Virus record (IMG/VR): IMGVR_UViG_3300044699_000054
Location: 64,001-120,168 of that record
Origin: a virus
Taxonomy: Duplodnaviria > Heunggongvirae > Uroviricota > Caudoviricetes
Length of the DNA: 56,168 nucleotides
Direction: 5' to 3' (one strand)
A program made the translations under genes and the position numbers. The notes below the pieces were generated by a model, which ran no database searches, was not told the DNA's origin, and saw nothing but the letters and a program-made list of their open reading frames with translations. Shown piece by piece: positions 1 to 56,168 of the stretch. How positions within the stretch are numbered: position 1 is the stretch's first letter; each line of letters opens with the position of its first letter.

Positions 1-3000
1 GGCAATGATCGCCTTGATGTCATCTCGTTCAACAAGATCAGCAGCTTTGACCTTCGCTGGTGCAGCAACCTTCTTCGCAGCCCGCGTAACCTTTGGCTTC
101 TCTGGCACAGGCAGCCGGGACAGCCGCTTCTGTGCCCCCTCCATGGTTAGAGAACTGGTAACTCGCCCATCACGGTGCAAGTTGCCGTCAGGATCGATCA
201 GGTACCAACGCTTATTGCCACTGTGTTGAACGATGCTCCAACCTGGGTACTCCGGCTGCCGCAGAACCGTTCCCCGGTTCCGGATAACGTCATCAGCTGT
301 TTGCACCTTTGTACTGGCACGAGTCACTGTTGGCTTTGCAGCTTTTACTGCCTTAACTGGAGCAGCTTTCTTCACTGCCTTAGCTGGAGCAGCCTTTACC
401 CTGGTTACTTCTGTGCCACTCCATGGTGTGACCCGGCGACCGTCTGACATGTGGACGACGCCATCATCACTGATGTGGTCGACCACACCACGACTAACTT
501 CACCCCGTCGCCTTGGCCATTCAATCTCGTCGCCTGGCTTCAGGTACTGCTCAAGTTGACTACCGCTGAGCTTCTTAGGGATGCCTCTGACAGCAGCAGG
601 AGCGGCCTTCTTCAACGGAATTGCGCGTCCGGCTCCCTTTTCAGCTACCGGGATCTCAGGAACGGCCTTCTTAGCTGCCCTCGTCACCTTGACCGGGCGC
701 TCAGGTACAGCCTTCTTAACTGCCTTGGCAGGAGCTGGCGTCGGTGTCTCACCTGGGCGCATGTTGCCACGAGCAAGGAACAAGGCCTCGCCGTGCTTCA
801 TAGTTGGGACGCGGCGCCGACGGTCAAGGTAATCGGCCTTGTCCCCAGGCGACAGTGAATCAAACTCCCGACGCTCTACTGCAGACAAGCTGTCAAGGAT
901 CTCTGCGTCAGTGCGCTCTACCGCTGCTGCTCGTGGAGCCCTGGTAGCTGCCTTGGTAACCCGGCGAACACCAAGTGGTTGATCACCCTGCACCGCCACC
1001 TTCAAGCAACCGGCGCCGTAGTGTAGTGACATCCCAGGTGCTGTAGCCCTTCCAGCCACGCTGCTTAGCTTCAGCTCGAAGTCCCCGGATGTCATTCGGG
1101 AGACCGGCTGCCTTGGCGCGCTCCCGCATTGCGGTGACCTCAGCTGGAGTGGCTCTCTCCCGACTGATGGTTGGCTTAGTCGCCTCGGCAACCTTCTTTA
1201 CCGGTGCAGGTACTGCTTTACGGACCGCCTTCTTAGCAGGTGCTGCCTTCTTAGCAGGTGCAGCCTTGGCTACCTTCTTGGCTCGTGGTGCGGCTGGAGC
1301 AGGCCTTGGCCTACCTTCTTTACTGCTTTGGCCGGAGCCCTAGGTGCACCCAGATCTCCAGCAACAATGTCCCGCTCACGTAGACGTGCGATCAGCGGGA
1401 GTCGGCCAATGTCACCAACGTTGCCCTCGACACCATTTTCACGGGCCAGGCGATTCAGATCTGGAATATCCAGGTCGTAAAGGTCCCGCTCTTCTGGTGT
1501 CAGACCAGCGCGTACCCGCTCCCGACGGGCAGTTTGGAATGCCTCTTCTGCTCGCTGAATATCTTCAAACTGACGAACGATTTTGCGCTGATACGAAGTC
1601 TTCGGGCCACCGGCTTTGGCAATTTCCTCAGCTTCTCGGCCAATCTTGTTGTCGCGTTCAAGTCGGGCGCGGACATCAGGTGACAGCTCCCGACGACCAG
1701 CAGCCGGTGCCTCTGGTGCTGCTTCCTCCGGAACCTCTTCACCACGGAGCATGGCGGCAACGCGTGCTACCCGACGCTCACGCTCATCTGTAGGTCCGCC
1801 TCGGGCTTTGATCTCGTCAGCCTGGCGAAGCAACCGCTGCTCAGCTTGACCGAACCGGATCTGCTTCTGCTTCTTCTCCGCTGCAGCAGGTCTTCTCTGC
1901 CTTCTTTACCTCACGGGCTGCTGCAGCCTCGCGTTGACGGATTTCCTTAGCATTTTCGAACCCATACTTGGGATCGTTAGGATCGATGCCGTTCTCGCGA
2001 CCGGTGTCGTCCCAGTCAACCGAGAGCGTTCCATTGCGGTTGCGCTTGACAACCTTGCCCCGTACCAGGTCTCCGTTTTCGTCAGTCCAGAAGATGCCGT
2101 AGCCAGCCCGTGGCTTGACTGCACCCTCACGCTCAGGGAACCGTTCTGCAGCAGGAGCAGCCGCACGGGTAATCTTTGGCCGGCGTCGGCTTCGGGGCTT
2201 GGTGAAACTTAGATCCGGATCCTCAGGATCCATGTCCGGGGTACGGCTGCCGTCACGCCAATCAACAGTGACGCCATCCTCAGTAACACTGACAACGCGA
2301 CCGGTACGAGTGGTGCCTTGGGGCGTGACCTGCTTGACGACATAGCCTTCTTGCGGACCCACGGCCACTTGCGGTGCTGCAGCAGGAGCTGCTTCCCGGA
2401 CCGGAGTTGCTGTCGATGGGGCAGTTCGCTCCGTTTCACTCATGCCACGGATTTCTCGGGCTGCCCGAGAAATCCGCATCTCGTCAAAGTTGTCTTCGTG
2501 CGGGTAATCAGGATTAGCAGCTCGCAGCTTGGCGTCCCGACGAACGATGTCATCCCGTTGTGCCGGAGACATGGCCCGGACGTTGGTGCCACCTTCGGTA
2601 ACGCCCTCCGGCAAAAGTGGTCGCTCAAGCCGACGTCGAAGCTCAGCAATCTCCGCATCCTGGCGGATGATCGTTTGATCCGTCTGCTTTTCCAGTTGCC
2701 GTTGCAGACGCCGCCGTTCCCTAGCGTCTTCACGCCGGATTTTAAGCTCTTCAAGACGTGCCTGGCGCTCCAGGCGACGGGCCTCCATCTCCGCTTGCCT
2801 GGCTGCGCGCCGCTCATCAGCAGTCCGTTGAACTTCCTCAGGCGTAGAGACCTGGCCACGGCCACGATTGCGGCCTTCACGTTGAGCCGCTTCCAGGTCA
2901 CGTGCTTCTCGACTGAGCCGTGGGCGCTCAGGACCCTGATCACCCTCACGGGTTACCCGGCCAGCTCCAAACGGGACTTCTTCTCCAGCCTTCTTAATTG

Positions 3001-4051
3001 CCTTGGCTGGCCTTACCGCCTTGACAGGTGGGCCAGCCTCAAGAGGCGTAGTTGGCCCCAAGCCCACTTCACCGGGAGCTGGTGTTCCAGCTGGAGGTAT
3101 CGGTGAGGAGATAGGGGTTCCATCAGGATTAAGTCCCCGACGGCGGAACTCTTCTGGTGTGGCTTCAACGCCGGGGGTTATCTCTCGTGGTCCCAGTTTC
3201 TTGCCAAGTGCGCGTGGGGCTTCTCCCTTCCCACGCATGTGGCTTGGGGTCGCCACGGCGTACACATAGTGCCCACCGGGGTGCTGCTCTACCCGAATGA
3301 TGCGGAGGTTCTGGTCCTTGTCCAGGTGGACATTGCCGACGCCACTTTCACCGAAGATGGCTCTGGTGCCAGCTGGTGCCGCAATCGACAACGTGACATG
3401 TGGTCCAGCCTTGCCATGCCGCTGAAGCTCAGCAGGATCGATAGGGTTACCGATCTTAGTCGGCTGAAATCCCTTGTCCCGAACAAGCCGACCAGTCCAC
3501 TCCTCCAGTTGATCAGCAGTTTGTGGAGTAAGTCCGAACGCGTCATAGTCCATCGTCCGGGTCAGCAGCATGTCCTGATCCGTCGGCCGGACCATGGCCT
3601 CCATGGTGTGGATCTCTCGGCTTGGAACCGGTACGGGCTTGTCGGTTCCTTCCGGGATCCACATCTTCGTCTGAAGATCCGCATCCTCGCGCAGTGCCCG
3701 CTGAATAGCGTCGTTCCCGGCCGGCGTTTCGAAGTCGGCTAGGACCTTGCGCTGCTCTGGGGTATAGCGAGCTGAGCGACCAATACCATCGGTAAAGTCG
3801 TTGGCTTCCTTTTGAGATTTGAATGTCTTGTGTTGGAAGCGGGCTAGAGCGTTATCAATGCCCCGTTGAACTGCCGGGGGGAGCCGAAAGGAGTCGCGGA
3901 ATTTGCCGAATCGGTCACGTGGGTGAAGTTCGGCATGCCAGGGCAACATCCGGTTAGCGGCAATCGCCTGCTGCAGATTCCGTACTGCGGCTGCAGCCTT
4001 CTTCTCAGAACGGCGAACAATCCGTGCTGCCTTCCGGACAATCCTGGCCAC
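1..4051 (-). CDS. Giant head-associated protein (>1300 aa, runs off the left edge): N-terminal VIP2/ADP-ribosyltransferase-like fold, then SH3-like and HeH/Rho_N-like repeats separated by K/A/P-rich linkers; broken by 3 apparent frameshifts (~1890, ~1300, ~985)
   Basis: ORFs 1841-4051 and 1270-1833 and the open frames below them join into continuous protein-like text (KAVKKAAP repeats). Motifs HPRDRFGKF, LLTR..AFG, DKGF, IAAPAGT match the ART layout. Lies in the head operon. Confidence 0.7.
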
Positions 4052-4061
4052 TTCAGCTCAA

Positions 4062-5243
4062 CTACTCCTCTTCGGTGTCGTCCTGAAGAGCTTCTTCTTC
4101 CTGGATCTGCTGGTAGCGCGCGTTGAACTGAATGAAGATTTGGTCTCCAATAGCATCGCGTGATTTGGGCGAATCCGCTAGCTCCATTCGCTCCTTATCA
4201 AGGAGCGCCAACTGAGCCATTCTGCGCTCACGCTGGTGCGCCTCCAGATCCGCTTCAATAGCGGCCAGGCGCTGCATTCTTTCGCTGACTTCTGGAGCCA
4301 TCTGCACAACTTCAGAGTCCACAGGAACGCCAGAGCCGTTTTCGTCTTCAGCCATGCTGAATTCTCCCAACGCGGTGTCATCTTGCCCGAGTACGCCAAC
4401 CGCCATCAGGCTGAAGGCATGACCACCCTGCTCCCGGTAGATCGGGAAGCCAGGGTTGTTCACAGCCAGCGCAGCGATCAGCTCCAGGTTTCCATTGACC
4501 TCGCGCCAGTCACCGGACAGGGCAGACGCACGAAGTTCAGCAGTTCGTTCCGGAGTCATCGTCGTGGTTAGCGCGCCGTTGACCCAGATACCGTGCTTGT
4601 CCTCGCCGACGTTGACCACAGCTGCTGCCCAGCCTGTGTTGTCGTAGTGCTCACGGCTAGGCATCACGCCCCAATGTGGATTGGCGTGACCGGTACCAAG
4701 GGTGATCTTCCCGATCTTGGCACTGGTTCCGTCATCGAGCTTCACGATGCCTTGGCGGAAGAGCCCATAGTCAGTGCGGCTCTTGGGTGCGATCACGCAG
4801 GACTTACCCACACCCACATGGCACACCTTCCACTGAGCCAGGTGGCCGTAGATGTGGCCGTCTTCGTCAATAGTCAGGTGCGTGGGCGCCGCGAGTTCCG
4901 GGTTGCGGAACCAGGAGGCCGGCGGTTCCAGCGGTGCGGCACCGGCAAGGAGTGACCCCTGGTCCGTGCTCGCCAGATCAGCTGACATTTCCCCTGAAGA
5001 ATTCTCATCCTCCGCAATATTGACGCCATACTTCTTCAACGCCTCCTTGATACGGCCCTTGATTAGCTTCAGTTGAGCAGGGCTGTACTTTGCGGCGTTC
5101 TTGGGCATATTGATATATGCCCAGGCAGCTCTGCAGTGTTCCTCACTATCGAGTGGGTACCGGGCCACGCCATCAGGCTGGTAGCCAGGATCTGCGTAGT
5201 GAACTTCGGACTTCGGTCCGTACGGTGTCTTGTCAGCCATCAT
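4062..5243 (-). CDS. Capsid maturation protease-associated protein (C-terminal module of actinophage maturation proteins plus an N-terminal YPLDSEEHCRAAWAYIN domain)
   Basis: Motifs GHLAQWKVCH, YDNTG, VGEDKHGIW, LSGDWR, ALAVNNPGF; GGAG RBS; position. Confidence 0.7.
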   Translation of the reverse strand: MMADKTPYGPKSEVHYADPGYQPDGVARYPLDSEEHCRAAWAYINMPKNAAKYSPAQLKLIKGRIKEALKKYGVNIAEDENSSGEMSADLASTDQGSLLAGAAPLEPPASWFRNPELAAPTHLTIDEDGHIYGHLAQWKVCHVGVGKSCVIAPKSRTDYGLFRQGIVKLDDGTSAKIGKITLGTGHANPHWGVMPSREHYDNTGWAAAVVNVGEDKHGIWVNGALTTTMTPERTAELRASALSGDWREVNGNLELIAALAVNNPGFPIYREQGGHAFSLMAVGVLGQDDTALGEFSMAEDENGSGVPVDSEVVQMAPEVSERMQRLAAIEADLEAHQRERRMAQLALLDKERMELADSPKSRDAIGDQIFIQFNARYQQIQEEEALQDDTEEE

Positions 5244-5250
5244 CTGCTCC

Positions 5251-6480
5251 CTAGTAGCCGCACTTCATGCAGAAGCCGTTGTCGAAGTGGCAGCCGTTCG
5301 GTCCGTAGGACTCTTTTTCTTCGTCCATGCTCTTCACTACGTCCATCGGCATCATTTCTGCCTGATACGGGGTAGCAAAATTGACAGAAACACTGGTGAT
5401 CGGGGTCGTGTAACCACCGATAGTGAACATGCTTGGGTTCGTAGTAGTTGCTGTTAACTGCGGAATCACCACGGGGTTTTCCATGACCCTCTCTCCTTGC
5501 TCTTGATCTACGACAAATCCATTGTCGCAACCACAGTCTTCCGGATCAGCTGTTGATACGGAAGCCTGCTCCTGACGCACGCCTGTCATGAATGGAGACA
5601 CAAGGTTGTCGTCCTGAAAGGCATCCGCCAGGGCAGCATAAATTTCGTTGATAACAGGGATCATGTGTCCCTTGTCCTGATCAGGGATATTGGGTAAACC
5701 CCCATGTGCCCCTGACAGCAACGCCGCCGCTGAATAGACAGCGTGATAAACGAGGTACGGCTGGTTGTTGATGATGTCCTGCTAGCGGAGTCGGAAGGAA
5801 TCTTGCGCCAGCGAGTCACCAACCTCATTGCCCCGGCGCCAGAGGAATGTCGACGCGTACCGGTCAATGCTCGGGCTCTCCGAACCAATCCCAGCCCAGT
5901 AGGCGATCCGCTTCACCGCATCGTCGGCGTCGAAGACGTACTCCCGAGGAGCAATCGGCCAGGACTTCCAAGAGGATCCGTTGACGTCGAAGAACTCCCA
6001 GTCGCTGGCGTCGATACCCACCGAGGCCAGCAGCACCTTGTCTTCTGGTGATTCGACGCTCATGTGCACCTGATGGAAAGCCGGCATTGGTACCAGCGTC
6101 ACGCCGATGACGTTGTACTCCTTGAACAGGCCAGCCTTCTTATCAGGCCGGGTGGGATGCTTTATGGCCTCCACCGTGAAGTCACGGTCCAGATCCACGC
6201 TGGGTCCCATGACATGTTCCTTGAGCATGTAGATGGCCTTGGGTACCTCAGGGACTTGACCAGGATCCAGGAAGTCGCCCTCGCCCCAGTAGCCACCAGG
6301 ACCGTCGAAGATGCTGTTGACCTTCCCTACGACAACCGCGCCATCGTGCCCGCCGGACGAAAACCGAACCAGTAACGGCATTGGTGTCGGACGGTGGGTC
6401 AGTTTCCCAGCTGCGAAGATCCGGCCATCGCCAGTAGGAACCTCAGTGGGCGCAATCAAACCCCTCCAGCGAACGGTCAC
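5251..6480 (-). CDS. Prohead (capsid maturation) protease, with an apparent internal TAG at 5782-5784
   Basis: WRGLIAP..TGDGR, GPSVDLD, GVTLVPMPAF. The reading frame continues in phase past the TAG into 5251-5721. Confidence 0.7.
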
Positions 6481-7204
6481 GCTGCACCTTCCAAGATCCG
6501 CAAATCACATCGGCAGTTGATCACGTTATGAGGAGAACCATTAGGAGCGCCGGGAAACAGCAGCAGCTCACCACCGACAAGAAACGGCTGATTAAGTGGC
6601 CGGGTCTGGTCATTGGCATCGTGGTGCCAAGCTCGTTCCTTACTGTCCATCCGGGTGTCCCACTGCTTCTGCAGGTTCTGTTGGCCGTTCTTTTCACGTA
6701 GCAGACCGTGTGCCAACATGCTGGAGTTGTAGTGCCGTGTGAGTTCAGTCTGGGCAATAACCTTGGCTCGATTGTCCCAGTTTTCCGATCCTGTATATGA
6801 CAGCACATTATTAATGCGGTCAGCAATTTGCTGGTTTGTTTCCCCAACATTCGTGCCTTCAAGAATCTCCTTGACAACCAAGGCATGAACTTCATCCGGG
6901 ATACGTACCAGAAGATTTCGCGTCAATGCGAGGTTGGCCTGGATGTATGGGTCTTGCGGGTCGTAGTCTGCCAGGAAGGTCAGCAGGCTGCCCAGCCCTC
7001 TCGAAGAGCAGGCGTCAGCGCCTCCAAAATCTTGTCCACTTGCGCTTGCCAAACAGGAATGGTGGTGCCGATAGCCGTCGGGTCTGGCTGAGCCTTAAAT
7101 CTCTTCCATGGCGCCATAACCGACTGTCGGGCTCGATCCAACCAAGTACGTAGCCCCTGTTTGGCCGCTTCATAGATGGACTTCTCGGCTCCTTCGCTAG
7201 GCAT
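6477..7204 (-). CDS. MuF/SPP1 gp7-like head morphogenesis protein (frameshift ~6990)
   Basis: RAKVIAQTE, KQWDT..D..ER..H, VINCRC motifs; N-terminus in ORF 6980-7204. Confidence 0.85.
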
Positions 7205-9138
7205 GTATCACCCCATCCGATCTCAGATGGGCTAACAACGTGGCAGGCTCATGACGTTGTTGGCTTAGCAGAAGCCGAGAACAGTACTTATGCAGTGAGT
7301 CCTGCAGCCGGCCGGTATCAAAGTCAGCGGCCACGAACTTCGTCAGTGCTTCGAGGTAGTCCCAGGCATTGGTCAGCACCCGGTTAGCACGGGCTTGATC
7401 GGCCACCAGGATCCGGGTGTGCAGCTCGAAGGTTGGTACATCTGGCCACCGGTTACGGTTCTCGCGATCGAGCAGCCGCTTACCAGCCAACTCCAGTGCC
7501 CGGTGAACAGTCGCTTCAGCCAGGACGACGACGCCCATCTCCTGTAGCTGCTGTCGACTGGCACCAGCTTGGATTCCGGTTGGCGGTGCTGCTGCACCGA
7601 CCGAGATCAGGTGGCGGTGGACCACCCATACCGTTATTGGTATCCGGGATCCCCATCGGGATTCCTGGCTCAATACCCGTAGGCGGTGGCGGCGGTGGAG
7701 GTGGGCCAAACCCGCCGCCACCGGGTCCCATGGAGACACTCTGTGGCGTAGGTGCGATCATCGCTGACTGCGGAATGATCGATTCTGGGATGCCAGCTGC
7801 ATGACGAACGGATTCGTTCTGCAGCAATTGTGGGTCTCGGAGCAGGATTTCTTGGATGAACCGGCGAGCACGTTCCTCTTCATCGGGAGCGTCGGACTCT
7901 TTGAAGAAGCCAGCTTCACGAAGAGCTTGCTCGCTCAGTGGTCCCTTTTCGTAGACGTTCAGGGCGTCCTGGAGCCGCTGTGGCCGGACAACCAAAGGAG
8001 CGGTGTCAAAGCTATAGACATACCGCTCCGGGTCCTTGCCCATTAACTCCAGGGCAGGAATTAGATATGCCCGAGTTAACGCGTCACAGATGCGGTTCAT
8101 CAACGGTTCGATGTGGACCTTGATGCCCTGGCCATCAATCAGGTATCCCTGCCAATGGTTGGCCCCACCAAGGCCACTGAGGACTTCTGGCGGCATGTCC
8201 ATGCCTACACCGAGACGCTCAACAGCTTCCTTGCGAAGTTCCATGGCCTGCTTAGACAGCTCAGACTCAAAGGTCAGTAGCTTCCAGCCGTCGGCTTTAT
8301 CGGACTCCACGATGTGGGGCAGGACGCCAAGGGCGGATCCCTCGCCACGGAGGCTGGCAGCTCCAGCAGTGGCCAGTCGAATCATCAGTGATTCGGAATT
8401 ATTGGTGGCGCCTTCCTCCATCGGAAGGTCGACGTCATTGGGCATGATCAGGATGCCGGCACCAACAAGCCGAGAGTCAATTTGACTGAAGATGTATTTA
8501 GTCAGCTGCTCCAGTTCACGAAGAACCAGCTGGCACGAACGCGATGGGGAATCAGCACACCAAACACGACTTGGGTGTGGCGTCCAGACACGGGTAATGA
8601 CGTTGCGGGCCAGATCCAGCTTGAACGGATTTCCGTCAGGCAGATACCAAGCCCATTGCCACTCTCCATTCGCTGATTGCACGCGTCGCATCTCTGACGA
8701 CGACAGTACGTACCACTGATCCCGGCCTTTTTCTCCTGGGCGACCGACGATATAGGACTCACCGGCCACTGTCAGGTTGATGCCTAAAGCTCGAAGAGCT
8801 TCGGCCTTAGCTGCTGGACCACCCAAAAGTGTGTCCGCCAGGGCATTAATTTTCTGGTCCTTGACTTCACCCTGAACTCGACCCAGTTCATCGACCTTGG
8901 CGACGTAGATCCGGACCCGAGAACAACACTGCCCCACCCAGCGAGCAGCGAATCCGAACTCAGGAACGATGTCGTAGAGCCGCCACAGTTCTCTTTGCCA
9001 GCTCTCATCCCGGAACTTCCATAGGTTGTAGCTCAGGTCACTGAGGTTCGTTCGGATGGCAGAGGCAACCAGTGACCGTCTGCGGACGGGCGGATCAACA
9101 CTGGCGGTGAGTGCTTTATTGCTTCTGCCAAACGCCAT
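7197..9138 (-). CDS. Portal protein (frameshift ~7610)
   Basis: Size, WQRELWRLYDIVPE...SRVRIYVA and PSRSCQLVLRELEQL..IDSRL.GAGIL motifs, Pro-rich tail, position upstream of MuF. Confidence 0.85.
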
Positions 9139-9141
9139 ATG

Positions 9142-9438
9142 CTATCGGCCTTCCAGCCTGCTCAGCAGGCCAACAACGTACGCGATTGCGAACCAGGTCG
9201 GAGCTGCTAACCACCACTCATGTAATGGAAGCATCGTAAAGCTCCAAAGAATAGCTCCTGGCAGGGAAATCCAGGCGCCAGCACACCAGGCACAGTGAAC
9301 CAATATCGCGGCTTGGGAGTCGTCACCCCATTTTTCAATAACCCAGCGGCGAAAAGGCCGAGAAATGTCGTCCGAAGTAATGAGACGAGTAACCCTTGCA
9401 ACGGCAAGTGTCACAAGGATTAGAGACCCCCATAGCAT
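9142..9438 (-). CDS. DUF1360-like small membrane protein
   Basis: LAVARVTRLITSDDI...VHCAWCAGAW pattern, usual upstream of actinophage portals. Confidence 0.7.
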   Translation of the reverse strand: MLWGSLILVTLAVARVTRLITSDDISRPFRRWVIEKWGDDSQAAILVHCAWCAGAWISLPGAILWSFTMLPLHEWWLAAPTWFAIAYVVGLLSRLEGR

Positions 9439-9534
9439 GCCGCAATCCTAATATCAAGATTAGGAATAAAGTAGCTAGGCGCGGTAACACCCACTAGAAA
9501 AACCCGAATATAAGGATGCGAATAACTTTGTCAG

Positions 9535-9563
9535 TGGACAGCATCCCCACATAGGGGTACTGT
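9535..9563 (+). promoter_or_regulatory. SigA-type promoter TGGACA-17-TACTGT, giving a probably leaderless mRNA
   Basis: Hexamers and spacing; GTG start 6 nt downstream. Confidence 0.55.
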
Positions 9564-9569
9564 GCTCTT

Positions 9570-9974
9570 GTGGCCTACAATCCCGCCCTCAAGGTCTCTA
9601 TGGCAGAGGCCATGACCGTCGCCTGTCCGAAGTGCTACGTGCCTGCACATAAGAGATGTGTGTACTTGCTGGGAGCTAAGAACGGCTCTGTGGCCATGGG
9701 TGGTCCTATGGACCGATGTCACCCAGCTCGGGCACGGGCTGCGCGGCGACTCCAGTACGAGAGCCTGAGCCACAGATCAGTACGCAGGGCACTTCAGGAG
9801 TTCGATCGCCGGGAGTACGAGGCTCTACGGGAATGGTTGAATCTTCATGGATCTCTGTTCAAGCACACCTGCTGCTGGCGCAGGGTTGACAGACCCCCAT
9901 GTACGGGTGCTACAGTGGAGCCTGCCCTTCAGTCGTTGGGGGACGGGAAGGGCGACAGGTGCAGCTGGGCATAG
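9570..9974 (+). CDS. Zinc-finger-like hypothetical protein (3' end uncertain)
   Basis: CPKC...C...CH motif. Confidence 0.5.
   Translation: MAYNPALKVSMAEAMTVACPKCYVPAHKRCVYLLGAKNGSVAMGGPMDRCHPARARAARRLQYESLSHRSVRRALQEFDRREYEALREWLNLHGSLFKHTCCWRRVDRPPCTGATVEPALQSLGDGKGDRCSWA
9886..9916 (+). promoter_or_regulatory. Promoter TTGACA-19-TACAGT with CCCCCATGTACGGG in the spacer
   Basis: Read directly from sequence. Confidence 0.55.
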
Positions 9975-10058
9975 GAGCCGGGAGACGGTCCCGGACCACG
10001 TAATCACCATCCGTATCCTGAACACCGCTGCACCTACTACGGCACTGGTACGAGGTAC

Positions 10059-10087
10059 TTGACAACACCCCCATGTAGGGGTAGATT
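10059..10087 (+). promoter_or_regulatory. Promoter TTGACA-17-TAGATT with CCCCCATGTAGGGG in the spacer
   Basis: Read directly from sequence. Confidence 0.7.
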
Positions 10088-10089
10088 CG

Positions 10090-10310
10090 AAAGTGGTTGG
10101 TCCACGACGCCGGGAACATGGTTGTCAGGGATGAGCTACGGGATTTACAGTCAGCTGACGAACCCGCCCTGCTGACCCAGAAGGAGGAGACAGTGTTGAC
10201 GACGCAATCACACGCTGTCTCCTCCTTCTGCCTCAAAGGCAATCTCTTGCTGACCACCGATCGTCAGCCGAAGCACGAGCAGGCGACAGTGGATGGCTAA
10301 CTAGATCTTG
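10090..10310 (+). ncRNA. Candidate ~220-nt structured RNA
   Basis: Own promoter and terminator; perfect 16-bp stem 10178-10193/10215-10230. Confidence 0.45.
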
Positions 10311-10321
10311 AGCAGAGATCC

Positions 10322-10358
10322 AAGAGCCGTCCTGAGGTCTACAGGATGGCTCTTTTCT
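10322..10358 (+). terminator. Intrinsic terminator
   Basis: AAGAGCCGTCCTG-loop-CAGGATGGCTCTT followed by TT. Confidence 0.7.
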
Positions 10359-10370
10359 AACTACACATAT

Positions 10371-10438
10371 GGGTGTGATGCAGCGGCAAGCATGGCTGTC
10401 TCCAAAGCAGCTCACGAGGGTTCGAGTCCTTCCACCCA
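10371..10438 (+). tRNA. trnW: tRNA-Trp(CCA)
   Basis: Loop CTCCAAA, GGTTCGAGTCC; acceptor slightly short. Confidence 0.75.
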
Positions 10439-10529
10439 TGCGCAGTTACCGGGGAACCGGTGACCAGTTCTTTGTCAACTCCACAGTGGACAGCATAAGG
10501 TCCCGGCATATAGCGGCCTGGGACCTCAT

Positions 10530-10602
10530 CGGATGCGAGGCAGATGGTTAGCCACTTGGCCTGGGACCAAGCATAAGCAGAGTTCGATTCTCTGGCATCC
10601 GA
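10530..10602 (+). tRNA. trnP: tRNA-Pro(TGG)
   Basis: CTTGG-CCTGGGA-CCAAG. Confidence 0.85.
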
Positions 10603-10679
10603 CGAGTAGTAGCAGTACAGAGAGTTGCCGCATTGGCTGCTACAGGCAGGGGTGAGCGACCCTTCTCATTTCGCTCAAT

Positions 10680-10753
10680 GGGCTTGTGGCGCAGGCTGGT
10701 AGCGCGTCTGTCTGGCAGACAGAAGGTCCCCGGTTCGAATCCGGGTAGGTCCA
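10680..10753 (+). tRNA. trnA: tRNA-Ala(GGC)
   Basis: TCTGT-CTGGCAG-ACAGA, G3:U70. Confidence 0.9.
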
Positions 10754-10754
10754 C

Positions 10755-10829
10755 GGGGCTGTAGTTTAATCCGGTTAAAACGCCTGGTTCGCAGCCAAGC
10801 AGAACCGAGTTCGAGGCTCGGTGGCTCCA
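10755..10829 (+). tRNA. trnA: tRNA-Ala(CGC)
   Basis: Loop TTCGCAG, G3:U70. Confidence 0.8.
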
Positions 10830-10831
10830 CT

Positions 10832-10902
10832 TGGGGGTGGTCTGATCCAAGGCACTGGACATAGGTCCAGAGACGCGGGTACCAAATCCCGTCCCCCATC
10901 CA
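10832..10902 (+). tRNA. Atypical tRNA-like gene (CTGGAC-ATAG-GTCCAG anticodon arm, non-canonical T-loop, encoded CCA)
   Basis: Cloverleaf-like with Gln-type T1-A72 ends; no 7-nt anticodon loop. Confidence 0.5.
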
Positions 10903-10903
10903 A

Positions 10904-10975
10904 GCCCTTTTAGCTTAGTTGGTAGAGCAGCGGTCTGAAGAATCGCGAGCCCCGGTTCGATTCCGGGTAAGGGCA
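10904..10975 (+). tRNA. trnF: tRNA-Phe(GAA)
   Basis: Loop CTGAAGA. Confidence 0.9.
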
Positions 10976-10976
10976 C

Positions 10977-11049
10977 GCACCGTTGGAGTAATGGTCATCT
11001 CACCTGCCTCTCAAGCAGGAGATTATCGGTTCGAGTCCGATACGGCGCA
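10977..11049 (+). tRNA. trnE: tRNA-Glu(CTC)
   Basis: CCTGC-CTCTCAA-GCAGG. Confidence 0.9.
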
Positions 11050-11129
11050 CTCCCGCAAAGGAGGAGAAAGTGAATGGAGCTGATGACTTCCCTTAGATAG
11101 CCGGAGACGCCGGCTACAGATAGGGAATC

Positions 11130-11528
11130 ATGTCCAGGACAGACAAGGATGCACCGTGGTGGGTGCAAGCTGAGTACTGGGAGCCACTTCACGCAGTCAG
11201 CTGCGAGTTCTACATCGGATACTTCCGTCGTGAGTACCGAGCATGTAACTTGCCACCTGCTCCAATCCGCCAGGACCAGAGCCACCCACGGAGCTACATC
11301 CGTACCGCTCCCTGCAGTTGGGTAGCGGTAATGCCACACAAGGATCGGTATAGGTACACTCGACCACCGACGCGGGAAGAGAAGCATCTGGGCTGGTGGG
11401 GACCAGACCGGCGCAAGGTTCGAGATCTCATGATCAGTGCCAAGCAGCTTTACCGTGGTGGCAATGATCCCGATGTCATCACCCCTCGCCACCATCGTCA
11501 TGCATCAAATTGCGGTTGGTGGGATTAG
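11130..11528 (+). CDS. Hypothetical protein (N-terminus MSRTD shared with 14958-15188)
   Basis: ORF with RBS between tRNAs. Confidence 0.6.
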   Translation: MSRTDKDAPWWVQAEYWEPLHAVSCEFYIGYFRREYRACNLPPAPIRQDQSHPRSYIRTAPCSWVAVMPHKDRYRYTRPPTREEKHLGWWGPDRRKVRDLMISAKQLYRGGNDPDVITPRHHRHASNCGWWD

Positions 11529-11676
11529 CGGGGCCTGATCCCAGGCCTGCGTGCCAGCCACGCATCAGAAGTCACTGGTACCAGTGACAGGGATAAAGCA
11601 GTACAGCCCTGGAAAAGGCTCATCTTTCCCAAGCGCCCTTGGCAGTAGATGGTCTGCCCAGAAGCTGTGCTGCGAT

Positions 11677-11747
11677 GCCGGTGAGATGTAATGGTTGCAT
11701 CCCTGCCTTCCAAGCAGATCGAGCGGGTTCGATTCCCGTCGCCGGTT
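11677..11747 (+). tRNA. trnG: tRNA-Gly(TCC)
   Basis: Loop CTTCCAA. Confidence 0.85.
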
Positions 11748-11752
11748 CTCGA

Positions 11753-11823
11753 TCAGGTGTCGGCTAACGGTAGGCCGCCGGATTTTGGCTCCGGCTATTG
11801 AGGTTCGAATCCTTGCACCTGAG
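11753..11823 (+). tRNA. trnQ: tRNA-Gln(TTG)
   Basis: CCGGA-TTTTGGC-TCCGG. Confidence 0.9.
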
Positions 11824-11827
11824 CAAA

Positions 11828-11900
11828 GCCGCTCTATCCCAACGGTAGAGGAACTGGCTTCAAACACCAGTCAGTCACAGTTCGAGTCTGTGGGGCGGCA
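11828..11900 (+). tRNA. trnL: tRNA-Leu(CAA), short variable loop
   Basis: Loop TTCAAAC by canonical numbering; C31-A39 mismatch. Confidence 0.7.
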
Positions 11901-11907
11901 CGTGAAA

Positions 11908-12105
11908 ATGGATAAGGGTCCACTCGAATACCTCCGTGCCTTGGCTTCTGGTGATCCAGAACGGATCCAGGAAGCCTTAGCATTTCAGCGGGAGAGCTTC
12001 CGGGCTAAGTTCGGCTGCTACCCAGAAGAACTAAAGGAGTGCACCTGTGGAGGAGAAACCACGTGCACCTGTCCTGGTTGGGATGAGGGGGAGCATGAAA
12101 CGTAG
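11908..12105 (+). CDS. Hypothetical protein
   Basis: ORF fills the gap after a tRNA. Confidence 0.5.
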   Translation: MDKGPLEYLRALASGDPERIQEALAFQRESFRAKFGCYPEELKECTCGGETTCTCPGWDEGEHET

Positions 12106-12280
12106 GTTGTACTTCATCAACTGTGACAGCTGTAGCGCCAGTACCAAGACTCATCCGGACGAGAACTTGACAGTCCGCCAAGCCAGGGAACTGGCTAAGG
12201 AACTTGGTTACACAGTGACCCAGGATCATCGGGATCTGTGCGCCAAGTGCACGAAGAAGGAAGCCAACACACGTAAGTAA
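12095..12280 (+). CDS. Small CxxC...CxxC protein
   Basis: GGGGGAG RBS; CDSC/CAKC. Confidence 0.55.
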   Translation: MKRRLYFINCDSCSASTKTHPDENLTVRQARELAKELGYTVTQDHRDLCAKCTKKEANTRK

Positions 12281-12286
12281 TCACCG

Positions 12287-12357
12287 GCCGATGTAGCTCA
12301 ACGGTGGAGCACGCGCTTGGTATGCGCGAGGAGACAGTTCGATCCTGTCCTTCGGCT
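12287..12357 (+). tRNA. trnT: tRNA-Thr(GGT)
   Basis: CGCGC-TTGGTAT-GCGCG. Confidence 0.85.
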
Positions 12358-12361
12358 CTCT

Positions 12362-12432
12362 GCATCCGTGGTGTAGGGGTTGCACGGAACCTTGCCAAGG
12401 TTCAAGAGCCAGATCGTCTCTGGTCGGATGCT
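12362..12432 (+). tRNA. trnG: tRNA-Gly(GCC), T-loop ATCGTCT
   Basis: GAACC-TTGCCAA-GGTTC. Confidence 0.8.
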
Positions 12433-12467
12433 CGTCACCTACGAGCCCATGAAAGGGGGCTGACTAA

Positions 12468-12923
12468 ATGCAAGGAGTACTGGTTCTGAATGCTGACCTT
12501 GGGCCATTGCACACGGTCAGCCTCCGTCACGCGATTCGGATGATCTGTCGTGAAGTGGCAGAGGTCCATGAAGCGGAGCCCGACATACGGTATGCCATCT
12601 TCGGTGGTATGCCCAAGATCGTGAAGCTGGTTCGGTACATCGTCACCAAGTGGCGGTACACGTCCGGACCTGCCTGGTCCCGAGTGGGAGTGCTTCGCCG
12701 GGACAATTACCTATGTGGCTACTGCGGCCGTACGGGCACCACAGTTGACCACGTGACACCGGTCTCTCGCGGTGGTAAGAACCGCTGGGAGAACACCGTC
12801 GCCTCTTGCGATGACTGTAACCAGCGCAAGGGTGACCGTGTGCCTGCGGAAGCGGGGATGCGGCTACAGATCAAGCCCTGGGCACCAACGTGGGCGACAG
12901 TAGCAGATCATCGTAGGCGGTAA
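12468..12923 (+). CDS. HNH endonuclease
   Basis: RDNYLCGYCG..TVDHVTPVSRGG..WENTVASCDDCNQRKG. Confidence 0.9.
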   Translation: MQGVLVLNADLGPLHTVSLRHAIRMICREVAEVHEAEPDIRYAIFGGMPKIVKLVRYIVTKWRYTSGPAWSRVGVLRRDNYLCGYCGRTGTTVDHVTPVSRGGKNRWENTVASCDDCNQRKGDRVPAEAGMRLQIKPWAPTWATVADHRRR

Positions 12924-12933
12924 TAGCCTGTAC

Positions 12934-12967
12934 GTGGACCAGCTCTTCCCCCGTGGAGCTGGTCCAC
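12934..12967. terminator. Hairpin between convergent genes
   Basis: GTGGACCAGCTC/GAGCTGGTCCAC 12-bp stem. Confidence 0.6.
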
Positions 12968-12984
12968 CCAGAATGGCTACCTGC

Positions 12985-13194
12985 TTAATCGTCGGATGAC
13001 GATAATGGAGGCACGCGACTGGTGTTGTTGTCTTGACGTAGCTCTTCCTTTAGCTCTTCGATCTTGGCGAGCATTACGTCTCTTTGTGAATTAACAATGG
13101 TGTGAACCTTGCGGGTCTGAATGGCTCCGTAAGCCGCGATAATAGCCACAATGCCCGTGGCTACAGCACTGATGATCTGGACCGTCTCGCTCAT
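12985..13194 (-). CDS. Small membrane/coiled-coil protein, antisense to the tRNA array
   Basis: N-terminal TM segment then heptads. Confidence 0.55.
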   Translation of the reverse strand: MSETVQIISAVATGIVAIIAAYGAIQTRKVHTIVNSQRDVMLAKIEELKEELRQDNNTSRVPPLSSSDD

Positions 13195-13238
13195 AGATCA
13201 AGTATTACTGAACAATTCCATTTAAGCTACGAAGACTT

Positions 13239-13309
13239 TCCCGATTCGTCTAACGGTAGGACACCCGGCTCTGGACCGGGCAATCTAGGTTCGAATCCTG
13301 GTTCGGGAG
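13239..13309 (+). tRNA. trnQ: tRNA-Gln(CTG)
   Basis: CCCGG-CTCTGGA-CCGGG. Confidence 0.9.
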
Positions 13310-13376
13310 CGGCGGCAGGGGGCTCGTCATTTCGCGAATGACTGAACCTGCGCGCGGGTGCGCCTCCTGTCACTGA

Positions 13377-13455
13377 GGGCCTGGAATGGTGTTCGACAAG
13401 GGTAAAGCCGCATGACGGAGGCCCTTGGACCCGAGTTCGATTCTCGGCAGGTCCA
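13377..13455 (+). ncRNA. ssrA: Mini-tmRNA: tRNA-like domain only, no mRNA-like domain
   Basis: 5' GGGCCTG-GAATGGTGTTCGAC, P2 AAGGG/CCCTT, 3' GGAC-CCGAGTTCGATTCTCGG-CAGGTCCA; G3:U70; no D-stem or anticodon. Confidence 0.8.
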
Positions 13456-13456
13456 C

Positions 13457-13530
13457 GCCGGCTTAGCTCAGTTGGTCAGAGCGGCTTCCTTGTAAGAAGA
13501 AGGTCGGGAGTTCGAATCTTCCAGTCGGCT
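13457..13530 (+). tRNA. trnT: tRNA-Thr(TGT)
   Basis: Loop CTTGTAA. Confidence 0.85.
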
Positions 13531-13534
13531 CGTT

Positions 13535-13608
13535 GCCTGAGTGATGGAACTGGCATACATACTGGACTTAAAATCCGGGTTCTGCGGGTTCGACTCCCGC
13601 CTTGGGCA
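13535..13608 (+). tRNA. trnL: tRNA-Leu(TAA), short variable loop
   Basis: CTGGA-CTTAAAA-TCCGG. Confidence 0.85.
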
Positions 13609-13617
13609 CGTAGCAAT

Positions 13618-13690
13618 GCGGTTGTAGCTCAGTGGTTAGAGCACCGGCCCGTCAAGCCGGGGGTCGCGGGTTCGAGTCCCGTCATCCGCG
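13618..13690 (+). tRNA. trnD: tRNA-Asp(GTC)
   Basis: CCGGC-CCGTCAA-GCCGG (C at position 33). Confidence 0.85.
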
Positions 13691-13691
13691 C

Positions 13692-13970
13692 GTGATACCT
13701 CCATGTTTTATATGTGAGAAGAAGGTGGAGTCAGTGTTTCCAGACCCACCTGATTACGTCTACAACCAGCCGTACAAAGCCACTGTGTTCATGTCTCACG
13801 GCCACTACGGCAGCACCGTATTTGACCCGGTCATCGGGAACCGGCACCTGGAGATAAACATCTGTGACGAGTGCCTGCTTGAGAGAAAGGATCGGGTACT
13901 GCACGTCAGACCTCATCCTCCGGCTGAGCAGGAATACGATGTTCGAGTATGGGATCCGGAGAACGACTGA
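13692..13970 (+). CDS. Hypothetical protein with CxxC motifs
   Basis: ORF; start moved downstream of the tRNA. Confidence 0.55.
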   Translation: MIPPCFICEKKVESVFPDPPDYVYNQPYKATVFMSHGHYGSTVFDPVIGNRHLEINICDECLLERKDRVLHVRPHPPAEQEYDVRVWDPEND

Positions 13971-14158
13971 TGTTGGTTCAAGTAGACCTACAGGCTGGTA
14001 ACCGATTCCTGACTTGTTGGGTAGAGCCCAAAGTCAAGGTTGGCAACGTCATCACCTTGAAGAATCATGAACAGCCAAGGCTCCAGTGGCGAGTACTTCG
14101 AGTTGGTGAACTACAGGAAGCCGCTAGGATAAATCGCGGTTGGCACAACAACATTTAG
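13970..14158 (+). CDS. Hypothetical protein
   Basis: Stop/start overlap with the previous gene. Confidence 0.55.
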   Translation: MLVQVDLQAGNRFLTCWVEPKVKVGNVITLKNHEQPRLQWRVLRVGELQEAARINRGWHNNI

Positions 14159-14246
14159 GTGGAATACCCAAGTGGTCTACGGGACCGTCCTGCTAAGACG
14201 GAGGCTGGCGAAAGTTGGCCCCTGGGTTCGAATCCCAGTTCCACCG
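14158..14246 (+). tRNA. trnS: tRNA-Ser(GCT)
   Basis: Loop CTGCTAA, long variable arm. Confidence 0.9.
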
Positions 14247-14251
14247 CGCAC

Positions 14252-14323
14252 GCCCTCATAGCTCAGCGGAAGAGCTTCGGTCTACGGAACCGGAAGTCGG
14301 GAGTTCGAATCTCTCTGGGGGCG
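14252..14323 (+). tRNA. trnR: tRNA-Arg(ACG)
   Basis: Loop CTACGGA. Confidence 0.9.
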
Positions 14324-14327
14324 CTGA

Positions 14328-14402
14328 GGGGGTGTAACTCAGCCCGGTCAGAGTTCCGACCTGATGAGTCGGCGGTCGAAGGTTCAAATCCTTCCGCCCC
14401 CA
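14328..14402 (+). tRNA. trnI: tRNA-Ile(GAT)
   Basis: CCGAC-CTGATGA-GTCGG. Confidence 0.9.
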
Positions 14403-14406
14403 CAAT

Positions 14407-14478
14407 GCCCGTATAGCTCAACGGATGAGCACTTCGCTACGAACGAAGAGGATGCTGGTTCGAATCCAGTTGCGGGCT
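14407..14478 (+). tRNA. trnR: tRNA-Arg(ACG), second copy
   Basis: CTTCG-CTACGAA-CGAAG. Confidence 0.85.
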
Positions 14479-14523
14479 CGTAAGGCACCTGCTATCGAAT
14501 CCAGCACGTAACGCTGGTACAGG

Positions 14524-14886
14524 ATGATGAAGTACGGATGGACCAGGCACACCGTTTACCATCTGAGTCGTGAGCAACATGAGCGTAGAACTAGCTATGC
14601 CATTGAGCTATGGAAACAACCATTGCATCGTTGGCTAATTGCCAAGTTCTATCACTGGTACTCGTGGAAAATTCACAAAGTGCCAGGGTTCAAGAAGCTG
14701 GAAAAGTGGCTCTGGAAGCGGTACGAGGATCACCATGATGGAGATGAGCTGTTCCTCTACATTCCCATCAGCAACCGCCAGGACTTGCGCTGCTACGACT
14801 TATGCCACAAAAGGCAAACAGTCCTAGCACGACTGGAGCTGACCAAGGAAGACTTCGATGCCATCGGACATGATGATGGAGAGTGA
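14524..14886 (+). CDS. Hypothetical protein
   Basis: 120-aa ORF. Confidence 0.6.
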   Translation: MMKYGWTRHTVYHLSREQHERRTSYAIELWKQPLHRWLIAKFYHWYSWKIHKVPGFKKLEKWLWKRYEDHHDGDELFLYIPISNRQDLRCYDLCHKRQTVLARLELTKEDFDAIGHDDGE

Positions 14887-14957
14887 TCACGATGACCGTT
14901 AACCGGTGCTGATCTCAGCGCACGAGGCGTTGAGCGGCCGAGGGACGAGGTCGTCAC

Positions 14958-15188
14958 ATGTCCAGGACAGATGTCCATCTCCCGTACCGGGTCAAGGAAC
15001 AGGACCCGTACTGGGAACGTGAAGGTCGCTACCGCAACGTCTACTGCGGTTGTGAGCTATGTACCGGTCGCTATAACCGGCGCATGAATCGGCGCCGGGA
15101 GCGGCATGCGGTAAAGCAGTCACTTAGGTCCGGCGACACGGATCCGGTTATGGCTTTCCGGTACCGGTATTGGTTTCCTAATTACTGA
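14958..15188 (+). CDS. Hypothetical protein (MSRTD family)
   Basis: GAGG RBS; CGCELC. Confidence 0.55.
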   Translation: MSRTDVHLPYRVKEQDPYWEREGRYRNVYCGCELCTGRYNRRMNRRRERHAVKQSLRSGDTDPVMAFRYRYWFPNY

Positions 15189-15199
15189 TGTAAGAGGTT

Positions 15200-15272
15200 G
15201 CCAGTCAAGCACACATGGTTGGTGCGCCCGTCTCGTAAGCGGGAGGGCTCGGTTCGATTCCGAGGATTGGCT
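15200..15272 (+). tRNA. trnT: tRNA-Thr(CGT)
   Basis: CCCGT-CTCGTAA-GCGGG. Confidence 0.85.
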
Positions 15273-15341
15273 CTTAGGGGGCCGGCGCTGGCATGTCCGG
15301 ACCGTTGTGGTTGGGAGCTAGCCACTCCCACCCCCGTTTTC

Positions 15342-15410
15342 GGGGTGTGCACTGGTGTGCAGGTTTGCCTTGCAAGCAGACCCTGATCGGTTCGATACCG
15401 ATACGCTCCA
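15342..15410 (+). tRNA. trnA: tRNA-Ala(TGC)
   Basis: Loop CTTGCAA, G3:U70. Confidence 0.8.
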
Positions 15411-15415
15411 CTCCC

Positions 15416-15559
15416 TTAACCAAGAAGATGGGTTAAGCCAGCAAACACAAGGCCTAGGGCCACAAGATTGACGGCAGCCATACGGCCAGCAAGGAAACTG
15501 AATACCGCTAGCGCCCAACAGATCACAGCTAAGATCCATAAAAAGGTATCTACACTCAC
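15416..15559 (-). CDS. 47-aa two-TM membrane peptide (below the ORF-track cutoff)
   Basis: Hand translation MSVDTFLWILAVICWALAVFSFLAGRMAAVNLVALGLVFAGLTHLLG*. Confidence 0.55.
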   Translation of the reverse strand: MSVDTFLWILAVICWALAVFSFLAGRMAAVNLVALGLVFAGLTHLLG

Positions 15560-15598
15560 GTGCTACAGAATAGCCCCGGAACGTTGATTAATAAACAT

Positions 15599-15671
15599 GC
15601 CGACGCACGCCGATGGCCGAGCGGCCTGACTTAGGATCAGGTGTCTTAGGGTTCGAATCCCTACGTCGGTA
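15599..15671 (+). tRNA. trnL: tRNA-Leu(TAG), short variable loop
   Basis: CCTGA-CTTAGGA-TCAGG. Confidence 0.8.
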
Positions 15672-15675
15672 CGAA

Positions 15676-15750
15676 CGGGATATAGCTCAGTTTGGTCAGA
15701 GCACTGGTCTGGGGGACCAGGGGCCAGCGGTTCAAATCCGCTTATCCCGA
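15676..15750 (+). tRNA. trnP: tRNA-Pro(GGG)
   Basis: CTGGT-CTGGGGG-ACCAG. Confidence 0.9.
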
Positions 15751-15763
15751 CACCTGGAGGGGG

Positions 15764-15964
15764 ATGAACTTGCGCAAGGTAATTGTAGATGTGTCCGTCA
15801 GCGACATCATTACGCTGGCTGATCTTCGATGGCTCGTTGAACAATGTCATGGCTTCATGGATGACAGCTCAGTCACTATCAAGGAAGCAAAGACATACTC
15901 GCCCATAGACCGTGATCCAGCAGTGATAACGGTGCACGGTAAGAGACCTGAGGACCGTCCATGA
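15764..15964 (+). CDS. Hypothetical protein
   Basis: GGAGG RBS. Confidence 0.6.
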   Translation: MNLRKVIVDVSVSDIITLADLRWLVEQCHGFMDDSSVTIKEAKTYSPIDRDPAVITVHGKRPEDRP

Positions 15965-16254
15965 CTCGGCAAACAGCAAGGGTCAAGAAGCTAGTCGAAA
16001 GACCAATTTACGAAGTTCATGAGACGCTCATCATCAATTGCGATAAATGCGGCCGAAGGCTGGACGAAGAAGCTGACGACGACATGCTCGCCAATGTCCT
16101 GGAGATTTACTGCAACCTTGACCAGTGTGTCAGTGATCGAGTTCGCTTGGATCTATGCACCGAGTGCTTGAAGCCGATCTGGAGCAAGATCTGTGAAGCC
16201 ATAGGTGCAGACCCGAACGACGAATTACGCATAGGTCAGGATGAGGATCGATGA
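15961..16254 (+). CDS. Hypothetical protein with CxxC pairs
   Basis: Coupled ORF. Confidence 0.6.
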   Translation: MTRQTARVKKLVERPIYEVHETLIINCDKCGRRLDEEADDDMLANVLEIYCNLDQCVSDRVRLDLCTECLKPIWSKICEAIGADPNDELRIGQDEDR

Positions 16255-16748
16255 GCGACGACCCGTGGGTCAGCCCGGTCCACACAACTAGCGCCGACGA
16301 GAACGAGGCGTACGCCTCCCACCCACTGCATGCCGAGGTTGCCGCGCTCACCGCCGAGCTGGACCGGCTCAAGTACCGCGTGGTGGAGTTGAAATCTGTC
16401 GGACAGTCCTACAAGAACCAGCGCGATACCCTCGCCGCCCAACTGGCGCAGGCCGAGACGGTGATCGAGAAGGCAGCGGCCTACGTCAAAGAACACCGCT
16501 GGATGCTGAACGGGCTAGCTCAGTGGCGGGACGAGGGCACCAAGATCGGCCCCGGAAACGATGTCCGCCTAGATCTGGCCGCCGCCGTGGACGCCTACCG
16601 GGCCACGCCCGCCACAACGGAGCGGGACCATGAGACACCGCTCGACATCTACTGGGCGGTCGAACGTGATTCGGGCCGGCCGCTGCCGAGCGATGCGATT
16701 GTGCCGCGCACAACGGAGCGGGAAGGAGCGGGCGATGACCCTGCATGA
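16251..16748 (+). CDS. Hypothetical coiled-coil protein
   Basis: Coupled ORF, GC-rich codons. Confidence 0.6.
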   Translation: MSDDPWVSPVHTTSADENEAYASHPLHAEVAALTAELDRLKYRVVELKSVGQSYKNQRDTLAAQLAQAETVIEKAAAYVKEHRWMLNGLAQWRDEGTKIGPGNDVRLDLAAAVDAYRATPATTERDHETPLDIYWAVERDSGRPLPSDAIVPRTTEREGAGDDPA

Positions 16749-17178
16749 GCGGGTCACGGCCGCCGTCGAGAAGCGGCTGGCGGTGGCGCAGGCGGCCACA
16801 CCGGGGCCGTGGGAGCACGTCGACTACCACGGTGGTCCCTATCCTGATTGGACTTTCAAGGGCTGCGGGTCCGTTGTCACCATGGCGCCAGACCTGGCAG
16901 GCGGGGACATCGCGGCCCCGAACGGCGACCTGTACCCACGCTCGGGTTACAGCCCGAGGGACGATATGGCCTTCATCGCCGCCAACGACCCGGCCCGCAT
17001 CATCCGCGACTGCCGGCGGGACCTGAAAGTACTCGGGCGGCACCACACCTACGGCCTGCAACTGGCGCCGGAGTTCCGCAAAGGCTGCGTGCACTGCCAG
17101 CAGGGCGGCGGCGTGTGCGCCGAGATCCGCGACCTTGCCGAGGCCTACGAGATTGGGGTGGACGATGGCGACGGATGA
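16735..17178 (+). CDS. DUF6221-like protein
   Basis: AATPGPW...FIAANDPARIIRDC..DLKVL..H...C..C..IRDLAEAY pattern (recalled family). Confidence 0.6.
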   Translation: MTLHERVTAAVEKRLAVAQAATPGPWEHVDYHGGPYPDWTFKGCGSVVTMAPDLAGGDIAAPNGDLYPRSGYSPRDDMAFIAANDPARIIRDCRRDLKVLGRHHTYGLQLAPEFRKGCVHCQQGGGVCAEIRDLAEAYEIGVDDGDG

Positions 17179-17521
17179 GGCGTACGAAGCAGCGGCAGTT
17201 GCTTTCAGGCTTGGCGATCCACTCGCACCACCATGGCCAGGAACGGCGCTTTGGGAACGTATCAGTATCGTTGTTGACGCCGTATGGGACCTAGCTATTG
17301 TCGAAAGTCGCCAGGAGGCGTTGAAGATTGCCGCTCGTGGCTTGCTGGCTGATGCGAAAGCCCACGCTGCCAAATGGAATACCGAGAAATGGGACCAAGG
17401 CTTCGTGGCCGGTATGGAGCACGCGGCTCACACGATAGCCAACAGCGTCGATCGCATTGATCCTGACCAGGACGTGTGGAATTACCTAGACGGTGAGGTT
17501 AATGATGCAGCTGCATCGTGA
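17165..17521 (+). CDS. Hypothetical protein
   Basis: Coupled ORF. Confidence 0.55.
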   Translation: MATDEAYEAAAVAFRLGDPLAPPWPGTALWERISIVVDAVWDLAIVESRQEALKIAARGLLADAKAHAAKWNTEKWDQGFVAGMEHAAHTIANSVDRIDPDQDVWNYLDGEVNDAAAS

Positions 17522-17681
17522 AGAAGCACAGCCAGAGAATTCTCCTTTCCTGAAGGAGATCCTGACGAAAGTTCAGGAAGGTACTTGGAGGTACTACGCA
17601 GGCGGAATCCTCATAGCGGTTCTATTTGTGTTGCTCATCATCGCAGGGGCAGTTTCCTTTATCGTGTTCCTGACGCTGTAA
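17502..17681 (+). CDS. Small membrane protein
   Basis: C-terminal TM segment. Confidence 0.55.
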   Translation: MMQLHREEAQPENSPFLKEILTKVQEGTWRYYAGGILIAVLFVLLIIAGAVSFIVFLTL

Positions 17682-17700
17682 CTAGTCTCCTGGAGGAGCT

Positions 17701-17937
17701 GTGTACTTACTGATTCATAGCAGTGAAGATGGGGAGCCAATAACCCCACTTAATGAGGCTGAACTCGCACAAGTTCTTCGTAAGCCAGAAGAATGGAGCA
17801 TCAAGACGTTTAAAGACTCCAGTTTCTTTCACGCCAACGCCAATCAAACTAACTACTGGGAGGAAGGAACCGCAGTCTTACTCAAGGTTGAGGTACTGAT
17901 TCCGACTCCAGTAACAACAGCCTGGGCGATCAAATAG
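17701..17937 (+). CDS. Hypothetical protein
   Basis: GGAGG RBS. Confidence 0.6.
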   Translation: MYLLIHSSEDGEPITPLNEAELAQVLRKPEEWSIKTFKDSSFFHANANQTNYWEEGTAVLLKVEVLIPTPVTTAWAIK

Positions 17938-18908
17938 CATCAAGGAAGATAGCGTCCGCATGAACGGGTTTGGCTAGGAGGCTGGCCAACGATCCTGTAC
18001 AAAGTACATATGGACACGCTGATCTACCGGGAACGGCTACGACCCACTGATCATCGACTTGGTCGGCATGTGAATCATGACTCACGTTCTCGACTGTATC
18101 CGTTTAACACATCTGGACTGACGTTGGTCAGCGCACGTCACCCACGCCATATCCCGGTTTTCGATCAGGGCAATTTAGGCAGCTGCACTGGTAACGCGGG
18201 TATTGGCTGTCTAGGCACCGGGATATTCTTCGATGGCACTGGTGGCTATTACAGTCTTGATGAGAGTGGCGCGGTAGCACTGTACGGCGATGCCACCAAA
18301 GCTGACCCATATGAAGGTGAGTACCCGCCCACTGATACCGGTAGTGATGGATTGACCATTGCCAAGGTCCTTACGGCGGCTGGTGAGATCGCTGGTTACC
18401 AGCACACGTTCACCTTGATCGACGCACTCAAAGCGTTGACAGTCACCCCATTCATCACTGGGGTCAATTGGTTCGACGGCATGTTTGAACCAGCAACAGA
18501 TGGCCGGGTTACGGCAACAGGAAATCTGGCCGGTGGCCATGAATTCATTGCGGATCAGCTCGACGTGGAAAGCGAGCGGATCTGGTTCACAAATTCTTGG
18601 GGAGCAGGCTGGGGAGTCAACGGTCGGTTCTATATGAACTGGAGCGACTATGGCTCGTTACTGGCCCAGCAAGGCGATGTGACGATCTTCGTACCTGTTA
18701 CAGCTCCGGCACCAGAGCCAATCCCCGTGGAACCTGACGCTGATGACATTGCTCTAGCTGCGGCAACCAGGGACTGGTCAAAGGCGCCACACATAGGATC
18801 AAATGCCATAGCTGCCAAGGCAGTGCGAACTTGGCTACTCAAGAAGAAGCTGTATTACGAAAGCTGACCAGCCTGAATAATCAAGTAGCACCAAGGAAGA
18901 TAGCGCCC
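17930..18908 (+). repeat. 28-bp imperfect direct repeat (17930-17957 and 18881-18908) flanking the peptidase gene
   Basis: TCAA[A/G]TAGCA[T/C]CAAGGAAGATAGCG[T/C]CC, 25/28 identical. Confidence 0.75.
18010..18867 (+). CDS. Papain-like cysteine peptidase (C1 family)
   Basis: DQGNLGSCTGNA (Gln/Cys), GGHE (His), NSWGAGWG (Asn). Confidence 0.9.
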   Translation: MDTLIYRERLRPTDHRLGRHVNHDSRSRLYPFNTSGLTLVSARHPRHIPVFDQGNLGSCTGNAGIGCLGTGIFFDGTGGYYSLDESGAVALYGDATKADPYEGEYPPTDTGSDGLTIAKVLTAAGEIAGYQHTFTLIDALKALTVTPFITGVNWFDGMFEPATDGRVTATGNLAGGHEFIADQLDVESERIWFTNSWGAGWGVNGRFYMNWSDYGSLLAQQGDVTIFVPVTAPAPEPIPVEPDADDIALAAATRDWSKAPHIGSNAIAAKAVRTWLLKKKLYYES

Positions 18909-18977
18909 AGTGGTGGGCGACCGGTCTTGAAAACCGGGCCAGGGTTACACCTGAGGGTTCGACTCCTTTATCTTCCG
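18895..18977 (+). tRNA. trnS: tRNA-Ser(TGA)
   Basis: CCGGT-CTTGAAA-ACCGG, long variable arm. Confidence 0.9.
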
Positions 18978-18978
18978 C

Positions 18979-19206
18979 GTGACAACTAAGCACGCACTTG
19001 CGCCATGGACAAAGGAGCAAGTAACAAATCTGAAGCATTTTCAATACAGCGGCTTTCACCCGTTCACTTGTCCTGGAGGTATTACTCTTACAGCCACCGA
19101 GCAAGGCTGGATTTGCGGACATTGCTCCTACTACCAAAACTGGGCACACGAGTTCATGACCAAATACAGAACTCCTCTTGATGTGCCCGAAGACATGCCC
19201 CGTTAG
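18979..19206 (+). CDS. Hypothetical protein (HPFTC...WICxxC)
   Basis: ORF between tRNAs. Confidence 0.6.
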   Translation: MTTKHALAPWTKEQVTNLKHFQYSGFHPFTCPGGITLTATEQGWICGHCSYYQNWAHEFMTKYRTPLDVPEDMPR

Positions 19207-19267
19207 CTGAGTGGTTTAGCTCTAGACTCTTAATCTGGAGAGGAAGGTTCGATTCCTTCACGGGGTA
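19197..19267 (+). tRNA. trnK: tRNA-Lys(CTT)
   Basis: Loop CTCTTAA. Confidence 0.9.
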
Positions 19268-19280
19268 CTTGTAAGACCTT

Positions 19281-19353
19281 GGGTCGTTGGTGAAACGGTT
19301 GATCACTCTGGGCTTTTACCCCTGAATTCCGGGTTCGAATCCCGGGCGGCCTA
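19281..19353 (+). tRNA. trnK: tRNA-Lys(TTT)
   Basis: Loop CTTTTAC. Confidence 0.8.
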
Positions 19354-19479
19354 CATGACAAAATGGCAGTCCTTCTTAGACTCATATGACCACTATCGTA
19401 GACACGTTGCCTTGTCCCCATTACACGCCCTGTACCGGGCGCTGTACTACGAGATCCGGCATCGTGAACCATGGAGTAA

Positions 19480-19551
19480 CCCGCGCTAGCTCAATGGAAG
19501 AGCAGCATCGTCCTAAGGTGAGGGTTCCGAGTTCGAATCTCGGGCGTGGGA
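19480..19551 (+). tRNA. trnR: tRNA-Arg(CCT)
   Basis: Loop GTCCTAA. Confidence 0.8.
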
Positions 19552-19553
19552 CT

Positions 19554-19626
19554 GCCTCTGTAGCTCAACGGAAGAGCCGTGGGTTTCTACCCCACGAGTG
19601 TGCGGGTTCGAATCCTGCCAGGGGCA
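19554..19626 (+). tRNA. trnR: tRNA-Arg(TCT)
   Basis: GTGGG-TTTCTAC-CCCAC. Confidence 0.9.
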
Positions 19627-19648
19627 CGTAATCGTGATACAGTGCTAC

Positions 19649-19722
19649 AGCGCGATAGAGCAGTTCGGTAGCTCGTCAGCCTCATAAGCTGAAGGTCCCT
19701 GGTTCAAATCCAGGTCGCGCCA
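19649..19722 (+). tRNA. trnfM: tRNA-Met(CAT), initiator-like
   Basis: A1xC72 mismatch, fMet-type D-arm AGAGCAGTTCGGTAGCTCG, loop CTCATAA. Confidence 0.85.
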
Positions 19723-19793
19723 CTAGAGATGCTGGGGGATTCTCTCCCTTAGAAGGTTCCTTAAACGATCAGTAGATGGCGCCCAGCAACCTT

Positions 19794-19865
19794 GCCCGTG
19801 TAGCTCAGCGGTAGAGCATCGTCTCGACATGGCGGTGGCCCCAGGTTCGAATCCTGGTGCGGGTA
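19794..19865 (+). tRNA. trnV: tRNA-Val(GAC)
   Basis: Loop TCGACAT (C at position 33). Confidence 0.8.
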
Positions 19866-19978
19866 CGCAGAGGAAACCAGTCCGGCTAGCTACCGGCTAG
19901 GCCCTTCTGAGGAACTGAAACGAGCACCCGGACCCTTCGTGGAGTCCGGGGCATGGTCCGGACCCGGTTCAGTTCTGC

Positions 19979-20050
19979 GGTCCCATCGTCTAGAGGTCAG
20001 GATCTAGCGCTTTCACCGCTAAGAGGAGAGTTCGATTCTCTCTGGGACTA
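19979..20050 (+). tRNA. trnE: tRNA-Glu(TTC)
   Basis: TAGCG-CTTTCAC-CGCTA. Confidence 0.9.
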
Positions 20051-20063
20051 CGCACATCTTCAT

Positions 20064-20135
20064 TCCCTCGTAGCTCAACGGAAGAGCAGACGGCTGTTAA
20101 CCGTAAGGTTGTTGGTTCGAATCCAGCCGGGGGAG
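20064..20135 (+). tRNA. trnN: tRNA-Asn(GTT)
   Basis: Loop CTGTTAA. Confidence 0.9.
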
Positions 20136-20136
20136 C

Positions 20137-20256
20137 ATGAGAAAACAAGACTGGAATCCGGATCGGTCGTTCCTTAGCGGCAGCATCGCTCTGTGGCTGT
20201 TAATCGTTGGACTGCCGTTGGTCGTGCTCATCGTCATATTGATCCTGATGTTTTAA
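20137..20256 (+). CDS. 39-aa single-TM peptide
   Basis: Hand translation MRKQDWNPDRSFLSGSIALWLLIVGLPLVVLIVILILMF*. Confidence 0.5.
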   Translation: MRKQDWNPDRSFLSGSIALWLLIVGLPLVVLIVILILMF

Positions 20257-20257
20257 T

Positions 20258-20332
20258 GCACCAGAGCCCATCCGGTAGGTGGGGTCTGCCTTATAAGCAG
20301 AACGTGGTTGGGTTCAACTCCCACCTGGTGCA
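20258..20332 (+). tRNA. trnI: tRNA-Ile(TAT)
   Basis: TCTGC-CTTATAA-GCAGA. Confidence 0.8.
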
Positions 20333-20391
20333 CGCACCCCGGGGATGTTGGTCCGAGTCCCCTGAAATGTTGGGTGTATCGGACCCCATAA

Positions 20392-20464
20392 GGACATGTG
20401 GCCAAGCGGCAAAGGCCCCGTCTTCACACGGCGGTAATCAGAGGTTCGAGTCCTCTCATGTCCA
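20392..20464 (+). tRNA. trnV: tRNA-Val(CAC)
   Basis: Loop TTCACAC. Confidence 0.85.
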
Positions 20465-20478
20465 CGTATAATGAACAT

Positions 20479-20552
20479 GGTGGCTATGGCGTACCGGCTG
20501 TGCGCGCTGGGTTGTGGTCCCAGAGGTCCGAGTTCGACCCTCGGTAGTCACC
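20479..20552 (+). tRNA. trnH: tRNA-His(GTG)
   Basis: CTGGG-TTGTGGT-CCCAG, G-1:C73. Confidence 0.9.
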
Positions 20553-20556
20553 CCAA

Positions 20557-20639
20557 GGGAGAGTTGGGCAGTTGGTTGGCCCAGTGGACTGTAAATCCGC
20601 CCCGGAAACGGCTTGCAGGTTCGAATCCTGTCTCTCCCA
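20557..20639 (+). tRNA. trnY: tRNA-Tyr(GTA)
   Basis: Loop CTGTAAA, long variable arm. Confidence 0.9.
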
Positions 20640-20652
20640 CGTGGAATATCAA

Positions 20653-20910
20653 ATGTTTCTGAACCAAGGTGAATCTGTTGTTCATGTTCCCCCTGGCCCT
20701 AGGATCATGGTCCGGTCCACGGACCCTCCAGGAACCTTCTGGGTGAACGGAAACCAGGTCCAATTACCTCTTGATGCCGAACCTACTTCCTGGACGCCGA
20801 TCCCGGAGACTGGAGGATGGGAGGCACGCTTAAAGAACGTTAAACACGATCCTGATAAATGGTGGGATCAATGGAACATGGAACTGTGGATTAGGACCCC
20901 GCCCTCGTAG
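20653..20910 (+). CDS. Hypothetical protein
   Basis: ORF between tRNAs. Confidence 0.5.
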   Translation: MFLNQGESVVHVPPGPRIMVRSTDPPGTFWVNGNQVQLPLDAEPTSWTPIPETGGWEARLKNVKHDPDKWWDQWNMELWIRTPPS

Positions 20911-20972
20911 CTCAGCGGAAGAGTACTGGCCTCCGAAGCCAGATGTCGCTGGTTCGAATCCAGTCGAGGGTA
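20901..20972 (+). tRNA. trnR: tRNA-Arg(CCG)
   Basis: CTGGC-CTCCGAA-GCCAG. Confidence 0.9.
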
Positions 20973-20976
20973 CGGT

Positions 20977-21053
20977 GGCCTGCGCTTGTAGCTGGTGCTG
21001 CACCATGTCTGCAAAACATGGAATACAAAGGAGTTCGATTCTCCCGTGGGCTT
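20977..21053 (+). tRNA. trnC: tRNA-Cys(GCA)
   Basis: CATGT-CTGCAAA-ACATG, U73. Confidence 0.8.
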
Positions 21054-21054
21054 C

Positions 21055-21381
21055 GTGGAAGATGATCGATCACCATTAGCTGAAGCGACACACCTTCGAG
21101 AGGTTGCCGAAAAGATAATCAAAAGGGAAGAGCAGCGAGATCCGGAGAACACGACAATAGGACTGGTGCTCAATTCCGTAGTACGAGCCTTGATGATGCA
21201 AGCTGAGGCCGACGCTTTGGAGCGTGGGTACTACCGAGGTCGCGCTATGGCAGCATATGACGTGCGCATGGGTCTTGATGAGATGGATGGGAATGGTTCC
21301 GTTCATTACGACTCTGATACTGCTCCACCACCTGAATGGATCGTACGTAAAGCAGAGAAGCTAGCCCGAGGGTGGTACTAA
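21055..21381 (+). CDS. Hypothetical protein
   Basis: ORF after tRNA-Cys. Confidence 0.55.
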   Translation: MEDDRSPLAEATHLREVAEKIIKREEQRDPENTTIGLVLNSVVRALMMQAEADALERGYYRGRAMAAYDVRMGLDEMDGNGSVHYDSDTAPPPEWIVRKAEKLARGWY

Positions 21382-21402
21382 AGCTGTCCACTGTGGAGAC
21401 AA

Positions 21403-21476
21403 GGCGAGCGGACGCTGGGCTCCAGCTGCCCCTCATAAGGGCGGATTGCCGGGATCGTCACCCGGGCTCGCTACCA
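21403..21476 (+). tRNA. trnM: tRNA-Met(CAT), T-loop ATCGTCA, encoded CCA
   Basis: TGCCC-CTCATAA-GGGCG. Confidence 0.75.
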
Positions 21477-21490
21477 AGGTGCGGCAAGAG

Positions 21491-21520
21491 TTGCTGTACC
21501 CGTACATGGGGGTGTAGGAT
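21491..21520 (+). promoter_or_regulatory. Promoter TTGCTG-18-TAGGAT with CCCGTACATGGGGG in the spacer; leaderless start at 21527
   Basis: Read directly from sequence. Confidence 0.6.
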
Positions 21521-21526
21521 CTCATC

Positions 21527-22264
21527 ATGACTCTGAGACTGAATCAGGTAATCGCCCTGGAGAAGGGTGTCAAGACCACTGCTGAGAGCGGTCTCACGCA
21601 GGCGTATCACCAGCTGGAGAAGGTCCAGCTCTTTCATGGCCAGGAACGGTCCTACCGGCCAAAGGATGATGACGGTGACCAGTACCCAGCGGAGCCAGTA
21701 AAGCTCCAGCTGCGCGTGCCTGATGTCCTGGCCGACACTGCTGAGCAGTTGACCAGACTGTTCGACGTGACGGCTACCAAGGACGCCGGAAACCAGCTTG
21801 CAGCCGCTGACATCGAGGTCGACGGTGTAACGATCGTGTCCGCCGTACCAGTGACTACGTTGCTGGCGCTGGAGAAGAAGCTGGTCGACCTGGCCACCTT
21901 CGTATCCAAGCTGCCGGTTACCGACCAAGCGGAGAACTGGAACTGGGATGCTGACAGCCTGTGCTGGAAGGCCGATACCGCACAGACCATCAAGACCAAG
22001 AAGATTCCGCGCAACCACGTCAAGGCGCCAGCCACCGACAAGCACCCAGCTCAGGTGGAGGTCTTCACCGAGGATGTGCTTATCGGTACTTGGTCTACCA
22101 CCAAGCTCTCGGGTGCCGTGTCCGCAGCGCAGAAGCGTAGCCTGTTGGAGCGAGTCAAGAAGCTCCAGCAAGCTGTGAAGGTTGCTCGGGAAAAGGCCAA
22201 CATGACTGAGGCTGCCGATGTTCACATTGGCGCCCAGATCTTCAACTACCTGCAGTGGACCTAG
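21527..22264 (+). CDS. Conserved uncharacterised helical protein (recalled as DUF7873-like, unverified)
   Basis: LNQVIALEKGVK...RSYRPKDDDGDQYPAE...KDAGNQLAAADIEVDG..VPVTTLLALEK. Confidence 0.7.
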   Translation: MTLRLNQVIALEKGVKTTAESGLTQAYHQLEKVQLFHGQERSYRPKDDDGDQYPAEPVKLQLRVPDVLADTAEQLTRLFDVTATKDAGNQLAAADIEVDGVTIVSAVPVTTLLALEKKLVDLATFVSKLPVTDQAENWNWDADSLCWKADTAQTIKTKKIPRNHVKAPATDKHPAQVEVFTEDVLIGTWSTTKLSGAVSAAQKRSLLERVKKLQQAVKVAREKANMTEAADVHIGAQIFNYLQWT

Positions 22265-22443
22265 GTCTGCTGCAGGTACCAAGACTCCCGTTCTGAGGAA
22301 CGGGTTGGCACAATCTCAATATGAGGCATTGCTCCTGTGCCCGAAATCAGGTGCTCACTTAACTTCAGCATGTGAGAGCCGTTCGCAGCGGCCTCAAGAC
22401 TCTTGCCACAACCTCAGCATTGCCGTAGACCACTGCATCAAAT

Positions 22444-22553
22444 GGTCATGATCACAAAACCAGAAGGCCCGTGTTCAAATCACGGCGGCGCCTCCAACCA
22501 TGGCGCTGTAGCTCAGCGGCAGAGCGTCTGGTCCGAAGATCTTAGACATGACC
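22444..22553 (+). ncRNA. Circularly permuted tRNA-like RNA (YrlA/Y-RNA-like module)
   Basis: T-arm CCGTG-TTCAAAT-CACGG, acceptor CGGCGCC/GGCGCTG closed by a loop, D-arm GCTC-AGCGGCA-GAGC, closing stems CCAGA/TCTGG and GGTCATG/CATGACC. Confidence 0.75.
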
Positions 22554-22624
22554 TTAAACGGCGGTAGTGGTACAGGATGACGGCACCCCGACATTGATTC
22601 GCTTGTGATCGAATCCAAATCGGT

Positions 22625-22666
22625 TGGTCCCCGGCCTCAAGGAGAGGAGGCCGGGGACCTCTTTTT
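22625..22666 (+). terminator. Intrinsic terminator
   Basis: GGTCCCCGGCCTC...GAGGCCGGGGACC followed by TCTTTTT. Confidence 0.75.
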
Positions 22667-22692
22667 ACGGGTATCATGAACTGCATGACGGT

Positions 22693-23041
22693 ATGAAGAG
22701 AACGGATCCTGTCGGTCACCATCCACGACTGCGAGGTCCAACACTTCCGCTCCGGCGGCAAGGGTGGCCAGAACCAGAACAAGCGGGATACCGGGACCAG
22801 GGTCATCCACCACCCGTCAGGCGCCCGAGGCGAATCCCGCGAGGAACGAAGCCAGCTCCAGAACAAGCGAGCGGCCTTCCTTCGAATGATCAACAGTCCG
22901 AAGTTCCAGCTGTGGCTGGCCATCGAGACCGGGCGCCTGGCTGTGATCCAGTCTGAGCTTGATCAAGTCCACGTTCCACCTGAGGAACTGTTGATCGAGA
23001 CTCGCCACGGCGGGCGCTGGGTACCAGCACCGCATCTGTAA
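22693..23041 (+). CDS. Class-1 release-factor-like peptidyl-tRNA hydrolase (GGQ domain); missed by the ORF track because of a frameshift in the first codons
   Basis: Hand translation ..ERILSVTIHDCEVQHFRSGGKGGQNQNKRDTGTRVIHHPSGARGESREERSQLQNKRAAFLRM.. Confidence 0.85.
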
Positions 23042-23060
23042 AAGCCCAGCTCAGCGGCCC

Positions 23061-23089
23061 TTGACAGTGACCTCCTGGCGCGCTATCTT
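23061..23089 (+). promoter_or_regulatory. Promoter TTGACA-17-TATCTT
   Basis: Read directly from sequence. Confidence 0.65.
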
Positions 23090-23130
23090 TGTGTATGTAA
23101 GCAAGACAAAGTTACCTGGAGGAGTTAGCA

Positions 23131-24195
23131 ATGTCCGCGAACGTCGAGCAGATGTTCTCAGTCCGTCAGATGCCGTGGCATGGTGAAGGCATCATCCTGG
23201 ATGACTACCCCGGCTCCTGGGCTGAGGCCCGCAAGTACGCCGGCTTGGAATGGGAGCCCGTCGAGGAGTCCGTTTACCGGATCCTTGGCACCGAACCTCT
23301 CGAAGTCCCCACCTACGAGCTACACAGCATGGATGCCGATGGCACGCCGCTGTACGCGATGATCGGCACTGAGGTCGTACAGGTCAACAAGTACGACTCC
23401 ACTGACAGCTACAAGCACATCGTCCGCTCGGACACTGGGGCCGTTCTCTCGGTCAACGCCAAGGGCTACACACTCATCGATCATGAGTCCATGGGCGAGA
23501 TCGTGGAAGCGGTTCTGGGCGAGGTCAACGTCAAGTGGGAAACCGCTGGCTGCCTCGATGGCGGTAAGTCGGTCTGGGTCCTGGTCATGCTGGACGAACC
23601 GATTGAGCTTCCCGGCGACAACTCGGTGACCTATCCCTACCTGGCAATCACCAACCGGCACGATGGCAAGGGCTCCTGCGCTCTACGGGCGACTGCCGTT
23701 CGTATCGTCTGCGCCAACACATTCCGGGCAGCTGAGCTGGAAGGCGAGCGCACTGGTGCCACCTTCTCGTTCCGTCACTCGTCAAAGTGGCGCGAGCGCA
23801 TCGATGAGGCTCGGGAAGCTGTCAACGGTGCCCGCAAGGAGATGGTCGAATACCGTGCGCTGGCTGAGGAACTGCTCGGCATGCCGATCACCGCTGGCCA
23901 ACGGGAGCTGTTCGTTACCTCGTTCATCCCGATGCCACCGACCGGTCTAGTGACTGACCGGGTCATGGGCAACGTGGAAGAGGCTCGGACCAAGCTACGC
24001 AAGATCTTCGAATCGCCGACCACAGCCGGTATCCAGGACACTGCCTACGGGCTAGTCCAGGCGTCTGGCGAGTACCTGGACCACGTCCGTGCCGCCCGCA
24101 GCTGGGAGACGCGGCTTGGCCGGACCATCATGAAGCCGGAACCGCTCAAGGCCAAGGCTCTGAGCCTGGTGCGCGAGATCGTGTCCGTCGGATGA
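23131..24195 (+). CDS. DUF932 / phage-plasmid TIGR03299-like protein
   Basis: MFSVRQMPWHGEG...AGLEWE...ETAGCLDGGKSVW...NRHDG....T.VRIVCANT. Confidence 0.85.
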   Translation: MSANVEQMFSVRQMPWHGEGIILDDYPGSWAEARKYAGLEWEPVEESVYRILGTEPLEVPTYELHSMDADGTPLYAMIGTEVVQVNKYDSTDSYKHIVRSDTGAVLSVNAKGYTLIDHESMGEIVEAVLGEVNVKWETAGCLDGGKSVWVLVMLDEPIELPGDNSVTYPYLAITNRHDGKGSCALRATAVRIVCANTFRAAELEGERTGATFSFRHSSKWRERIDEAREAVNGARKEMVEYRALAEELLGMPITAGQRELFVTSFIPMPPTGLVTDRVMGNVEEARTKLRKIFESPTTAGIQDTAYGLVQASGEYLDHVRAARSWETRLGRTIMKPEPLKAKALSLVREIVSVG

Positions 24196-24455
24196 ACGTA
24201 AAGATCGTGGTGTGGGCCGGGATCATCGTCCTGGCCCTTTCCACACTATTTCCGCACTACGGGATCACCGCCGCCAATGTTGACGCATACTGCACAGCAA
24301 AGGGCGGCACCTGGGAGCACTTCCGCTCTGGAGCAACGACAGCTTGCATTAAATGGCGACCAGGGCCATCGGCAGGGTGCCCAATCTGTCCAAGTGGTGG
24401 CCGTATCTATGTCTGGTGGGACAAGGAGACCGGGAGGGTCCAGCTGAATGACTGA
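24192..24455 (+). CDS. Small secreted/membrane protein
   Basis: N-terminal hydrophobic segment, Cys pairs. Confidence 0.5.
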   Translation: MNVKIVVWAGIIVLALSTLFPHYGITAANVDAYCTAKGGTWEHFRSGATTACIKWRPGPSAGCPICPSGGRIYVWWDKETGRVQLND

Positions 24456-24699
24456 CAACATCCTGGATGCCGGGGAGATAGCAGCGATCCTGGGATTCTC
24501 ACGCATGACTGTTCACAAATATCTATGGGAATCACACCCAGGAGGCAGATACGGTAGCCATCCGTTCCCTGCTCCTGATGGCCGAATCGGTAGATCCCCC
24601 TATTGGACTCCAGAACGGATAGCCGAGATCAGAGAATGGGCAGCTGGACGAAAGGGTCAAGGCGTGGGTGGAGGCCCAAAGCCAAAAGCCATTCCTTAA
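24448..24699 (+). CDS. AlpA/excisionase-like HTH DNA-binding protein
   Basis: LDAGEIAAILG..RMTVHKY...FPAPDG.IGRSPYW. Confidence 0.75.
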   Translation: MTDNILDAGEIAAILGFSRMTVHKYLWESHPGGRYGSHPFPAPDGRIGRSPYWTPERIAEIREWAAGRKGQGVGGGPKPKAIP

Positions 24700-24706
24700 C
24701 GAAAAG

Positions 24707-24747
24707 GGAGAAACCCCCAGGCGCGCACATGCCTGGGGGTTTCTCTT
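24707..24747. terminator. Bidirectional terminator between convergent units
   Basis: GAGAAACCCCCAGG/CCTGGGGGTTTCTC. Confidence 0.75.
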
Positions 24748-24762
24748 ACCGGGGGGCAGGGG

Positions 24763-25236
24763 TTAGACGTCAGGTGTAACTTCTTCAATTGCGCCGGGAA
24801 CTACTGTGATGCGCTCAGCGTCACCAGCCACAACAACGATCTGGAGATCACCAGAGGCATTAAGGTCGCCAGTGGCTTCAACGTGAACGTTAGCCGTGCC
24901 GAGGGTCCCCGTTGCAGCCGCTGATGCGGTGCCATCACCATTATCCGTAAGTGCAATGATACTGGGATCGTCCACGGTGTAAACCACCGTTTCACCCGCC
25001 GGCAATGGTACCGAGTTACCTACCTCGTCCGTTGCTTCTACGGATAGTGCGACCTTCTTGTCAGCCTGCAAATCCATGATTACATCTACCTTTCGCTGGC
25101 ATGTATGAGTCGGGGCCGGTCCCGCAACTCGCTCTTCTGGAGATGTTTCTAGTGCCGGTCCAATATGCCAGAGCAATCTGCACTTGCGTGGCCGACAACA
25201 GTCACAGTCGACTTTAACTTCGACATGAACCGTCAA
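24763..25236 (-). CDS. Ig-like (Big-type) virion decoration protein
   Basis: Beta-rich VYTVDDPSII.L.DNGDGTASA..TGT.GTANVHV. Confidence 0.55.
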   Translation of the reverse strand: MTVHVEVKVDCDCCRPRKCRLLWHIGPALETSPEERVAGPAPTHTCQRKVDVIMDLQADKKVALSVEATDEVGNSVPLPAGETVVYTVDDPSIIALTDNGDGTASAAATGTLGTANVHVEATGDLNASGDLQIVVVAGDAERITVVPGAIEEVTPDV

Positions 25237-25294
25237 CTTAGTGCCTCCACAATGGGAGCTTCGTGCCTGGAACCTAATAGTACCGAACTACCCA

Positions 25295-26728
25295 CTAAAA
25301 GCCATAACTAGCCGCGTCTTCCCAAAGTGATTGCAACGTTGGGGAAAGAACGTCACGTGGACTTGCGATACGGACCTCTTTCTTTTCACCGTCCATTAAG
25401 AAACGGCAAGCGTGGACTAGCGCATCCAGCCGGTCCGGTGATTCATTTCGGCCCCAGTTGACGAAGGTCACCATCTGATCTTCGAGCTTCTGCATGCGGC
25501 CCACCATGTGCAGCCGACCTTGCTCACAGCGCATTGCCACTGGCTCGCCACGGGTACGCTTCCCTATCTTCGTGTCCACGCGAACGAACGGCGGCCTGGT
25601 ATCTGTGTGGAACATTCCCTGACCAACAAGCTCGAAGTAAGCGTCATTGAATACCTCGTGCATCCAGCGCTTACCTAGGTTCTCTTCACAGATCAACTTG
25701 TCAGCACCGAACTCGGCAACAACTCGCCAAGCCTCCAGTGCCGCCTCACGGCCAACGGCCATGATTGAACGGTCTGCTAGTACGTACATGTGCTTGTTGC
25801 GGTCTCGGCACACGACGACGATCCCCATCTCGTCGTCCTCACCGGTAAGGCTTGGGTCTACGCCGACAACGGTGGCCACAATGTCATCAGGAAGGTCATC
25901 GACGCGGTTGTCCTCGATGTCAATGCGTGAGAACAAGGCACCGTCAAATGCTTCGATGATTTCGCCATACAGCTCCTGGCGGCCGATAGCTGTTCCCTCG
26001 TACCGGCGACGTAGCTCAGCGATAACTAAGCTGGACAGATTGGCGGCATTGTCGAATGTGGACCCGCGAATGACGTGCACGGTGCCGTCGTCTCGACTGA
26101 CCCATTCCTGCAGGATGTCAATCGGCTTCGGGGTTGTGGTAACGAATGCCCGTGGGTGATCTCCCATGAGGTCGGCCCGGAGGCTGGGCATGATTCCCTC
26201 GTACCAGGCTCGCCGTGGGTACTTCCACTTTCCTATCTCATCGAGCCATGCACCTGAAGAGTTGTAACCACGACCGACGTCCGGGTCGTCAGCGCCCTCG
26301 GTGTAAATCTTGGATCCGGATGGGAACAACACCATCGGACGCGGGGACATCTTGTATCGATGCCTGATCTTCCTACGATCCAGCACCTGCAGGATTCCGG
26401 CCGGTCCCTCCATGCAGATGGTTCGAGCATCCGAGAGTGTTTCCGCGATCACGAGCCATTCAGTGGGTGTGCCACGACTGTCGTACGGATGCTTGATCGC
26501 TCGTTCCACGATCCACTCACTGCCGCTACGGCTCTTCCCGTACCCGCGTCCGGCTAGCGCCAGGCACACGAACCAGTCGCCGTCAGGTGGGATCTGCTCT
26601 GGTCGAGCAACCCACCACCACTCACCTCGCAGGATCTCGTTGATGATGTACTCAGGCTGCTGTGCCAGCCACGCTTGGCGCTGGTCGACGGGTAGAAGGG
26701 CCACCCGATCCTGGAGAGATAGCCCCAT
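25295..26728 (-). CDS. terL: Terminase large subunit
   Basis: Walker A AGRGYGKS, WLDE, TTTPKP, RQELYGE, VGVDP, SPDRLDA. Confidence 0.95.
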   Translation of the reverse strand: MGLSLQDRVALLPVDQRQAWLAQQPEYIINEILRGEWWWVARPEQIPPDGDWFVCLALAGRGYGKSRSGSEWIVERAIKHPYDSRGTPTEWLVIAETLSDARTICMEGPAGILQVLDRRKIRHRYKMSPRPMVLFPSGSKIYTEGADDPDVGRGYNSSGAWLDEIGKWKYPRRAWYEGIMPSLRADLMGDHPRAFVTTTPKPIDILQEWVSRDDGTVHVIRGSTFDNAANLSSLVIAELRRRYEGTAIGRQELYGEIIEAFDGALFSRIDIEDNRVDDLPDDIVATVVGVDPSLTGEDDEMGIVVVCRDRNKHMYVLADRSIMAVGREAALEAWRVVAEFGADKLICEENLGKRWMHEVFNDAYFELVGQGMFHTDTRPPFVRVDTKIGKRTRGEPVAMRCEQGRLHMVGRMQKLEDQMVTFVNWGRNESPDRLDALVHACRFLMDGEKKEVRIASPRDVLSPTLQSLWEDAASYGF

Positions 26729-26803
26729 AAAAGTTGATGCTACAACAAATGTCCCGTTGCCTTGATCACCGGTACCAGGGTTTTTTCATACCCCACTAGA
26801 GAC

Positions 26804-26831
26804 TTGACACCCGTACGTGGGGGTGTACAAT
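26804..26831 (+). promoter_or_regulatory. Promoter TTGACA-16-TACAAT with CCCGTACGTGGGGG in the spacer
   Basis: Read directly from sequence. Confidence 0.7.
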
Positions 26832-27053
26832 CGATCTCAGGACAACTGCACAGAGAGAGATGCGTACGCACTCAGGTGCTACGCTGCGAGTGGAAGTCAG
26901 AGCTGCCGAGCTGTTCCTCCCCAGGCTCAACTTGAGCGCCTACTTCCACTGCCCTAACTCAAGAGGAGCAATCCTTTTGGGCGGACCGTACCGGCTGGCT
27001 CCCTCCGGTGGGCAACAGGGAGCCGCATTCGTCTCCTGGTAAAACAGGAGCAA

Positions 27054-27125
27054 GGACGCATAGCTCAATGGGAGAGCACGCGGTTTACACCCGCGAGGCT
27101 CCAGGTTCGAGTCCTGGTGTGTCCA
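27054..27125 (+). tRNA. trnV: tRNA-Val(TAC)
   Basis: CGCGG-TTTACAC-CCGCG. Confidence 0.9.
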
Positions 27126-27133
27126 CGCCAGAA

Positions 27134-27298
27134 GGCGCAACAGGGGACAGCGTCTCGTCACTGCTAACTAGGCCAGTTGGCTGGCAACTCCCCGAGCTAG
27201 CTTCGCTGCTCACGCAGTGGACCTAGTGGAGGAAAGTGACACAGGACCGAAGGACCGCAAAAGGGTACCCCGGAACACCCGGTCCGCCTGTCCCCGCC
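27134..27298 (+). ncRNA. Candidate ~165-nt multi-helix RNA
   Basis: Nested stems GGGGACAG/CTGTCCCC, GTCACT/AGTGAC, ACTAGG/CCTAGT, GGACCG/CGGTCC. Confidence 0.45.
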
Positions 27299-27327
27299 TT
27301 ACATCTTCCTGGAGAGAAGAGACCATC

Positions 27328-27876
27328 ATGATCACCAACCAGGAACTTGCCTGGATGGCGGGGATTGTGGACCTGAAGGGTCGCATCACCTACAAGCGCC
27401 CGAAGAGTCGCAGCACGCCACAGATCACGTTGACGGTGAACTCCACCATGATCCCGGTGGTCGAGCGGATGTGCCGGTTGACCGGTACCACGCCAGAGAT
27501 CCACACGATGCGGCCGTTGAGCGAGACTATCCGGCGTGGGTGCATCGAGCATTGCCCAGAGCAACACATCCATGTCAGTGCGGATGGGCTCAGTCCCTAC
27601 GCGTTGAAGTGGACCGTTAGTGGATCATCACTACTTGTGGTGGTCCACAATTTGCGTCCGTACCTGGTTATTGATCAGGGGTACGGTCCAGCTGAAGACG
27701 AGATCAAGAGTGCGCTACCACTAGCCGGTCGCGGAGCACAGGCGATATTGACCAGCTGCAACAGGCTACGAAGCCTAGGTTGGCAACTGCCCGAGTTCCT
27801 GGAGCACGCTCTTGACAAGCATCTGACCCGTGCATTGGCAGCAACTGAGCATGAAGGAGAAGGTAATGGCAATTGA
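27328..27876 (+). CDS. LAGLIDADG-fold protein (degenerate homing-endonuclease-like)
   Basis: ELAWMAGIVDLKGRI...TLTVN.T..PVVER.C...W.VSG...HNLRPYLV. Confidence 0.65.
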   Translation: MITNQELAWMAGIVDLKGRITYKRPKSRSTPQITLTVNSTMIPVVERMCRLTGTTPEIHTMRPLSETIRRGCIEHCPEQHIHVSADGLSPYALKWTVSGSSLLVVVHNLRPYLVIDQGYGPAEDEIKSALPLAGRGAQAILTSCNRLRSLGWQLPEFLEHALDKHLTRALAATEHEGEGNGN

Positions 27877-28123
27877 TCGCAAGTACGGCCATGTCACTAC
27901 GGAGCACGGAACCATCGGTGAGGATGAACCAGTCGTTGTGTTCCGCGCCCAGGACAAGCTCCTGCCAAAGCTTCTGAAGATCTACCGGTTCCTATGCGAG
28001 CTGGCCGGCTCGCCAGAGCATCACCTTGCTGCTATTGACGATGCAACAAGGGATGTTAACGCATGGCAGCTTGCACACGGTTCCAAGGTACGGGTACCTA
28101 CCAGCGATTCACTATCCGCATGA
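27866..28123 (+). CDS. Hypothetical protein
   Basis: GAAGGAG RBS; EPVVVFRAQD motif. Confidence 0.6.
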   Translation: MAIDRKYGHVTTEHGTIGEDEPVVVFRAQDKLLPKLLKIYRFLCELAGSPEHHLAAIDDATRDVNAWQLAHGSKVRVPTSDSLSA

Positions 28124-28590
28124 CTTACGACAGTCGAGCAGAAACCCTGCAGCACAGCCAACGCGTCGGTGAACTCATGGTGCAGTTGGCCAAGGAAATA
28201 CTTGACCGTTCAACTTGTCATGATCGAAGCAAGACTGAGCCGCCCGAGCTGGACATATTCAATGAGTTCACGCCGAAGCTGAAGGACACTACATACGGGT
28301 CCGAGGAGTACAAGGGCTACTTAGCAGCCATGGGTGATGGGCTCCGGCATCACTACGATCACAACCGCCATCATCCGGAGCACTTCTCAGACGGCGTCAA
28401 CGGGATGACACTTGTTGATCTCATCGAGATGCTGGCTGACTGGAAAGCAGCCACTGAACGTCATGCCGACGGGAATCTGGGAAAGAGCCTTGTCATTCAA
28501 CAGAGCCGCTTTAACCTGTCTGCGCAGCTGGCGGACATCCTGTGGAACACGGCAACTGATGCTGGTTGGCTGGCCGCCAAGGAGGGATGA
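28120..28590 (+). CDS. HD-like metal-binding protein (DUF5662-like)
   Basis: HDRSK, HHY..NRHHPEH, DLIEMLADW. Confidence 0.75.
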   Translation: MTYDSRAETLQHSQRVGELMVQLAKEILDRSTCHDRSKTEPPELDIFNEFTPKLKDTTYGSEEYKGYLAAMGDGLRHHYDHNRHHPEHFSDGVNGMTLVDLIEMLADWKAATERHADGNLGKSLVIQQSRFNLSAQLADILWNTATDAGWLAAKEG

Positions 28591-28802
28591 GGGTGGCTGA
28601 GATTACCTGGCCATGGCTGGTGCTCTGGCTGCTTTCCTTCAGTGCCCTTGGCTTCGGCATTGGGTGGGCATTCAAGGGTTTGACCGTGGAATACCGCGAG
28701 TGCCGCTGGTGCGACAAACCCACAATCACACCGAACGCTGACTACTGTCGTCAACACTCCATCGAGTTGCAGGAACGACTTCGCAACGAAGGGAGAAGCT
28801 GA
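28587..28802 (+). CDS. Small membrane protein with CxxC
   Basis: TM segment followed by CRWC. Confidence 0.55.
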   Translation: MRVAEITWPWLVLWLLSFSALGFGIGWAFKGLTVEYRECRWCDKPTITPNADYCRQHSIELQERLRNEGRS

Positions 28803-28975
28803 TGGCACACGGCTACACGAAGCATGGCCATCCGTGCTGTGGGAAAGCCAAGGTTGGTGATCGCCCGCCACTCGTCGCTCGATGTGGAGGCAGCGCAATC
28901 TGCGCTATCTGTGCCTTAGAGGCCGCTCAGAGGCACAAGACGAAGAAGACCCGTACCGGAAGCACACCCCCATAA
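28802..28975 (+). CDS. 57-aa Cys/His-rich peptide
   Basis: Hand translation; stop/start overlap. Confidence 0.4.
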   Translation: MAHGYTKHGHPCCGKAKVGDRPPLVARCGGSAICAICALEAAQRHKTKKTRTGSTPP

Positions 28976-28982
28976 CCGGTAC

Positions 28983-29012
28983 TTGACACAGGGGTACATC
29001 CTCCTGTAGGCT
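28983..29012 (+). promoter_or_regulatory. Promoter TTGACA-18-TAGGCT
   Basis: Read directly; spacer contains GGGGTACATCC. Confidence 0.65.
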
Positions 29013-29044
29013 CATACCTGGAGAGAGTAGAAAGGGATCAGACG

Positions 29045-30022
29045 GTGACCACACCCACACTTCCAATCAAGGACATCTTGGCAGCAAACCCAAGCTGGAT
29101 CCGTAACGATCTCGGCTCACTGAGGGACCTGGAAGCTAGCGTCCGACAGCAAGGCATGCTGCTTCCAATCCTCCTGGCATCGGACTTCAGGATGCTTGAC
29201 GGAGCCCGTCGTGTTGCAGTAGCCCAGCGACTGAGATGGAAAGAAGTTCCCGTCAAAGTGACTGATGACTGGGACCAGATTGTCGCGTACTACAAGCGCG
29301 CCAATGAACCAAAGATGTTGCCTGAACTTCGACTGCCGATGCGCTGGGGCGAGTTGGATTGGCTCTGGTCAAACGTACTCAAGCCAGCACACGAAATTAA
29401 AAGGCGAAGTCAGATGGGCGTCATTCGCCGCGCCAACATCAAGAGGCGAGCCAAGGGCGAAGACACCAGCAGAATCAGCCCGTACACCGGGTACACGCAT
29501 GATCTCGCTGAGATGTTCCAATGTGCACCGTCCGACATAAAGACGCTGCGTGATACATACCGGGCTATCGGCCTGATGCGTGAGACACACCCCGCGTACG
29601 TAGAGAAGCTCATGACATTGATCAGTGAGCACGAAACGTTCCTGGGTATCACGTACGTCAGCAAGTTACGACGTGGCGTCAGAGCAGTCCTCAATGGGGA
29701 CGTAAGTCCTGAACAAGCACTGGTGACGTTGAAACGGTCGCTAGCGAGCCCAAAGCAGGTCCGGCCCCGAGGAGATTCTCCAAGCACCAGGTACCTGTCC
29801 TTTCCTGATGAAAGGCAGCCCACGATCTCACTACAAGCTGTGCGCAACCTCGCACAGATGCTGGAGCAACTTAGTTGGGAGGCAGCTAACTTCAGGAATT
29901 TCGAGGACCCCACCGAAGAGTTCGTTACCGAAATTGGCAAGCAGATCAAAGATGCAGTCCTGCGTATTCAATCGATGCGCAGGAAGCTGGAACACTCACT
30001 AGATCCTGGAGAAAGTAAATGA
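29045..30022 (+). CDS. ParB/Srx-like N-terminal domain protein
   Basis: R.DLGSL.DLE.SVRQQGMLLPILL...MLDGARR. Confidence 0.75.
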   Translation: MTTPTLPIKDILAANPSWIRNDLGSLRDLEASVRQQGMLLPILLASDFRMLDGARRVAVAQRLRWKEVPVKVTDDWDQIVAYYKRANEPKMLPELRLPMRWGELDWLWSNVLKPAHEIKRRSQMGVIRRANIKRRAKGEDTSRISPYTGYTHDLAEMFQCAPSDIKTLRDTYRAIGLMRETHPAYVEKLMTLISEHETFLGITYVSKLRRGVRAVLNGDVSPEQALVTLKRSLASPKQVRPRGDSPSTRYLSFPDERQPTISLQAVRNLAQMLEQLSWEAANFRNFEDPTEEFVTEIGKQIKDAVLRIQSMRRKLEHSLDPGESK

Positions 30023-30978
30023 CTCGGCATGTCAGCAACATGAAGTCCCAACTCAGCAAAGCCGCTACCGCAGAAGAAGTGGCGCGAGAAGTCGCAGAAG
30101 CCACCAGCAACCCAGACCACCGTGTGGTTCTGGAGTGGGTCAGCCCCAAAGAGATGCTGGTCGACCCTGAAATCCAGCGCGACGAGCAGGTGCGCGAGGT
30201 AACCAGGATCATTGCCAAGTTCAATCCGAACGCACTTGGCACTGTCATCCTGTCCGCTCGCTATGACAGCCAAGGACGGCGACGGCTGTACCTCATCGAC
30301 GGTCTTCAGCGCAAGACCGTCGTGGACAAGCTCGGGCGCAAGGACGACATGCGCGCACTCGTGCACTACGGCCTGACCGTCGAGGAAGAGGCTGAGCTGT
30401 TCCTGACCTACAACTTCCGGCAGGCAGTAAATGCCTGGGACCAGTTCAAGGCCCGCCGTCGCGCGCACGAGCAGCAGGCGCTGGACATCTGGAACATGCT
30501 CAACACCCTCGGTATCCCCACCCACGGTTCCAAGGGCTTCCAAGCCATTGGTACTGCGGACAAGATCTACTCCCAGAAGGACGGTCCTGCGCGGCTGTTC
30601 TGGGCACTGAAGATGGTCCGCGACATCTACGACCCGCTGGGTGAGGCCGGCTGCTACGACGGCCGCGTCATCGAGGCGTTCTCCATGCTCTACGCCCACT
30701 ACGGACCTCGGTTCATTGACGAGGGCAACCTCAAGGGCAAGCTGCTGAGCATGGGCGGCGGCTGGAAGGGGCTGATCGGAGCCGGTCAGACCAACAAGCA
30801 GGTCAACGGCGGCCACATCGCCACCGGTATTGCCAACGCCATCATCAACGTCTACAACAAGTCCAAGCGTTCGGACTCAAAGCGCAGCACCCGGCTGCCG
30901 AATATCGGCACCGGTCGGCGGTCAGTCCGCCGTGGCACGGAGGCACTGGCTACGGCTGACGTCGACACCGACGAGTAG
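30019..30978 (+). CDS. ParB-like (DGQHR/DUF6551-type) protein
   Basis: VDPEIQRD...FNPNALGTVILSAR...IDGLQR...EEAELF. Confidence 0.7.
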   Translation: MTRHVSNMKSQLSKAATAEEVAREVAEATSNPDHRVVLEWVSPKEMLVDPEIQRDEQVREVTRIIAKFNPNALGTVILSARYDSQGRRRLYLIDGLQRKTVVDKLGRKDDMRALVHYGLTVEEEAELFLTYNFRQAVNAWDQFKARRRAHEQQALDIWNMLNTLGIPTHGSKGFQAIGTADKIYSQKDGPARLFWALKMVRDIYDPLGEAGCYDGRVIEAFSMLYAHYGPRFIDEGNLKGKLLSMGGGWKGLIGAGQTNKQVNGGHIATGIANAIINVYNKSKRSDSKRSTRLPNIGTGRRSVRRGTEALATADVDTDE

Positions 30979-31090
30979 CTTTCTCCGGGGATACAGGACC
31001 CGCTTCTACGCGCCGGTAGAAGCGGGTCCTGCCTTTTGTCGGTGGGTAGTAGTACCGTCCTGAGCACGCCAAGAAGGGGAGCGTGCCCAG

Positions 31091-31861
31091 TTGACCAGTG
31101 ACTTCGCCCAGCTCGGTCCGGACCCTGCCTCCATGGCACTGAAGCGCGAGCTGGCCGAGATCATCATGTGGAACGAGCAGACCTCTCCACGATCCCTGCA
31201 GAAGACAATCGGTCCCTCAGAGTTGGGTGACCCCTGCGACCGCCGGATTGCCTACCGGATCGCCGGTACAGCGCCCGTGAACATCTGGGCTGACCCGTGG
31301 CCTGCCATCGTTGGCACCGCCGTCCACAACTGGCTAGAGATAGCTCTGAACCGGTACCAGAAGGCGGTTGGTGATCGGGGCTGGCTCACTGAGCTACGGG
31401 TTCAGCCGGATCCCTTGGTCCACGGTCACAGCGACGTCTTCAACACCCGCTCGGGCACGGTCCTGGACTACAAGACCACGGGCACCGACAACATGCGCAA
31501 GCTGCAGCGTGGTGAACCCCCGAAGCCTGGCTACATCACTCAGGTCCATCTGTATGGGCTGGGACACGAGCGGGCTGGTCGCGAGGTCAACTACGTAGCC
31601 CTGATCTTCTTCCCGCGTGGTGGCTGGCTTGACGACAGTTTTGTCTGGCGGGCACCGTATGATCGCGCCATCGCAGAGGCTGCCCTGGAGCGGCTCTACA
31701 AGATAGGCTTCCAGCTCCTGGATCTGAACATCGAGAGTAACCCGCACCGGTTCCAGCTGATCGACGCTGCACCTGGGGACAGCTGCGTCTGGTGCCCGAT
31801 GTTCAACAAGGAACTGAATCATGATGTGGCGGCATCCGACCGAGGATGTCCCGGGAGGTAG
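31091..31861 (+). CDS. Cas4-like PD-(D/E)XK exonuclease
   Basis: PSELG.PC.R, GTAVH, GHSD, DYKT, QVHLY, C.WCP. Confidence 0.85.
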   Translation: MTSDFAQLGPDPASMALKRELAEIIMWNEQTSPRSLQKTIGPSELGDPCDRRIAYRIAGTAPVNIWADPWPAIVGTAVHNWLEIALNRYQKAVGDRGWLTELRVQPDPLVHGHSDVFNTRSGTVLDYKTTGTDNMRKLQRGEPPKPGYITQVHLYGLGHERAGREVNYVALIFFPRGGWLDDSFVWRAPYDRAIAEAALERLYKIGFQLLDLNIESNPHRFQLIDAAPGDSCVWCPMFNKELNHDVAASDRGCPGR

Positions 31862-31870
31862 GGAGAGAGT

Positions 31871-32098
31871 ATGAGTTCCTGGTACGACGATCTCCAGAGC
31901 GCCATGCGCCAGCGCGAGATCGCTCGCAACGGCGTCAAGCGTTGGGAGGCGAAGGTGGCAACAGCTGAGGGTGTCATCGCCAAGCTGCTTGCCGATGCTC
32001 CAGAGGCACCGGATGTCAAGGCACCGGGCGAAGAGGAAGCAGCTCCGGCTGCCTTGTTCTCGGAAATCCCAGCGGACTACGCCGATTCAGCGGAGTAA
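31871..32098 (+). CDS. Hypothetical protein
   Basis: GGGAGAG RBS. Confidence 0.55.
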   Translation: MSSWYDDLQSAMRQREIARNGVKRWEAKVATAEGVIAKLLADAPEAPDVKAPGEEEAAPAALFSEIPADYADSAE

Positions 32099-32104
32099 GG
32101 CATC

Positions 32105-32881
32105 ATGACCATTGATGATGAATATGGCCACCCAGTAGAAACTGGTGGTGAATTCGCACGGCCCGAGAAATTGTCCGGCCACCTTCTGATCATCTACCCC
32201 ATTGGATATGTTCAGCATATTCAAACCAGGTTCAGTCAACCGGGGAAACGATCAGATGCAATTTGTTGCGACATCGTGGATCTCGATGAGAACGATGAAT
32301 TCACAAATCGTCCGGGGAAGATCTACCGCAGCTCTAACCTGATGCAGAGCCAGCTCATCGTTGGCCTTCGACCCTTCATCGGGAAGAAGGTACTGGGACT
32401 CATTACCAGGGGCGTCGCCCGCAACGGAATGAACCCACCGTGGATCGTGACGGATATGTCGTCTGATCCAAAGTGCGTAGAAATAGCCCGTAGCTGGGCT
32501 GCCGGCAACCCGGACTTCTACCCGTCCACCTTCAGCCCAACGCCGCCACCAGTGGCAGCAGAGCCACCACCGTCACCGGTTCCAAGTAACCAGTACCAGC
32601 AACCAGCGCCGACATACCAACCACCGGCACCGGCCTACCATGCACCAGCTCCAGCTGCACCGGCTGTTAGCCCAACGCTACAGAGCATGAGCAGTGCAGC
32701 AGTTGAGGGTGCCGGTCGCTGGTTACCGGATCAGCCGCCAGCTCCAGCGCCACAGAGCGCGCCGGCACAGCCGCAGCAGTACACCACAGAAGAGCTGGAG
32801 ATGCTTCAGGCACTGAGGCTCGAACGTGAGCGCCGGGAGCGGGCAGCTCAGGCTCAGCAAGGAGATAACCCCCCGTTCTAA
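32105..32881 (+). CDS. ssDNA-binding protein
   Basis: Compact N-terminal domain, Pro/Gln/Ala linker, C-terminal DNPPF; position between exonuclease and primase. Confidence 0.65.
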   Translation: MTIDDEYGHPVETGGEFARPEKLSGHLLIIYPIGYVQHIQTRFSQPGKRSDAICCDIVDLDENDEFTNRPGKIYRSSNLMQSQLIVGLRPFIGKKVLGLITRGVARNGMNPPWIVTDMSSDPKCVEIARSWAAGNPDFYPSTFSPTPPPVAAEPPPSPVPSNQYQQPAPTYQPPAPAYHAPAPAAPAVSPTLQSMSSAAVEGAGRWLPDQPPAPAPQSAPAQPQQYTTEELEMLQALRLERERRERAAQAQQGDNPPF

Positions 32882-32890
32882 GGGAATACG

Positions 32891-32930
32891 AGAGGCCCCG
32901 TGCGCGGACGAGAACACATGCACGGGGCCT
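32891..32930 (+). terminator. Hairpin terminator
   Basis: GAGGCCCCGTGC/GCACGGGGCCTC. Confidence 0.65.
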
Positions 32931-33127
32931 CTACTACTCCTGGAGAGAGTGACCTCACTCTACCCTGCCTGAGCCTCTAGCGCATACACATGATCAAGGC
33001 TTACAGTCGTCACACCACACCAGGGGTTCCCAGCTTCCTAACAGCCTCGTGACCCCTGGGCTGTGTTTTGAGCAACCCCTGGGAGGCCGCTGTGACTGAT
33101 GCTGTGGCTGCCGGGGCCACCAGCAAC

Positions 33128-35704
33128 ATGGAGCAACAGAACATCGCAGAGCCTTGGCACCACGGCGGGTGCGCTGTCATCCCCATCCGACCGGGAGGAA
33201 GCAAGGCTCCGTTTTTTGATTGGAAGAACGGAGCCAAGAATTATCAGGAGGAGCTTCCCTCCAGTGCCGAAGTACAGCAATGGTTTGAGGTCGAATACCC
33301 ACGAGCCGGCGTCGCCGTAATTTGCGGGAAGGTATCCGGCAATTTGGAAATGCTCGAACTCGAAGGTCGAGCAGCGGATGCTGATTCTTTAAGTCGGATC
33401 ATTGCCGAGTGCGAGCTTCGTACCGTCCGCGAGTTATGGGCAAAGCTCATGACAACCGGCTACTCCGAATGGACTCCATCCGGCGGAATTCATCTCCTGT
33501 ACCGGATCTCGGATCATGAAGTACCAGGCAACAAGAAAATAGCCAGTCGCCCCGCTCGTCCGGATGAGCTGACTGAGGAAGAACTGACAATCCAGGCCCA
33601 ACGGCCGGAGTTTCGAGCCACCCGTGTGCTAGCCGAGACCAGAGGCGAGGGCGGCTACGTTGTCGTAGCGCCAACCGGCGGGCACTGTCATAAGTCTGGA
33701 GAGTCCTGGACGACCGTGGCCGGTAGGCCCGGACAGATACCGGAGATCACCTGGTCCCAGCGTATGGCTATCCACCTTGCCATCCAGGCAGCTCTGGATG
33801 AGAGCCCACCACCAGCTGAACCGGTGCCAAGGAACCTGCCGGCCGTACGGGTCACTGATGATGAGGATCTGCAACCTGGCGCTGACTTCAACCTGCGGGG
33901 ATCGTGGGAAGACTCATGGTTCACCAGCATGGGCTGGCGAGTCAGTCACCGGACCAAGGACGAGATCTTCTGGGTACGGCCTGGCAAGAATCCTGGCGAC
34001 GGGCACTCAGCTTCCACTGGCTACTCACCTGACGGTGATCGCCTGTTTGTCTGGTCGACATCAACGGACCTGCCATCCGAGGAGCCGCTGTCAAAGTTCT
34101 TTGTCTATGCGCACTACTACCACAACAATGATCATTCAGCAGCAGCGAAAGCCTTGCGACTAAAGGGCTATGGCGGGCGTCGGTCTACAGTGGTCGAGAA
34201 CGAACTGAAGGAGTTCGATCTAGATAGTGACAGCACTGAAGCAGTGCTCCTGCCGCCACAAGGCGGGCATGATCTTACTGACACTGGGTATGGCCGACGC
34301 ATGCACGACCTGTACGCGGGCAAGTTTCGCTACAACACCGTTGAAAGACGGTGGTACGAGTGGACCGGCGTCGCCTGGGAAGAGGACAAGACCTTAGAGG
34401 TACACAAGTCCTCTGAACAAGCTGCTGACATGATCCTGGCGCAAGCTACCGAAGAGCTGCGCCTGATGGATGGCCGTGGGGACGAGCTGGAGAAGGCAGC
34501 CAGACGCCAGTACCGGGACGCCAAGCTTGGCATGAACAACTCCCGACTTCAGGCAGCAGTGACCAGATTCCAGTGCCAGCCAGGGGTTGCGATCACTCCT
34601 GAATCCTTTGACCAGTGGCCGGATCTACTCAACGTTGGCAACGGAACGCTCAATCTGGTGACCAACGAGCTGCGTCCGCACGATCCCATGGACCTGCTGA
34701 CCTTGACGTTCGGTGCTGACCTGGACCCTGGCGCTACGTGCCCGTTATTCGAGCAGTTCATGGAGACGATCCTGCCAAGCGCCGAGGTCCGCGCCTATGT
34801 GCAACGGGCATTCGGCTACACCCTCCTCGGGCAACCGACGGAACGGGTCATGTTCCTGCTGCACGGTCCCAGTGGTACCGGCAAGTCGGTACTGACGTCA
34901 GTGATGACGCAACTGTTCGGCGGGTACGGGACAACGGCGCCGGCTACCACCTTCAGGTTGAAGAAGAACGAAACGTCAATTGACGTGCATCGCCTACGCA
35001 GCAAGCGTTTCGTGGCCACATCCGAGATGCCCGAGGGCGCACTCCTCGATGAGGAACTGATCAAGCGCCTGACTGGTGGCGACCACATCACGTCACGCAG
35101 CTTGTATGAGGACTATCAGGTCTGGTCCCCTAAGTGCGTCATCTGGATCGCGACCAACTTCCTGCCTCGGGTCAACGGCGATGACAACGCCATCTGGCGT
35201 CGGGCCAAGTCGATTCCAATGAGGACAGAGTTCGGTACTGACACCAACCCAGAGATCCTGGGCTACGCAAACGTGCTGATACAGGAGCGCAACGGAATCC
35301 TTAACTGGCTCCTCGATGGCCTAGCTGGCTACCGAGAACTGGGACTGGCTCAGCCGCAAGAGATCACTGATGACATCGAGTCCTACCGAGTTGATGTCGA
35401 TTCAGTGGCCTCGTTCCTACGCGACAAGATGGATGACGGTGTCATTACCCTGCAGCCGGGAGCAACGATCCGGTCGTCGGTACTCAACACCTTGTACTCG
35501 GACTACTGCGCTGAGAACCGGGTGCAGCCGATGGGTGTGCGTCGCTTTGCCAAACGGTTCCGCAGCTTGGGAGCTGGTCTAGAGCCGACAAAGATCGGTG
35601 GCCAGGCGATGTGGACCGGGCTGCGTTACGTGCCGGAGAATGCCAACGGGCACAAGGAAATAACGCCGGGGATCATTCGAGAGGCACTAACCCTAGATGT
35701 CTAA
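33128..35704 (+). CDS. Bifunctional primase-polymerase fused to a D5-like SF3 helicase
   Basis: N-terminal VIP..PGGSKAP/TPSGGIH/ETRGEGGYVV; C-terminal LHGPSGTGKS, ATSE, IWIATN, WRR. Confidence 0.9.
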   Translation: MEQQNIAEPWHHGGCAVIPIRPGGSKAPFFDWKNGAKNYQEELPSSAEVQQWFEVEYPRAGVAVICGKVSGNLEMLELEGRAADADSLSRIIAECELRTVRELWAKLMTTGYSEWTPSGGIHLLYRISDHEVPGNKKIASRPARPDELTEEELTIQAQRPEFRATRVLAETRGEGGYVVVAPTGGHCHKSGESWTTVAGRPGQIPEITWSQRMAIHLAIQAALDESPPPAEPVPRNLPAVRVTDDEDLQPGADFNLRGSWEDSWFTSMGWRVSHRTKDEIFWVRPGKNPGDGHSASTGYSPDGDRLFVWSTSTDLPSEEPLSKFFVYAHYYHNNDHSAAAKALRLKGYGGRRSTVVENELKEFDLDSDSTEAVLLPPQGGHDLTDTGYGRRMHDLYAGKFRYNTVERRWYEWTGVAWEEDKTLEVHKSSEQAADMILAQATEELRLMDGRGDELEKAARRQYRDAKLGMNNSRLQAAVTRFQCQPGVAITPESFDQWPDLLNVGNGTLNLVTNELRPHDPMDLLTLTFGADLDPGATCPLFEQFMETILPSAEVRAYVQRAFGYTLLGQPTERVMFLLHGPSGTGKSVLTSVMTQLFGGYGTTAPATTFRLKKNETSIDVHRLRSKRFVATSEMPEGALLDEELIKRLTGGDHITSRSLYEDYQVWSPKCVIWIATNFLPRVNGDDNAIWRRAKSIPMRTEFGTDTNPEILGYANVLIQERNGILNWLLDGLAGYRELGLAQPQEITDDIESYRVDVDSVASFLRDKMDDGVITLQPGATIRSSVLNTLYSDYCAENRVQPMGVRRFAKRFRSLGAGLEPTKIGGQAMWTGLRYVPENANGHKEITPGIIREALTLDV

Positions 35705-37595
35705 CCCGTCCTGGAACCACTGACCGGGACGTTCTCTGCCGTTCCTTGCGTATCGGCATCTCAGCTGGAAGCTGTTCGGGAGCACCGTATCCGGATCCCC
35801 ATGAGCTACCGACCACGGCCGCACTGCTGGCGATACGGACGCCCTGGAATGTGGACTCCATGACTTCCCCAATCTCCCGTACCACGTCCACAGCCTCACC
35901 GACAGGTGCCTGACCGATCAGCTCGTCGTGCACCGGGAGAAACAGATACTTGTCGAATCCAGCCTCAAAGAGATTGAGAATGGCCTTGGCCAACAGATCT
36001 CGTGAAGTGGACTGCACTACATAGTTGGTGGCTGCGTACAGCCGGTCTTCGTCTAGTGGAAGCCGGCGTCCGATCGGTGTCACCACTTCCCTGGCACCAC
36101 GCTGCGCTCGCTGGATCAGGGAGAAGGAGTAGCGCCTGATACCGGGGAAAACTTGATCGTAGGCTTGCAGCGCATGCCGGACGCTTTCCACGTCGGCTCC
36201 GGTCTGCCGAGAAATGCCGTCTGCTCCACCGCCGTACACCTTGCCAAAGCCGATGGACTTGGCGATCTTGCGGTCTTTGCTGGTGAAGTCCGGACCGAAG
36301 ACCCGCTCAGCAGTGAACGAATGCAGGTCTAGTCCCTGACGAATGGCGTTCTGCATGGTGAGGTCACCGGACACCGCCGCCAGCACCCGCATTTCCACAG
36401 CCATGTAGTCGGCCGCGATCATGACGTGCCCCGGATCAGGGATGAACGCCCTGCGAATCCGCCAGTCACTGCTGGGCAGCTGCTGCAACGGTGGTCTGGA
36501 CACGCTCATTCGTGCGGTACGGGCCTGCAGGCTGTTGATGGTGGGATGCAGCCGGTCCGAAGGATCACGGTGGTCCAGGAAGGCCTGGGCGTACGTCTTC
36601 GCCCACTTGCCAGCTCGCTTGGCCCGGATCACGGCATCAGCTACTGGGTTGGGTTCTCGGGCACCGATGCGCTTCCAGTCCCGATCCAGATCGGCGAGCT
36701 GAAGCAGGACGGAGCGATCAACCTTCAGCTGGCCGCTGGGTGTGCGCTCGGTCAACGTCTCACCCATATCGATCAGCCGATTACCTACCTGCGCCGGACT
36801 GTCGACGTTATCCACACCGAGATCAGCTGCCAGGTCGCAGTACTCAACGTTCTCGTTGTGCAGCTCGATCAGGAGCCGTTGCACGTACGGGATGTCCAGA
36901 GGCATGCCCTTGCGCTGTAGCAAGGTGAGCAGGTACTGCAACTTGTGCTCGAACTTGCTCAGCTCAGCGGACTCTGACAGCACGCCTTGCAGGACCTGTA
37001 GCAGTCGATGGACCAGGATTGCATCGAGGCCGGCGTACAGAACATAGGCGTGGTGATCGATTGCGATCCGGCTCCAGCCGGAGACCTTCTTCCAGCCCAG
37101 AGAGTTGAATACCGCTGTCAGATCGTTCTGAGTATCGGGTGCGTCCGGGTCCACGTGCACCGCGCACAAGGTCTTGAGATCGAGACCGATGCCACCTTCA
37201 TCCTTGCCGCGTGGATCAACGATGTGCGCCAGGATCTTGGTGTCCCAGATCTTCGGCATCAGTTGCTCGACTGGCACTCCCAGGTGCCGATCAATTACAA
37301 GAGCGTCGTAGGGGGCGTTGTGAGCAACGAAGTTTCGTGGCTGCTCCAGAGCCTTGATAGCGGCGCCACGGAACCGGTCGATACGCAGGACCCAAGCATC
37401 AGTGGCGTTCCCGACCTGTAGAAGCCGTAGCTCATGACCAGCTGTGAAGACATCGAGCCCGCTGGTCTCTGTATCCAGACCAAGGTATTGGTCTCCTTGC
37501 GCCAGGAAGCGGTCGAATCCATCCAGGTCCTCCTCAGCCTCCGGGAAATGGACCCGGACTTCCTCCCCAGCGACCTGGTGTCTGATCACTCGCAC
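35673..37595 (-). CDS. polA: DNA polymerase, family A, with 3'-5' exonuclease
   Basis: GLDTET, HNAPYD, YAGLD; ADYMAVEMR, RKIAKSIGFGKVYG, PVHDE. Confidence 0.95.
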   Translation of the reverse strand: MRVIRHQVAGEEVRVHFPEAEEDLDGFDRFLAQGDQYLGLDTETSGLDVFTAGHELRLLQVGNATDAWVLRIDRFRGAAIKALEQPRNFVAHNAPYDALVIDRHLGVPVEQLMPKIWDTKILAHIVDPRGKDEGGIGLDLKTLCAVHVDPDAPDTQNDLTAVFNSLGWKKVSGWSRIAIDHHAYVLYAGLDAILVHRLLQVLQGVLSESAELSKFEHKLQYLLTLLQRKGMPLDIPYVQRLLIELHNENVEYCDLAADLGVDNVDSPAQVGNRLIDMGETLTERTPSGQLKVDRSVLLQLADLDRDWKRIGAREPNPVADAVIRAKRAGKWAKTYAQAFLDHRDPSDRLHPTINSLQARTARMSVSRPPLQQLPSSDWRIRRAFIPDPGHVMIAADYMAVEMRVLAAVSGDLTMQNAIRQGLDLHSFTAERVFGPDFTSKDRKIAKSIGFGKVYGGGADGISRQTGADVESVRHALQAYDQVFPGIRRYSFSLIQRAQRGAREVVTPIGRRLPLDEDRLYAATNYVVQSTSRDLLAKAILNLFEAGFDKYLFLPVHDELIGQAPVGEAVDVVREIGEVMESTFQGVRIASSAAVVGSSWGSGYGAPEQLPAEMPIRKERQRTSRSVVPGRVRHLGLVPLE

Positions 37596-37621
37596 TGGAC
37601 CACCATGCCATACTGATACCG

Positions 37622-37828
37622 ATGGCTAGCTTCACGTGCAACCACTGTGTCCGTACGACACACGAGCCGATTGATGTGCTGAGCCGCTACTGCGGCTGGT
37701 GCCGGCATCATTGCGACGATCATGAATTCTGGTTCAGCGAGGAAGATCGCATAGCCATCAAGTTCGCTACGTCCAGGTTCCGGCGTGTGGTTACGGTCCG
37801 GGTGCCGGCTCTGGAGGCCGACGACTAG
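37622..37828 (+). CDS. Small Cys-rich protein
   Basis: CNHC...YCGWCRHHC. Confidence 0.5.
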   Translation: MASFTCNHCVRTTHEPIDVLSRYCGWCRHHCDDHEFWFSEEDRIAIKFATSRFRRVVTVRVPALEADD

Positions 37829-38273
37829 CTACCTCTGACAGTCCAGCCCGTTGGCCTAGTCGGCATATAGGGAGTGGCACGCAGCGCCCGTCGCGTAGCA
37901 CATGGGAACGCCTGACCACACTTCTCACAAAACAGACCTACGAACTTGCCACCGACATTCCACACCTCATCTGGAACATGGTGGCGGTTTGCCATTTCCC
38001 AGATCTCTGGATCGGTCAAATCAAGAGCCGCTGGCAACGGTTCCGATGGTGCCGGCGGACGCGGCGGTGTTACCGCACTGGGCACTATCTGCTGAACTTC
38101 TCGCTCAAGGTTAGACGGCACTTTGAAATTCACACCCTCCGGGAGGATCAACCAACCACGGCGACCAGTATCTATACTCGTATATTTCCGTAGCAACGTC
38201 AGAGCTGCCTCAAATTCCTTGACAGTGTCCCCGTCCCGCAGTGTGATGATCAATGGCATGTTAAGAGGGGATG
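37825..38273 (-). CDS. Hypothetical protein with C-terminal CxxC..C
   Basis: 3' part of ORF 37825-38433; start uncertain. Confidence 0.5.
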
Positions 38274-38578
38274 CCATGCTTTCCGTGCTCGCGAGGCCAT
38301 TCCCCAGTAGCTCGCTTGTGGAGGTTTGCACAGAGTCCTTCGGGGTTTCGGGGGAAGTACTTTCGTAGGTGCCGGACGCATCGACGGAAGGATCCGTCAG
38401 TGAACCATCTGATCTTGAGTGCGCCTCTGCCATGGGTCCAGTACTCCATCAACCGTTCCGTGGCAACCGGGTTGGTAAGGTGGCCAGGACCGTAGGCGAA
38501 CTCGGCGTCCGGGCAATCCGTACAAGGAGTGGTGGCACCTTGGCGCCGCGCCAGTTCGGTTGAGATTCGTCCAGCCAT
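38261..38578 (-). CDS. Hypothetical protein (ERL..YWT.G.GA.KIRW...CANLH..ATG.WP module)
   Basis: Motif recalled from actinophage head-associated proteins. Confidence 0.55.
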   Translation of the reverse strand: MAGRISTELARRQGATTPCTDCPDAEFAYGPGHLTNPVATERLMEYWTHGRGALKIRWFTDGSFRRCVRHLRKYFPRNPEGLCANLHKRATGEWPREHGKHGIPS

Positions 38579-38776
38579 GCCCTGAATGATAGGTCTTCTG
38601 TTCTCAGGGTCATAGAGGCTCGCCTCGTGCCAGTTTCAATCGAGCTGTATGTGAGTACGCCTGAAAATGAGCGGCTTCTCCGAGTAGGGAGTACTTGCAT
38701 TTGTGACTGGGTTTGGCATGGCAAATTGGGCACTCCACAGTGCGAGCCAATTCCTCAATGACCACTTCTTGAGCGA

Positions 38777-39037
38777 TCATCCTTCGCTCTCAATTTCAAA
38801 TTGACGAGGTCCTTCCAACCGGGGCATGTCCACTGGTGCCGCCTTGGCGCCCTCGTGCCAGGTGCTGGTACCACCGCTGATCCGGAACTCGGTCTTGACG
38901 TGTGGACCAGGCATATACCAGTTACGAGACATCTCTTGGCTGACGTGGATAGTCAACGGCTCACTCATCTCCCAGGCGACCACTCGACCGTCAGCTGTCT
39001 TCATGACGATGCCAACCCAGACCGGACGATCATTCAT
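38777..39037 (-). CDS. Hypothetical protein
   Basis: Coupled ORF. Confidence 0.55.
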   Translation of the reverse strand: MNDRPVWVGIVMKTADGRVVAWEMSEPLTIHVSQEMSRNWYMPGPHVKTEFRISGGTSTWHEGAKAAPVDMPRLEGPRQFEIESEG

Positions 39038-39426
39038 TCGATCTCCAGGTTCTTCAGTATTTCAAAGTCCTTGTCGTGCGCTCTTGCAGCAGCAAACATT
39101 GTCCCGTTCGCTGCAGCACTGATCATCTCCTCCATGTTGTTGTTGTACTTGGCTAGTAATTCCTGGCACAGCAGCTCACACAGGAACGCGGTGACGTACA
39201 TGCCTTGCTCTTGTGTCAGATGGCTAAACGCCGATTGGAACTTGATGTTGTGTCCTAGCGCTGCCAAATGCTGCCCGTTATCCAGCGCCCAGTTAAAGCT
39301 GAAGTAATGAGTGAACAGTTGGGCTGCACTACGCCTAGCTTCTGACGTAGCTTGGTCGCCTCTGGCGATGTCTGCTGGATCTAGTTCGAACTTACTGAGC
39401 CAGTCCGGCAGCTCATCCTCTGTCAT
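39034..39426 (-). CDS. Hypothetical protein
   Basis: Coupled ORF. Confidence 0.55.
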   Translation of the reverse strand: MTEDELPDWLSKFELDPADIARGDQATSEARRSAAQLFTHYFSFNWALDNGQHLAALGHNIKFQSAFSHLTQEQGMYVTAFLCELLCQELLAKYNNNMEEMISAAANGTMFAAARAHDKDFEILKNLEIE

Positions 39427-39635
39427 CAGGATCCTTGTCCCTTGATTTCAGCTTCAACTCGTTCAAGTGAGTACCGAAGAATTGCCGCTAAGATGTCCAG
39501 CTCTGGGCGAGGCGGGAGTGCCTTATCCGCCGGCAGCAAACTCGGTATCCCGATATTCAGCTCCATAATTCGATTGCCACAGAACCACACTAGACGTGGG
39601 TGACCATCCGAGACATTGACTGTCCATTCCGCCAT
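39426..39635 (-). CDS. Hypothetical protein
   Basis: Coupled ORF. Confidence 0.5.
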   Translation of the reverse strand: MAEWTVNVSDGHPRLVWFCGNRIMELNIGIPSLLPADKALPPRPELDILAAILRYSLERVEAEIKGQGS

Positions 39636-40037
39636 TTACATGCCCTCCCCATTGATAACGCCAGCAAGCGATTGCCACTTCCAGTCACCCGGTAGCAGAA
39701 CCTCGAAGTTTTTTACATCAACAACGACACATCCCGATTCCTTATAGTGCCCTTGCAAAACCTTCACTGCGTCCTCTGCATTGATCACCGGGATATCGGG
39801 TTCATCGCCCTCATAGGTGAACAGTGACCAGCCACAGTGCAGGCATCGAACATCCCAGCTCGGTGGTACGGGTTCCGGTCCCCGGCCGCTGCACACGGGG
39901 CAGGCCACATCCTCTAACTGCTTGCCAGTCTGCGATGTACCACTAAAAATTCGCCAGCCAATAGACCGGGCGCCAGCCTCAGTGAGGCGGCTCATCCGGG
40001 GACAGTGCTTGCACTTGATGACTGGCTGCGGGGGCAT
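39636..40037 (-). CDS. Zinc-ribbon protein (three CxxC)
   Basis: CKHC, CPVC, CLHC. Confidence 0.55.
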   Translation of the reverse strand: MPPQPVIKCKHCPRMSRLTEAGARSIGWRIFSGTSQTGKQLEDVACPVCSGRGPEPVPPSWDVRCLHCGWSLFTYEGDEPDIPVINAEDAVKVLQGHYKESGCVVVDVKNFEVLLPGDWKWQSLAGVINGEGM

Positions 40038-40137
40038 GAATGAAGTGTGCCACACCCGTATATAGGGGTCAAGGATGAGGGATCCTCCGCATCGGGATCG
40101 GGTCAGGAACGAAGGACCCCTCATCCAGCCTATGGCC

Positions 40138-40914
40138 TCAGCACCAGTTAAAGCCGACGCCTCTAGCCGCCATGAACGTCGCCGGATTAACGCGACCGTT
40201 CCAGAGCCCCGCAGTATGCACCTCGAAGTGCAGGTGCGGACCTTGGGCATTTCCAGTAGCACCTACGTACCCGATGATCTGGCCAGCGTTGACATGCCCC
40301 GAGGTCACGGCAAACCGGGACTGGTGCATGTACACGGTTGCCAATCCACCGCCGTGCTGGATCATGCTGTAGTTACCGGCTCCACTTGACTGGTACCCAA
40401 CGGTCAAGGTCCCTGATGCAGCGGCACGGATTGCAACGCCGTACGCAGCTGCCAGGTCCACGCCGTTGTGCATCCGGCCCCATCTCATGCCGAAGCCAGA
40501 GATGATGCAGGCGTTTACCGGTCGTACCCAGCCGCTAGCGGCGACTGCGGGCTGCTGTGGGGCTGGTACCGACGTACCGCCGACACAGCTGACAAATACC
40601 TGCTGACCCAATAGCACGAGGTAAACAGGTGGTCGGATATTATTTGCTGCAGCAACATTCTGCCAGTTGTTAGCGTTGCCGCAGACGCGGGTAGTAATCC
40701 GAATGACACCTTCGCCAGCACGGGCGGTGGTGGTCATAGTAGGAGCCAGGTCCTGTGCAGTCGCAGTGGTAACACGGGTTGGGTAATCACTGGATTCAAT
40801 TGCTTGAGCAATTAAATCTGACTGTGCAGGCCTGGCGTATGCATTACTGGGGGCTAAGGCCACTGCCATGAGCCCAACTACGGCGGCAGTAGCAATCCGA
40901 CGGGTAATTGACAT
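40138..40914 (-). CDS. Secreted M23 peptidoglycan endopeptidase with a LysM-like domain
   Basis: Signal peptide MSITRRIATAAVVGLMAVALAPSNAYA; HNGVD, YMHQ, GPHLHFEV. Confidence 0.9.
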   Translation of the reverse strand: MSITRRIATAAVVGLMAVALAPSNAYARPAQSDLIAQAIESSDYPTRVTTATAQDLAPTMTTTARAGEGVIRITTRVCGNANNWQNVAAANNIRPPVYLVLLGQQVFVSCVGGTSVPAPQQPAVAASGWVRPVNACIISGFGMRWGRMHNGVDLAAAYGVAIRAAASGTLTVGYQSSGAGNYSMIQHGGGLATVYMHQSRFAVTSGHVNAGQIIGYVGATGNAQGPHLHFEVHTAGLWNGRVNPATFMAARGVGFNWC

Positions 40915-41063
40915 AGCAAATAAACCTTTCGGGAGCTGCCACGTATGACAGCACAACGGAATGGGTCACGTGGTCAATAGGCCTCACCTCCCTTTTCATT
41001 CGTTGATTGTCAGTCGTGGTAGTCCACAACAACAGCGGTAAAGTCCACAAATTTGCCCAGCAC

Positions 41064-41577
41064 CCAGGAATCGATTAACTTTTATTGCTCAAGCAATTAA
41101 ACCCGGTTGCGCAGATCCTTCGCGGTATTCTTGAACAGGTCAACGACATGTTCTCTGGTACGGCCGGCGGAATCATTCCAGTTTTCAGTAACACAGTCAC
41201 CGGGAAGGAGGTTGGAAACCTGATGATGGACAACTAGGTAGTCAGAAACCGCGTCGCGAGCGGCGTTCAACCGGTCTCTTTCTGGTCCAATACGGTAGAG
41301 GTGTTCCTGCACCCCACGAATAAATGTGCTAACCATGTAGTCCAGGCCTGCAATTACAACCCCAAGCGCACCAACGGCACACACAGAAGTTAATTGGGGC
41401 TTGTTATCCGCATCGAATTCAAGAGTGCTAAGTGAACCCTGGCACCATTGAATCTTTTCGGTCTCCAGAAGCTCAGCCGCCGCTTCTAAGTCATCCGCAA
41501 TCTGTGTGTCGGGTACCAATTTCATTTCTGCCCACCCATCCCAGGAATTGATTAACTTTTATTGCCCAAGCAATTAA
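41064..41577. repeat. 37-bp direct repeat (41064-41100 and 41541-41577) at the 3' ends of tandem paralogs
   Basis: CCAGGAAT[C/T]GATTAACTTTTATTGC[T/C]CAAGCAATTAA. Confidence 0.85.
41097..41525 (-). CDS. DUF6197-like protein, paralog 1
   Basis: L.AAAELL...WCQG...CAVGA...WND..GRTRE.V. Confidence 0.7.
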   Translation of the reverse strand: MKLVPDTQIADDLEAAAELLETEKIQWCQGSLSTLEFDADNKPQLTSVCAVGALGVVIAGLDYMVSTFIRGVQEHLYRIGPERDRLNAARDAVSDYLVVHHQVSNLLPGDCVTENWNDSAGRTREHVVDLFKNTAKDLRNRV

Positions 41578-41987
41578 CTGTGATTACGCAAGTCCTTGGC
41601 TACAGACTTGAACAGGTCAACGATATGTTCTCTGGTACGCCCAGGGATGTCGTTCCATGCTTCAGCAACAGAGTCGTCATCATATTGCACCCCGCGCTTA
41701 GTAATTAGATAATCGCAAACCGCCTGTCGAACATCATGAAACCGTTCAGTTCCAGGTTTCTTTAGATAAATGCTGTCGCAATCATCTTCGAGTTCTGTCA
41801 GAAGTTGATCCAGCCCCCGAGTCACAACTGCGATTGCTCCAACGGCACATACAGAAGTTAACTGGAGCTGGTGGTTATCACCGTATACATAGTCCCCAAG
41901 CTGGTCCTGACACCACTGAACGGTCTCAGTCTCCAGCAGCTCAGCCGCTGCTTCCAGGTCATCAGCTATCTGTGTGCTGGTTGTCAT
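41574..41987 (-). CDS. DUF6197-like protein, paralog 2
   Basis: Near-identical N- and C-termini to paralog 1. Confidence 0.7.
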   Translation of the reverse strand: MTTSTQIADDLEAAAELLETETVQWCQDQLGDYVYGDNHQLQLTSVCAVGAIAVVTRGLDQLLTELEDDCDSIYLKKPGTERFHDVRQAVCDYLITKRGVQYDDDSVAEAWNDIPGRTREHIVDLFKSVAKDLRNHS

Positions 41988-42340
41988 CTCTGTGGGTCCA
42001 TTTCATCGGCAAACTTGCGCATTACCTGGAGAACTTCATCCTTAGTACGGCCAGATGTATCGTTCCAGGCTGGGACTGAGCCGAACGTAGTGAAACCGGC
42101 TGCCTCCAGCCAGTTGCCAAACGTTATAAGGGTGTCGTTTACCAGTCTCGGACGGCGATCACCCTGCGCAGCATGGGTGCTGTCACCCGTTGCTGTGAAG
42201 TGGATCGAAGTAACCGCGCACATCCCCTTGTCCGCGTCACCGAACTCACCCTGGACCCATGTCCGGTCCTGCAGCACATCAGCCGCCTTGCGAACGAGCC
42301 GACCGGCGTTCTCTTCTACGCTTGGCTTACGTCGTGGCAC
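41984..42340 (-). CDS. DUF6197-like protein, paralog 3
   Basis: WVQG...CAV.SI...WND.SGRTKDEV. Confidence 0.7.
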   Translation of the reverse strand: MPRRKPSVEENAGRLVRKAADVLQDRTWVQGEFGDADKGMCAVTSIHFTATGDSTHAAQGDRRPRLVNDTLITFGNWLEAAGFTTFGSVPAWNDTSGRTKDEVLQVMRKFADEMDPQR

Positions 42341-42550
42341 TGTTCTCGAACTCCCTCCACAATGGACTTTTAGGAGATCCAGCGGGGCGATGCTCCCGTA
42401 GGAGCACAGACCATGTCCACTGCCCGTGAAGCAACATGCTGCCTCTCCACCCCAACTGGATCATAATCTTCGGTCAGGGGATACCAGGGTTTACGCGCGC
42501 TTCCCCCAGCTCCAGGGCGCCTGCCGACGTGAGCACCCTAGGACTTGAAC

Positions 42551-43015
42551 CTAGTCACCTTCCTGTTGTGCTCGCTCTGCAATAACCTCACGCCACGCAT
42601 CGGTAAGTCCTTTGTAGACTCTATCCAGCGCAGCGTTTACTTCGAACTGCTCCCATGGAGTGAGCCGGTGATACTCCCGTATGCCTGAAACAGCAGGTGC
42701 CACAGTCTGCAGAGTGACGTAGAAGCCATGTTCACTGGCCCAATTCCTGTGCGCCTCGTAATCACCACCGAGCTTGACAGTCGAAGCAATTTGATCCAAT
42801 GTTTCCTCGAAATCCAAGACACCGCCAAGCTGACCCAGCACGCATAAGCAATGCGAGGAGAGGTCGAGTGTCTTGGAGTCAATGCGGGTCACATCCAAGC
42901 CACACTGGGGACCCGACTCCAAGAGCCAGGCGTAGCCCTTTTCAGCCGCTGCCTTCAGCTCAGCATGGTCAATTGCATCGGTGATTTCGACTTTGGTGAT
43001 TCCATTTACCATCAT
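42551..43015 (-). CDS. Hypothetical protein (CVLGQ..HGF..LT.AW family)
   Basis: Paralogous to 51749-52087 and 52238-52603. Confidence 0.65.
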   Translation of the reverse strand: MMVNGITKVEITDAIDHAELKAAAEKGYAWLLESGPQCGLDVTRIDSKTLDLSSHCLCVLGQLGGVLDFEETLDQIASTVKLGGDYEAHRNWASEHGFYVTLQTVAPAVSGIREYHRLTPWEQFEVNAALDRVYKGLTDAWREVIAERAQQEGD

Positions 43016-43395
43016 GCGCTCTCTCCTGCCCGATTACGAAGTTCCTTGGCGCGATTCTTTAGTAGCTCGATCATTTCCTCCTTCGTCTGACCGGGCCGGT
43101 CATTAATGTGATGGAGTCTTTGTTTTAATTCAATGCCGCCGAACACTTCATGTCCTATGGCGTAAATGTTTCCCCTAACAGACTCATCATGATACATTAA
43201 AACGCGATCAGGAATTCCGAGTTCATGATTGATCGCACCAATCGCACAGTAACTACGCGCATCTAAAGTAATCAATGTGCTTTTAGCCCATCCATAACGC
43301 CCTGACTCATAGCCATCAGCTACGCGTTCCAGGACCTCAGCACGCTGGGCATCGGTACTAGGAATCAACATCGGCAACATCAGTCCTCTCTCCAA
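43012..43395 (-). CDS. DUF6197-like protein, paralog 4
   Basis: YCAIGAI...IND.PGQTKEEM. Confidence 0.65.
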   Translation of the reverse strand: MERGLMLPMLIPSTDAQRAEVLERVADGYESGRYGWAKSTLITLDARSYCAIGAINHELGIPDRVLMYHDESVRGNIYAIGHEVFGGIELKQRLHHINDRPGQTKEEMIELLKNRAKELRNRAGESA

Positions 43396-43503
43396 GATCG
43401 TTAGCTTCTAAGCGGGCGGAAAGAACGCCATTACCAGTGCACCGATAGAAGCAACCACAAGCCCCGGCCAGTAGCACCACCGCTATGAACCAGATGACTG
43501 TCA

Positions 43504-43740
43504 TCACGCCTCCGTTGATCCGATGAGCCGTGCGTCCGCGAGGATCTCCGCGAGCAGCATGATGGCCTCCACCTCATCGATCTCGCCATCCCAGCCCTGG
43601 ATCGTCTTCAGGTGCCGGCGTGGGACCAGCACCCAGTCCCGTACAACGGCAGCAGGAGCGTAGATGATGGGTGGTTCGGTGTCAGCTGCCTTGCTCTCCA
43701 CTCGCAAAGGCATCCCCAGTCGCCTCCAGCAGGTCAGCAA
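43504..43740 (-). CDS. Hypothetical protein
   Basis: ORF. Confidence 0.45.
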   Translation of the reverse strand: MLTCWRRLGMPLRVESKAADTEPPIIYAPAAVVRDWVLVPRRHLKTIQGWDGEIDEVEAIMLLAEILADARLIGSTEA

Positions 43741-44039
43741 TCCTCGCGCTCTCGGTCCCCACGCCCTCGGTCATCACCCTCTCCTCCCACGCTTCCAGTT
43801 CGAGACCACCCAATCATACCCCCACATCCCCCTGCAGGCAACCAGCCACTGGTACCAGCAATCCAGGTACCAGCAACCAGCCCCGGCAGTCCAAGCCCCG
43901 GCAGTTACCTAACGTAACGTCACCGCGTGGACGGCGGCAGGGCAGAGCCTCCCCCGGCGACCGTGGTCCGGCGGCTTGAGGCATCGACAGCCATCAGCAG
44001 GAACAACACCAGGAACAGGAACGACCAACCCCACTGTAG

Positions 44040-44320
44040 CTTCTACAGAATTTCCGTGGCGATCATAATAGTAGTACTACCTTCTACCTCATTATTTATT
44101 ATCACTACTACTACTTCCCCTTTTTTTTCTTTACTCCAGGTTCAGACTTTACTTATTCATTTAAGTCATAAAAAAGAAAGAAAGACCTGATAAAAGTACC
44201 AGGAACAACGAAAGTTGATCATGAATAACAGGAGTTGATCATGCTTTTGCAGGAACAACTTTTCCGGCCGTTGTGGCGATAGTAAAAACTTTCCACGGAT
44301 CAAGCAGGAACAAGCCGGAG
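44040..44320. other. AT-rich intergenic locus with CAGGAACAA repeats (candidate origin or packaging region)
   Basis: T/A runs; CAGGAACAA at 44200, 44250, 44305; GTTGATCATG twice. Confidence 0.4.
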
Positions 44321-44368
44321 GAAGGTTTGGTGCTACTGTTGTTGTCGCTACAGGCTATAATTCCTGAC

Positions 44369-44743
44369 ATGCCTCGAACTTCGTCCATTTCCAGCCAGTG
44401 GTGGGACCGGTTCCTGGACGGAAACGTCTACCGGTTAGAGATCACCGACCTCCCAGCGGAAGTCAACTCGGCTACTTTCCGTCAACGTGCCTACCGGGAA
44501 GCCAACATCCGCAGGCGGGCGCTGCAGTCGCATCACCCACGCTGGGAGTCCTGGTTCTTCTACCAGGCGCTGTACCGCTATGACCGGTACCTGTTCGCCA
44601 ACCTGCGCGACCCGAACCTGGTCTACATCGACATGCCCAGTCCCGCCGTCTTCGACAAGGAGCTGGCTGACTTCGAGCTGCTAGGTCCCTGCACCTGCGG
44701 ACAGGCACCCAAGTGTCTGCCCTCGTGTGCCCGAGTCAACTAA
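44369..44743 (+). CDS. Hypothetical protein, leaderless after TATAAT
   Basis: TATAAT at 44356-44361, ATG at 44369. Confidence 0.55.
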   Translation: MPRTSSISSQWWDRFLDGNVYRLEITDLPAEVNSATFRQRAYREANIRRRALQSHHPRWESWFFYQALYRYDRYLFANLRDPNLVYIDMPSPAVFDKELADFELLGPCTCGQAPKCLPSCARVN

Positions 44744-44797
44744 CTGGTACCAGCTACCGCAGTACCAGCACAGCAGCCACAGCACCCACCCAAAGTC

Positions 44798-45145
44798 CTA
44801 GCCGGTGGCTTCCTTCAACCTGGCTTCGATCTGGGACAGCTTCTCTTCCACCATGGCCGCGCGGTCAATGACTGGTAGCTCGTCGTCGGCTTCCTCATCA
44901 GTGGTGGTGAGGGCTCGACCCAGGCGGTAGACGGCAGCAAGATCCTTCATCAGCCCGCGACCAATCTCCAGCAGGCGAGGATCAGCAGGCCGGATGCCCT
45001 CGTGGTCCATCTGCAGGCCCTTGTCGATGGGCTGCCACAGCTGCTCGATCCGGGTGACAATCAGCGCCCGCACCCGGCCCTGGTCGTTGACCAGGTTCTC
45101 CTCATTGATCTCGGGGATGGAACCAGCCGGCAGCTCGAAGGTCAT
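44798..45145 (-). CDS. Hypothetical helical protein (possible terminase small subunit)
   Basis: Size, helical pattern, next to a long non-coding gap; function is a guess. Confidence 0.4.
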   Translation of the reverse strand: MTFELPAGSIPEINEENLVNDQGRVRALIVTRIEQLWQPIDKGLQMDHEGIRPADPRLLEIGRGLMKDLAAVYRLGRALTTTDEEADDELPVIDRAAMVEEKLSQIEARLKEATG

Positions 45146-45790
45146 GTGTACCAGGGTACGTGCCCATGCTCCCAGGCAACATGCATGTGGAATTTTTGGA
45201 TCACTGCTTCTTGTTTCGGAATTCAATTTATGTGTTTCCGGCCTACGCGAGCAGGGCCTTCTCCAATCAATGCATTGAAGAGGAGCAAAGTATCAAGCTG
45301 CCGGGGGCAGGCGTCAGGTATGTGTCTTTGCGTAGGCGCCAGCGGCCTGTCCAGAAAAAGCTGTTTGCCTGGCATGGGCTCAATGTCCGATTAGCCTGTT
45401 GTGTGGGCGCGCAACCGGCCCTGGGCGCCTCTCGATTTTCGAATTTTGCAATTTGGACATATGAGACAGGATACAGCTACATGATCACACACACCGTACC
45501 GAACGCGCGTGCGACTGGCGCACCTGGACGCGGCCGGACACTGCCTCTGACCTGCGGAAATAGGCCTGGCTCGATCGCCTGCCGCCATGCGACTGGGCCA
45601 TGGGCCATCGGCGCATATCAATTGACCATAGCCATACCGACCTGCGCCCGTGGCACTGGCCACAGTGGACAGCCCACATCCATGATCACCATAGCAAGGG
45701 GACAGCAGACATCGATGGAAGTAAGATCATTTGGCGGGCAGAAAGATGGGACGAACGTCAGCGCGGGTAGGCACTGACGTTCGCCGATGG

Positions 45791-46327
45791 TCACTCCTCT
45801 ATCTGTCGTGGACTACTGGGACAACGGGACTGCACAGTACGGGCCGAACACAGGTGCCCATTCGATTCGACCCCTGGACCGGAGTCTGTCGGGCTTGGAT
45901 GGCTGGCACGGTTGAATGCGCGTTGACGCTTGGCCGCTTGCACGGCCATGTCTTCTACCCGCTGGAACGGCGTACGTGTCCGGGACCGGATCACGCGCGC
46001 TCGCTCTGTTCGGTAGTCGTGCACTACGGCGCCGCGAGTCGGGAGGTCCATCCCGGCCCACTGCATTGCGGCATCGATCCCTGGTCGCCATTCCTTGTGA
46101 TGTGGGTATCGGTCCAATCCGTCAGCCTGCACGCATTCGAGCAGCCGGAATCCCGGATCTAGCGTGCCAGCTTTGTGCATGAGCCATGCGCCTAGATGCT
46201 GCTCCCACATCGATTGAGCAGCCTCTATGCACGCATGGTCGGACGTGAAGCCATGCGGCCCGTCGTCAATCTGTCCGACTGGTGTGTCTACCCACACATA
46301 GGCCAGCCGACGCACACGGGGTGGCAT
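45791..46327 (-). CDS. Hypothetical protein
   Basis: GGAGGTGA RBS plus hairpin element. Confidence 0.6.
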   Translation of the reverse strand: MPPRVRRLAYVWVDTPVGQIDDGPHGFTSDHACIEAAQSMWEQHLGAWLMHKAGTLDPGFRLLECVQADGLDRYPHHKEWRPGIDAAMQWAGMDLPTRGAVVHDYRTERARVIRSRTRTPFQRVEDMAVQAAKRQRAFNRASHPSPTDSGPGVESNGHLCSARTVQSRCPSSPRQIEE

Positions 46328-46413
46328 AGATCACCTCCCCTTCCTCTCTGATGCCGGACGACCGTCGCCCGGTATCGCGGTCGGATGTCCGGTGTGGACA
46401 TCCGACCTGTGTG

Positions 46414-46647
46414 CTACTCGATCCAACCCCGCGCGTGAGCCGTCAGGTAGGCGGCTGAGAGCGCGCAAGCCTCGCGGCCGGACCCCCAGCCGTTAGCCTG
46501 CGTGGTCACCCTGGCACCCTCGCGGATTGCATCGGCAAGGGTGTAGGCCGACAGCACATCGATCTCGATATCGCGCAGCTCAGCGCGCAGCTCATCGATG
46601 ATCGGGTTTGCCGGACGCGCCTCGGTCGTGGTAGCTGTCTGGTTCAT
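46414..46647 (-). CDS. Hypothetical protein
   Basis: RBS plus hairpin element. Confidence 0.6.
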   Translation of the reverse strand: MNQTATTTEARPANPIIDELRAELRDIEIDVLSAYTLADAIREGARVTTQANGWGSGREACALSAAYLTAHARGWIE

Positions 46648-46731
46648 GGTCGTTCCTCTCTCCACTAGGGACGGTTGACCGTTTCAACCATCCTCGTACC
46701 CGGCACCGGATCTCTCCGGTACCGGGCGACC

Positions 46732-47634
46732 TCACTCCGCAGGCGTCGGAAAACGCAGGTCAACATCCAACGTCTCCAGCCAATCGGCAATGCGTTCACG
46801 CGACCACACGTCGGCCGTTTCATGGGCCGGATGATGGCTGTCATTCAGGTGAATGATCATGTCGCGTACCCTCAACGGGTCATACCCATGTCCGAAGCAT
46901 GTACATGGGTACGTAACCCGCTCGTCCAGTCCCGGAATGAGTCGGGTTAGAACGTTGCCAGCCTGCCCATAGCTTACTGACGTAGCTACGGATCCGGACA
47001 GATTACCCGGATAGATGCCGTGCTCCACGTCGTCAGGGTGGAACCGATAGGCACTGCCAGTCCACTCAAAGTGTATGGGTTTACTGCCGTAGTCACGTTT
47101 CCCGGTGCCATTGCAACGATAGCATGCAATATCTGGCACCAGATGTCCCTCGGTCTTCCCGTGGGGACAGGTAGTGTAACGATGGTTGATCACTTCGCCG
47201 TGCACACACGGGCGATCGCCATACGCGGCGTAGCAATAACGCGGTCCATAGCACGATGACGGCAATACCGCCTTGCCGTGGCATACGCGACACTTCTGGA
47301 CCTTTGCCGGTGTGTAGCTCGGGTTATGCACCGGCAGGAAAAGCTGCCCCTTGTCCGACCAAACCCTAGTCGGTCCATAGGCATTGATGAATTGCTTTGT
47401 GGTGATGGTGTGCCATCCTCCCGTGTCGTACGTGACGGTACCGTCGGCGTGGAAGATCACACAGTACGTGGCATGAAACCGTAGCCCAACATCGCCGTTG
47501 GCGAATCGATGCACACGTTTGGTCCGGCTACTGCCGATTGGTCGATCGAACGTCTTCGTCTTGAGACGGCCACGATCGAGATACGCTATCCAACCGGCAT
47601 GGTCCGATGGGAAAACCGTTCGGTTCCTCATCAT
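46732..47634 (-). CDS. Multi-zinc-finger hypothetical protein
   Basis: CRVC, CYRC; C-terminal IIHLND.H..WSRERIADWLE. Confidence 0.65.
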   Translation of the reverse strand: MMRNRTVFPSDHAGWIAYLDRGRLKTKTFDRPIGSSRTKRVHRFANGDVGLRFHATYCVIFHADGTVTYDTGGWHTITTKQFINAYGPTRVWSDKGQLFLPVHNPSYTPAKVQKCRVCHGKAVLPSSCYGPRYCYAAYGDRPCVHGEVINHRYTTCPHGKTEGHLVPDIACYRCNGTGKRDYGSKPIHFEWTGSAYRFHPDDVEHGIYPGNLSGSVATSVSYGQAGNVLTRLIPGLDERVTYPCTCFGHGYDPLRVRDMIIHLNDSHHPAHETADVWSRERIADWLETLDVDLRFPTPAE

Positions 47635-47709
47635 CGTACCCCTTCCTCACCTGCCGACCGTCGACAGGCTAGCGGCTGAGTGTCCGGTGTGGACACCCAG
47701 CCTCGGTCC

Positions 47710-48067
47710 CTACTCGTCGGCTTCCCAGTCACAGTAGCCACACGAGCACTCGCAATCCTGCTCCCTCGCATTCCTCCGCTTCACAGCTGGCACAGTGCCA
47801 CTCGCATCGGCACGGATCATAGCCGCAGTTACCACACGAGTCATCCTCGTCATCATCGGGATCGATGTGCGATATGTACCCGACGGCTGCCATGATGTCC
47901 CGATGGCCGTAGGCGTACTTTCCACCTCCGGCCGCGCGTGCGGCTGCCATACCCTTGCGGTCTATGCGCGGTAGCTCGATCTCTCGGACCGCTGCACGTT
48001 GATGCGCGCTGATTGCTTGCACGGCCGGCATCAACGCCCGTAACACTTCGATCGGCAGCGATTGCAT
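47710..48067 (-). CDS. Cys-rich hypothetical protein (3' end possibly frameshifted)
   Basis: RBS plus hairpin element. Confidence 0.5.
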
Positions 48068-48151
48068 AGCCGACCTCCCTTCCGTCCATTGTCGACCGTC
48101 GACATAGGACTAGGAACCGGACGCACGGTCAAGTGCGCCCGATCCGACTAG

Positions 48152-49035
48152 CTAGCTTTGACGCGGGGTGGTGCCGTTGTCCTCGTGGTAACTCCGGCCG
48201 TACCCGTCGCGGTCTTCTCCATACCGGTTGTAACCCTCGGCATCCCAGCCGTTTTGATCGAACCGGTAACGCTGCCTACCGTTGGTGTCGAGCCCATCGC
48301 GCCCATACCCCAGCCGGTCGAATCCGTCACGGTTGAATCCGTCGGCGCCGTACCCGTCGTAATTGAATCCTTCCCGGTCAAACCCTTCACGGTTGTAACC
48401 CTCGCGGCCATAGCCGTCTGCGTCGTACCCGTCAAGGTTAAACCGGAATTCCGACCGGCCGTTCTTGTCGACGTGCTCACGGTTGTACCCGTAGGCGTTG
48501 AATCCATCCGCGTTGTATCCGTCGCGGTCGAAGCCGCGCCGGTCGAATCCCTCAGCAGTGTATCCGTCACGGTCGAAACCTTGACGGTTGAATCCTTCCG
48601 CATTGCGGCCGGAGGTATCGAAACCCTCACGGTCGCGGCGCTCGCGGTTGTAGCCGTCGCGTTGTACCCTTCCCGGTCAAAGCCGTCTTTGTCTCTGCCG
48701 TCAGAATCAAACCCATCCGGACCATACATGCGGGTACGGTGCCCTCGGCAGTCGTACCCGTCGGAGTCGAACCAAACGTCAGAACCACAGCGGTCACAGT
48801 CCGTACCCGACGGCCCAAAAGCCGAGGTTAGGGCTCTGTCTGCTTCCGTGCAGAAAGACCGGTTACGGCCCTCACGCACGGTGGCGTTCACAACCTCACG
48901 TTTGATCTCATCACGCTCGGCGTCGGTCACGGCCGCCGCATAAGCGGCCAGATATTGACGCGCGGGTAACTGCCAGTCGGCCGGTAGGCTCGCCACGATG
49001 GCGTCGACGTTGACTGTAGTCAGTGTGGTGTCCAT
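48152..49035 (-). CDS. Pentapeptide (Y/F)(D/N)xxG repeat protein (frameshift ~48660)
   Basis: FDSDGYD..GFDSDGRDKDGFDREGYN, continuing in another frame as GFDRDGYNADGFNAYGYNRE... Confidence 0.7.
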
Positions 49036-49118
49036 AGTAGACACTCCTTTCGTTCACCTGCCGACCGTCGGCAGGCTAGCGCCGTACCCGTATTGCTACG
49101 GGTACGGCTTCGGTCATG

Positions 49119-49367
49119 TCACAGGTCTACGCCGAACCGCCATGCCAGCTCTTGCTGGTCGGCAAGGCTCAGTGCACGGATAGCGGACTCTGCCGCGTCC
49201 ACGGCAGGATTCGCGACCGGCTCGACCGGTTCGACACTCGTAACCTGGACCGTACCGGGCACGACTGCCGAAACGGCTTGCGTCAAGATCCAACCGGCAT
49301 CGCGAACGATCTCGGCGGATCCGTGGGGGGTGTCGATCTGGCCTGTGATGGTAACTGTGTAACGCAT
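49119..49367 (-). CDS. Hypothetical protein
   Basis: Hairpin element upstream. Confidence 0.55.
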   Translation of the reverse strand: MRYTVTITGQIDTPHGSAEIVRDAGWILTQAVSAVVPGTVQVTSVEPVEPVANPAVDAAESAIRALSLADQQELAWRFGVDL

Positions 49368-49456
49368 TGCTTTCCCCTTTCAGGAGAGACAGAGCATGCC
49401 GACCGTCGGCAAGATGTCGCGCCCACACCGGATAGCCGTCCGGTGTGGGCTCCGTG

Positions 49457-49783
49457 CTACTGGCCCGACCAGTCAGATCTGGTCACACAGTGCACGGTCT
49501 CGGCGGATTGCACGGTATCAACCGGGCAACGGTCATCCGCCGCATAAAAGAACCATCGCGCGCCCGGATAGGCATACGCGGCATTTCCCCTGGTCTCCGC
49601 GTCCCATACGCACGGGACCACATCACCCGGCCCATCCTCCACTGGGCACGGGGCCACAGTGGACAGATCGATACGGGTATCGGGCGCGCTATTCGGCGTA
49701 GCGCACGCGATGACCAGCAGAAAGCCAATCACGATTGACCAAGCGGCCGTTGCTGCGCGCGTGATCGTTTTACCTCGGGCCAT
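49457..49783 (-). CDS. Lipoprotein/secreted protein
   Basis: Hydrophobic stretch then IAC; PCPVEDG...CVWDA. Confidence 0.6.
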   Translation of the reverse strand: MARGKTITRAATAAWSIVIGFLLVIACATPNSAPDTRIDLSTVAPCPVEDGPGDVVPCVWDAETRGNAAYAYPGARWFFYAADDRCPVDTVQSAETVHCVTRSDWSGQ

Positions 49784-50010
49784 CACTGACCCTCCCTTCC
49801 GACCGGCGACCGTCGCCAGTCTCGCACCCATACCCGATCACTCGGGTACGGGCCATGTACCTAAGGCTGCAAGAACGCCGAGATCGGCAATGCTTTCTTG
49901 CCGACGCTCTCTCCCGCGCTCCTCCGCATTCGGGGTGCACGGTCGCCGGGCTATTCACCGGTCCTAGGCTGATCTGGTGCTCGGCGCTCATGGAACCTTA
50001 GGTCCACAAA

Positions 50011-50040
50011 GACAGTGTATCATGATGGTTCACATTTTGT
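50011..50040 (-). promoter_or_regulatory. Leftward promoter TGACAA-17-TACACT
   Basis: Shares GACAAAATGTG with two other promoters. Confidence 0.55.
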
Positions 50041-50086
50041 CATTGGTACCGGTACCGGGGCGCAACCCCCGGTACCGGCCGCATGG

Positions 50087-50278
50087 CTACGGTCTCCGCT
50101 TGGCACGTGCCCGGACGGCACGCTCAATGACCCGACGGACCCATTCGGAAGCAGTCACGTCGTCCGATTCCGCGTACTCACGTACGGCGTCTAGCTGCTC
50201 CTGATCGATCACCAATTGAAACTTGGTCCGACCAGGGGCAACCCTGGCGAATGTCGATAGCTGTGTCATGATATCCAC
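50087..50278 (-). CDS. Ribbon-helix-helix DNA-binding protein
   Basis: FQLVID.EQLDAVREYA....TASEWVRRVIERA. Confidence 0.6.
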   Translation of the reverse strand: MDIMTQLSTFARVAPGRTKFQLVIDQEQLDAVREYAESDDVTASEWVRRVIERAVRARAKRRP

Positions 50279-50287
50279 CCTATCATG

Positions 50288-50988
50288 TCAGGCCACGACA
50301 TCCGCATCGATGATCACAGGTTCGCGGAAGATCGGCGCGGCCTCAATTGCCTGAGGCTCGCGCTGCTCCTCTGTCCCCTGCGGTCCCGATGCGGCAACGG
50401 TTACGGCCGGCTCACCCGCGCCAGGATGGCCCTGGACCGATGGGCGACGCTTGCGCGCCTTACCCTGAGGTCCGGGCCGACGCCCCGGCCGGCTGGCTGT
50501 CGGAGCGACTGGCGCTGGTTTCTCGGCCGCGACCGTCACCGACTCAGTATCGGTTGACGTATCACGCTCACGATGTGCCGCGAGAAATGCCTTCGCCCAG
50601 CGTTGGGACGGGTGAAACATGGTCTCCACCGTCACCAGCAAGGCCACCGCGTACACAGCGGCTATGGCCATTGCTACGACGCCCCGGTCATACGCGCTAG
50701 ACACGTTGAACGTGAGCGTGAGAGTTGACCCCAACCATAACCCGATCACGGCCCATACTCGCGTCGCTCGATTTCTGAAACGATCGACAGCAGCCATGAC
50801 TGTGCTGTTGATCATCATTCCGTCGATTGCCACGGGCAGTAATACCGCTACCGGCTCACCCGCTTTGTACCCACGTGGACAATGTGCTGCCACGATGTGT
50901 AAGCCGTCGCCGTAGCGACAACCAGCGATGAAAGCAGGCCGAGTAGGAAGAAGATCACTTCCCTGTACTTGATAAACCACGTCACCAT
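50288..50988 (-). CDS. DUF2637-like membrane protein (frameshift ~50860)
   Basis: SWQHIVHVG / LLPVAIDGMM / TLTFNV, then a basic tail. Confidence 0.65.
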
Positions 50989-51072
50989 GGCTACCTCTCT
51001 CGGTCCCGGACCGTCCGGGACACGGCGGTACGGCCAGCCTCACGGCCAGCCGTACCCCTTACACTTACACGG

Positions 51073-51357
51073 TCACTCGTCGTCCTCGTCGTCTTCGCCC
51101 TCCCATTCATCGACCTCCCACGATTCATCCATCTCGTCGGCGCCGCTTTCGATCATCGCGGCCATGACGCTGCCATCGATGTAATCGACCAGCCGACCGA
51201 CATAGTCTTCGATCGATTCTCCCTGGTCGCGCTCCGGCAACGGGCCATTGACTCCTGGCGCCTCGCGGTTGTGATCGATGAATTCGACCAGTTCAGCGAC
51301 CGAATCAAAGTCGCGTGAGTGTTCGGTGGTACGGGTGAAATTGATCGTTGCGGACAT
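51073..51357 (-). CDS. Acidic hypothetical protein
   Basis: RBS plus hairpin element; D/E tail. Confidence 0.6.
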   Translation of the reverse strand: MSATINFTRTTEHSRDFDSVAELVEFIDHNREAPGVNGPLPERDQGESIEDYVGRLVDYIDGSVMAAMIESGADEMDESWEVDEWEGEDDEDDE

Positions 51358-51433
51358 GGGGGTTTCTCCCTTCCTGCCCACGACCGTCGCGGGCATTGTG
51401 GTACGGCCAGCATCACTGCCGGCCGTACCCTTG

Positions 51434-51673
51434 CTAGATGGTGTGTGGCGGCTCGATCACAACCGCGTCGTCCGAATCGGCCGTGATCAGTATGGCCATG
51501 GGCAAGCCGTGCAGGCCGTCAACATCGCGCGACACGTGCACGATGATCTCGACTTGCAGCCCGTGAAACCATCCGGGCACTAGCCGGATGTCGGCACGGG
51601 GGTCGCTGATCACGCCCATGGTGTGACGGAACCGCCACACGTCCGGATTGAGGTTTGTCACTTTCTTCGACAT
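51434..51673 (-). CDS. Hypothetical protein
   Basis: RBS plus hairpin element. Confidence 0.55.
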   Translation of the reverse strand: MSKKVTNLNPDVWRFRHTMGVISDPRADIRLVPGWFHGLQVEIIVHVSRDVDGLHGLPMAILITADSDDAVVIEPPHTI

Positions 51674-51748
51674 CCCTTGTCTCCCTTCCGACTGGCGACC
51701 GTCGCCAGTCTCGCACCGTACCCGCGTTGCCACGGGTACGGCTGGATC

Positions 51749-52087
51749 TCACGATGCGGCTCTGTCTGCCGTCAATGCCTCTCGCCATGCTTCGGTCAGT
51801 GGCCCGTACTCTCCACCGAAATCGGTCCTGAATCCATGTGTGATCATGAATTCGTCGTCCTCTGTGGAGGGATTGAAGGATGACAGTACCACCCGCCAAT
51901 ATCCACTGTACTCGTAACCAATTCCGTCGATGTCTGCCGACGCAATTGCCTGCCCCAGCACACATGACCACGGGAATTCCATCCGAAGAATGTCAAGCTG
52001 GACCCTGTCCAGGTCCGGCGCGAAAGCTTGTGCGGCCTCAGTGGACTTGAGCCATGCCAAGCCGCGCTGAACCTCTGCCTCATACAT
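51749..52087 (-). CDS. Hypothetical protein (CVLGQ..HGF..LT.AW family)
   Basis: Paralog of 42551-43015. Confidence 0.65.
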   Translation of the reverse strand: MYEAEVQRGLAWLKSTEAAQAFAPDLDRVQLDILRMEFPWSCVLGQAIASADIDGIGYEYSGYWRVVLSSFNPSTEDDEFMITHGFRTDFGGEYGPLTEAWREALTADRAAS

Positions 52088-52237
52088 GATCTCTCCTTTT
52101 CTCACACGGGCGACCGTCGCCAGTGCTCGCGGCCGGACACCGCGCCACCGCAGGTATCCGGCCTCTCTACGTGCTATGTCTATGTACGCTCATCGATCAT
52201 TGGCACCGTACCCGTATCGCTACGGGTACGGCCGGCA

Positions 52238-52603
52238 CTACTTCGACTCGATCACGGATCGCCACAACGGCGTGAGCGCCACTGTGGCCCATTCATCCAT
52301 GTGGCCGAGTACGGAATCATCGATAACGAAGAATCCGTGCTCAGCCATGAAACGATCACTGGCCCAGCCATCCCATTCGTCCGGATCGGAAGCAGCGAAG
52401 AAACGGCGAGCGTTTCCCCACCCACCGAAATAGCTTGATCCGTTGAACACCTGCCCAGCGACACACTCGTCGCCGTTGACCATATTCAACGGGTGGGTGA
52501 TTCGGCCGCGCCAGTCGGCAACCGTACGGTCCAGTAGAGCAGCGCCACGCGCTACGCATGCCTCAGGAGACATATCGAGCGCGGTTGATACCTGTGTGTC
52601 CAT
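52238..52603 (-). CDS. Hypothetical protein (CVAGQ..HGF..LT..W family)
   Basis: VARGAALLD...W motif; paralog. Confidence 0.65.
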   Translation of the reverse strand: MDTQVSTALDMSPEACVARGAALLDRTVADWRGRITHPLNMVNGDECVAGQVFNGSSYFGGWGNARRFFAASDPDEWDGWASDRFMAEHGFFVIDDSVLGHMDEWATVALTPLWRSVIESK

Positions 52604-52681
52604 GATGGACACTCCTCTCTCGTCCGGGGACCGTCCCCAAACGTCGCACCGGTACGGGATCGCTCCCGTACCGGCTCACTG

Positions 52682-52966
52682 TCAGACCTCGCGCAGCTCC
52701 CGGATGCGGCCGCTTTCGACCTCAGCCGTGATCTGTGCCTGCCGCTTTTCGTCGGCGAGCACCGCACGGGCGTGGCGGACCGCGACCGTATCCGCGTCGG
52801 CCGTACCGAGTAGCGCGGCAATGTCTTCGTCATCGAGCCATGTCACGACTCCCGCTGGTGACTGAAAGCCGAACGATAGACCGGTGTCGCCTCCATTGCT
52901 GGCCGCAACGATACATGCCTCGGGAATGATCTCGCCCGTGGTCAGAATGACTGTGAACGTGCGCAT
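52682..52966 (-). CDS. Hypothetical protein
   Basis: RBS plus hairpin element. Confidence 0.55.
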   Translation of the reverse strand: MRTFTVILTTGEIIPEACIVAASNGGDTGLSFGFQSPAGVVTWLDDEDIAALLGTADADTVAVRHARAVLADEKRQAQITAEVESGRIRELREV

Positions 52967-53044
52967 AGCACGCCTCCCTCCACATCGGACGACCGTCGCC
53001 CGATGTTCGCACCGTACCCGCGTTGCCACGGGCACGGCCGTTGG

Positions 53045-53248
53045 TTAGTCTAAGTCCGTGTCTACGGACATCAGTGTTGCCCGTAGAAGGAACGTGATCA
53101 GTACGGCCCACCAATATCCAATGGTAGGCAGGGCAGGCAACCACTCAGCGTGGACCACGCCAATGAGCAGCATAAATACCCATCCGAATGCTAACGATCC
53201 TGCCGCACTGACGACTAGGCCAAGCAGAATCACGCCAATGATGGCCAT
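53045..53248 (-). CDS. Small two-TM membrane protein
   Basis: Hydrophobic; RBS plus hairpin element. Confidence 0.6.
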   Translation of the reverse strand: MAIIGVILLGLVVSAAGSLAFGWVFMLLIGVVHAEWLPALPTIGYWWAVLITFLLRATLMSVDTDLD

Positions 53249-53324
53249 GATGCGCGCTCCCTTCCGACTGCCGACCGTCGACAGGCGTCGCACCGTACCC
53301 GCGTTGCCACGGGTACGGCCACGG

Positions 53325-53516
53325 TTATGCGCTCAGTCGCGCGAGTAGGCGGGTGAACCAACCGGGACGGCGATGTCTCCTGCTGGCAACCTCTTGCCGC
53401 ACAACTCTTTGCCGCGACAGAGCATTGCTGCAGGACTGACACAAGATCTCCGTACCGATGAACCATCCGCCGGACCCCTCAGTACGACCGCAGTGAGCAC
53501 ATTTGTGGGTGAGCAT
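53325..53516 (-). CDS. Small zinc-finger protein
   Basis: CAHC..CQSC; RBS plus hairpin element. Confidence 0.55.
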   Translation of the reverse strand: MLTHKCAHCGRTEGSGGWFIGTEILCQSCSNALSRQRVVRQEVASRRHRRPGWFTRLLARLSA

Positions 53517-53588
53517 GGCGCTCCCTTCCTACCGCGACCGTCGCGGTATTGCGTGCCCGATACGGTCACCCGTACCGGACACATTGAG

Positions 53589-53849
53589 CTAGTCCAGGTA
53601 CACAGTCACGTCAGTGACATCATCTAGCGTGTCGTCGTCGGGGACGGCCTTCGCTTTCGCGCGCAACGCCTCAAGAACGGGACCCATCCGGTCGAGATCG
53701 TATGTAGCATTCTCGATCGCTTCCGTGATGGCGTCCGTGAGGACGTCGAGCGCGTGATCGGCGAAAACTTCGATCACCTCGGAGACAGGCAAGCAGATAT
53801 CGTACTGGTGTGAGCGCGTCTCGGTCCATGACAGCGAATAGTCTGACAT
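53589..53849 (-). CDS. Acidic hypothetical protein
   Basis: RBS plus hairpin element. Confidence 0.55.
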   Translation of the reverse strand: MSDYSLSWTETRSHQYDICLPVSEVIEVFADHALDVLTDAITEAIENATYDLDRMGPVLEALRAKAKAVPDDDTLDDVTDVTVYLD

Positions 53850-53929
53850 GCTGGTCGCTCCTCTCATGACAGGCGACCGTCGCCTGTCATCGCACCGTAC
53901 CCGTATCGCTACGGGTACGGCCGGAATCC

Positions 53930-54196
53930 TCAGTTCAGGTGCGCGGCCTCAGCTTTCGCCAGGATCGCTTCCACCTCAATGCGCGCCTCCCTTATGGCGG
54001 CTAGCATCGGCTGGGCCTTCGCTTGGAACTCCTCGTCTGTCAGTGTTACGTGCGGCTCGGCTTGCAGAACCACCACCGGGGGTGTCGATTCTGTGACCGC
54101 GACCAGCACCATCTTGATCATGTCCTCAATCGTGAGGTCGAGATCAGTCGGCAGTGCCAGCGTGATCGTTACCGGGACATCGACGTACGCGTACAT
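53930..54196 (-). CDS. Hypothetical protein
   Basis: RBS plus hairpin element. Confidence 0.55.
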   Translation of the reverse strand: MYAYVDVPVTITLALPTDLDLTIEDMIKMVLVAVTESTPPVVVLQAEPHVTLTDEEFQAKAQPMLAAIREARIEVEAILAKAEAAHLN

Positions 54197-54366
54197 GACG
54201 CTCCCTCCTGCCCACGACCGTCGCGGGCATTGCGACCCGGCTACCCTCACGGGTACGCCCTCCCCTCTGCCTACGCGTTACGCGGCATGTGTCCCCGTAC
54301 GGGACTCGGGTGGCCACGGCGCTAGCCGTGACAGGCCACGCAGGCCGGTTTCCCCGGCTGCTAGTA

Positions 54367-54396
54367 TCATGATACCATACCCGATCACATTTTGTC
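54367..54396 (-). promoter_or_regulatory. Leftward promoter CGACAA-17-TATCAT
   Basis: GACAAAATGTG family. Confidence 0.55.
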
Positions 54397-54453
54397 GGTG
54401 GGGATCGCTTGGTATCGAGCGCACGGGTACGGTTGCCCGTACCCGTGCCCTGC

Positions 54454-54798
54454 CTACGCCTGTGCGGCCGTGATGCGCTTACGCGCGGCTGCCCGTAGCT
54501 TGCCGTCATCCGTGAAGTCACGGCCGTCGATAACCTCATACGTGCCGCCGAAATGGTCGGCCGTGGCCTTGACTAGATCCACGCCACCGACCCTATCGAA
54601 CGCCTCATCCGTACGGATCAATGCGACGGCCGCGCCGTCTGGCAGCCTCACCGTGGACAGCACCGCGCGCCGGACATCTAGGATCGCTCCTGTGTCCTGG
54701 CAGAACATCTCGCGCTGCACCGCGTAGAGCAGTGTTTGGTAATTCACGTACGCATCACGGTCGATATCGTCGCCCATGATGGCATCCATGATTCCCAT
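54454..54798 (-). CDS. Hypothetical protein
   Basis: RBS plus hairpin element. Confidence 0.6.
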   Translation of the reverse strand: MGIMDAIMGDDIDRDAYVNYQTLLYAVQREMFCQDTGAILDVRRAVLSTVRLPDGAAVALIRTDEAFDRVGGVDLVKATADHFGGTYEVIDGRDFTDDGKLRAAARKRITAAQA

Positions 54799-54875
54799 GG
54801 TCGTGCTCCTTCCCGGACGGGCGACCGTCGCCCATCCTCGCACCTGTGCCCGCGTGAACGGGCACAGGCTTACGG

Positions 54876-55268
54876 TCATGTCACGGGCTGTTTCATGGCC
54901 TCTCGCCAGATGTATCCGGCTCGATCCTTCAGGTGCGCGGCGAGCTGCTTACGGAACTCGGCGTCTGACCTCTTCGGAAAGACGTTTGTCACTAGCCCGA
55001 TGTAGCGCTGCACGTCCTCCGGTGTGATGTACCGGTCCTTGACCGTTACCTCGTCCGTGTCGAATTCGTGCAGCATCGGGCCATAGACGCGCTCCCATGC
55101 GTACACTCGCGCGAACCACTCCTCAGCATTCGCCTCGGTGATCTCGCCCCAACCGATACCCATACACAGGTGCACGATAACGGTTGTCATTGCCGGCGGT
55201 GGCCACGTCTCGCCGTCCCACAATTCCTCGTGGTTGGCGCAGCCTGTGACATTGAAATCGAGAGACAT
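54876..55268 (-). CDS. Hypothetical protein
   Basis: GAAGGGAG RBS plus hairpin element. Confidence 0.6.
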   Translation of the reverse strand: MSLDFNVTGCANHEELWDGETWPPPAMTTVIVHLCMGIGWGEITEANAEEWFARVYAWERVYGPMLHEFDTDEVTVKDRYITPEDVQRYIGLVTNVFPKRSDAEFRKQLAAHLKDRAGYIWREAMKQPVT

Positions 55269-55340
55269 AGCTCCCTTCCTTCACGAGCGACCGTCGCTCG
55301 CTAGTGCGGCCGTACCCGTCACCGGATACGGCCGCGACGA

Positions 55341-55562
55341 TCATTGCAGGTCAGATGAGTCGTACTGACCGATGACACACTCCACGTGCGCATCCGCGCC
55401 GTGGTAGGACATGCCGTCATCACAGCAGTGAATGAAGCCGTCACACAGCACGCAGCGTGCCATGATCAGACAGTCTGGCCCGGGGGCATGATCGTCGGCA
55501 GGACGGGTATAGATCTCCGTCCCTGTATCGCCATCCTCGTGGGACGAGATACATGCGGCCAT
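55341..55562 (-). CDS. Small Cys/His-rich protein
   Basis: RBS plus hairpin element. Confidence 0.5.
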   Translation of the reverse strand: MAACISSHEDGDTGTEIYTRPADDHAPGPDCLIMARCVLCDGFIHCCDDGMSYHGADAHVECVIGQYDSSDLQ

Positions 55563-55640
55563 GACTGGCCTCCCTTCTGGACAGTCGACCGTCGGCTGTC
55601 CTCGCAACCGGGCACCCATCACTGGGCGCCCGGTTCACTG

Positions 55641-55877
55641 CTAGCTGAGTCTGATCAGCTCGAACGTCTCGGATGGCAGGTGCAGAACGATCACGCCTAG
55701 CGCCGCGTCATCCTCACACACAACCACACACTCCTCACACACCCTGTCAGGCCCGTGAGTCGCCGTCGCACCGGTCTCCTCATTCACGCAGTGTTGGATC
55801 ACTACCACGTCCGGCATAGCCGGCCGTCCACACTCGCACGCCTCAAGGATCGTGTGCACGGGCGGGATGGTAAGCAT
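55641..55877 (-). CDS. Small CxC..CxxC protein
   Basis: RBS plus hairpin element. Confidence 0.5.
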   Translation of the reverse strand: MLTIPPVHTILEACECGRPAMPDVVVIQHCVNEETGATATHGPDRVCEECVVVCEDDAALGVIVLHLPSETFELIRLS

Positions 55878-55927
55878 GGTTGCGCTCCCTTCCGGTAGCG
55901 CGGACCGTTCCCCGCTACCTGGTATCA

Positions 55928-55957
55928 CTATACCATGGGCACCCCACATTTTGTCAT
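55928..55957 (-). promoter_or_regulatory. Leftward promoter TGACAA-18-TATAGT
   Basis: GACAAAATGTG family. Confidence 0.6.
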
Positions 55958-56139
55958 TCGTCCAGGTCAGGGGCAGTCTCCGGCGGGAGGGTCGCCAGTG
56001 CTCGCCGGTATCTGTCGGCCTGCTCCATGTCTGCCTTCGTCGGCTGTCGGCCGGCCAGTTTGTCCGCTGCCATGCGTCGGTCGGGACCCTCGGCTAGTGC
56101 GCGCAGCAGTCGAGCGCGCTCCGCATCCGTGCGTGTCAC
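55954..56139 (-). CDS. Hypothetical protein
   Basis: GAGGAG RBS. Confidence 0.5.
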   Translation of the reverse strand: MTRTDAERARLLRALAEGPDRRMAADKLAGRQPTKADMEQADRYRRALATLPPETAPDLDE

Positions 56140-56168
56140 TGTCTCACTCCTCTGTAGGGGTACATAAC

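Follow-up and report, generated by a model that had tools for sequence, protein, structure and literature searches.

Sets of tRNA genes are known in large phages, some of which also carry tmRNA or release-factor-like genes; jakobid mitochondrial tmRNAs that have lost the mRNA-like region were reportedly described by Jacob and co-workers in 2004. The ssrA of phage DS6A, which comprises the tRNA-like domain (TLD) only, and the inhibition of tmRNA by such molecules have been described (Hudson, Lau and Williams 2014, PMC4131195), as have the YrlA-class Y RNAs of bacteria and phages, which are bound by Ro60/Rsr (Chen et al. 2014, PMC4201824). The window analysed here, a 56,168-nucleotide stretch from the 120,168 bp genome of a phage of actinobacteria, includes the tRNA region of a large actinobacteriophage, in which tRNAs, a mini-tmRNA, a permuted tRNA mimic and a GGQ frame, all plausibly touching translation, lie in one orientation (+). 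The original prediction saw in these elements a single translation-takeover and rescue pathway. Its parts are real, the mini-tmRNA, permuted RNA and GGQ frame and their co-orientation being borne out by Rfam, RNA folding, Pfam and PHROG; the single pathway is unsupported, because each part is found on its own in other phages. On balance the region, including the gate on GGQ expression discussed below, is probably best explained as several independently mobile, translation-related modules gathered in a tRNA region, rather than as one pathway.

The array itself (10369..21476, + strand), in which small ORFs and an HNH endonuclease gene lie between the tRNAs, holds 39 tRNA genes by ARAGORN and Rfam tRNA and, as originally counted, a tRNA-Val(tac) outside it (27054..27126, +; ARAGORN; Rfam 70 bits) brings the set to 40, with 38 distinct anticodons and all 20 amino acids; no further tRNA was found across the whole 120,168 bp. 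Such a set would give the phage an almost complete decoding capacity of its own, and might keep up late translation where host tRNAs are unsuitable or cleaved. A zinc-finger gene (Phage_zn_bind_8; 9570..9974, +; Pfam 2.1e-06) marks the left edge of the flagged stretch, the HNH gene (12468..12923, +; Pfam HNH_5 2e-14, PHROG HNH) has homologues in other tRNA islands, and a 285-residue gene (18010..18867, +) matches a PHROG 'peptidase' family (phrog_16701, 2.6e-44) and nothing in Pfam or NCBIfam. Searches of the phage's own 120-kb genome for SmpB, Pth, RtcB, TROVE and suppressor tRNAs gave none.

The mini-tmRNA (13377..13456, +; 80 nt), which abuts tRNA-Thr(tgt), was identified with the Rfam tmRNA family RF00023, as a match at 13377-13458 of 47.1 bits (gathering score 47). 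Aligned from model position 1 to 374, the match omits the central 308 positions, for which 15-19 nt stand in; both model ends are matched, so that only the tRNA-like domain is represented. The sequence has a G3:U70 pair, a discriminator A73, a tmRNA-type D loop, a T arm and an inner CCG/CGG hairpin; neither a tag frame nor pseudoknots were found in it, and ARAGORN detects no tag and does not report a tmRNA here. A standard one-piece tmRNA is rejected as an assignment in that the tRNA-like domain is present, and the mRNA-like domain with resume codon, tag and pseudoknots is not. Instead the RNA fits the DS6A type of TLD-only ssrA, i.e. about 80 nt with a TLD, a short P2, a CCG-N4/5-CGG hairpin and G3:U70. 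Model R1 scores DS6A at 62 bits, locus L033 at 51 and Streptomyces phage Alone3, where the TLD-only ssrA is unannotated, at 49, and detects 35 further phage copies in IMG/VR (35-70 bits, 34 of them at or above 45), 22 of which have no tRNA within 3 kb. In the family alignment 99% of cells are paired, P2 and the T arm covary and the inner hairpin is invariant. The alanine identity pair, G3:U70, is present in 35 of the 35 new members, as well as in the window, DS6A, Alone3 and L033, and since it is invariant across the family, charging with alanine is, on sequence grounds, probable. Because the phage encodes no SmpB, the mini-tmRNA must use that of the host. By analogy with PMC4131195, the window's copy would bind SmpB, be alanylated and inhibit or replace trans-translation; it may either titrate SmpB, so blocking host tagging, or accept the stalled peptide without a degradation tag.

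The permuted tRNA mimic, by contrast, is the partner of a DUF7873 protein gene (21527..22264, +; PF25283 1e-96), a family with more than 3,296 homologue clusters, whose AF2 model (pLDDT 90) had no convincing match among solved folds. The conserved core of the associated RNA (22436..22576, +; fold and model R2) contains, in the minimum-free-energy fold, a permuted tRNA-like module (22459-22532) in the order anticodon-stem 3' strand, variable loop, T arm, acceptor stem, D arm, anticodon-stem 5' strand, the 7-bp acceptor stem being closed by a 9-nt loop beginning UCCA. Transcription probably starts near 22270 and stops at a strong intrinsic terminator (22626..22668, +; 13-bp stem and T run), which closes the unit. 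The window RNA has the features of the DUF7873-associated mimics, i.e. a position 150-350 nt downstream on the same strand, the permuted module and a CUUAAACG tail; Rfam 15 has no family for these RNAs. The single-sequence model R2 detects the RNA downstream of DUF7873 in 41 of 80 bacterial and 30 of 52 phage loci (E<0.001), covariation is strong (93.4% paired, with double changes in 30 of 32 pairs), and the RNA is common in bacterial chromosomes without a tRNA array. DUF7873 and the ~400-nt RNA that follows it form a self-contained protein-plus-tRNA-mimic unit with its own terminator in many bacteria and phages, and the window's phage joins its many carriers.

The RNA resembles YrlA in its permuted module (T arm, closed acceptor, D arm) on a long stem, in the GGUCCGA motif and in its 7-bp acceptor, as in the M. 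smegmatis YrlA, which RNase P cleaves. However, YrlA has its motif, GNCGAAN0-1G or GGUCCGA, near the 5' end, whereas the exact GGUCCGA of the window (22530-22536) is 3' of the module, where relatives keep only GUCC or UCCG. YrlA lies beside Ro60/Rsr (TROVE), whereas the constant neighbour of the window RNA is DUF7873; no Ro60/TROVE gene was found in the 120-kb genome or in five other phage records with related modules, and a TROVE match was wholly absent in 13 of 35 bacterial genomes with DUF7873. Assignment to YrlA by the curated model (RF02553), for which the gathering score is 69, is rejected, the window reaching 21.6 bits (local) and relatives 28-41 bits (full-length).

The GGQ frame (22697..23041, +; 114 codons and TAA), which ORF finders miss, matches Pfam RF-1 (3.3e-13, 50 bits, cut-off 35) and phrog_3122 (5.5e-36), and the AF2 model of its protein matches domain 3 of RF2, RF1 and PrfH, as does the sequence. 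What the gene encodes is the catalytic domain (domain 3) of a class I release factor alone, with neither codon-reading domains nor an ArfB tail. The catalytic GGQ domain is common to ArfB, PrfH and RF2; ArfB adds to it a basic C-terminal tail, which probes the empty mRNA channel. The last 45 residues of the window protein, acidic or hydrophobic in character, are modelled as helices and a β-hairpin, and assignment as ArfB was rejected (NCBIfam 22.4 bits against a cut-off of 100, with 32 residues covered; basic tail absent). PrfH, which occurs with RtcB2, was likewise rejected (TIGR03072 44.8 bits against a cut-off of ~166-167; no RtcB in the genome); PrfH has ~200 residues, a decoding-centre domain and an RtcB neighbour, whereas the window protein has 114 residues and is without codon-recognition domains.

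The original description of this gene requires correction, in that no ATG, GTG or TTG lies between an in-frame TGA (22694-22696) and the GGQ motif. The TGA ends a leader, ATG ACG GTA TGA (M-T-V-stop; 22685..22696, +), in frame with GGQ and preceded, 7 nt before its ATG, by a −10-like hexamer, TATCAT (22672..22677, +), as a predicted leaderless promoter. Eleven distinct homologues have the same organisation, i.e. an ATG or GTG start codon, a leader of 3-7 codons, an in-frame TGA and no canonical start after it, and in 10 of these 11 UGA-type sequences the start codon is preceded, at 12-14 nt (a 6-8 nt gap), by a TANNNT (−10) box. Downstream of the TGA all 11 sequences, though diverged, keep the frame open over 110-127 codons, and dN/dS values of 0.03-0.45 (dS ~1) indicate purifying selection. 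TGA is an ordinary stop in the window's phage, and its commonest (33 of 67); homologues with a normal start have ATG at, or up to three codons upstream of, the position of the window's TGA. The arrangement, which is new in this analysis, looks like a leaderless, UGA-gated mRNA. Such an mRNA would probably begin at ATG 22685 and, its fourth codon being an in-frame UGA, would give GGQ protein only when that UGA is decoded or bypassed; the gate might hold the hydrolase at a low level, or tie its synthesis to weak termination by RF2. An early in-frame UGA is also a feature of prfB, where autoregulation is by a +1 frameshift and the downstream frame is shifted; by contrast, the window's GGQ frame is that of the upstream ATG, and a prfB-type programmed frameshift is rejected, no +1 shift being needed because the frame after the UGA is unchanged.

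Expression of GGQ without decoding of the UGA is possible, if rather unlikely, the three-codon leader then being a mini-ORF followed by reinitiation at a non-canonical codon just after it (for example the ATC or CTG of a conserved I-L pair), or a second transcript beginning after the TGA. Consistent with this, there is no suppressor tRNA in the genome, ATC CTG occurs within 3-9 codons downstream in most UGA-type genes, and in most of them the stop is overlapped by a start codon as NTGA. However, ATC CTG is just as conserved in homologues with a normal ATG, and therefore is no special signal, the residues from the TGA to I-L are kept as amino acids (R-E-R, G-A-E-P-G-A-R-R-R), and leaderless initiation normally requires a 5' ATG or GTG. 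A UGA gate is the preferred reading, and the conserved layout of −10 box, leader and UGA speaks in its own right against the view that the extra elements are decaying remnants, i.e. a truncated ssrA and a GGQ pseudogene. That view could appeal to the failure of ARAGORN to call the mini-tmRNA, and to a GGQ frame without a start that is overlooked by ORF finders, but the mini-tmRNA architecture is kept in at least 35 phages with compensatory changes, and the GGQ frame has stayed open in the 11 diverged homologues, at dN/dS values far below 1; decay is largely refuted and extremely improbable.

Co-occurrence of the components across phage genomes, which had been put forward as the check on a single pathway, argues largely against one, the TLD-only ssrA, GGQ gene and Y-like RNA each being found independently. 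In counts that come from contigs of uneven completeness and a single-sequence RNA model, without a proper background rate, the TLD-only ssrA is present in 1 of 24 near-complete RF-1 (GGQ) phages, an RF-1 gene in 2 of 10 near-complete TLD-only ssrA phages and in 7 of 20 near-complete DUF7873 phages, a full tmRNA in 9 of 80 GGQ loci and, as the sole recurring link, at least 10 tRNAs within 10 kb in 24 of 80 IMG/VR loci with a GGQ homologue. DUF7873 was absent from all 80 RF-1 loci, and RF-1 was not found in DS6A or Alone3, both of which have the mini-tmRNA; the companion of the Y-like RNA is DUF7873 rather than ssrA or GGQ. It is distinctly improbable that there is one coordinated pathway, in which phage tRNAs would replace cleaved ones, the alanyl mini-tmRNA and host SmpB would take stalled ribosomes tag-free, and GGQ would hydrolyse the peptidyl-TLD. 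The invariance of G3:U70 in the TLD-only family favours such a pathway, in that it argues for a role of charging beyond the titration of SmpB; with no resume codon, the TLD would end up as a peptidyl-RNA, for which a hydrolase is needed, and both the TLD-only ssrA and GGQ are present in the window and in L033. Against it, 8 of the 10 near-complete TLD-only carriers, plus DS6A and Alone3, are without a phage RF-1 gene, 23 of the 24 near-complete RF-1 phages are without the TLD-only ssrA, release could come from host ArfB or Pth, and the Y-like RNA is clearly part of another module. Because GGQ genes recur in tRNA arrays, and nine loci also have a full tmRNA, there may nonetheless be some functional link among extra tRNAs, ssrA and release factor. 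It is conceivable, albeit unlikely, that the GGQ factor is made, from a leaderless mRNA, only if the fourth-codon UGA escapes RF2; failing termination or rescue would thereby be sensed and a stand-alone peptidyl-tRNA hydrolase switched on. Where a phage has the alanyl TLD-only ssrA as well, both would make up a tag-free rescue route that shields phage proteins from host ssrA tagging.

The co-occurrence test thus removes an attractive but unsupported single-pathway story. Far from being peculiar to DS6A, the TLD-only ssrA emerges as widespread among phages and strictly of the alanine type; given this, tag-free interference with trans-translation deserves to be tested as a general strategy of phages. 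The apparent leaderless start, 3-7-codon leader and in-frame UGA together constitute a conserved, previously unannotated encoding of a release-factor domain; gene callers miss the UGA-type GGQ genes, the arrangement of which may serve as a simple reporter for the recoding of stop codons in actinobacteria.

The window's ssrA shares with that of DS6A the G3:U70 acceptor stem, tmRNA D loop, short P2, CCG/CGG hairpin and T arm, but the DS6A copy stands alone, with no tRNA or RF-1, whereas that of the window lies in a tRNA array; neither the size of the family (at least 35 IMG/VR copies) nor the Alone3 copy is stated in PMC4131195. The combination of elements was originally taken to be undescribed, which holds in part; in cluster M-type mycobacteriophages a near-complete tRNA set is already joined by tmRNA, RF-1, RtcB and Pth. 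These phages and M. abscessus prophages (such as prophiT49-2, OQ417962.1) have, like the window, a long co-oriented tRNA array with near-complete isotypes and, set within it, an RF-1-domain gene, the protein being 61% identical to the window's; an HNH gene is also common to both. Among the elements of the cluster M-type island, the window has the tRNAs, an ssrA variant and RF-1, and its phage is without RtcB and Pth, which in the cluster M type are beside RF-1. The ssrA also differs, in that the tmRNA of the cluster M type is full and encodes a tag (ANAHQSDYVLAA in L029), where the window has the TLD-only form. Unlike the window's gene, RF-1 begins with a normal GTG in those cluster M-type loci that were examined (prophiT49-2 and the related prophage loci L018-L024 and L029). 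DUF7873 is not nearby in the cluster M type, but a small permuted tRNA module is present directly after the tmRNA.

Each component of the translation island named in the original prediction is present, i.e. a near-complete tRNA set, a mini-tmRNA, a Y-like RNA and a GGQ hydrolase gene, and the last three, proposed as "rescue" elements, each plausibly act on translation. The claim that they constitute a single pathway did not hold up, in that the co-occurrence test suggested for it was mostly negative, the three elements having largely separate distributions; the counts are raw, from contigs of uneven completeness, and the RNA covariance models (R1 for the mini-tmRNA, R2 for the RNA associated with the DUF7873 gene) are single-sequence models, so absences are soft.

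The window covers bases 64001-120168 of a 120,168-bp record that is rated complete by CheckV; its G+C content is ~57%. Recognised genes include those for a large terminase, a portal and a capsid/protease-type structural protein; a primase and a family A polymerase are encoded too. The portal is ~35% identical to Actinoplanes and Arthrobacter phage portals, and megablast with the island found no close DNA-level relative in the cultured-phage collection; on these two grounds the host is very probably an actinobacterium. A tblastn search with the structural-region ORF 1841-4051 gave no match among cultured phages. According to ARAGORN the + strand carries all 40 tRNA genes of the 120-kb genome, 39 of them in 10369-21476 and the remaining one, tRNA-Val(tac), at 27054. 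The set comprises 38 different anticodons, covers each of the 20 amino acids and, counting wobble, can read nearly all sense codons. The tRNA region evidently gathers translation-related genes along with HNH endonucleases. A tRNA-Ile with a TAT anticodon (20258-20333) accompanies two CAT tRNAs (19649, 21403); the TAT anticodon for Ile is rare in bacteria, AUA usually being read by a lysidine-modified CAT tRNA.

The frame at 22697-23041 (+) matches the RF-1/GGQ domain, and its product consists solely of the domain 3 found in class I release factors. By sequence and by model it matches RF1, RF2, mtRF1 and PrfH across ~90 residues, and the ArfB and PrfH family models score far under their cut-offs on it. 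Homologues are present in 242 cultured phage records, mostly of mycobacteriophages, where they are annotated "RF-1 peptide chain release factor"; in Bxz1-type phages the gene adjoins polymerase and recombinase genes. Among 80 IMG/VR loci with a GGQ gene, 24 have at least 10 tRNAs inside 10 kb of it and nine have a full tmRNA with tag, eight of these belonging to the 24 tRNA-rich loci; a GGQ gene with a tRNA array is the only association seen repeatedly. Directly after the GGQ gene in the window lies a DUF932/TIGR03299 "phage/plasmid-like protein" gene (23131-24195; 2.1e-43, 3.6e-81), preceded by a promoter-like site (23061-23089).

In the window a TGA (22694-22696) immediately precedes the residues R-E-R-I-L-S-V, and an in-frame ATG (22685) lies three codons upstream of it. 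A start codon, a short leader and an in-frame TGA are shared by 11 distinct GGQ sequences, the leader being M-T-V-stop in the window and L006 (L-numbers denote the homologous phage and prophage loci compared), M-T-I-stop in L004, M-T-A-stop in L219, M-T-H-stop in L011, M-R-A-stop in L010, M-S-N-stop in L008, M-S-T-stop in L047 (~50% identical to the window), M-G-R-E-stop in L007, M-T-E-R-A-stop in L218 and seven codons long in L017. In sisters with an ordinary start (e.g. M-R-E-R-I-L, M-T-R-E-R-I-L), the ATG occupies the position of the window's TGA or lies just upstream of it. The frames downstream of the TGA are open for 110-127 codons, with pairwise dN/dS values of 0.03-0.45 (dS ~1), which argues that the UGA-type GGQ frames are translated genes, not wrecks. 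Ten of the 11 sequences have a TANNNT hexamer whose first base lies 12-14 nt ahead of the in-frame start codon (TATCAT, 22672-22677, in the window, where it directly follows the terminator that closes the upstream unit), a spacing expected for a leaderless actinobacterial transcript starting at the start codon, and no Shine-Dalgarno sequence is evident at the GGQ start. Considered together, the conservation of leader and TGA, the hexamer spacing and the lack of an evident Shine-Dalgarno sequence lead us to propose that the GGQ mRNA may be leaderless, with UGA as its fourth to eighth codon; this apparently UGA-gated leaderless form is counted among the points that are new or little known.

The preferred mechanism is that the UGA would be read through by a near-cognate tRNA, possibly in a manner tuned by RF2. 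The main alternative is that translation would instead reinitiate at a non-canonical codon; there is no ATG, GTG or TTG between the window TGA and the GGQ motif. The leader stop is TGA in all 11 sequences, though TGA ends just 33 of the 67 long ORFs in the window phage, a proportion on which, with the large genes intact under table 11, a general reassignment of TGA was rejected. Decoding by a selenocysteine or suppressor tRNA was rejected, the two Rfam tRNA-Sec matches being tRNA-Ser(tga) and tRNA-Cys; the genome encodes no suppressor tRNA (no UCA anticodon), and inspection by eye revealed no convincing SECIS for the GGQ UGA. Sequencing error or a pseudogene is likewise rejected, since the arrangement is kept in 11 sequences from different samples.

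The mini-tmRNA (13377-13456, +) was detected as an Rfam tmRNA match at 13377-13458, with a score at gathering level and just the two model ends aligned. Features of a tRNA-like domain (TLD) are readable in its 80 nt: the acceptor stem (7 bp, with G3:U70), the discriminator A, the T arm and a D loop of tmRNA type are all there, together with a P2 of 6-7 bp and a tiny CCG/CGG hairpin. Its 3' end abuts tRNA-Thr directly. Sequence searches (nhmmer, blastn) with this RNA and with the DUF7873-associated RNA gave almost no matches, structure models being required to find relatives of either. Hudson et al. list one phage, DS6A, with a "TLD only" ssrA and record strong inhibition of tmRNA by a similar molecule, perhaps via titration of SmpB (PMC4131195). 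With R1, DS6A scores 62 bits, the locus L033 51 and the Streptomyces phage Alone3, in which the RNA is unannotated within a tRNA island, 49. A search of IMG/VR with a loose pattern, the hits of which were then scored with R1, yielded 35 additional full-length TLD-only copies in the first 80 candidate loci. G1-C72, G2-C71, G3:U70, G7-C66 and the inner hairpin are invariant across the 35, and free covariation is seen in P2 and in the T arm. That the alanine identity pair is kept without exception suggests that the TLD-only RNA is probably charged. From the absence of an SmpB gene in the phage genome, it can be inferred that the mini-tmRNA must act via host SmpB.

No tRNA is present inside 3 kb of 22 of the 35 TLD-only copies, and an RF-1 gene occurs in two of the 35 records (two of the 10 near-complete ones). 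Conversely, a TLD-only ssrA is found in one of 24 near-complete RF-1 phages; DS6A and Alone3 have no RF-1 gene. This distribution, mostly separate from tRNAs and RF-1, argues for the TLD-only ssrA being an autonomous module, and its family is large, with a breadth that is new or little known. The Alone3 copy (L084:6987-7064, corresponding to OR725492.1 18155-18232) has G3:U70; an RNA ligase, a peptidase and a gene for a Ro-like protein lie in the same island, and the stretch just upstream of the mini-tmRNA (L084:6853-6985) resembles a tRNA in which a long insertion takes the place of the anticodon arm. A 76-nt tRNA-like RNA lacking an anticodon arm (L059:9909-9984 and L061:9909-9984; 38 bits with R1) has G3:C70 and hence lacks alanine identity; its end lies 10 nt short of the predicted GGQ start (9995), in a phage contig that is 156 kb long and has 34 tRNAs.

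The Y-like RNA (conserved core 22436-22576) has tRNA arms in permuted order, located between the DUF7873 gene (21527-22264, +) and a strong terminator, and a 9-nt loop starting UCCA caps its acceptor stem. The 245-residue protein belongs to PF25283 (1e-96), has thousands of homologues, all unnamed, and is 55-59% identical between the window phage and Streptomyces, Nocardia, Chloroflexia, Myxococcales and others. Its AlphaFold model is confident (pLDDT 90), and Foldseek and VIA-align gave no convincing solved match, all rows being weak and of helical-bundle or Cas7-like type (E>=0.018, Z<=8.1). R2, built from the window RNA alone, has matches (E<0.001, mostly with the full 141 positions aligned) 150-350 nt after the DUF7873 stop on the same strand at 41 of 80 bacterial and 30 of 52 IMG/VR loci. 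In 54 aligned copies 93.4% of cells are paired, 30 of 32 pairs have changed on both sides and the covariation score is 0.79, versus ~0.1 with partners slid. On this comparative sequence evidence, the Y-like RNA belongs to the DUF7873 gene. Sampled Streptomyces neighbours are unrelated housekeeping genes (chaplin, aminotransferase, HxlR, sigma factor), and ORF clustering for conserved bacterial neighbours was dominated by spurious high-GC frames.

The Rfam YrlA model aligns the relatives end to end at 28-41 bits, and the window RNA locally at 21.6 bits, versus a gathering score of 69. TROVE/Ro60 was found neither in the window phage nor in five further phage records that have related modules, and is missing from 13 of 35 bacterial DUF7873 carriers. 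A permuted two-piece tmRNA at 22436-22576 was rejected on account of a C:G pair at acceptor 3:70, a true tRNA D arm, the lack of a tag frame and the lack of an Rfam tmRNA_permuted hit. A tRNA gene, split or permuted, whose pieces are joined by ligation was likewise rejected, since the resulting "anticodon loop" would lack U33, the helix runs past the stem and no RtcB is encoded by the phage. The DUF7873 tRNA-mimic unit, which was not found in Rfam 15 or the searched literature, is counted among the new or little-known points. DUF7873 is absent inside 10 kb of the GGQ gene in all 80 RF-1 loci, and any RF-1 gene is present in seven of 20 near-complete DUF7873 phages. Some DUF7873 loci have two permuted modules in tandem within the RNA that follows the gene (L142:3296-3403 and 3448-3553; also L126, L091, L171 and L188); in the window the second of such modules alone is recognisable, 22265-22435 forming other hairpins.

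Smaller closed-acceptor permuted tRNA modules exist without DUF7873, in cluster M-like prophages and in L077, a 215-kb phage with 32 tRNAs, a full tmRNA and no DUF7873 inside 10 kb of its GGQ gene. The L077 module (9546-9636), the acceptor loop of which starts UCCAA, lies ~350 nt upstream of that gene. In cluster M-like Mycobacterium abscessus prophages a module of ~75 nt follows the 3' end of a full tmRNA by 1-3 nt (L018:5816-5900, L019:5562-5629, L024:4963-5045, L029:5647-5718; also L020 and L022). It comprises a T arm, an acceptor stem capped by a loop of 3-8 nt and a D arm, with both termini located in the anticodon stem; from one prophage to another the acceptor and T stems show covariation, and neither DUF7873 nor Ro60 is present.

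Cluster M-type phages share with the window phage a tRNA set, ssrA and RF-1, so the window combination is not new in kind. By contrast, in cluster M-type prophages the GGQ gene lies among tRNAs and adjoins RtcB and Pth, neither of which is encoded by the window phage, and the closed-acceptor permuted tRNA module of cluster M-like prophages comes right after tmRNA, without DUF7873, whereas that of the window follows the DUF7873 gene.

Follow-up and report, generated by a model that had tools for sequence, protein, structure and literature searches.

The 56,168-nt stretch of phage DNA analyzed here (the window) contains, at positions 13377-13455 of the plus strand, a 79-nt RNA gene with both halves of the tRNA-like domain (TLD) of tmRNA. 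We consider it fairly probable that this gene is functional and yields a tag-less mini-tmRNA reduced to the TLD, as in mycobacteriophage DS6A, and that this RNA would serve as a charged competitor preventing ssrA tagging. The initial annotation of the window had described a TLD-only mini-tmRNA without a tag reading frame; its coordinates and every motif that it quoted are right base for base, and the identification is borne out by the sequence, by Rfam and by a model built from other phage copies.

Layout and genomic setting of the mini-tmRNA

The two TLD halves are bridged by a 7-bp P2 helix and 19 nt, and all parts lie on the plus strand. The 5' strand of the acceptor stem, GGGCCUG (13377..13383), bears G1, G2 and G3 of the alanine identity set and pairs over 7 bp, including G3·U70, with the 3' strand CAGGUCC, which is followed by the discriminator A at 13455 (13448..13455 in all). 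Next to the 5' strand, the Rfam tmRNA alignment places an unpaired D-loop analogue without a D arm, GAAUGGUGUUCGA (13384..13396). The family consensus of the mini-tmRNAs at this site is GGUUUCGAC and that of tmRNA is ..GGa.UUCGA; in tmRNA this stretch is the SmpB-facing elbow region. The P2 helix, supported by the minimum free energy (MFE) fold and by family covariation, consists of CAAGGGU (13397..13403) and GCCCUUG (13421..13427), with element positions 21-27 paired with 45-51 as C-AAGGGU/GCCCUU-G. The 19 nt that separate AAGGG from CCCUU include a CCG/CGG hairpin. Conservation delimits an apical module at 13404..13420 (an A-rich bulge AAAG, the 3-bp hairpin CCG-CAUGA-CGG, and AG), which occupies the place of the tmRNA pseudoknots and mRNA-like domain. 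The GAC junction and the T arm, CCGAG-UUCGAUU-CUCGG, follow at 13428..13447, the arm having a 5-bp stem and a 7-nt UUCGAUU-type loop in both the sequence and the Rfam alignment. CCA is not encoded at the 3' end, where C and then G come next.

The element shares with canonical tmRNA (ssrA, RF00023) the acceptor stem with its alanine identity, the D-loop analogue, the GAC/GGAC junction, the T arm and the start of P2. It differs in having no pseudoknots, mRNA-like domain, resume codon, tag frame or stop codon and no encoded CCA, and without an mRNA-like domain it falls outside the canonical class. According to the Rfam alignment and the fold, there is no D stem or anticodon arm; the unpaired GG..UUCGAC and the GAC/GGAC junction lead into P2 instead. 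The MFE fold recovers all the expected parts (acceptor stem, P2, mini-hairpin and T arm), yet at a z-score of -1.9 it is just 1.9 standard deviations better than shuffled sequences. Thus, support for the structure comes from homology and covariation and not from folding energy.

The initial annotation had proposed checking the element with ARAGORN or with an Rfam tmRNA search. In a whole-window scan, the Rfam tmRNA model RF00023 matched 13377-13458 from its first to its last position, with 308 of its 374 positions absent and 15 nt standing in for the internal 308. The score was 47.1 bits in the whole-window scan (E 1.4e-15) and in a scan of the phage's own record, and 38.5 bits in a local E-value scan, against a gathering score of 47; with the greater part of the model deleted, the element scores at the borderline. 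A covariance model, R1, built from 11 other phage copies with the window left out, scored the element at 66.7 bits (E about 1e-15), with 64.3 bits for DS6A and 70.8 bits for Streptomyces phage Alone3. ARAGORN called nothing at 13377-13455. Among 63 mini elements, it called none a tRNA, and its tmRNA calls overlapped only two; at 324 and 626 nt, these two calls were too long to be plausible. Among the Rfam matches listed for the element in the whole-window and local scans there was no tRNA, in a listing that leaves out lower-scoring overlaps of the same clan. Weak YrlA and permuted-tmRNA matches at the site were dismissed as by-products of the T arm and the neighboring tRNA. For this window, the result is the correct annotation of a gene missed by ARAGORN and by GenBank annotators.

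The window corresponds to bases 64001-120168 of an IMG/VR virus record; this record is 120,168 bp long and complete according to CheckV, and the stretch was found in soil and rhizosphere metagenomes of 17 studies. A deletion in the assembly had been raised at the outset as a possible source of so short a tmRNA. Three runs from three different studies each yielded one contig spanning 13000-13900 with 2-5 mismatches and no gaps; such ungapped contigs from independent studies exclude a collapsed block of ~250 nt. The only contig from an RNA library (metatranscriptome run X20) covers 13085-13276 and stops before the element. The RF00023 scan of the 120,168-bp record found no further tmRNA match and no full-length tmRNA, and the record has no gene for SmpB, Pth or a CCA-adding enzyme.

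ARAGORN predicts 40 tRNA genes between 10369 and 27126 of the window, all on the plus strand. The local RNA cluster begins with tRNA-Gln(CTG) (13239..13310, plus strand; ARAGORN, and 52 bits with the Rfam tRNA model), which is followed by a 66-nt spacer (13311-13376) and the mini-tmRNA. A single base (C, 13456) separates the latter from tRNA-Thr(TGT) at 13457-13531, the first of three plus-strand ARAGORN tRNA genes, tRNA-Thr(TGT), tRNA-Leu(TAA) and tRNA-Asp(GTC), that occupy 13457..13691 with preceding gaps of 1, 3 and 8 nt. No terminator-like site was found in 12400-14200, and the only promoter-like site there (14040-14068) lies downstream of the element. Given this position within a terminator-free tRNA cluster, co-transcription and tRNA-type processing are the obvious inference; release by tRNA processing, which the initial annotation had suggested from the adjoining tRNA-Thr(TGT), is plausible inside such a tRNA operon. 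Surroundings of this kind are common and are not required: 16 of the 63 mini elements lie within 100 nt of a tRNA, and ARAGORN found no tRNA at all at 37 of the 63 loci.

Several other features were seen near the cluster. Within the 66-nt spacer there are a 6-bp hairpin, GUCAUU-UCGCG-AAUGAC, and a palindromic stretch rich in GC, with no family match. An HNH endonuclease gene (Pfam HNH_5/HNH, E 2e-14; 12468-12920, plus strand) lies within the tRNA array, ~450 nt upstream of the RNA cluster that holds the mini-tmRNA, and may be a homing-type insertion. Between a minus-strand 69-codon open reading frame (12985-13194) and tRNA-Gln there is an AT-rich gap of 44 nt (13195-13238), likely a divergent promoter region; a sigma-70 scan found nothing in it, and the X20 contig spans it.

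Relatives in phages and in bacterial genomes

The initial annotation had pointed to a similarly reduced tmRNA in mycobacteriophage DS6A, and this was correct (PMC4131195). The DS6A tmRNA (tmRNA Website tmID 11587 / Phage__Mycobacterium.9) has been described as 'TLD only' (PMC4131195; PMC11915505) and as "little more than the TLD" (PMC4131195). RF00023 places it at JN698994 28478-28560, between gp33 and gp34, where it is unannotated. Like the window element, it is phage-borne and about 80 nt long, and the two have in common both TLD halves, a short P2, G3·U70, A73 and an apical motif of the form GAAA(A/G)CCGCA(C/U)G(A)CGG. Their scores are likewise similar, at 43.2 bits for DS6A and 47.1 bits for the window element with RF00023 and at 64.3 and 66.7 bits with R1. 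They differ in that the stems have diverged by compensatory changes, the apical loop has 5 nt (CAUGA) in the window element and 4 in DS6A, and the DS6A copy stands alone between two protein genes of a 60.6-kb phage of M. tuberculosis, whereas the window copy sits in the 40-tRNA array of a 120-kb uncultivated soil phage. At the level of sequence, the window element has every property of a DS6A-type TLD-only tmRNA: a length of ~60-90 nt, both halves, a short capped P2, location in a phage and homology to DS6A itself.

The 'TLD only' description of DS6A reportedly goes back to Mao et al. in 2009. In the literature searched, DS6A was the sole phage named as having a TLD-only tmRNA. TLD-only phage tmRNA has thus been described since 2009/2014, and the window element is another member. 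Full-length tmRNAs are also carried by phages, namely Bxz1-like mycobacteriophages and cluster BE Streptomyces phages.

A megablast search of the region against cultured phages gave no match, and blastn found an unannotated copy in Streptomyces phage Alone3 (OR725492.1). Besides DS6A, the cultured carriers are the Streptomyces phages Alone3, LuckySocke, GiJojo, pSt2308 and BRock, and the element is annotated as RNA in none of them. Their copies are 77-78 nt long, have the same architecture and apical motif as the window element, and lie in the tRNA arrays of phages of about 112-116 kb. No cultured phage has a large terminase more than about 40% identical to that of the window, and the best matches lie outside the Streptomyces phages. 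Thus, the window phage is not a close relative of the Streptomyces carriers and represents a new lineage with a known type of RNA.

Two of the cultured carriers showed further features at the locus. In GiJojo, the homologue (PP725410.1 17025-17102) sits under a coding sequence labeled 'hypothetical protein' (gene 44); this protein call is probably spurious and masks an RNA gene. In Alone3, the copy is flanked by unannotated tRNA-like genes (L006:2854-2979 and L006:3140-3195, in OR725492.1), one of which matches the tRNA model at 37.5 bits and has 62 nt inserted in its anticodon loop, suggestive of an intron or insert; the other is a partial tRNA match at 29.2 bits.

An alignment of the window, Alone3 and DS6A showed that the apical stretch is conserved as (G/U)AAA(G/A)CCGCA(U/C)G(A)CGG. 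We searched IMG/VR with a strict pattern that joined the apical motif to the T loop and so forced AAARCCGCAYG and GTTCGATTC. It matched 78 contigs, including DS6A itself. In all of these except one, the 7-bp partner of the acceptor strand is present at the correct spacing, and the elements are 77-82 nt long. The exception (L027:946-1036, IMGVR_UViG_3300035703_001578) keeps the apical motif, T arm and 3' acceptor strand intact, but its 5' half is degenerate and it scores 35 bits; decay of a copy, or an origin as an att-type 3' fragment, may explain it. The 19 nt between the P2 strands, in which the initial annotation had seen no more than a tiny hairpin replacing the usual pseudoknot and mRNA region, are thus no arbitrary filler, given the conserved module in the window phage, Alone3, DS6A and the 78 IMG/VR contigs.

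To offset the bias of the strict pattern, we ran a looser scan of IMG/VR that required GGTTTCGAC, 20-48 nt and GTTCGATTC. At least 120 stretches matched, and among the matches listed there were at least 66 further distinct mini-tmRNAs of 60-88 nt, 65 of which keep GGG, U70 and A73. With the strict and looser scans taken together, the matches listed include at least 120 distinct phage copies of the 60-88-nt design. Many of the looser relatives among the matches listed have P2, an A-rich bulge and then a 3-4-bp hairpin of differing sequence, and the small apical stem covaries among them (CCG/CGG, CCA/UGG, CGC/GCG and CCC/GGG). In the shortest elements (60-67 nt), P2 is simply capped by a loop. 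The apical module is thus a conserved trait of one large subclass, and other members of the kind do without it. The records L164 (13732-13973, IMGVR_UViG_3300010429_000303), L118 and L165 contain three tandem units of ~90 nt that share GGTTTCGAC...GTTCGATTCCGAC and have no alanine-type acceptor stem; they look like repeats of a different element, one that resembles a tRNA or bears a T arm.

When the strict pattern was run against one bacterial genome per species (596 Gb), it gave 42 matches, only 4 of which were real mini-tmRNAs; the others were chance matches or the 3' ends of ordinary tmRNAs. The small number of real copies in bacterial genomes indicates that mini-tmRNAs are essentially phage-borne. 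The four genomes are those of Streptomyces lycii and Actinomadura violacea and the metagenome-assembled genomes of a Saccharibacteria and a Sideroxyarcus, and each also carries a normal full-length ssrA. None of these four ssrA genes has the apical motif, and three encode CCA. In S. lycii, ssrA and the mini-tmRNA have different acceptor stems, so the mini-tmRNA was not copied recently from the host gene. The A-rich bulge and hairpin, present in the window element, are missing from all four host tmRNAs, and on this small sample we rejected a derivation of the apical motif from host tmRNA.

Covariation and the alanine identity elements

Covariation was examined in 62 distinct homologues with a model-guided alignment, A6, which leans towards the structure of the model and was used because MAFFT misaligned the 5' ends. 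The invariance of AAARCCGCAYG and GTTCGATTC in A6 arises by construction, since the strict pattern forced both. Across the 62 homologues, 97.3% of the pair cells are paired, as opposed to 35-53% in a control in which the partners were slid by 1-3 columns, and 16 of 23 pairs show changes on both sides. The covariation score was 0.672 vs. 0.141 in shuffled alignments, and none of 500 shuffles reached it. Double, compensatory changes occur in all 8 pairs of P2 across the family, and 4 of the 5 pairs of the T stem covary among the 62 homologues. In the acceptor stem of the same set, pairs 4-7 covary and pairs 1-3 are fixed.

G1-C72, G2-C71, G3·U70 and A73 are unchanged in 62 of 62 homologues. The alanine identity set is thus under near-absolute selection, seen in at least about 128 distinct phage copies among the matches listed, while neighboring pairs vary freely. 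We argue from this invariance that charging with alanine matters. The pattern suggests that the natural mini-tmRNA would be loaded with alanine and brought to ribosomes, and would not be a mere passive sponge for SmpB. A GCA-UGA in the apical loop was considered as an alanine-stop tag and rejected: it occurs in only 5 of the 62 homologues, and so is not a conserved frame, and it lies inside the hairpin.

These data bear on whether the gene is functional at all. In principle, a full-length ssrA could have collapsed in the assembly, or the element could be the remains of a tRNA-Ala or an attP-type piece of a host ssrA. Phages that integrate into ssrA do carry its 3' fragments, and the IMG/VR match with the degenerate 5' half is what such a fragment or decay could leave. 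Against this, three independent assemblies hold the same ungapped sequence, both TLD halves are present, compensatory changes run through at least 120 distinct copies, and the bacterial genomes that bear a mini-tmRNA also hold a separate full-length ssrA with a different acceptor stem and no apical motif. A tRNA-Ala origin is further opposed by the tRNA searches, in which ARAGORN called 0 of the 63 homologues and Rfam listed no tRNA match over the element (lower-scoring same-clan overlaps being left out of the listing). We regard a non-functional remnant as extremely improbable.

Possible roles in trans-translation

For a functional gene, we infer the following course. The mini-tmRNA would be transcribed together with the neighboring tRNAs and released by RNase P and the tRNA 3'-end enzymes. 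A cut by RNase P at the 5' end of tRNA-Thr would leave a 3' end of the form ...UCCA-C, with a single 3' C. With no encoded CCA and no gene for a CCA-adding enzyme in the record, completion of this end would depend on the host enzyme. Host AlaRS would then charge the RNA with alanine via G1-C72, G2-C71, G3·U70 and A73, and the product would bind host SmpB and EF-Tu. Having no resume codon, tag frame or stop codon, it would compete with host tmRNA for SmpB and stalled ribosomes, and nascent (phage) proteins would receive no ssrA degradation tag; the gain for the phage is conjecture. The mini-tmRNA thus probably interferes with the host's rescue and tagging of stalled ribosomes.

Several published results bear on this scheme. 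According to PMC4131195, an RNA similar to that of DS6A strongly inhibits tmRNA whether or not it can be charged, perhaps by titration of SmpB, and a 2025 database paper (PMC11915505) states that the TLD-only form inhibits endogenous tmRNA in E. coli. SmpB titration, put forward by the initial annotation, is therefore an idea already in the literature (PMC4131195, PMC11915505), and the record encodes no SmpB of its own. TLD-only RNA accepts a nascent peptide in vitro (PMC3895274), and a truncated tmRNA has been crystallized with SmpB and EF-Tu on the ribosome (PMC8363625). Engineered TLD-only fragments show that the TLD alone binds SmpB and EF-Tu, enters the A site and accepts peptide (PMC3895274, PMC8363625), but they are artificial and lack the conserved apical module of the phage RNAs. 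The inhibition described in PMC4131195 is independent of alanine charging, yet G3·U70 is invariant in phages. A simple sponge misfits this combination, and the mechanism may go beyond titration.

Natural tmRNAs cut down to little beyond the TLD also exist in organelles. The CDS-less tmRNAs of jakobid mitochondria and the ~65-bp genes of Mallomonadaceae plastids resemble the window element in this respect (PMC11915505). The organellar RNA is the only tmRNA of its organelle, works with a nucleus-encoded SmpB and presumably serves in rescue, whereas the host of a phage mini-tmRNA has its own full-length tmRNA, which makes competition the likelier outcome in the phage case.

A productive, tag-less rescue would be a different use of the same RNA. 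Alanyl-mini-tmRNA and SmpB would enter stalled ribosomes and take over the nascent chain, and a GGQ hydrolase would release the untagged protein, so that 'rescue only' would replace 'rescue plus destroy'; the hydrolase would be the phage's own RF-1-domain protein here and host ArfB or Pth elsewhere. An alanine identity set that never varies suggests that entry into the ribosome counts beyond SmpB binding, TLD-only RNA can take up a peptide in vitro (PMC3895274), and PMC11915505 regards the organellar CDS-less tmRNAs as functional. The window has, 9 kb from the mini-tmRNA and within the same tRNA-rich region, a 114-codon open frame for a stand-alone GGQ (RF-1 domain) protein (22697..23038, plus strand; PF00472, 49-50 bits). 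This protein is closest to the GGQ domains of RF2, RF1 and PrfH and scores under the ArfB cut-off, and the record has no Pth gene, both of which count against such a rescue. So does the reading frame (22676-23041, plus strand), which has no ATG, GTG or TTG start after the preceding stop; the nearest in-frame ATGs (22676 and 22685) are followed by a TGA at 22694-22696. A homologue in IMG/VR record G002 (L250:272-643) has an early ATG and an uninterrupted frame; in the window, the gene may be broken, start at a non-canonical codon or contain a site of read-through or recoding.

The hand-over of the ribosome to the phage GGQ factor had been proposed in the initial annotation. The gene is indeed present here, but the proposal does not extend to the family: of 33 other records with a mini-tmRNA, 18 of them at least 90% complete, only 1 has an RF-1/GGQ gene. 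We therefore rejected a partnership of the two genes as a family rule, and we regard tag-less rescue as rather unlikely. A bolder version holds that mini-tmRNAs are a distinct phage RNA lineage apart from host ssrA, alanine-charged and ribosome-entering, in which the A-rich bulge and mini-hairpin on an 8-bp P2 would form a docking or positioning module, and which in this phage would make up, with the GGQ protein, a two-part system for tag-free rescue or capture. This proposal is speculative, and we think it unlikely as a whole.

The RNA might instead have a role outside trans-translation. It might carry alanine for a tRNA-dependent transferase, serve as a decoy for host nucleases or defense systems that attack tRNA or tmRNA, or soak up AlaRS or EF-Tu. 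No function in tmRNA is known for the conserved apical module, and the element sits in a tRNA array; such arrays may counter defenses that target tRNA. However, 37 of the 63 loci have no nearby tRNA, and the SmpB-facing elements of tmRNA (GG..UUCGAC and the GAC/GGAC junction), which an alanine minihelix or a nuclease decoy would not need, are conserved. We find a function of this kind quite improbable and favor competition with host tmRNA.

At the level of the family, the number of distinct phage sequences with this design is well above one hundred; five or more cultured Streptomyces phages also have it, and nowhere is it annotated. The near-invariance of its alanine identity elements points to a charged, ribosome-directed RNA. 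Cultured carriers such as DS6A, BRock and Alone3 exist. If phages routinely switch off or redirect host trans-translation by this means, such takeover of the host would be widespread and accessible to experiment.

What the first reader, a model, noticed from the sequence alone, without database searches (positions are those of the whole stretch)
22444..22553. Circularly permuted tRNA-like RNA (Y-RNA/YrlA-like) without an adjacent Ro60 gene
Seen: the tRNA arms occur in permuted order: CCAGA, variable AGGC, T-arm CCGTG-TTCAAAT-CACGG, acceptor 3' strand CGGCGCC, loop TCCAACCAT, acceptor 5' strand GGCGCTG, D-arm, TCTGG. The anticodon stem is therefore open-ended and extended by GGTCATG/CATGACC. 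The 3' strand carries TGGTCCGAAG, similar to the Ro-binding GGUCCGA motif of Y RNAs, and the acceptor loop contains discriminator+CCA. Established: bacterial YrlA Y RNAs have this topology and normally lie beside Ro60/rtcB. No TROVE gene is visible in this window; the neighbours are an uncharacterised helical protein and a GGQ factor. Inference: a Y-RNA-like decoy or scaffold with a new partner, or a permuted tRNA gene needing ligation.
Basis: partly seen in the sequence, partly recalled or inferred. Interest (0 to 1): 0.8.

Follow-up and report, generated by a model that had tools for sequence, protein, structure and literature searches.

The report
Phage tRNA-mimic RNA beside DUF7873 gene
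The flagged stretch is a real "inside-out" transfer-RNA look-alike at the heart of a roughly 385-base non-coding RNA that always travels with one protein gene of unknown function (DUF7873) in phages and bacteria, so it looks like a Y-RNA-type particle that uses a partner other than Ro60.

Summary
Observation confirmed. Window 22444-22553 holds a circularly permuted tRNA: T arm, 7-bp acceptor hairpin closed by a UCCAACCAU loop, D arm, and an open "anticodon" stem that runs on into a long rod. It is the core of a longer RNA (about 22279-22667) that lies downstream of the DUF7873 gene (21527-22264) and ends at an intrinsic terminator.

A covariance model built only from bacterial loci scores it at 102 bits (E 2.5e-24). 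Across 67 relatives, 96.6% of cells pair and all 35 pairs show compensatory changes.

The RNA follows DUF7873 in:
- 50 of 52 related viral contigs
- 78 of 80 bacterial loci
- 5 of 5 distant cultured phage groups
- 81 of 81 DUF7873-positive Streptomyces genomes, against 1 of 70 negative ones

The phage has no Ro60/TROVE, RtcB or Rnl2 gene. Of the 81 DUF7873-positive Streptomyces, 35 lack TROVE, and where Ro60 exists it has its own separate YrlA-like RNA. The "Ro-binding" TGGTCCGAAG is not conserved, and a ligation-dependent permuted tRNA is not supported.

Best reading: a YrlA-like tRNA mimic whose dedicated partner is DUF7873, probably processed by RNase P and CCA trimming. Binding and expression are untested. 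This scan found the same pairing before on other DNA; I found no paper describing it.

The parts
21527..22264 (+). DUF7873 gene (245 aa), the protein gene that always precedes the RNA
   Evidence: Pfam PF25283, E 1e-96. AlphaFold2 model pLDDT 93 with no informative fold match. Invariant TDKHPAQVE at residues 170-178.
22279..22420 (+). 5' domain of the RNA. It holds a conserved hairpin 22287-22304 with compensatory changes and the repeated motif TTGsCACAAnCTCA at 22305-22319 and 22403-22417. Variable hairpins stand where relatives carry a first tRNA-like head.
   Evidence: Alignment with five related viral loci; fold of 22270-22668; a first head is present in many relatives.
22421..22585 (+). 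Core domain closed by helix UGCCG 22421-22425 / CGGCA 22581-22585
   Evidence: Invariant in six aligned loci and formed in the minimum-free-energy fold.
22430..22436 (+). Outer rod helix, 5' strand (pairs with 22564-22570)
   Evidence: Helix 1 of the family structure: 7 of 7 pairs show changes on both sides, 93% of cells paired.
22437..22443 (+). Family-conserved internal loop, 5' side (AUCaAAU; family consensus AUCGA)
   Evidence: A22437, U22438, C22439 and A22441 are 87-96% conserved in 67 sequences.
22444..22450 (+). Middle rod helix, 5' strand GGUCAUG (pairs with 22547-22553)
   Evidence: Helices 2 and 3: 7 of 7 pairs compensatory, 94% paired.
22460..22464 (+). Anticodon-stem-like helix, 3'-type strand CCAGA (pairs with 22527-22531)
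   Evidence: Helix 4: 5 of 5 pairs compensatory, 95.5% paired.
22469..22485 (+). T arm with UUCAAAU loop
   Evidence: Helix 5: 99.7% paired; T-loop U, U, C, A 91-100% conserved.
22486..22508 (+). 7-bp acceptor hairpin. Loop 22493-22501 reads U73-C-C-A-ACCAU, with U at -1 before G1 (22502).
   Evidence: Helix 6: 99.8% paired, 7 of 7 compensatory. N73 is followed by C in 66 of 67, full NCCA in 29 of 67, and U at -1 in 44 of 67.
22509..22526 (+). U8-A9, D arm GCUC-AGCGGCA-GAGC, G26
   Evidence: Helix 7: 98.5% paired; U8, A14, G19 and A21 are 100% conserved.
22527..22531 (+). Anticodon-stem-like helix, 5'-type strand UCUGG
22532..22546 (+). Asymmetric internal loop, 3' side (UCCGAAGAUCUUAGA). Only U22542 and A22544 are family-conserved.
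   Evidence: The UGGUCCGAAG string is not conserved.
22547..22553 (+). Middle rod helix, 3' strand CAUGACC
22554..22563 (+). Family-conserved internal loop, 3' side (UUAAACGGCG; consensus UUAAAyG..G)
   Evidence: U22554, A22556, A22557, G22560 and G22563 are 87-98% conserved.
22564..22570 (+). Outer rod helix, 3' strand
22588..22623 (+). Variable 3' hairpin domain
   Evidence: Fold; sequence not conserved among close relatives.
22626..22667 (+). Intrinsic terminator: 13-bp GC-rich stem plus a U run
   Evidence: It is the only terminator-like site between 21300 and 23200, and no promoter-like site lies between the DUF7873 gene and the RNA.

Best explanation
Window 22444-22553 is the tRNA-like head and inner rod of a non-coding RNA of about 385 nt (roughly 22279-22667). 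The RNA lies downstream of the DUF7873 gene, with no promoter-like site or terminator between them, so the two are probably co-transcribed. It ends at the terminator at 22626-22667.

Shown:
- The RNA belongs to a large family whose structure is maintained by compensatory evolution.
- The family is inherited as a unit with DUF7873 in bacteria of several phyla and in many phages.
- It is distinct from the YrlA RNAs that sit beside Ro60 in the same genomes.
- This window carries a single-headed variant.

Inferred:
- The head folds into a tRNA L-shape without an anticodon loop.
- Like M. smegmatis YrlA, it is cut by RNase P before G22502 and trimmed back to the encoded C22494-C-A22496. This would give a two-piece, CCA-ended tRNA mimic held together by the rod.
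- DUF7873 binds the RNA, most likely at the conserved rod loops AUCGA / UUAAAYG or at the head. The invariant TDKHPAQVE hairpin tip would be the contact or active site.
- The particle acts on tRNA or translation-linked RNA metabolism, independently of Ro60. That would explain why phages place it inside their tRNA gene islands.
For: Membership. Model R2, built from bacterial loci only, scores 22426-22576 at 102.1 bits, E 2.5e-24.

Structure. In 67 sequences 96.6% of cells pair, 35 of 35 pairs have double changes, and the covariation score is 0.905 against 0.10-0.14 for slid controls and 0 of 500 shuffles.

Coupling to DUF7873, always on the same strand and just downstream:
- 50 of 52 viral loci at E <= 2e-5
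- 78 of 80 bacterial loci
- Gordonia phages Phendrix and Fryberger and Arthrobacter phage Racecar
- Rhizobium, Vibrio, Klebsiella, Ralstonia and Pseudanabaena phages, 5 of 5
- in 151 Streptomyces genomes, 81 of 81 DUF7873-positive against 1 of 70 negative, Fisher 6.6e-43
- no third gene is conserved nearby

Ro-independence:
- The phage has no TROVE.
- 41 of 50 related viral records have no TROVE match, as do 18 of 50 DUF7873-positive bacterial genomes and 35 of 81 DUF7873-positive Streptomyces.
- Where TROVE is present it has its own adjacent RNA that matches only the head of the model.

Processing precedent. M. smegmatis YrlA, with a 7-bp acceptor stem, is cleaved by RNase P and receives CCA (PMC4201824; 10.1101/312249). 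Here the stem is 7 bp, N73-C74 is near-universal, and U at -1 is common.
Against: There is no transcript, end-mapping, binding or processing datum for any family member.

DUF7873 is near-neutral (median pI 6.4). It has no recognisable RNA-binding fold or any informative structural relative.

Fixed adjacency on one strand would also be expected of a cis-acting 3'-UTR element.

TROVE is over-represented among DUF7873 carriers, so a link to Ro60 is not excluded:
- 9 of 50 related viral records
- Rhizobium phages carry both genes about 6.5 kb apart
- Streptomyces odds ratio 1.97, p 0.05

An earlier internal check of this scan priced the 'protein binds RNA, Ro-independent unit' claim at only 22/100.
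Confidence: 0.55

Rival explanations
1. It is an ordinary Ro60-dependent Y RNA (YrlA class). The phage supplies the RNA and uses the host's Rsr, and DUF7873 is an accessory or unrelated neighbour.
For: Same overall architecture as YrlA: a rod ending in T arm, closed acceptor and D arm. YrlA is the only Rfam family that aligns. TROVE is enriched among DUF7873 carriers. The conserved 5'-strand AUCGA partly resembles GNCGAA.
Against: 35 of 81 DUF7873-positive Streptomyces keep the RNA without any TROVE match, as do complete genomes such as S. tritici. Genomes and phages with both genes carry a separate head-only-matching RNA next to TROVE. The GNCGAAN0-1G motif is not met. The RNA tracks DUF7873 rather than TROVE (Fisher 6.6e-43 against p 0.05).
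Confidence: 0.12
2. It is a purely cis-acting 3'-UTR element of the DUF7873 mRNA. A tRNA-like structure would define or protect the mRNA 3' end, or autoregulate the gene, and there would be no separate RNA particle.
For: It is always immediately downstream on the same strand. In the window there is no promoter-like site between gene and RNA and a single terminator after it. tRNA-like 3' structures processed by RNase P are known from MALAT1/mascRNA (general knowledge).
Against: The RNA is about 385 nt, with seven covarying helices and invariant loop nucleotides conserved across phyla. That is far more than 3'-end protection needs. Known protein-RNA pairs such as rsr-YrlA in M. smegmatis are likewise co-transcribed. 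In one Nocardia locus the RNA lies 2.6 kb from the gene. In one Streptomyces the RNA core outlasted deletion of the gene.
Confidence: 0.12
3. After RNase P cleavage the head is a working split acceptor. It would be aminoacylated and used either on the ribosome (rescue-like, as tmRNA with SmpB) or as the dedicated substrate of DUF7873 acting as an aminoacyl-tRNA-dependent enzyme.
For: The stem is 7 bp with N73-C74 near-universal, and CCA is encoded here. Chen et al. raise possible aminoacylation of cleaved M. smegmatis YrlA. The gene order equals that of permuted two-piece tmRNA genes (general knowledge). The invariant polar TDKHPAQVE motif in a near-neutral protein looks more like an active site than a generic RNA-binding surface. 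The phage context is tRNAs, a mini-tmRNA and an RF-1-domain gene.
Against: No uniform synthetase identity set: the discriminator is U, G, A or C, the first pair is G-C or U-A, and the window has C3-G70 rather than G3-U70. No tag reading frame, and no tmRNA or tmRNA_permuted hit at E <= 10. Many bacterial members have only 6-nt loops, which may not be cut. The RF-1 neighbour is not conserved.
Confidence: 0.12
4. It is a true circularly permuted tRNA gene whose ends are joined to give a normal tRNA, as in the red alga Cyanidioschyzon merolae.
For: All tRNA arms are present in permuted order, with CCA and a leader-like spacer in the loop.
Against: No conserved 7-nt anticodon loop can be formed. 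The sequence past the anticodon stem is a conserved helix with its own covariation. There is no bulge-helix-bulge motif, and the phage has no RtcB or Rnl2 ligase. The phage already encodes tRNAs for all 20 amino acids. The family also occurs in bacteria, which lack a splicing endonuclease (general knowledge).
Confidence: 0.02
5. It is a decayed tandem duplication of a tRNA gene or a chance junction between two tRNA fragments.
For: The window holds 40 tRNA genes, and tandem junctions give weak YrlA-like hits.
Against: Junctions score at most 32 bits against 102 bits for the element. The structure is conserved with compensatory changes across phyla.
Confidence: 0.01

Closest known systems
YrlA (Y RNA-like A, Rfam RF02553), partner of bacterial and phage Ro60/Rsr (Chen et al. 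2014, PMC4201824; Wang et al. 2018, 10.1101/312249)
   Same: Both have a rod formed by the 5' and 3' ends, interrupted by internal loops and ending in a circularly permuted tRNA: T arm, loop-closed acceptor stem, D arm, no anticodon loop. The tRNA tertiary-contact nucleotides are kept. Like YrlA/YrlB, the RNAs often come as tandem pairs.
   Different: This RNA is not next to Ro60 and occurs in genomes without it. It scores 21.6 bits here (25-29 in Streptomyces) against a gathering score of 69. The GNCGAAN0-1G Ro-binding motif is absent, and the rod has its own conserved loops AUCGA / UUAAAYG. It is always paired with DUF7873. In genomes with both systems, Ro60 has a separate RNA.
M. smegmatis YrlA specifically
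   Same: 7-bp acceptor stem and an encoded C after the discriminator. The experimentally shown RNase P cleavage and CCA completion give two halves that stay together.
   Different: That RNA is bound by Rsr and encoded upstream of rsr. Here CCA is fully encoded, and processing is only inferred.
Two-piece (circularly permuted) tmRNA genes of alpha-proteobacteria and cyanobacteria (Keiler, Shapiro and Williams 2000; from general knowledge; Rfam RF04321)
   Same: Same gene order: 3' acceptor piece with T arm and CCA, an excised spacer, then the 5' acceptor strand. A long helix replaces the anticodon arm, and a dedicated protein partner is expected.
   Different: No tag reading frame, no pseudoknot ring, no G3-U70, a full D arm, and no hit to tmRNA models.
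Circularly permuted tRNA genes of Cyanidioschyzon merolae (Soma et al. 2007; from general knowledge)
   Same: The 3' half of a tRNA is encoded before the 5' half, with CCA and a spacer between the acceptor strands.
   Different: Those are matured through a circular intermediate into ordinary tRNAs with an anticodon loop. Here no anticodon loop exists, and the ends form a conserved rod.

Membership tests
YrlA / bacterial Y RNA (RF02553) | Reaches the Rfam gathering score (69 bits) | tested here: not met
   21.6 bits over model positions 30-81 only, and tandem tRNA junctions in the same phage score equally. Caveat: RNAs directly upstream of TROVE genes in related phages also reach only 29-43 bits, so the cut-off misses likely true members.
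YrlA / bacterial Y RNA (RF02553) | Encoded next to a Ro60/Rsr (TROVE) gene | tested here: not met
   No TROVE match in the whole 120-kb phage, and the family is present in 35 TROVE-negative Streptomyces genomes.
YrlA / bacterial Y RNA (RF02553) | Ro-binding motif GNCGAAN0-1G on the 5' strand of the terminal stem | tested here: not met
The window has AUCAAAUG and the family consensus is AUCGAn.
YrlA / bacterial Y RNA (RF02553) | Permuted tRNA-like module (T arm, closed acceptor stem, D arm) at the tip of a rod | tested here: met
YrlA / bacterial Y RNA (RF02553) | Bound by Ro60/Rsr | not testable with these tools
   Needs immunoprecipitation.
DUF7873-associated tRNA-mimic RNA (unnamed family, defined in this scan) | Full-length match to a covariance model built from other members | tested here: met
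   R2, built from bacterial loci only: 102.1 bits, E 2.5e-24, model positions 1-148.
DUF7873-associated tRNA-mimic RNA (unnamed family, defined in this scan) | Lies just downstream of a DUF7873 gene on the same strand | tested here: met
   The gene ends at 22264 and the model match starts at 22426.
DUF7873-associated tRNA-mimic RNA (unnamed family, defined in this scan) | Two tandem tRNA-like heads | tested here: not met
   Only one head is present. The position of the first head is occupied by hairpins in the window and its closest relatives. This is a single-headed variant.
Circularly permuted tRNA gene | The ends can be joined to restore a 7-nt anticodon loop, with ligation machinery present | tested here: not met
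   No conserved loop, and the rod covaries as a helix. No RtcB or Rnl2.
Two-piece permuted tmRNA (RF04321) | Match to the tmRNA models, a tag reading frame, and G3-U70 | tested here: not met
   No tmRNA or tmRNA_permuted hit at E <= 10 in 22250-22720. Pair 3-70 is C-G.
Canonical tRNA (RF00005) | Detected by ARAGORN or by Rfam tRNA at the gathering score | tested here: not met
   Not called by ARAGORN. Rfam tRNA gives 14.6 bits against a gathering score of 29.

The most novel reading that the evidence does not exclude
DUF7873 and this RNA form a Ro60-independent ribonucleoprotein. RNase P and CCA trimming turn the head into a two-piece, chargeable tRNA mimic that engages tRNA-handling machinery: synthetases, EF-Tu or the ribosome, or tRNA-targeting toxins. 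Bacteria would use it for tRNA or translation surveillance. Phages would carry it in their tRNA islands to blunt tRNA-directed host defences.
Probability: 0.15. Interest if true: 0.9.

Novelty: new variant of a known kind. Interest (0 to 1): 0.7.

Why it matters
Y RNAs are understood only as partners of Ro60. This is a YrlA-like tRNA mimic that tracks a different, wholly uncharacterised protein across hundreds of bacterial species: 578 tblastn-confirmed DUF7873 loci in species-representative genomes. It also tracks that protein in cultured phages of Gordonia, Arthrobacter, Rhizobium, Vibrio, Klebsiella, Ralstonia and Pseudanabaena.

If the pairing is physical, it defines a second family of tRNA-mimic ribonucleoproteins. 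It would also give DUF7873 a first functional handle. It is directly testable in tractable systems (Gordonia terrae phages, Streptomyces).

For phage biology, it adds an unannotated RNA gene to the "translation island" of large phages. For annotation, the 400-700-nt "empty" gaps after DUF7873 genes in deposited phage genomes hold this RNA.

Tried and rejected
- **Rfam at gathering score.** It finds nothing at the site. At E <= 10 only a partial YrlA hit appears, no better than tRNA junctions.
- **Megablast of the locus against cultured phages.** No match.
- **Large terminase search.** At most 40% identical to cultured phages, mostly actinophages, so the host cannot be named.
- **DUF7873 function.** Foldseek PDB, VIA-align wide, ESM Atlas and BFVD gave only a protein of unknown function (3kdq, Z 9.7, rmsd 8.4) and generic helical matches. 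Profile against PDB sequences, NCBIfam, PADLOC and PHROGs gave nothing.
- **Third conserved gene.** Neighbour clustering over 82 loci found none. The recurrent Ser/Thr kinase is a paralogy artefact.
- **Flanking genes in the window.** RF-1 and DUF932 are not conserved beside the RNA.
- **Ro-binding reading of TGGTCCGAAG.** Rejected: wrong strand and not conserved.
- **Permuted tRNA needing ligation.** Rejected: see the rival explanation.
- **Papers not held.** Burroughs and Aravind 2016 (PMC5062991) and Sim et al. 2020 (PMC10870794) were not available.
- **Literature searches.** Searches for DUF7873, for permuted tRNA plus phage, and for tRNA-like plus Y RNA plus Streptomyces found no description of this pairing.
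- **Complex prediction.** Not used, because it does not take RNA.

Full report
**Setting**

The window is bases 64001-120168 of a 120,168-bp IMG/VR virus record that CheckV rates 100% complete. It carries 40 tRNA genes covering all 20 amino acids between 10369 and 27126. Its large terminase is at most 40% identical to those of cultured phages, mostly actinophages.

The flagged element follows the last tRNA of the main array (tRNA-Met, 21403-21476) and a 245-aa gene (21527-22264).

**The observation**

- GGTCATG 22444-50 pairing with CATGACC 22547-53
- CCAGA 22460-64 pairing with TCTGG 22527-31
- variable AGGC
- T arm 22469-85
- acceptor 3' strand 22486-92
- loop UCCAACCAU 22493-22501
- acceptor 5' strand 22502-08
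- D arm 22511-25

The nucleotides that make the tertiary contacts of a tRNA are all in register: U8-A14, G15-C48, G18G19 with U55C56, G26-A44, G46, G53-C61 and A58. The minimum-free-energy fold reproduces the permuted cloverleaf (z -3.1).

ARAGORN does not call it. Rfam tRNA gives 14.6 bits. The only Rfam family that aligns is YrlA, at 21.6 bits over model positions 30-81 against a gathering score of 69. That hit is not informative on its own, because junctions between tandem tRNA genes in the same phage give 22-24 bits.

**Comparative evidence for a real RNA**

The upstream protein is DUF7873 (PF25283, E 1e-96). I fetched 52 viral contigs that encode relatives at 30-57% identity.

Ten downstream regions aligned with obvious compensatory changes in the T, acceptor and rod helices. 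A covariance model from these (R1) found a full-length or core match just downstream of the gene, on the same strand:
- in 50 of 52 viral loci at E <= 2e-5; the other two have weaker hits at the same place
- in Gordonia phages Phendrix and Fryberger and Arthrobacter phage Racecar, where the deposited annotation shows an empty gap

A scan of species-representative prokaryote genomes confirmed 578 DUF7873 loci. The best 80 come from Streptomyces, Nocardia, Chloroflexota, Deinococcota, Myxococcota, Cyanobacteria and a Clostridia MAG. Of these, 78 carry the full-length RNA about 200 nt after the gene, usually with a second, weaker head in between.

On 67 distinct sequences:
- 96.6% of cells form standard pairs
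- all 35 pairs show changes on both sides
- the covariation score is 0.905, against 0.10-0.14 when partners are slid by 1-3 columns
- no shuffle out of 500 reaches the observed value

This alignment was fitted to the model, which favours the structure. The size of the effect and the independent MAFFT/RNAalifold result make the conclusion safe.

As a clean membership test I built a second model from the bacterial matches alone (R2). It scores window 22426-22576 at 102.1 bits (E 2.5e-24), while tRNA junctions reach at most 32 bits. The element is single-copy in the phage.

**Full extent in the window**

Alignment with the five closest loci and a fold of 22270-22668 show several further parts:
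- a further closing helix, 22421-25 with 22581-85
- a 5' domain with a covarying hairpin (22287-22304)
- a repeated motif TTGsCACAAnCTCA at 22305-19 and 22403-17
- a variable 3' hairpin (22588-22623)
- an intrinsic terminator, 22626-22659 plus a U run

The terminator is the only such site in the region, and no promoter-like site separates the gene from the RNA.

Many relatives carry a first permuted tRNA-like head where the window has simple hairpins. The window therefore holds a single-headed variant.

**Family signatures**

Outside the tRNA core, the conserved unpaired nucleotides are:
- AUC.A (22437-41)
- U22542 and A22544
- UUAAA.G..G (22554-63)

In the acceptor loop, the discriminator is followed by C in 66 of 67 sequences. 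Full NCCA is encoded in 29 of 67, including the window. The base before G1 is U in 44 of 67.

It also lies on the 3' strand, whereas the bacterial Ro-binding motif GNCGAAN0-1G is on the 5' strand (PMC4201824).

**Relation to Ro60**

The phage has no TROVE, RtcB or Rnl2 gene.

TROVE matches were found in 9 of 50 related viral records, next to the DUF7873 locus in only two of them. They were found in 32 of 50 DUF7873-positive bacterial genomes. The negatives include complete chromosomes.

In an even sample of 151 Streptomyces genomes:
- 81 have DUF7873 and 74 have TROVE
- 46 have both and 35 have DUF7873 alone
- odds ratio 1.97, Fisher p 0.05, not corrected for phylogeny

By contrast, the full-length RNA is present next to the gene in 81 of 81 DUF7873-positive genomes. 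Of these, 79 came from the bulk search, and two that its stricter filters missed were recovered on refetching. It is present in 1 of 70 negative genomes, where the gene has been deleted and the RNA core remains. Fisher p is 6.6e-43.

The same search picked up a second class of hits that match only the head of the model. Eleven of these lie about 1.2 kb upstream of a TROVE gene on the same strand. These are the expected YrlA RNAs. Genomes with both genes have both RNAs, each beside its own protein gene.

The same holds in phages. RNAs directly upstream of TROVE genes match only the head. Rfam's YrlA model gives them just 29-43 bits, so its cut-off is too strict for these lineages.

Among cultured phages, 75 records hold DUF7873 and 93 hold a Ro-like protein. 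Rhizobium phages such as RHph_TM61, TM3_3_6, Y65 and TM30 hold both, about 6.5 kb apart. An indirect functional link with Ro60 therefore remains possible, but dependence on it is not supported.

**The protein**

- The AlphaFold2 model is confident (pLDDT 93). It shows paired long helices and a long beta hairpin whose tip carries the invariant T170-DKHPAQVE-178.
- No fold, profile or family search gave a functional lead.
- Median pI is 6.4, which is not typical of a generic RNA binder. The invariant polar motif suggests a specific contact or an active site.
- No other gene is conserved around the pair. In Streptomyces tritici the pair sits between unrelated chromosomal genes.

**Mechanism**

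Shown: a conserved structured RNA genetically locked to DUF7873 and separate from Ro60-linked YrlA.

Inferred: the head folds as a tRNA L-shape. The experimentally documented fate of M. smegmatis YrlA is RNase P cleavage followed by nibbling and CCA completion, with the two halves remaining associated. By analogy, the 7-bp stem, U at -1 and the encoded CCA here predict cleavage before G22502 and a 3' end at A22496. DUF7873 would bind the rod loops or the head.

The placement in phage tRNA islands points to tRNA- or translation-linked RNA metabolism. I put this composite reading at 0.55.

The rivals are:
- host-Ro60 dependence, 0.12
- a purely cis-acting 3'-UTR element, 0.12
- a chargeable split acceptor used on the ribosome or by DUF7873 as an enzyme, 0.12
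- a ligation-dependent permuted tRNA, 0.02
- decay or chance, 0.01

**Prior notes and literature**

After forming this reading I consulted the scan's notes. The same DUF7873-RNA pairing had been reported from at least 132 other genomes. A later internal check accepted the observation but priced the Ro-independent binding claim at 22/100, partly because a word-pattern test found the RNA near only 17.8% of genes.

My covariance-model tests do not reproduce that low figure. They give 78 of 80, 50-52 of 52, 5 of 5 distant phage groups and 81 of 81.

I found no paper on DUF7873 or on this pairing. Two papers that might bear on it were not held.

**Verdict**

This is a new variant of a known kind, a YrlA-like tRNA mimic with a different dedicated partner. 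It is of high interest for RNA biology and phage annotation, and its biochemistry is entirely open.

Noticed in passing
window 22676-23041 (+): An RF-1/GGQ-domain gene (PHROG 3122, Pfam PF00472; nearest NCBIfam models prfB, prfA and prfH). Its GGQ frame is open only from 22697. In frame upstream lie ATG 22676 and ATG 22685, then a TGA at 22694-96, and no ATG/GTG/TTG follows until about 22885. Spacing to GGQ fits a start at ATG 22685, which would put the TGA at codon 4. The possibilities are a non-canonical start (ATC 22706 or CTG 22709), read-through, a pseudogene or an assembly error. The gene is not conserved beside the RNA in relatives.
   Followed up: partly
window 13377-13458 (+): An 82-nt 'mini-tmRNA'. 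The Rfam tmRNA model aligns only the tRNA-like domain: acceptor stem with G3-U70, UUCGAC, helix 2 closed by a 15-nt loop, and the T arm. There is no tag reading frame. The score is 47.1 bits in the whole-window scan and 38.5 bits locally. The scan has already followed this up separately (e1-5456487).
   Followed up: partly
Streptomyces genomes G103, G109, G112, G120, G127, G160, G178, G179, G189, G197, G217; L064:485-670: Head-only matches to my model lie about 1.2 kb upstream of TROVE genes on the same strand. In phage locus L064 the match lies directly before the Ro-like ORF (688-2280). These are likely YrlA RNAs, but Rfam's YrlA model gives related phage examples only 29-43 bits against a gathering score of 69. 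Actinobacterial and phage Y RNAs therefore seem under-detected by Rfam.
   Followed up: partly
L161 (G121:C34:2500-5600), RNA at 2465-2611: One Streptomyces genome keeps the RNA core (74.7 bits) although the DUF7873 gene and the first head have been replaced by unrelated sequence. It is the only orphan among 70 DUF7873-negative genomes.
   Followed up: partly
window 22305-22319 and 22403-22417: A repeated motif TTGsCACAAnCTCA flanks the region where relatives carry the first tRNA-like head. It is nearly invariant among the six closest loci. Its role is unknown.
   Followed up: no
window 23061-23089 and 23131-24195 (+): The only sigma-70-like promoter match in the region (TTGACA, 17 nt, TATCTT) precedes a DUF932 / TIGR03299 'phage/plasmid-like protein' gene. 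This suggests a new transcription unit starts after the RF-1 gene.
   Followed up: no
Rhizobium phages RHph_TM61, TM3_3_6, Y65, TM30 (MN988561, MN988524, MN988525, MN988521): These cultured phages carry DUF7873 at about 133-134 kb and a TROVE-domain gene at about 140-141 kb, both within the tRNA region. They would be a good system for asking whether the two RNA-protein pairs interact.
   Followed up: no

What the first reader, a model, noticed from the sequence alone, without database searches (positions are those of the whole stretch)
46351..55915. Cassette-like array: 21 small genes each headed by a covarying hairpin with an invariant GA-CCG-T(C) core
Seen: about 20-30 nt upstream of nearly every start codon, directly 5' of the SD, is an inverted repeat. 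Its arms differ in sequence but stay complementary (ATGACAGGCGA-CCG-TCGCCTGTCAT, TACCGCGA-CCG-TCGCGGTA, GTCCCGGA-CCG-TCCGGGAC, GGACAGTCGA-CCG-TCGGCTGTCC) while the core stays fixed. A second hairpin without a U-tract (often GCCGTACCCG-N-CGGGTACGG) usually sits between the previous gene's stop and this element. Some copies are near-identical over 26-37 bp (49808/51697; 51382/54216). Inference: covariation with a fixed apex means a folded structure is recognised, not a plain dsDNA operator. Candidate roles: (a) hairpin promoter for a phage RNA polymerase (N4 vRNAP uses triloop-hairpin promoters with +1 near the stem base, a compatible geometry); (b) RNA processing, antitermination or translation signal, like T7 early RNase III sites; (c) recombination site that shuffles one-gene cassettes, like T4-type PeSL elements or integron attC. 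I do not recognise this motif as described.
Basis: partly seen in the sequence, partly recalled or inferred. Interest (0 to 1): 0.9.

Follow-up and report, generated by a model that had tools for sequence, protein, structure and literature searches.

The report
Two-hairpin RNA spacers between phage genes
About 21 small early genes at one end of an uncultured soil actinobacteriophage genome are each separated by the same two-part folded RNA signal (a 12-base-pair gene-end hairpin, then a hairpin with an invariant GA-CGG-UC tip next to the ribosome site); it is real, matches no RNA family in Rfam 15, most likely cuts and protects the messages, and the scan had already met its mirror copy at the other genome end.

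Summary
Window 46351-55919 holds 21 minus-strand genes, each headed by a hairpin (B): 19 have the core GACGGTC on the coding strand and 2 have variants. Its stem co-varies: 94% of cells are paired, against 25-42% when the partner is slid. G.U outnumbers A.C 15 to 2, so the sense RNA folds, not duplex DNA or the template strand. A second hairpin (A) precedes B. It has 12-14 bp, mostly a GNRA tetraloop, and no U tract.

The region is the right copy of a 12-kb imperfect inverted terminal repeat, and the motif occurs only in the two arms. The scan had already described the left-arm copy (e1-1836465, e1-1836466).

New here:
- In a related phage, hairpin A is replaced by tRNA-derived minihelices.
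- Three sigma-70-like promoters and one canonical terminator frame the array.
- All eight stem substitutions between the arms keep pairing.
- Cassette gain and loss happens at the A/linker junction.
- The genome encodes no recombinase and no recognisable phage RNA polymerase.

Best reading (0.55): the modules punctuate polycistronic early mRNA. Cleavage in the A-B linker leaves A as a 3' cap and B as a 5' tag that an unknown factor reads. The N4-type promoter and attC-type site readings are disfavoured. Nothing has been shown experimentally.

The parts
43693..56168 (.). Right arm of the imperfect inverted terminal repeat of the 120,168-bp virus record
   Evidence: blastn of the genome ends, 97.9-99.2% identity, one 424-bp indel; 133 differences in 12,052 aligned bases
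55927..55957 (-). Promoter-like site P1 (ATGACA, 19 nt, TATAGT); the predicted start lies 1-2 nt before the first hairpin B
   Evidence: read from the sequence; the same 12-mer ATGACAAAATGT recurs at P3
54369..54398 (-). Promoter-like site P2 (CCGACA, 18 nt, TATCAT)
50014..50043 (-). Promoter-like site P3 (ATGACA, 18 nt, TACACT)
54814..55919 (-). Modules 1-4 (P1 unit). Hairpin B at 55894-55919 (variant tip), 55578-55602, 55280-55304, 54814-54838. Hairpin A at 55607-55634, 55307-55334, 54842-54869
   Evidence: covariance model R1 25.9-29.4 bits; folds; table
51000..54256 (-). Modules 5-14 (P2 unit). Hairpin B at 54207, 53866, 53527, 53264, 52982, 52620, 52103, 51688, 51373 and 51000 (each 25 nt upward). 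Hairpin A at 53894-53921, 53554-53581, 53292-53319, 53011-53038, 52648-52675, 52205-52232, 51715-51742, 51401-51428, 51028-51055
   Evidence: R1 26.0-33.1 bits
46351..49853 (-). Modules 15-21 (P3 unit). Hairpin B at 49799, 49392, 49054, 48085, 47647 and 46351 (each 25 nt upward) and 46668-46692 (variant tip). Hairpin A at 49826-49853, 49421-49450, 49081-49108, 48114-48145, 47674-47702, 46699-46726, 46379-46407
   Evidence: R1 22.7-31.1 bits
52222..52645 (-). One-gene cassette (linker, hairpin B, SD, 121-aa gene, hairpin A) present in this arm only
   Evidence: absent from the left arm, junction at GGT|GC after hairpin A; a joined form and half depth in a soil DNA run
45750..45785 (-). Only canonical terminator-like site (15-bp stem plus T-rich tail), directly after the last gene that carries a hairpin B
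45791..55877 (-). The 21 module-headed genes (46 to 300 codons), nearly all without a known family

Best explanation
The element is an RNA signal on the coding strand that punctuates long early transcripts. Host RNA polymerase starts at three sigma-70-like promoters and reads the array as polycistronic RNA up to one canonical terminator. Each spacer then holds hairpin A (12-14 bp, usually a GNRA tetraloop), a 3-5 nt purine-rich linker with a single C (typically GCGA), hairpin B (8-12 bp, invariant GA-CGG-UC tip), and a strong SD. I infer that an endonuclease cuts in the linker. The candidates are actinobacterial RNase E, which cuts 5' of C, or a tRNA-processing enzyme that reads hairpin A as an acceptor/T-arm mimic. 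Each released message would then end in hairpin A, which guards against 3' exonucleases. It would begin with hairpin B, which guards the 5' end and keeps the SD free of upstream pairing. The fixed tip of B is inferred to be the docking site of an unidentified phage or host factor that marks or regulates these messages. Because the modules are repeated, they also serve as sites of homologous or short-homology recombination that adds and removes one-gene cassettes. Shown: the RNA-level fold, its strand, its restriction to the two terminal arms, the promoter and terminator frame, the tRNA-derived version in a relative, and the cassette junctions.
For: Covariation of B. G.U versus A.C is 15:2 in B and 25:4 in A under a symmetric rule. 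Sense folds are 6.5 kcal/mol more stable than antisense, p=2.7e-5, mean z -4.6. Eight of 8 stem substitutions between the two arms keep pairing: 7 by WC to G.U changes, 1 by a double change. Model R1 hits only the two arms of this genome, none in the 96-kb unique part. It also hits the terminal arrays of two related phages (G005 7 canonical copies, G011 11) with the same tip but different stems. Three promoter-like sites and a single U-tract terminator after the last module gene. At P1, and at a consensus TTGACA-17-TATACT promoter in G011, B begins within 1-10 nt of the predicted start. In G005 hairpin A is replaced in 12 spacers by a minihelix with the T-loop motif GGTTCGACTCC. In the best case it has a 7-bp acceptor stem, and it mostly ends in ACCA. 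Its T arm is 19/19 identical to that phage's own tRNA-Arg gene, and it gives weak hits to the tRNA-like mascRNA model. Such tRNA-like elements and acceptor-like stem-loops mark mRNA ends in plant mitochondria (PMC1920247). Mycobacterial RNase E cuts immediately 5' of cytidines, often in intergenic regions (PMC10641625). Array sequences occur in two soil RNA libraries.
Against: No transcript end has been mapped. The RNA libraries are assembled contigs that cannot show ends and may contain DNA. Protection alone does not explain an invariant tip, and no reader was found: no protein family is shared by the three arrays. Hairpin A of this phage has no T loop and no CCA, so recognition by RNase P or Z is conjecture. 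Only part of the published RNase E context fits the linker. The host is unknown.
Confidence: 0.55

Rival explanations
1. Hairpin B is purely a translational operator. A phage or host RNA-binding protein docks on the fixed tip and switches all early cistrons on or off together, without any RNA cleavage. This would resemble T4 RegA, Mu Com or the coat-protein operators. Hairpin A only attenuates or stabilises.
For: The fixed tip with a free stem is the usual signature of a protein-bound hairpin. B abuts the SD. The arrays encode small Cys-rich and Arg-rich proteins, for example the 63-aa zinc-ribbon protein at 53325-53516.
Against: B lies upstream of the SD and start codon and does not cover them. 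No candidate protein is conserved across the three arrays. This reading does not explain the constant A-linker-B geometry or the tRNA-like form of A in G005.
Confidence: 0.2
2. Hairpin B is a DNA hairpin promoter for a phage-borne RNA polymerase of the N4 virion type, and hairpin A is its terminator. Each cassette would then be a separate transcription unit.
For: The shape matches N4 early promoters: a GC-rich heptamer at the centre of inverted repeats whose non-conserved bases need only pair (PMC4496689). A start 11 nt from the centre would fall just before the SD. The genome has a 3,384-codon virion-type giant gene.
Against: N4 reads the template-strand hairpin. Here the 15 G.U pairs of the sense strand become A.C mismatches on the template. 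The central base on the template is C, not a purine. Sigma-70-like promoters head the array in two phages. The giant protein has no PDB relative at E<=1, no Pfam or virion-polymerase PHROG match, no T7-type motif B, and is cut by Lys-rich linkers into domains of at most 877 aa. The PF00940 search was silent, but its control was silent too.
Confidence: 0.07
3. The modules exist mainly as recombination sites that shuffle one-gene cassettes (attC-like or PeSL-like), and any RNA fold is secondary.
For: One cassette differs between the arms. A soil population carries a 1,689-bp deletion between two identical copies of hairpin A. The same gene carries different B stems in the two arms.
Against: No tyrosine or serine recombinase is present, with positive controls. 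The junctions lie at hairpin A and the linker, not at the conserved core. The strand-specific G.U pattern and the fixed distance to the SD are not needed for recombination.
Confidence: 0.06
4. The 9-bp palindrome CGAC-G-GTCG is a duplex DNA operator for a repressor that shuts off early genes, as recalled for the conserved inverted repeats of Streptomyces phage phiC31.
For: The core is palindromic, and a ribbon-helix-helix-like gene sits in the array.
Against: A duplex site needs no co-varying flanks. The central base is always G on the coding strand. G.U pairs are strand-specific. The core is too short for a typical dimeric operator.
Confidence: 0.05

Closest known systems
Start-associated sequences and extended SAS of cluster K mycobacteriophages (PMC3203893)
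   Same: Repeats placed just upstream of the start codons of a subset of non-structural genes of an actinophage, all in one orientation, with function unproven and a suspected role in translation. About half carry inverted repeats upstream.
   Different: SAS is a 13-bp asymmetric sequence that overlaps the SD, and its ESAS arms are conserved in sequence around a variable spacer. Here the arms are free and the centre is fixed, and a second gene-end hairpin belongs to the module.
PeSL cassettes of T4-type phages (PMC2839356)
   Same: Small repeated regulatory cassettes with stem-loops between non-essential early genes. Recombination between them shuffles genes.
   Different: Each PeSL carries its own sigma-70-like promoter, and its stem-loop is an effective terminator. 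Here only 3 promoter-like sites serve 21 modules, and the hairpins lack U tracts.
RNase III processing sites of T7 and SP82/SPO1 early mRNAs
   Same: Polycistronic early RNA from host polymerase is cut between cistrons at conserved hairpins, and the hairpin left at the end stabilises the message. In SPO1 the early module lies in the terminal repeat.
   Different: Those sites are single long irregular hairpins. Here there are two short perfect hairpins with a single-stranded linker, which is not a typical RNase III substrate.
t-elements and tRNA punctuation of organelle mRNAs (PMC1920247)
   Same: tRNA-like minihelices with the GGTTCRANYCC motif, and plain acceptor-like stem-loops, sit at mRNA boundaries and are read by RNase P or Z. 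The G005 spacers carry exactly such minihelices.
   Different: That system is in plant mitochondria, not phages. In this window the T loop is replaced by a tetraloop, and no end has been mapped.
N4 virion RNA polymerase early promoters (PMC4496689)
   Same: A small hairpin with a fixed GC-rich centre and free but paired flanks.
   Different: In N4 the hairpin forms on the template DNA strand with a purine at the loop centre, there are three per genome, and a virion polymerase is needed. Here the sense strand folds, there are about 20 per arm, and no polymerase was found.
Protein-read operator hairpins (MS2 and PP7 coat operators, lambda boxB; own knowledge)
   Same: A fixed loop and closing pairs on a stem of free sequence.
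   Different: Those occur once or twice per genome, and their readers are known.

Membership tests
N4-type hairpin promoter | The hairpin forms on, and is read from, the template DNA strand | tested here: not met
   Non-Watson-Crick pairs are G.U on the sense strand 15:2, so they are A.C on the template. Sense folds are more stable.
N4-type hairpin promoter | A phage-encoded single-subunit (virion) RNA polymerase | tested here: inconclusive
   No PF00940 match, but the control was silent. The giant ORF has no PDB, Pfam or polymerase PHROG match and no motif B. No structure was predicted.
N4-type hairpin promoter | Primary transcripts start about 11 nt from the loop centre | not testable with these tools
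   Only assembled contigs of RNA libraries were available.
Integron attC / site-specific cassette site | A tyrosine (or serine) recombinase encoded with the array | tested here: not met
   PF00589 and PF00239 gave no match in the 120-kb genome, while the controls rang in 14 and 12 genomes.
Integron attC / site-specific cassette site | Crossover at the conserved core of the site | tested here: not met
   Both observed junctions lie at hairpin A and the linker.
PeSL cassette | A sigma-70-like early promoter in each cassette | tested here: not met
   Three promoter-like sites for 21 modules.
PeSL cassette | Recombination between cassettes creates gene indels | tested here: met
   A 424-bp one-gene indel between the arms and a 1,689-bp deletion between identical hairpins in a soil run.
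SAS/ESAS (cluster K) | A conserved 13-bp asymmetric repeat at the SD/start, with ESAS arms conserved in sequence | tested here: not met
   Here the arms vary and the centre is fixed. The published consensus is absent from the spacers printed.
Intrinsic terminator | A GC-rich hairpin followed by a U tract | tested here: not met
   None of the A or B hairpins was called. The one canonical site is at 45785-45750 after the array.
t-element / tRNA punctuation | A T-arm motif GGTTCRANYCC stacked on an acceptor stem | tested here: inconclusive
   Met in relative G005 (12 copies). In this window hairpin A keeps the 12-13 bp length but has a tetraloop instead of a T loop.
t-element / tRNA punctuation | mRNA ends coincide with the ends of the element | not testable with these tools
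   No raw RNA reads were available.
Rfam families | A match to any curated covariance model | tested here: not met
   cmscan at E<=1 over 45700-56168 gave two unrelated sub-threshold hits.

The most novel reading that the evidence does not exclude
A clade of soil actinophages punctuates its early polycistronic messages in the way organelles do. tRNA-derived minihelices, or 12-bp acceptor-like hairpins, are cut by the host tRNA-processing or RNase E machinery. Every released message then starts with the same GA-CGG-UC hairpin. That hairpin acts as a self-mark that a dedicated factor reads, to spare or preferentially translate phage early mRNAs during host take-over.
Probability: 0.25. Interest if true: 0.85.

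Novelty: new variant of a known kind. Interest (0 to 1): 0.62.

Why it matters
How phages organise the burst of small early host take-over genes is known for only a few model phages. This element is a compact, portable unit with three jobs: it marks a gene end, marks the next gene's start, and supplies a strong ribosome site. It is under clear selection as RNA and is shared by several uncultured soil actinophages. If the cleavage model holds, it would be a phage counterpart of tRNA punctuation. It would also give a ready-made insulator for multi-gene expression in actinobacteria. If the fixed tip has a dedicated reader, that would be a new RNA-protein pair controlling a whole gene class. The modules also show directly how one-gene cassettes are exchanged in the most plastic part of these genomes.

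Tried and rejected
1. Mimicry of 16S rRNA helix 45. Hairpin A shares GCCGTACC with the 3' end of real actinobacterial 16S genes. However, 7-mer sharing with 16S is no higher than with shuffled 16S (268 against 258 +/- 37), so this was dropped.
2. Pattern scans for the module gave almost only single chance hits. These were viral contigs and genome contigs. No cellular genome among the 120 loci shown had an array.
3. A search for a reader found none. No protein family is shared by the arrays of G000, G005 and G011, and the array proteins have no informative Pfam or PHROG match.
4. The conserved 115-142-aa protein next to the arrays was used to fish for more arrays. This gave only one new contig, and that contig ends beside the gene.
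5. Complete relatives G001, G002 and G004 have no hairpin B. Their contigs stop where the arms should begin, so this is not evidence that they lack it.
6. Homologues of one array protein led to other soil phages. Those have two-hairpin spacers and an invariant leader, but not this tip.
7. The RNA-library contigs cannot show transcript ends, and palindromes break such assemblies.
8. MAFFT could not align hairpin A because the copies share no primary sequence. The pairs were therefore counted in a script.
9. The VIPR system noted earlier in this genome uses GGY/NN guide repeats for DNA silencing and has no evident link to these hairpins.

Full report
**What is there**

The window is the last 56,168 bases of a 120,168-bp IMG/VR virus record with 57% G+C. 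It encodes a T4-type large terminase, a family A DNA polymerase closest to those of Microbacterium and Arthrobacter phages (59% identity), a primase-helicase and 40 tRNA genes. It is therefore an uncultured actinobacteriophage. Near-identical sequence occurs in soil and rhizosphere metagenomes of 19 studies.

The two genome ends are an imperfect inverted repeat of about 12 kb. The arms are 97.9-99.2% identical, with one 424-bp indel and 133 other differences. The finding lies in the right arm. Its genes are on the minus strand and read inward from the genome end.

**Check of the observation**

The core GACCGTC occurs 34 times in the window against 11.7 expected, and no shuffle reached 34. Twenty copies lie at 46360-55593, and 19 of them are hairpin apices upstream of a start codon. 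Two more spacers carry variant tips, GAACGGTC and GAAACGGTC.

I aligned 26 copies: 19 from this arm, one that differs in the left arm, and 6 from a relative. The seven central letters are invariant. The nine predicted pairs are formed in 94.2% of cells, against 63% in column shuffles (0 of 500 reached the observed value) and 25-42% when the partner column is slid. All seven variable pairs show changes on both sides, in 63 cells.

The upstream hairpin A is equally regular. Seventeen of 21 spacers have a 12-15 bp stem, 13 have a GNRA tetraloop, and many unrelated sequences form the same shape. The order is always the same: stop codon, hairpin A, a 3-5 nt linker (most often GCGA), hairpin B, an SD of the type GGAAGGGAG within 0-3 nt, then ATG.

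**Which molecule folds**

Four tests agree that the coding-strand RNA is the folded form.
- In hairpin B, the non-Watson-Crick pairs are G.U 15 times and A.C twice (p=0.002).
- In hairpin A, detected with a rule that admits G.U and A.C equally, the counts are 25 and 4 (p=1e-4).
- The A-B region folds 6.5 kcal/mol better as sense than as antisense RNA (Wilcoxon p=2.7e-5). It lies on average 4.6 standard deviations below shuffled sequence.
- The two arms act as a natural experiment. Their differences touch eight stem pairs, and all eight remain paired in both arms. Seven changed by a Watson-Crick to G.U switch and one by a CG to GC double change.

A duplex operator, a cruciform or a template-strand hairpin would not produce this asymmetry.

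**Distribution**

A covariance model of hairpin B finds every copy in the two arms and nothing in the 96-kb unique part of the genome.

The phages sharing the terminase (58-79% identity) behave as follows.
- G005 carries 7 canonical copies plus variants in its terminal arm.
- G011 carries 11 copies at its contig end.
- Both have the same tip and different stems.
- G005 variants keep the loop and the closing A-U pair while the next pair switches from G-C to A-U. One variant has UGG in the loop.
- Three complete relatives show no copy. Their contigs stop at the inner edge of the arms, so their arrays are probably unassembled.

No Rfam family matches. The scan had already described the mirror copy in the left arm (notes e1-1836465 and e1-1836466). 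My results agree with those notes and were obtained independently on this arm.

**Transcription frame**

Three promoter-like sites face the array, at about 55957-55927, 54398-54369 and 50043-50014. Two of them share the 12-mer ATGACAAAATGT at the -35 position.

The only hairpin followed by a T-rich tail lies at 45785-45750, directly after the last gene that has a hairpin B. None of the A hairpins has such a tail.

At P1 the predicted start lies one or two bases before the first hairpin B. In G011 a consensus TTGACA-17-TATACT promoter is followed by hairpin B about ten bases later.

This frame fits host-polymerase transcription of long early RNAs with internal RNA-level signals. It does not fit 21 separate promoter-terminator units.

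**The tRNA link**

In G005, hairpin A is replaced in 12 spacers by a minihelix.
- It carries the T-loop motif GGTTCGACTCC on a 5-bp stem, stacked on an acceptor-like stem. Most copies are followed by ACCA.
- In one copy the acceptor stem has a different, compensated sequence. Infernal aligns that copy end to end with the acceptor and T arms of the tRNA-like mascRNA model, although below its threshold.
- The T arm is identical over 19 bases to the T arm of that phage's own tRNA-Arg(TCT) gene.
- One G011 spacer also carries a T-loop-like element.

The 12-bp length of the minihelix equals the modal stem length of hairpin A in this window. One hairpin A (46699-46726) shares 11 of 12 bases of its 3' arm with the G005 minihelix (read).

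In plant mitochondria such t-elements, found with the same motif, and even plain acceptor-like stem-loops, coincide with mRNA ends. There they are taken to direct RNase P and RNase Z (PMC1920247).

The phage's own tRNA genes do not encode CCA, so endonucleolytic 3' processing of tRNA-like substrates is expected in the host. Independently, mycobacterial RNase E cuts immediately 5' of cytidines, often between genes (PMC10641625), and most linkers here contain a single C. These links are inference. No end has been mapped.

**Cassette behaviour**

- The right arm has one extra unit of linker, hairpin B, SD, a 121-codon gene and hairpin A (52222-52645). The junction lies exactly at the 3' end of hairpin A (GGT|GC).
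- A soil DNA run shows the joined form, with half depth over the extra unit. Another run shows a 1,689-bp deletion between two copies of hairpin A that are identical over 33 bases.
- The same membrane-protein gene is headed by different, fully compensated B stems in the two arms.
- The genome has no tyrosine or serine recombinase, with positive controls.

Cassette turnover is therefore real. It looks like recombination between repeated modules, as with PeSLs (PMC2839356), and not like site-specific exchange at the conserved core.

**The promoter rival**

N4 early promoters have a GC-rich heptamer at the centre of inverted repeats whose other bases need only pair. That is the same shape as hairpin B. 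However, they are read on the template strand, with a purine at the loop centre (PMC4496689). Here the template strand would carry the A.C mismatches and a central C.

The 3,384-codon gene at genome 55037-65191 is the only polymerase-sized candidate, and nothing marks it as one.
- It has no PDB relative at E<=1 and no Pfam match. Its only PHROG match is to a family of unknown function.
- It has no T7-type motif B.
- Lys-rich linkers divide it into domains, the longest 877 residues.

I did not fold it, so a cryptic polymerase is not strictly excluded.

**Verdict**

The element is a genuine, selected, strand-specific RNA module that is absent from Rfam 15. Its kind is known: start-associated and intergenic hairpin cassettes of phage early regions. 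Its design and its tRNA-derived sibling are not. What reads the tip is unknown, and all mechanistic steps beyond the fold remain to be tested.

Noticed in passing
window 43693-56168 and genome 1-12050: The virus record ends in imperfect inverted repeats of about 12 kb, with small-gene arrays reading inward from both ends. Relative G002 is flagged with 123-bp inverted ends, and the right end of G005 repeats an inner part of its left arm. I know of no described tailed actinophage with a terminase and repeats like these.
   Followed up: partly
window 1-1191 (genome 55037-65191, minus strand): A giant 3,384-codon ORF built of many small domains on Lys/Ala/Pro-rich linkers. It has a kinase-like DxxxxN...D stretch and a C-terminal HEVGH zinc-protease motif, and no Pfam or PDB match.
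   Followed up: partly
window 10369-27126: Forty tRNA genes on the + strand. Almost none encodes the 3' CCA, and many are followed by G(C/T)(A/G), which resembles the GCGA linker after hairpin A.
   Followed up: partly
window 48657 and 50863: Public runs carry one extra base at these two places: 48657 in the two DNA runs, 50863 in both DNA runs and both RNA-library runs. The record therefore probably has two frameshift errors or variants. With the extra base, 50288-50988 would read as one DUF2637-like membrane protein gene.
   Followed up: partly
window 50087-50272 and 49990-50043: A 61-aa ribbon-helix-helix-like (CopG-type, weak match) gene ends just upstream of promoter-like site P3. P1 and P3 share the 12-mer ATGACAAAATGT, a possible operator.
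   Followed up: no
window 44801-45145: A helical protein of about 115 aa with an invariant RPxDPRxxEIG motif lies just inside the arrays. In relatives it sits at or near contig ends (G001, G005, G011, L473), as if assemblies break at the repeated arrays.
   Followed up: partly
L482 4690-12110 (also L483, L484): Another soil phage has spacers of stop codon, long hairpin, short hairpin and an invariant leader CCCAAGGAGGGTACC before about a dozen small genes. It lacks the GACGGTC tip, so two-hairpin spacers seem widespread among such phages.
   Followed up: partly
L329 (G011) modules, e.g. 6018-6120: In G011 the reverse complement of the tip (GACCGTCG) sits at the upstream stop codon of most modules. 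It can pair with the tip of hairpin B around hairpin A. RNAfold prefers this alternative in 3 of 11 copies, so it may be a switch coupled to termination of translation.
   Followed up: no
L334 10264-10336 (G005): ARAGORN calls a tRNA with anticodon CTA (reported as Pyl), that is, a possible amber-suppressor tRNA in the related phage.
   Followed up: no
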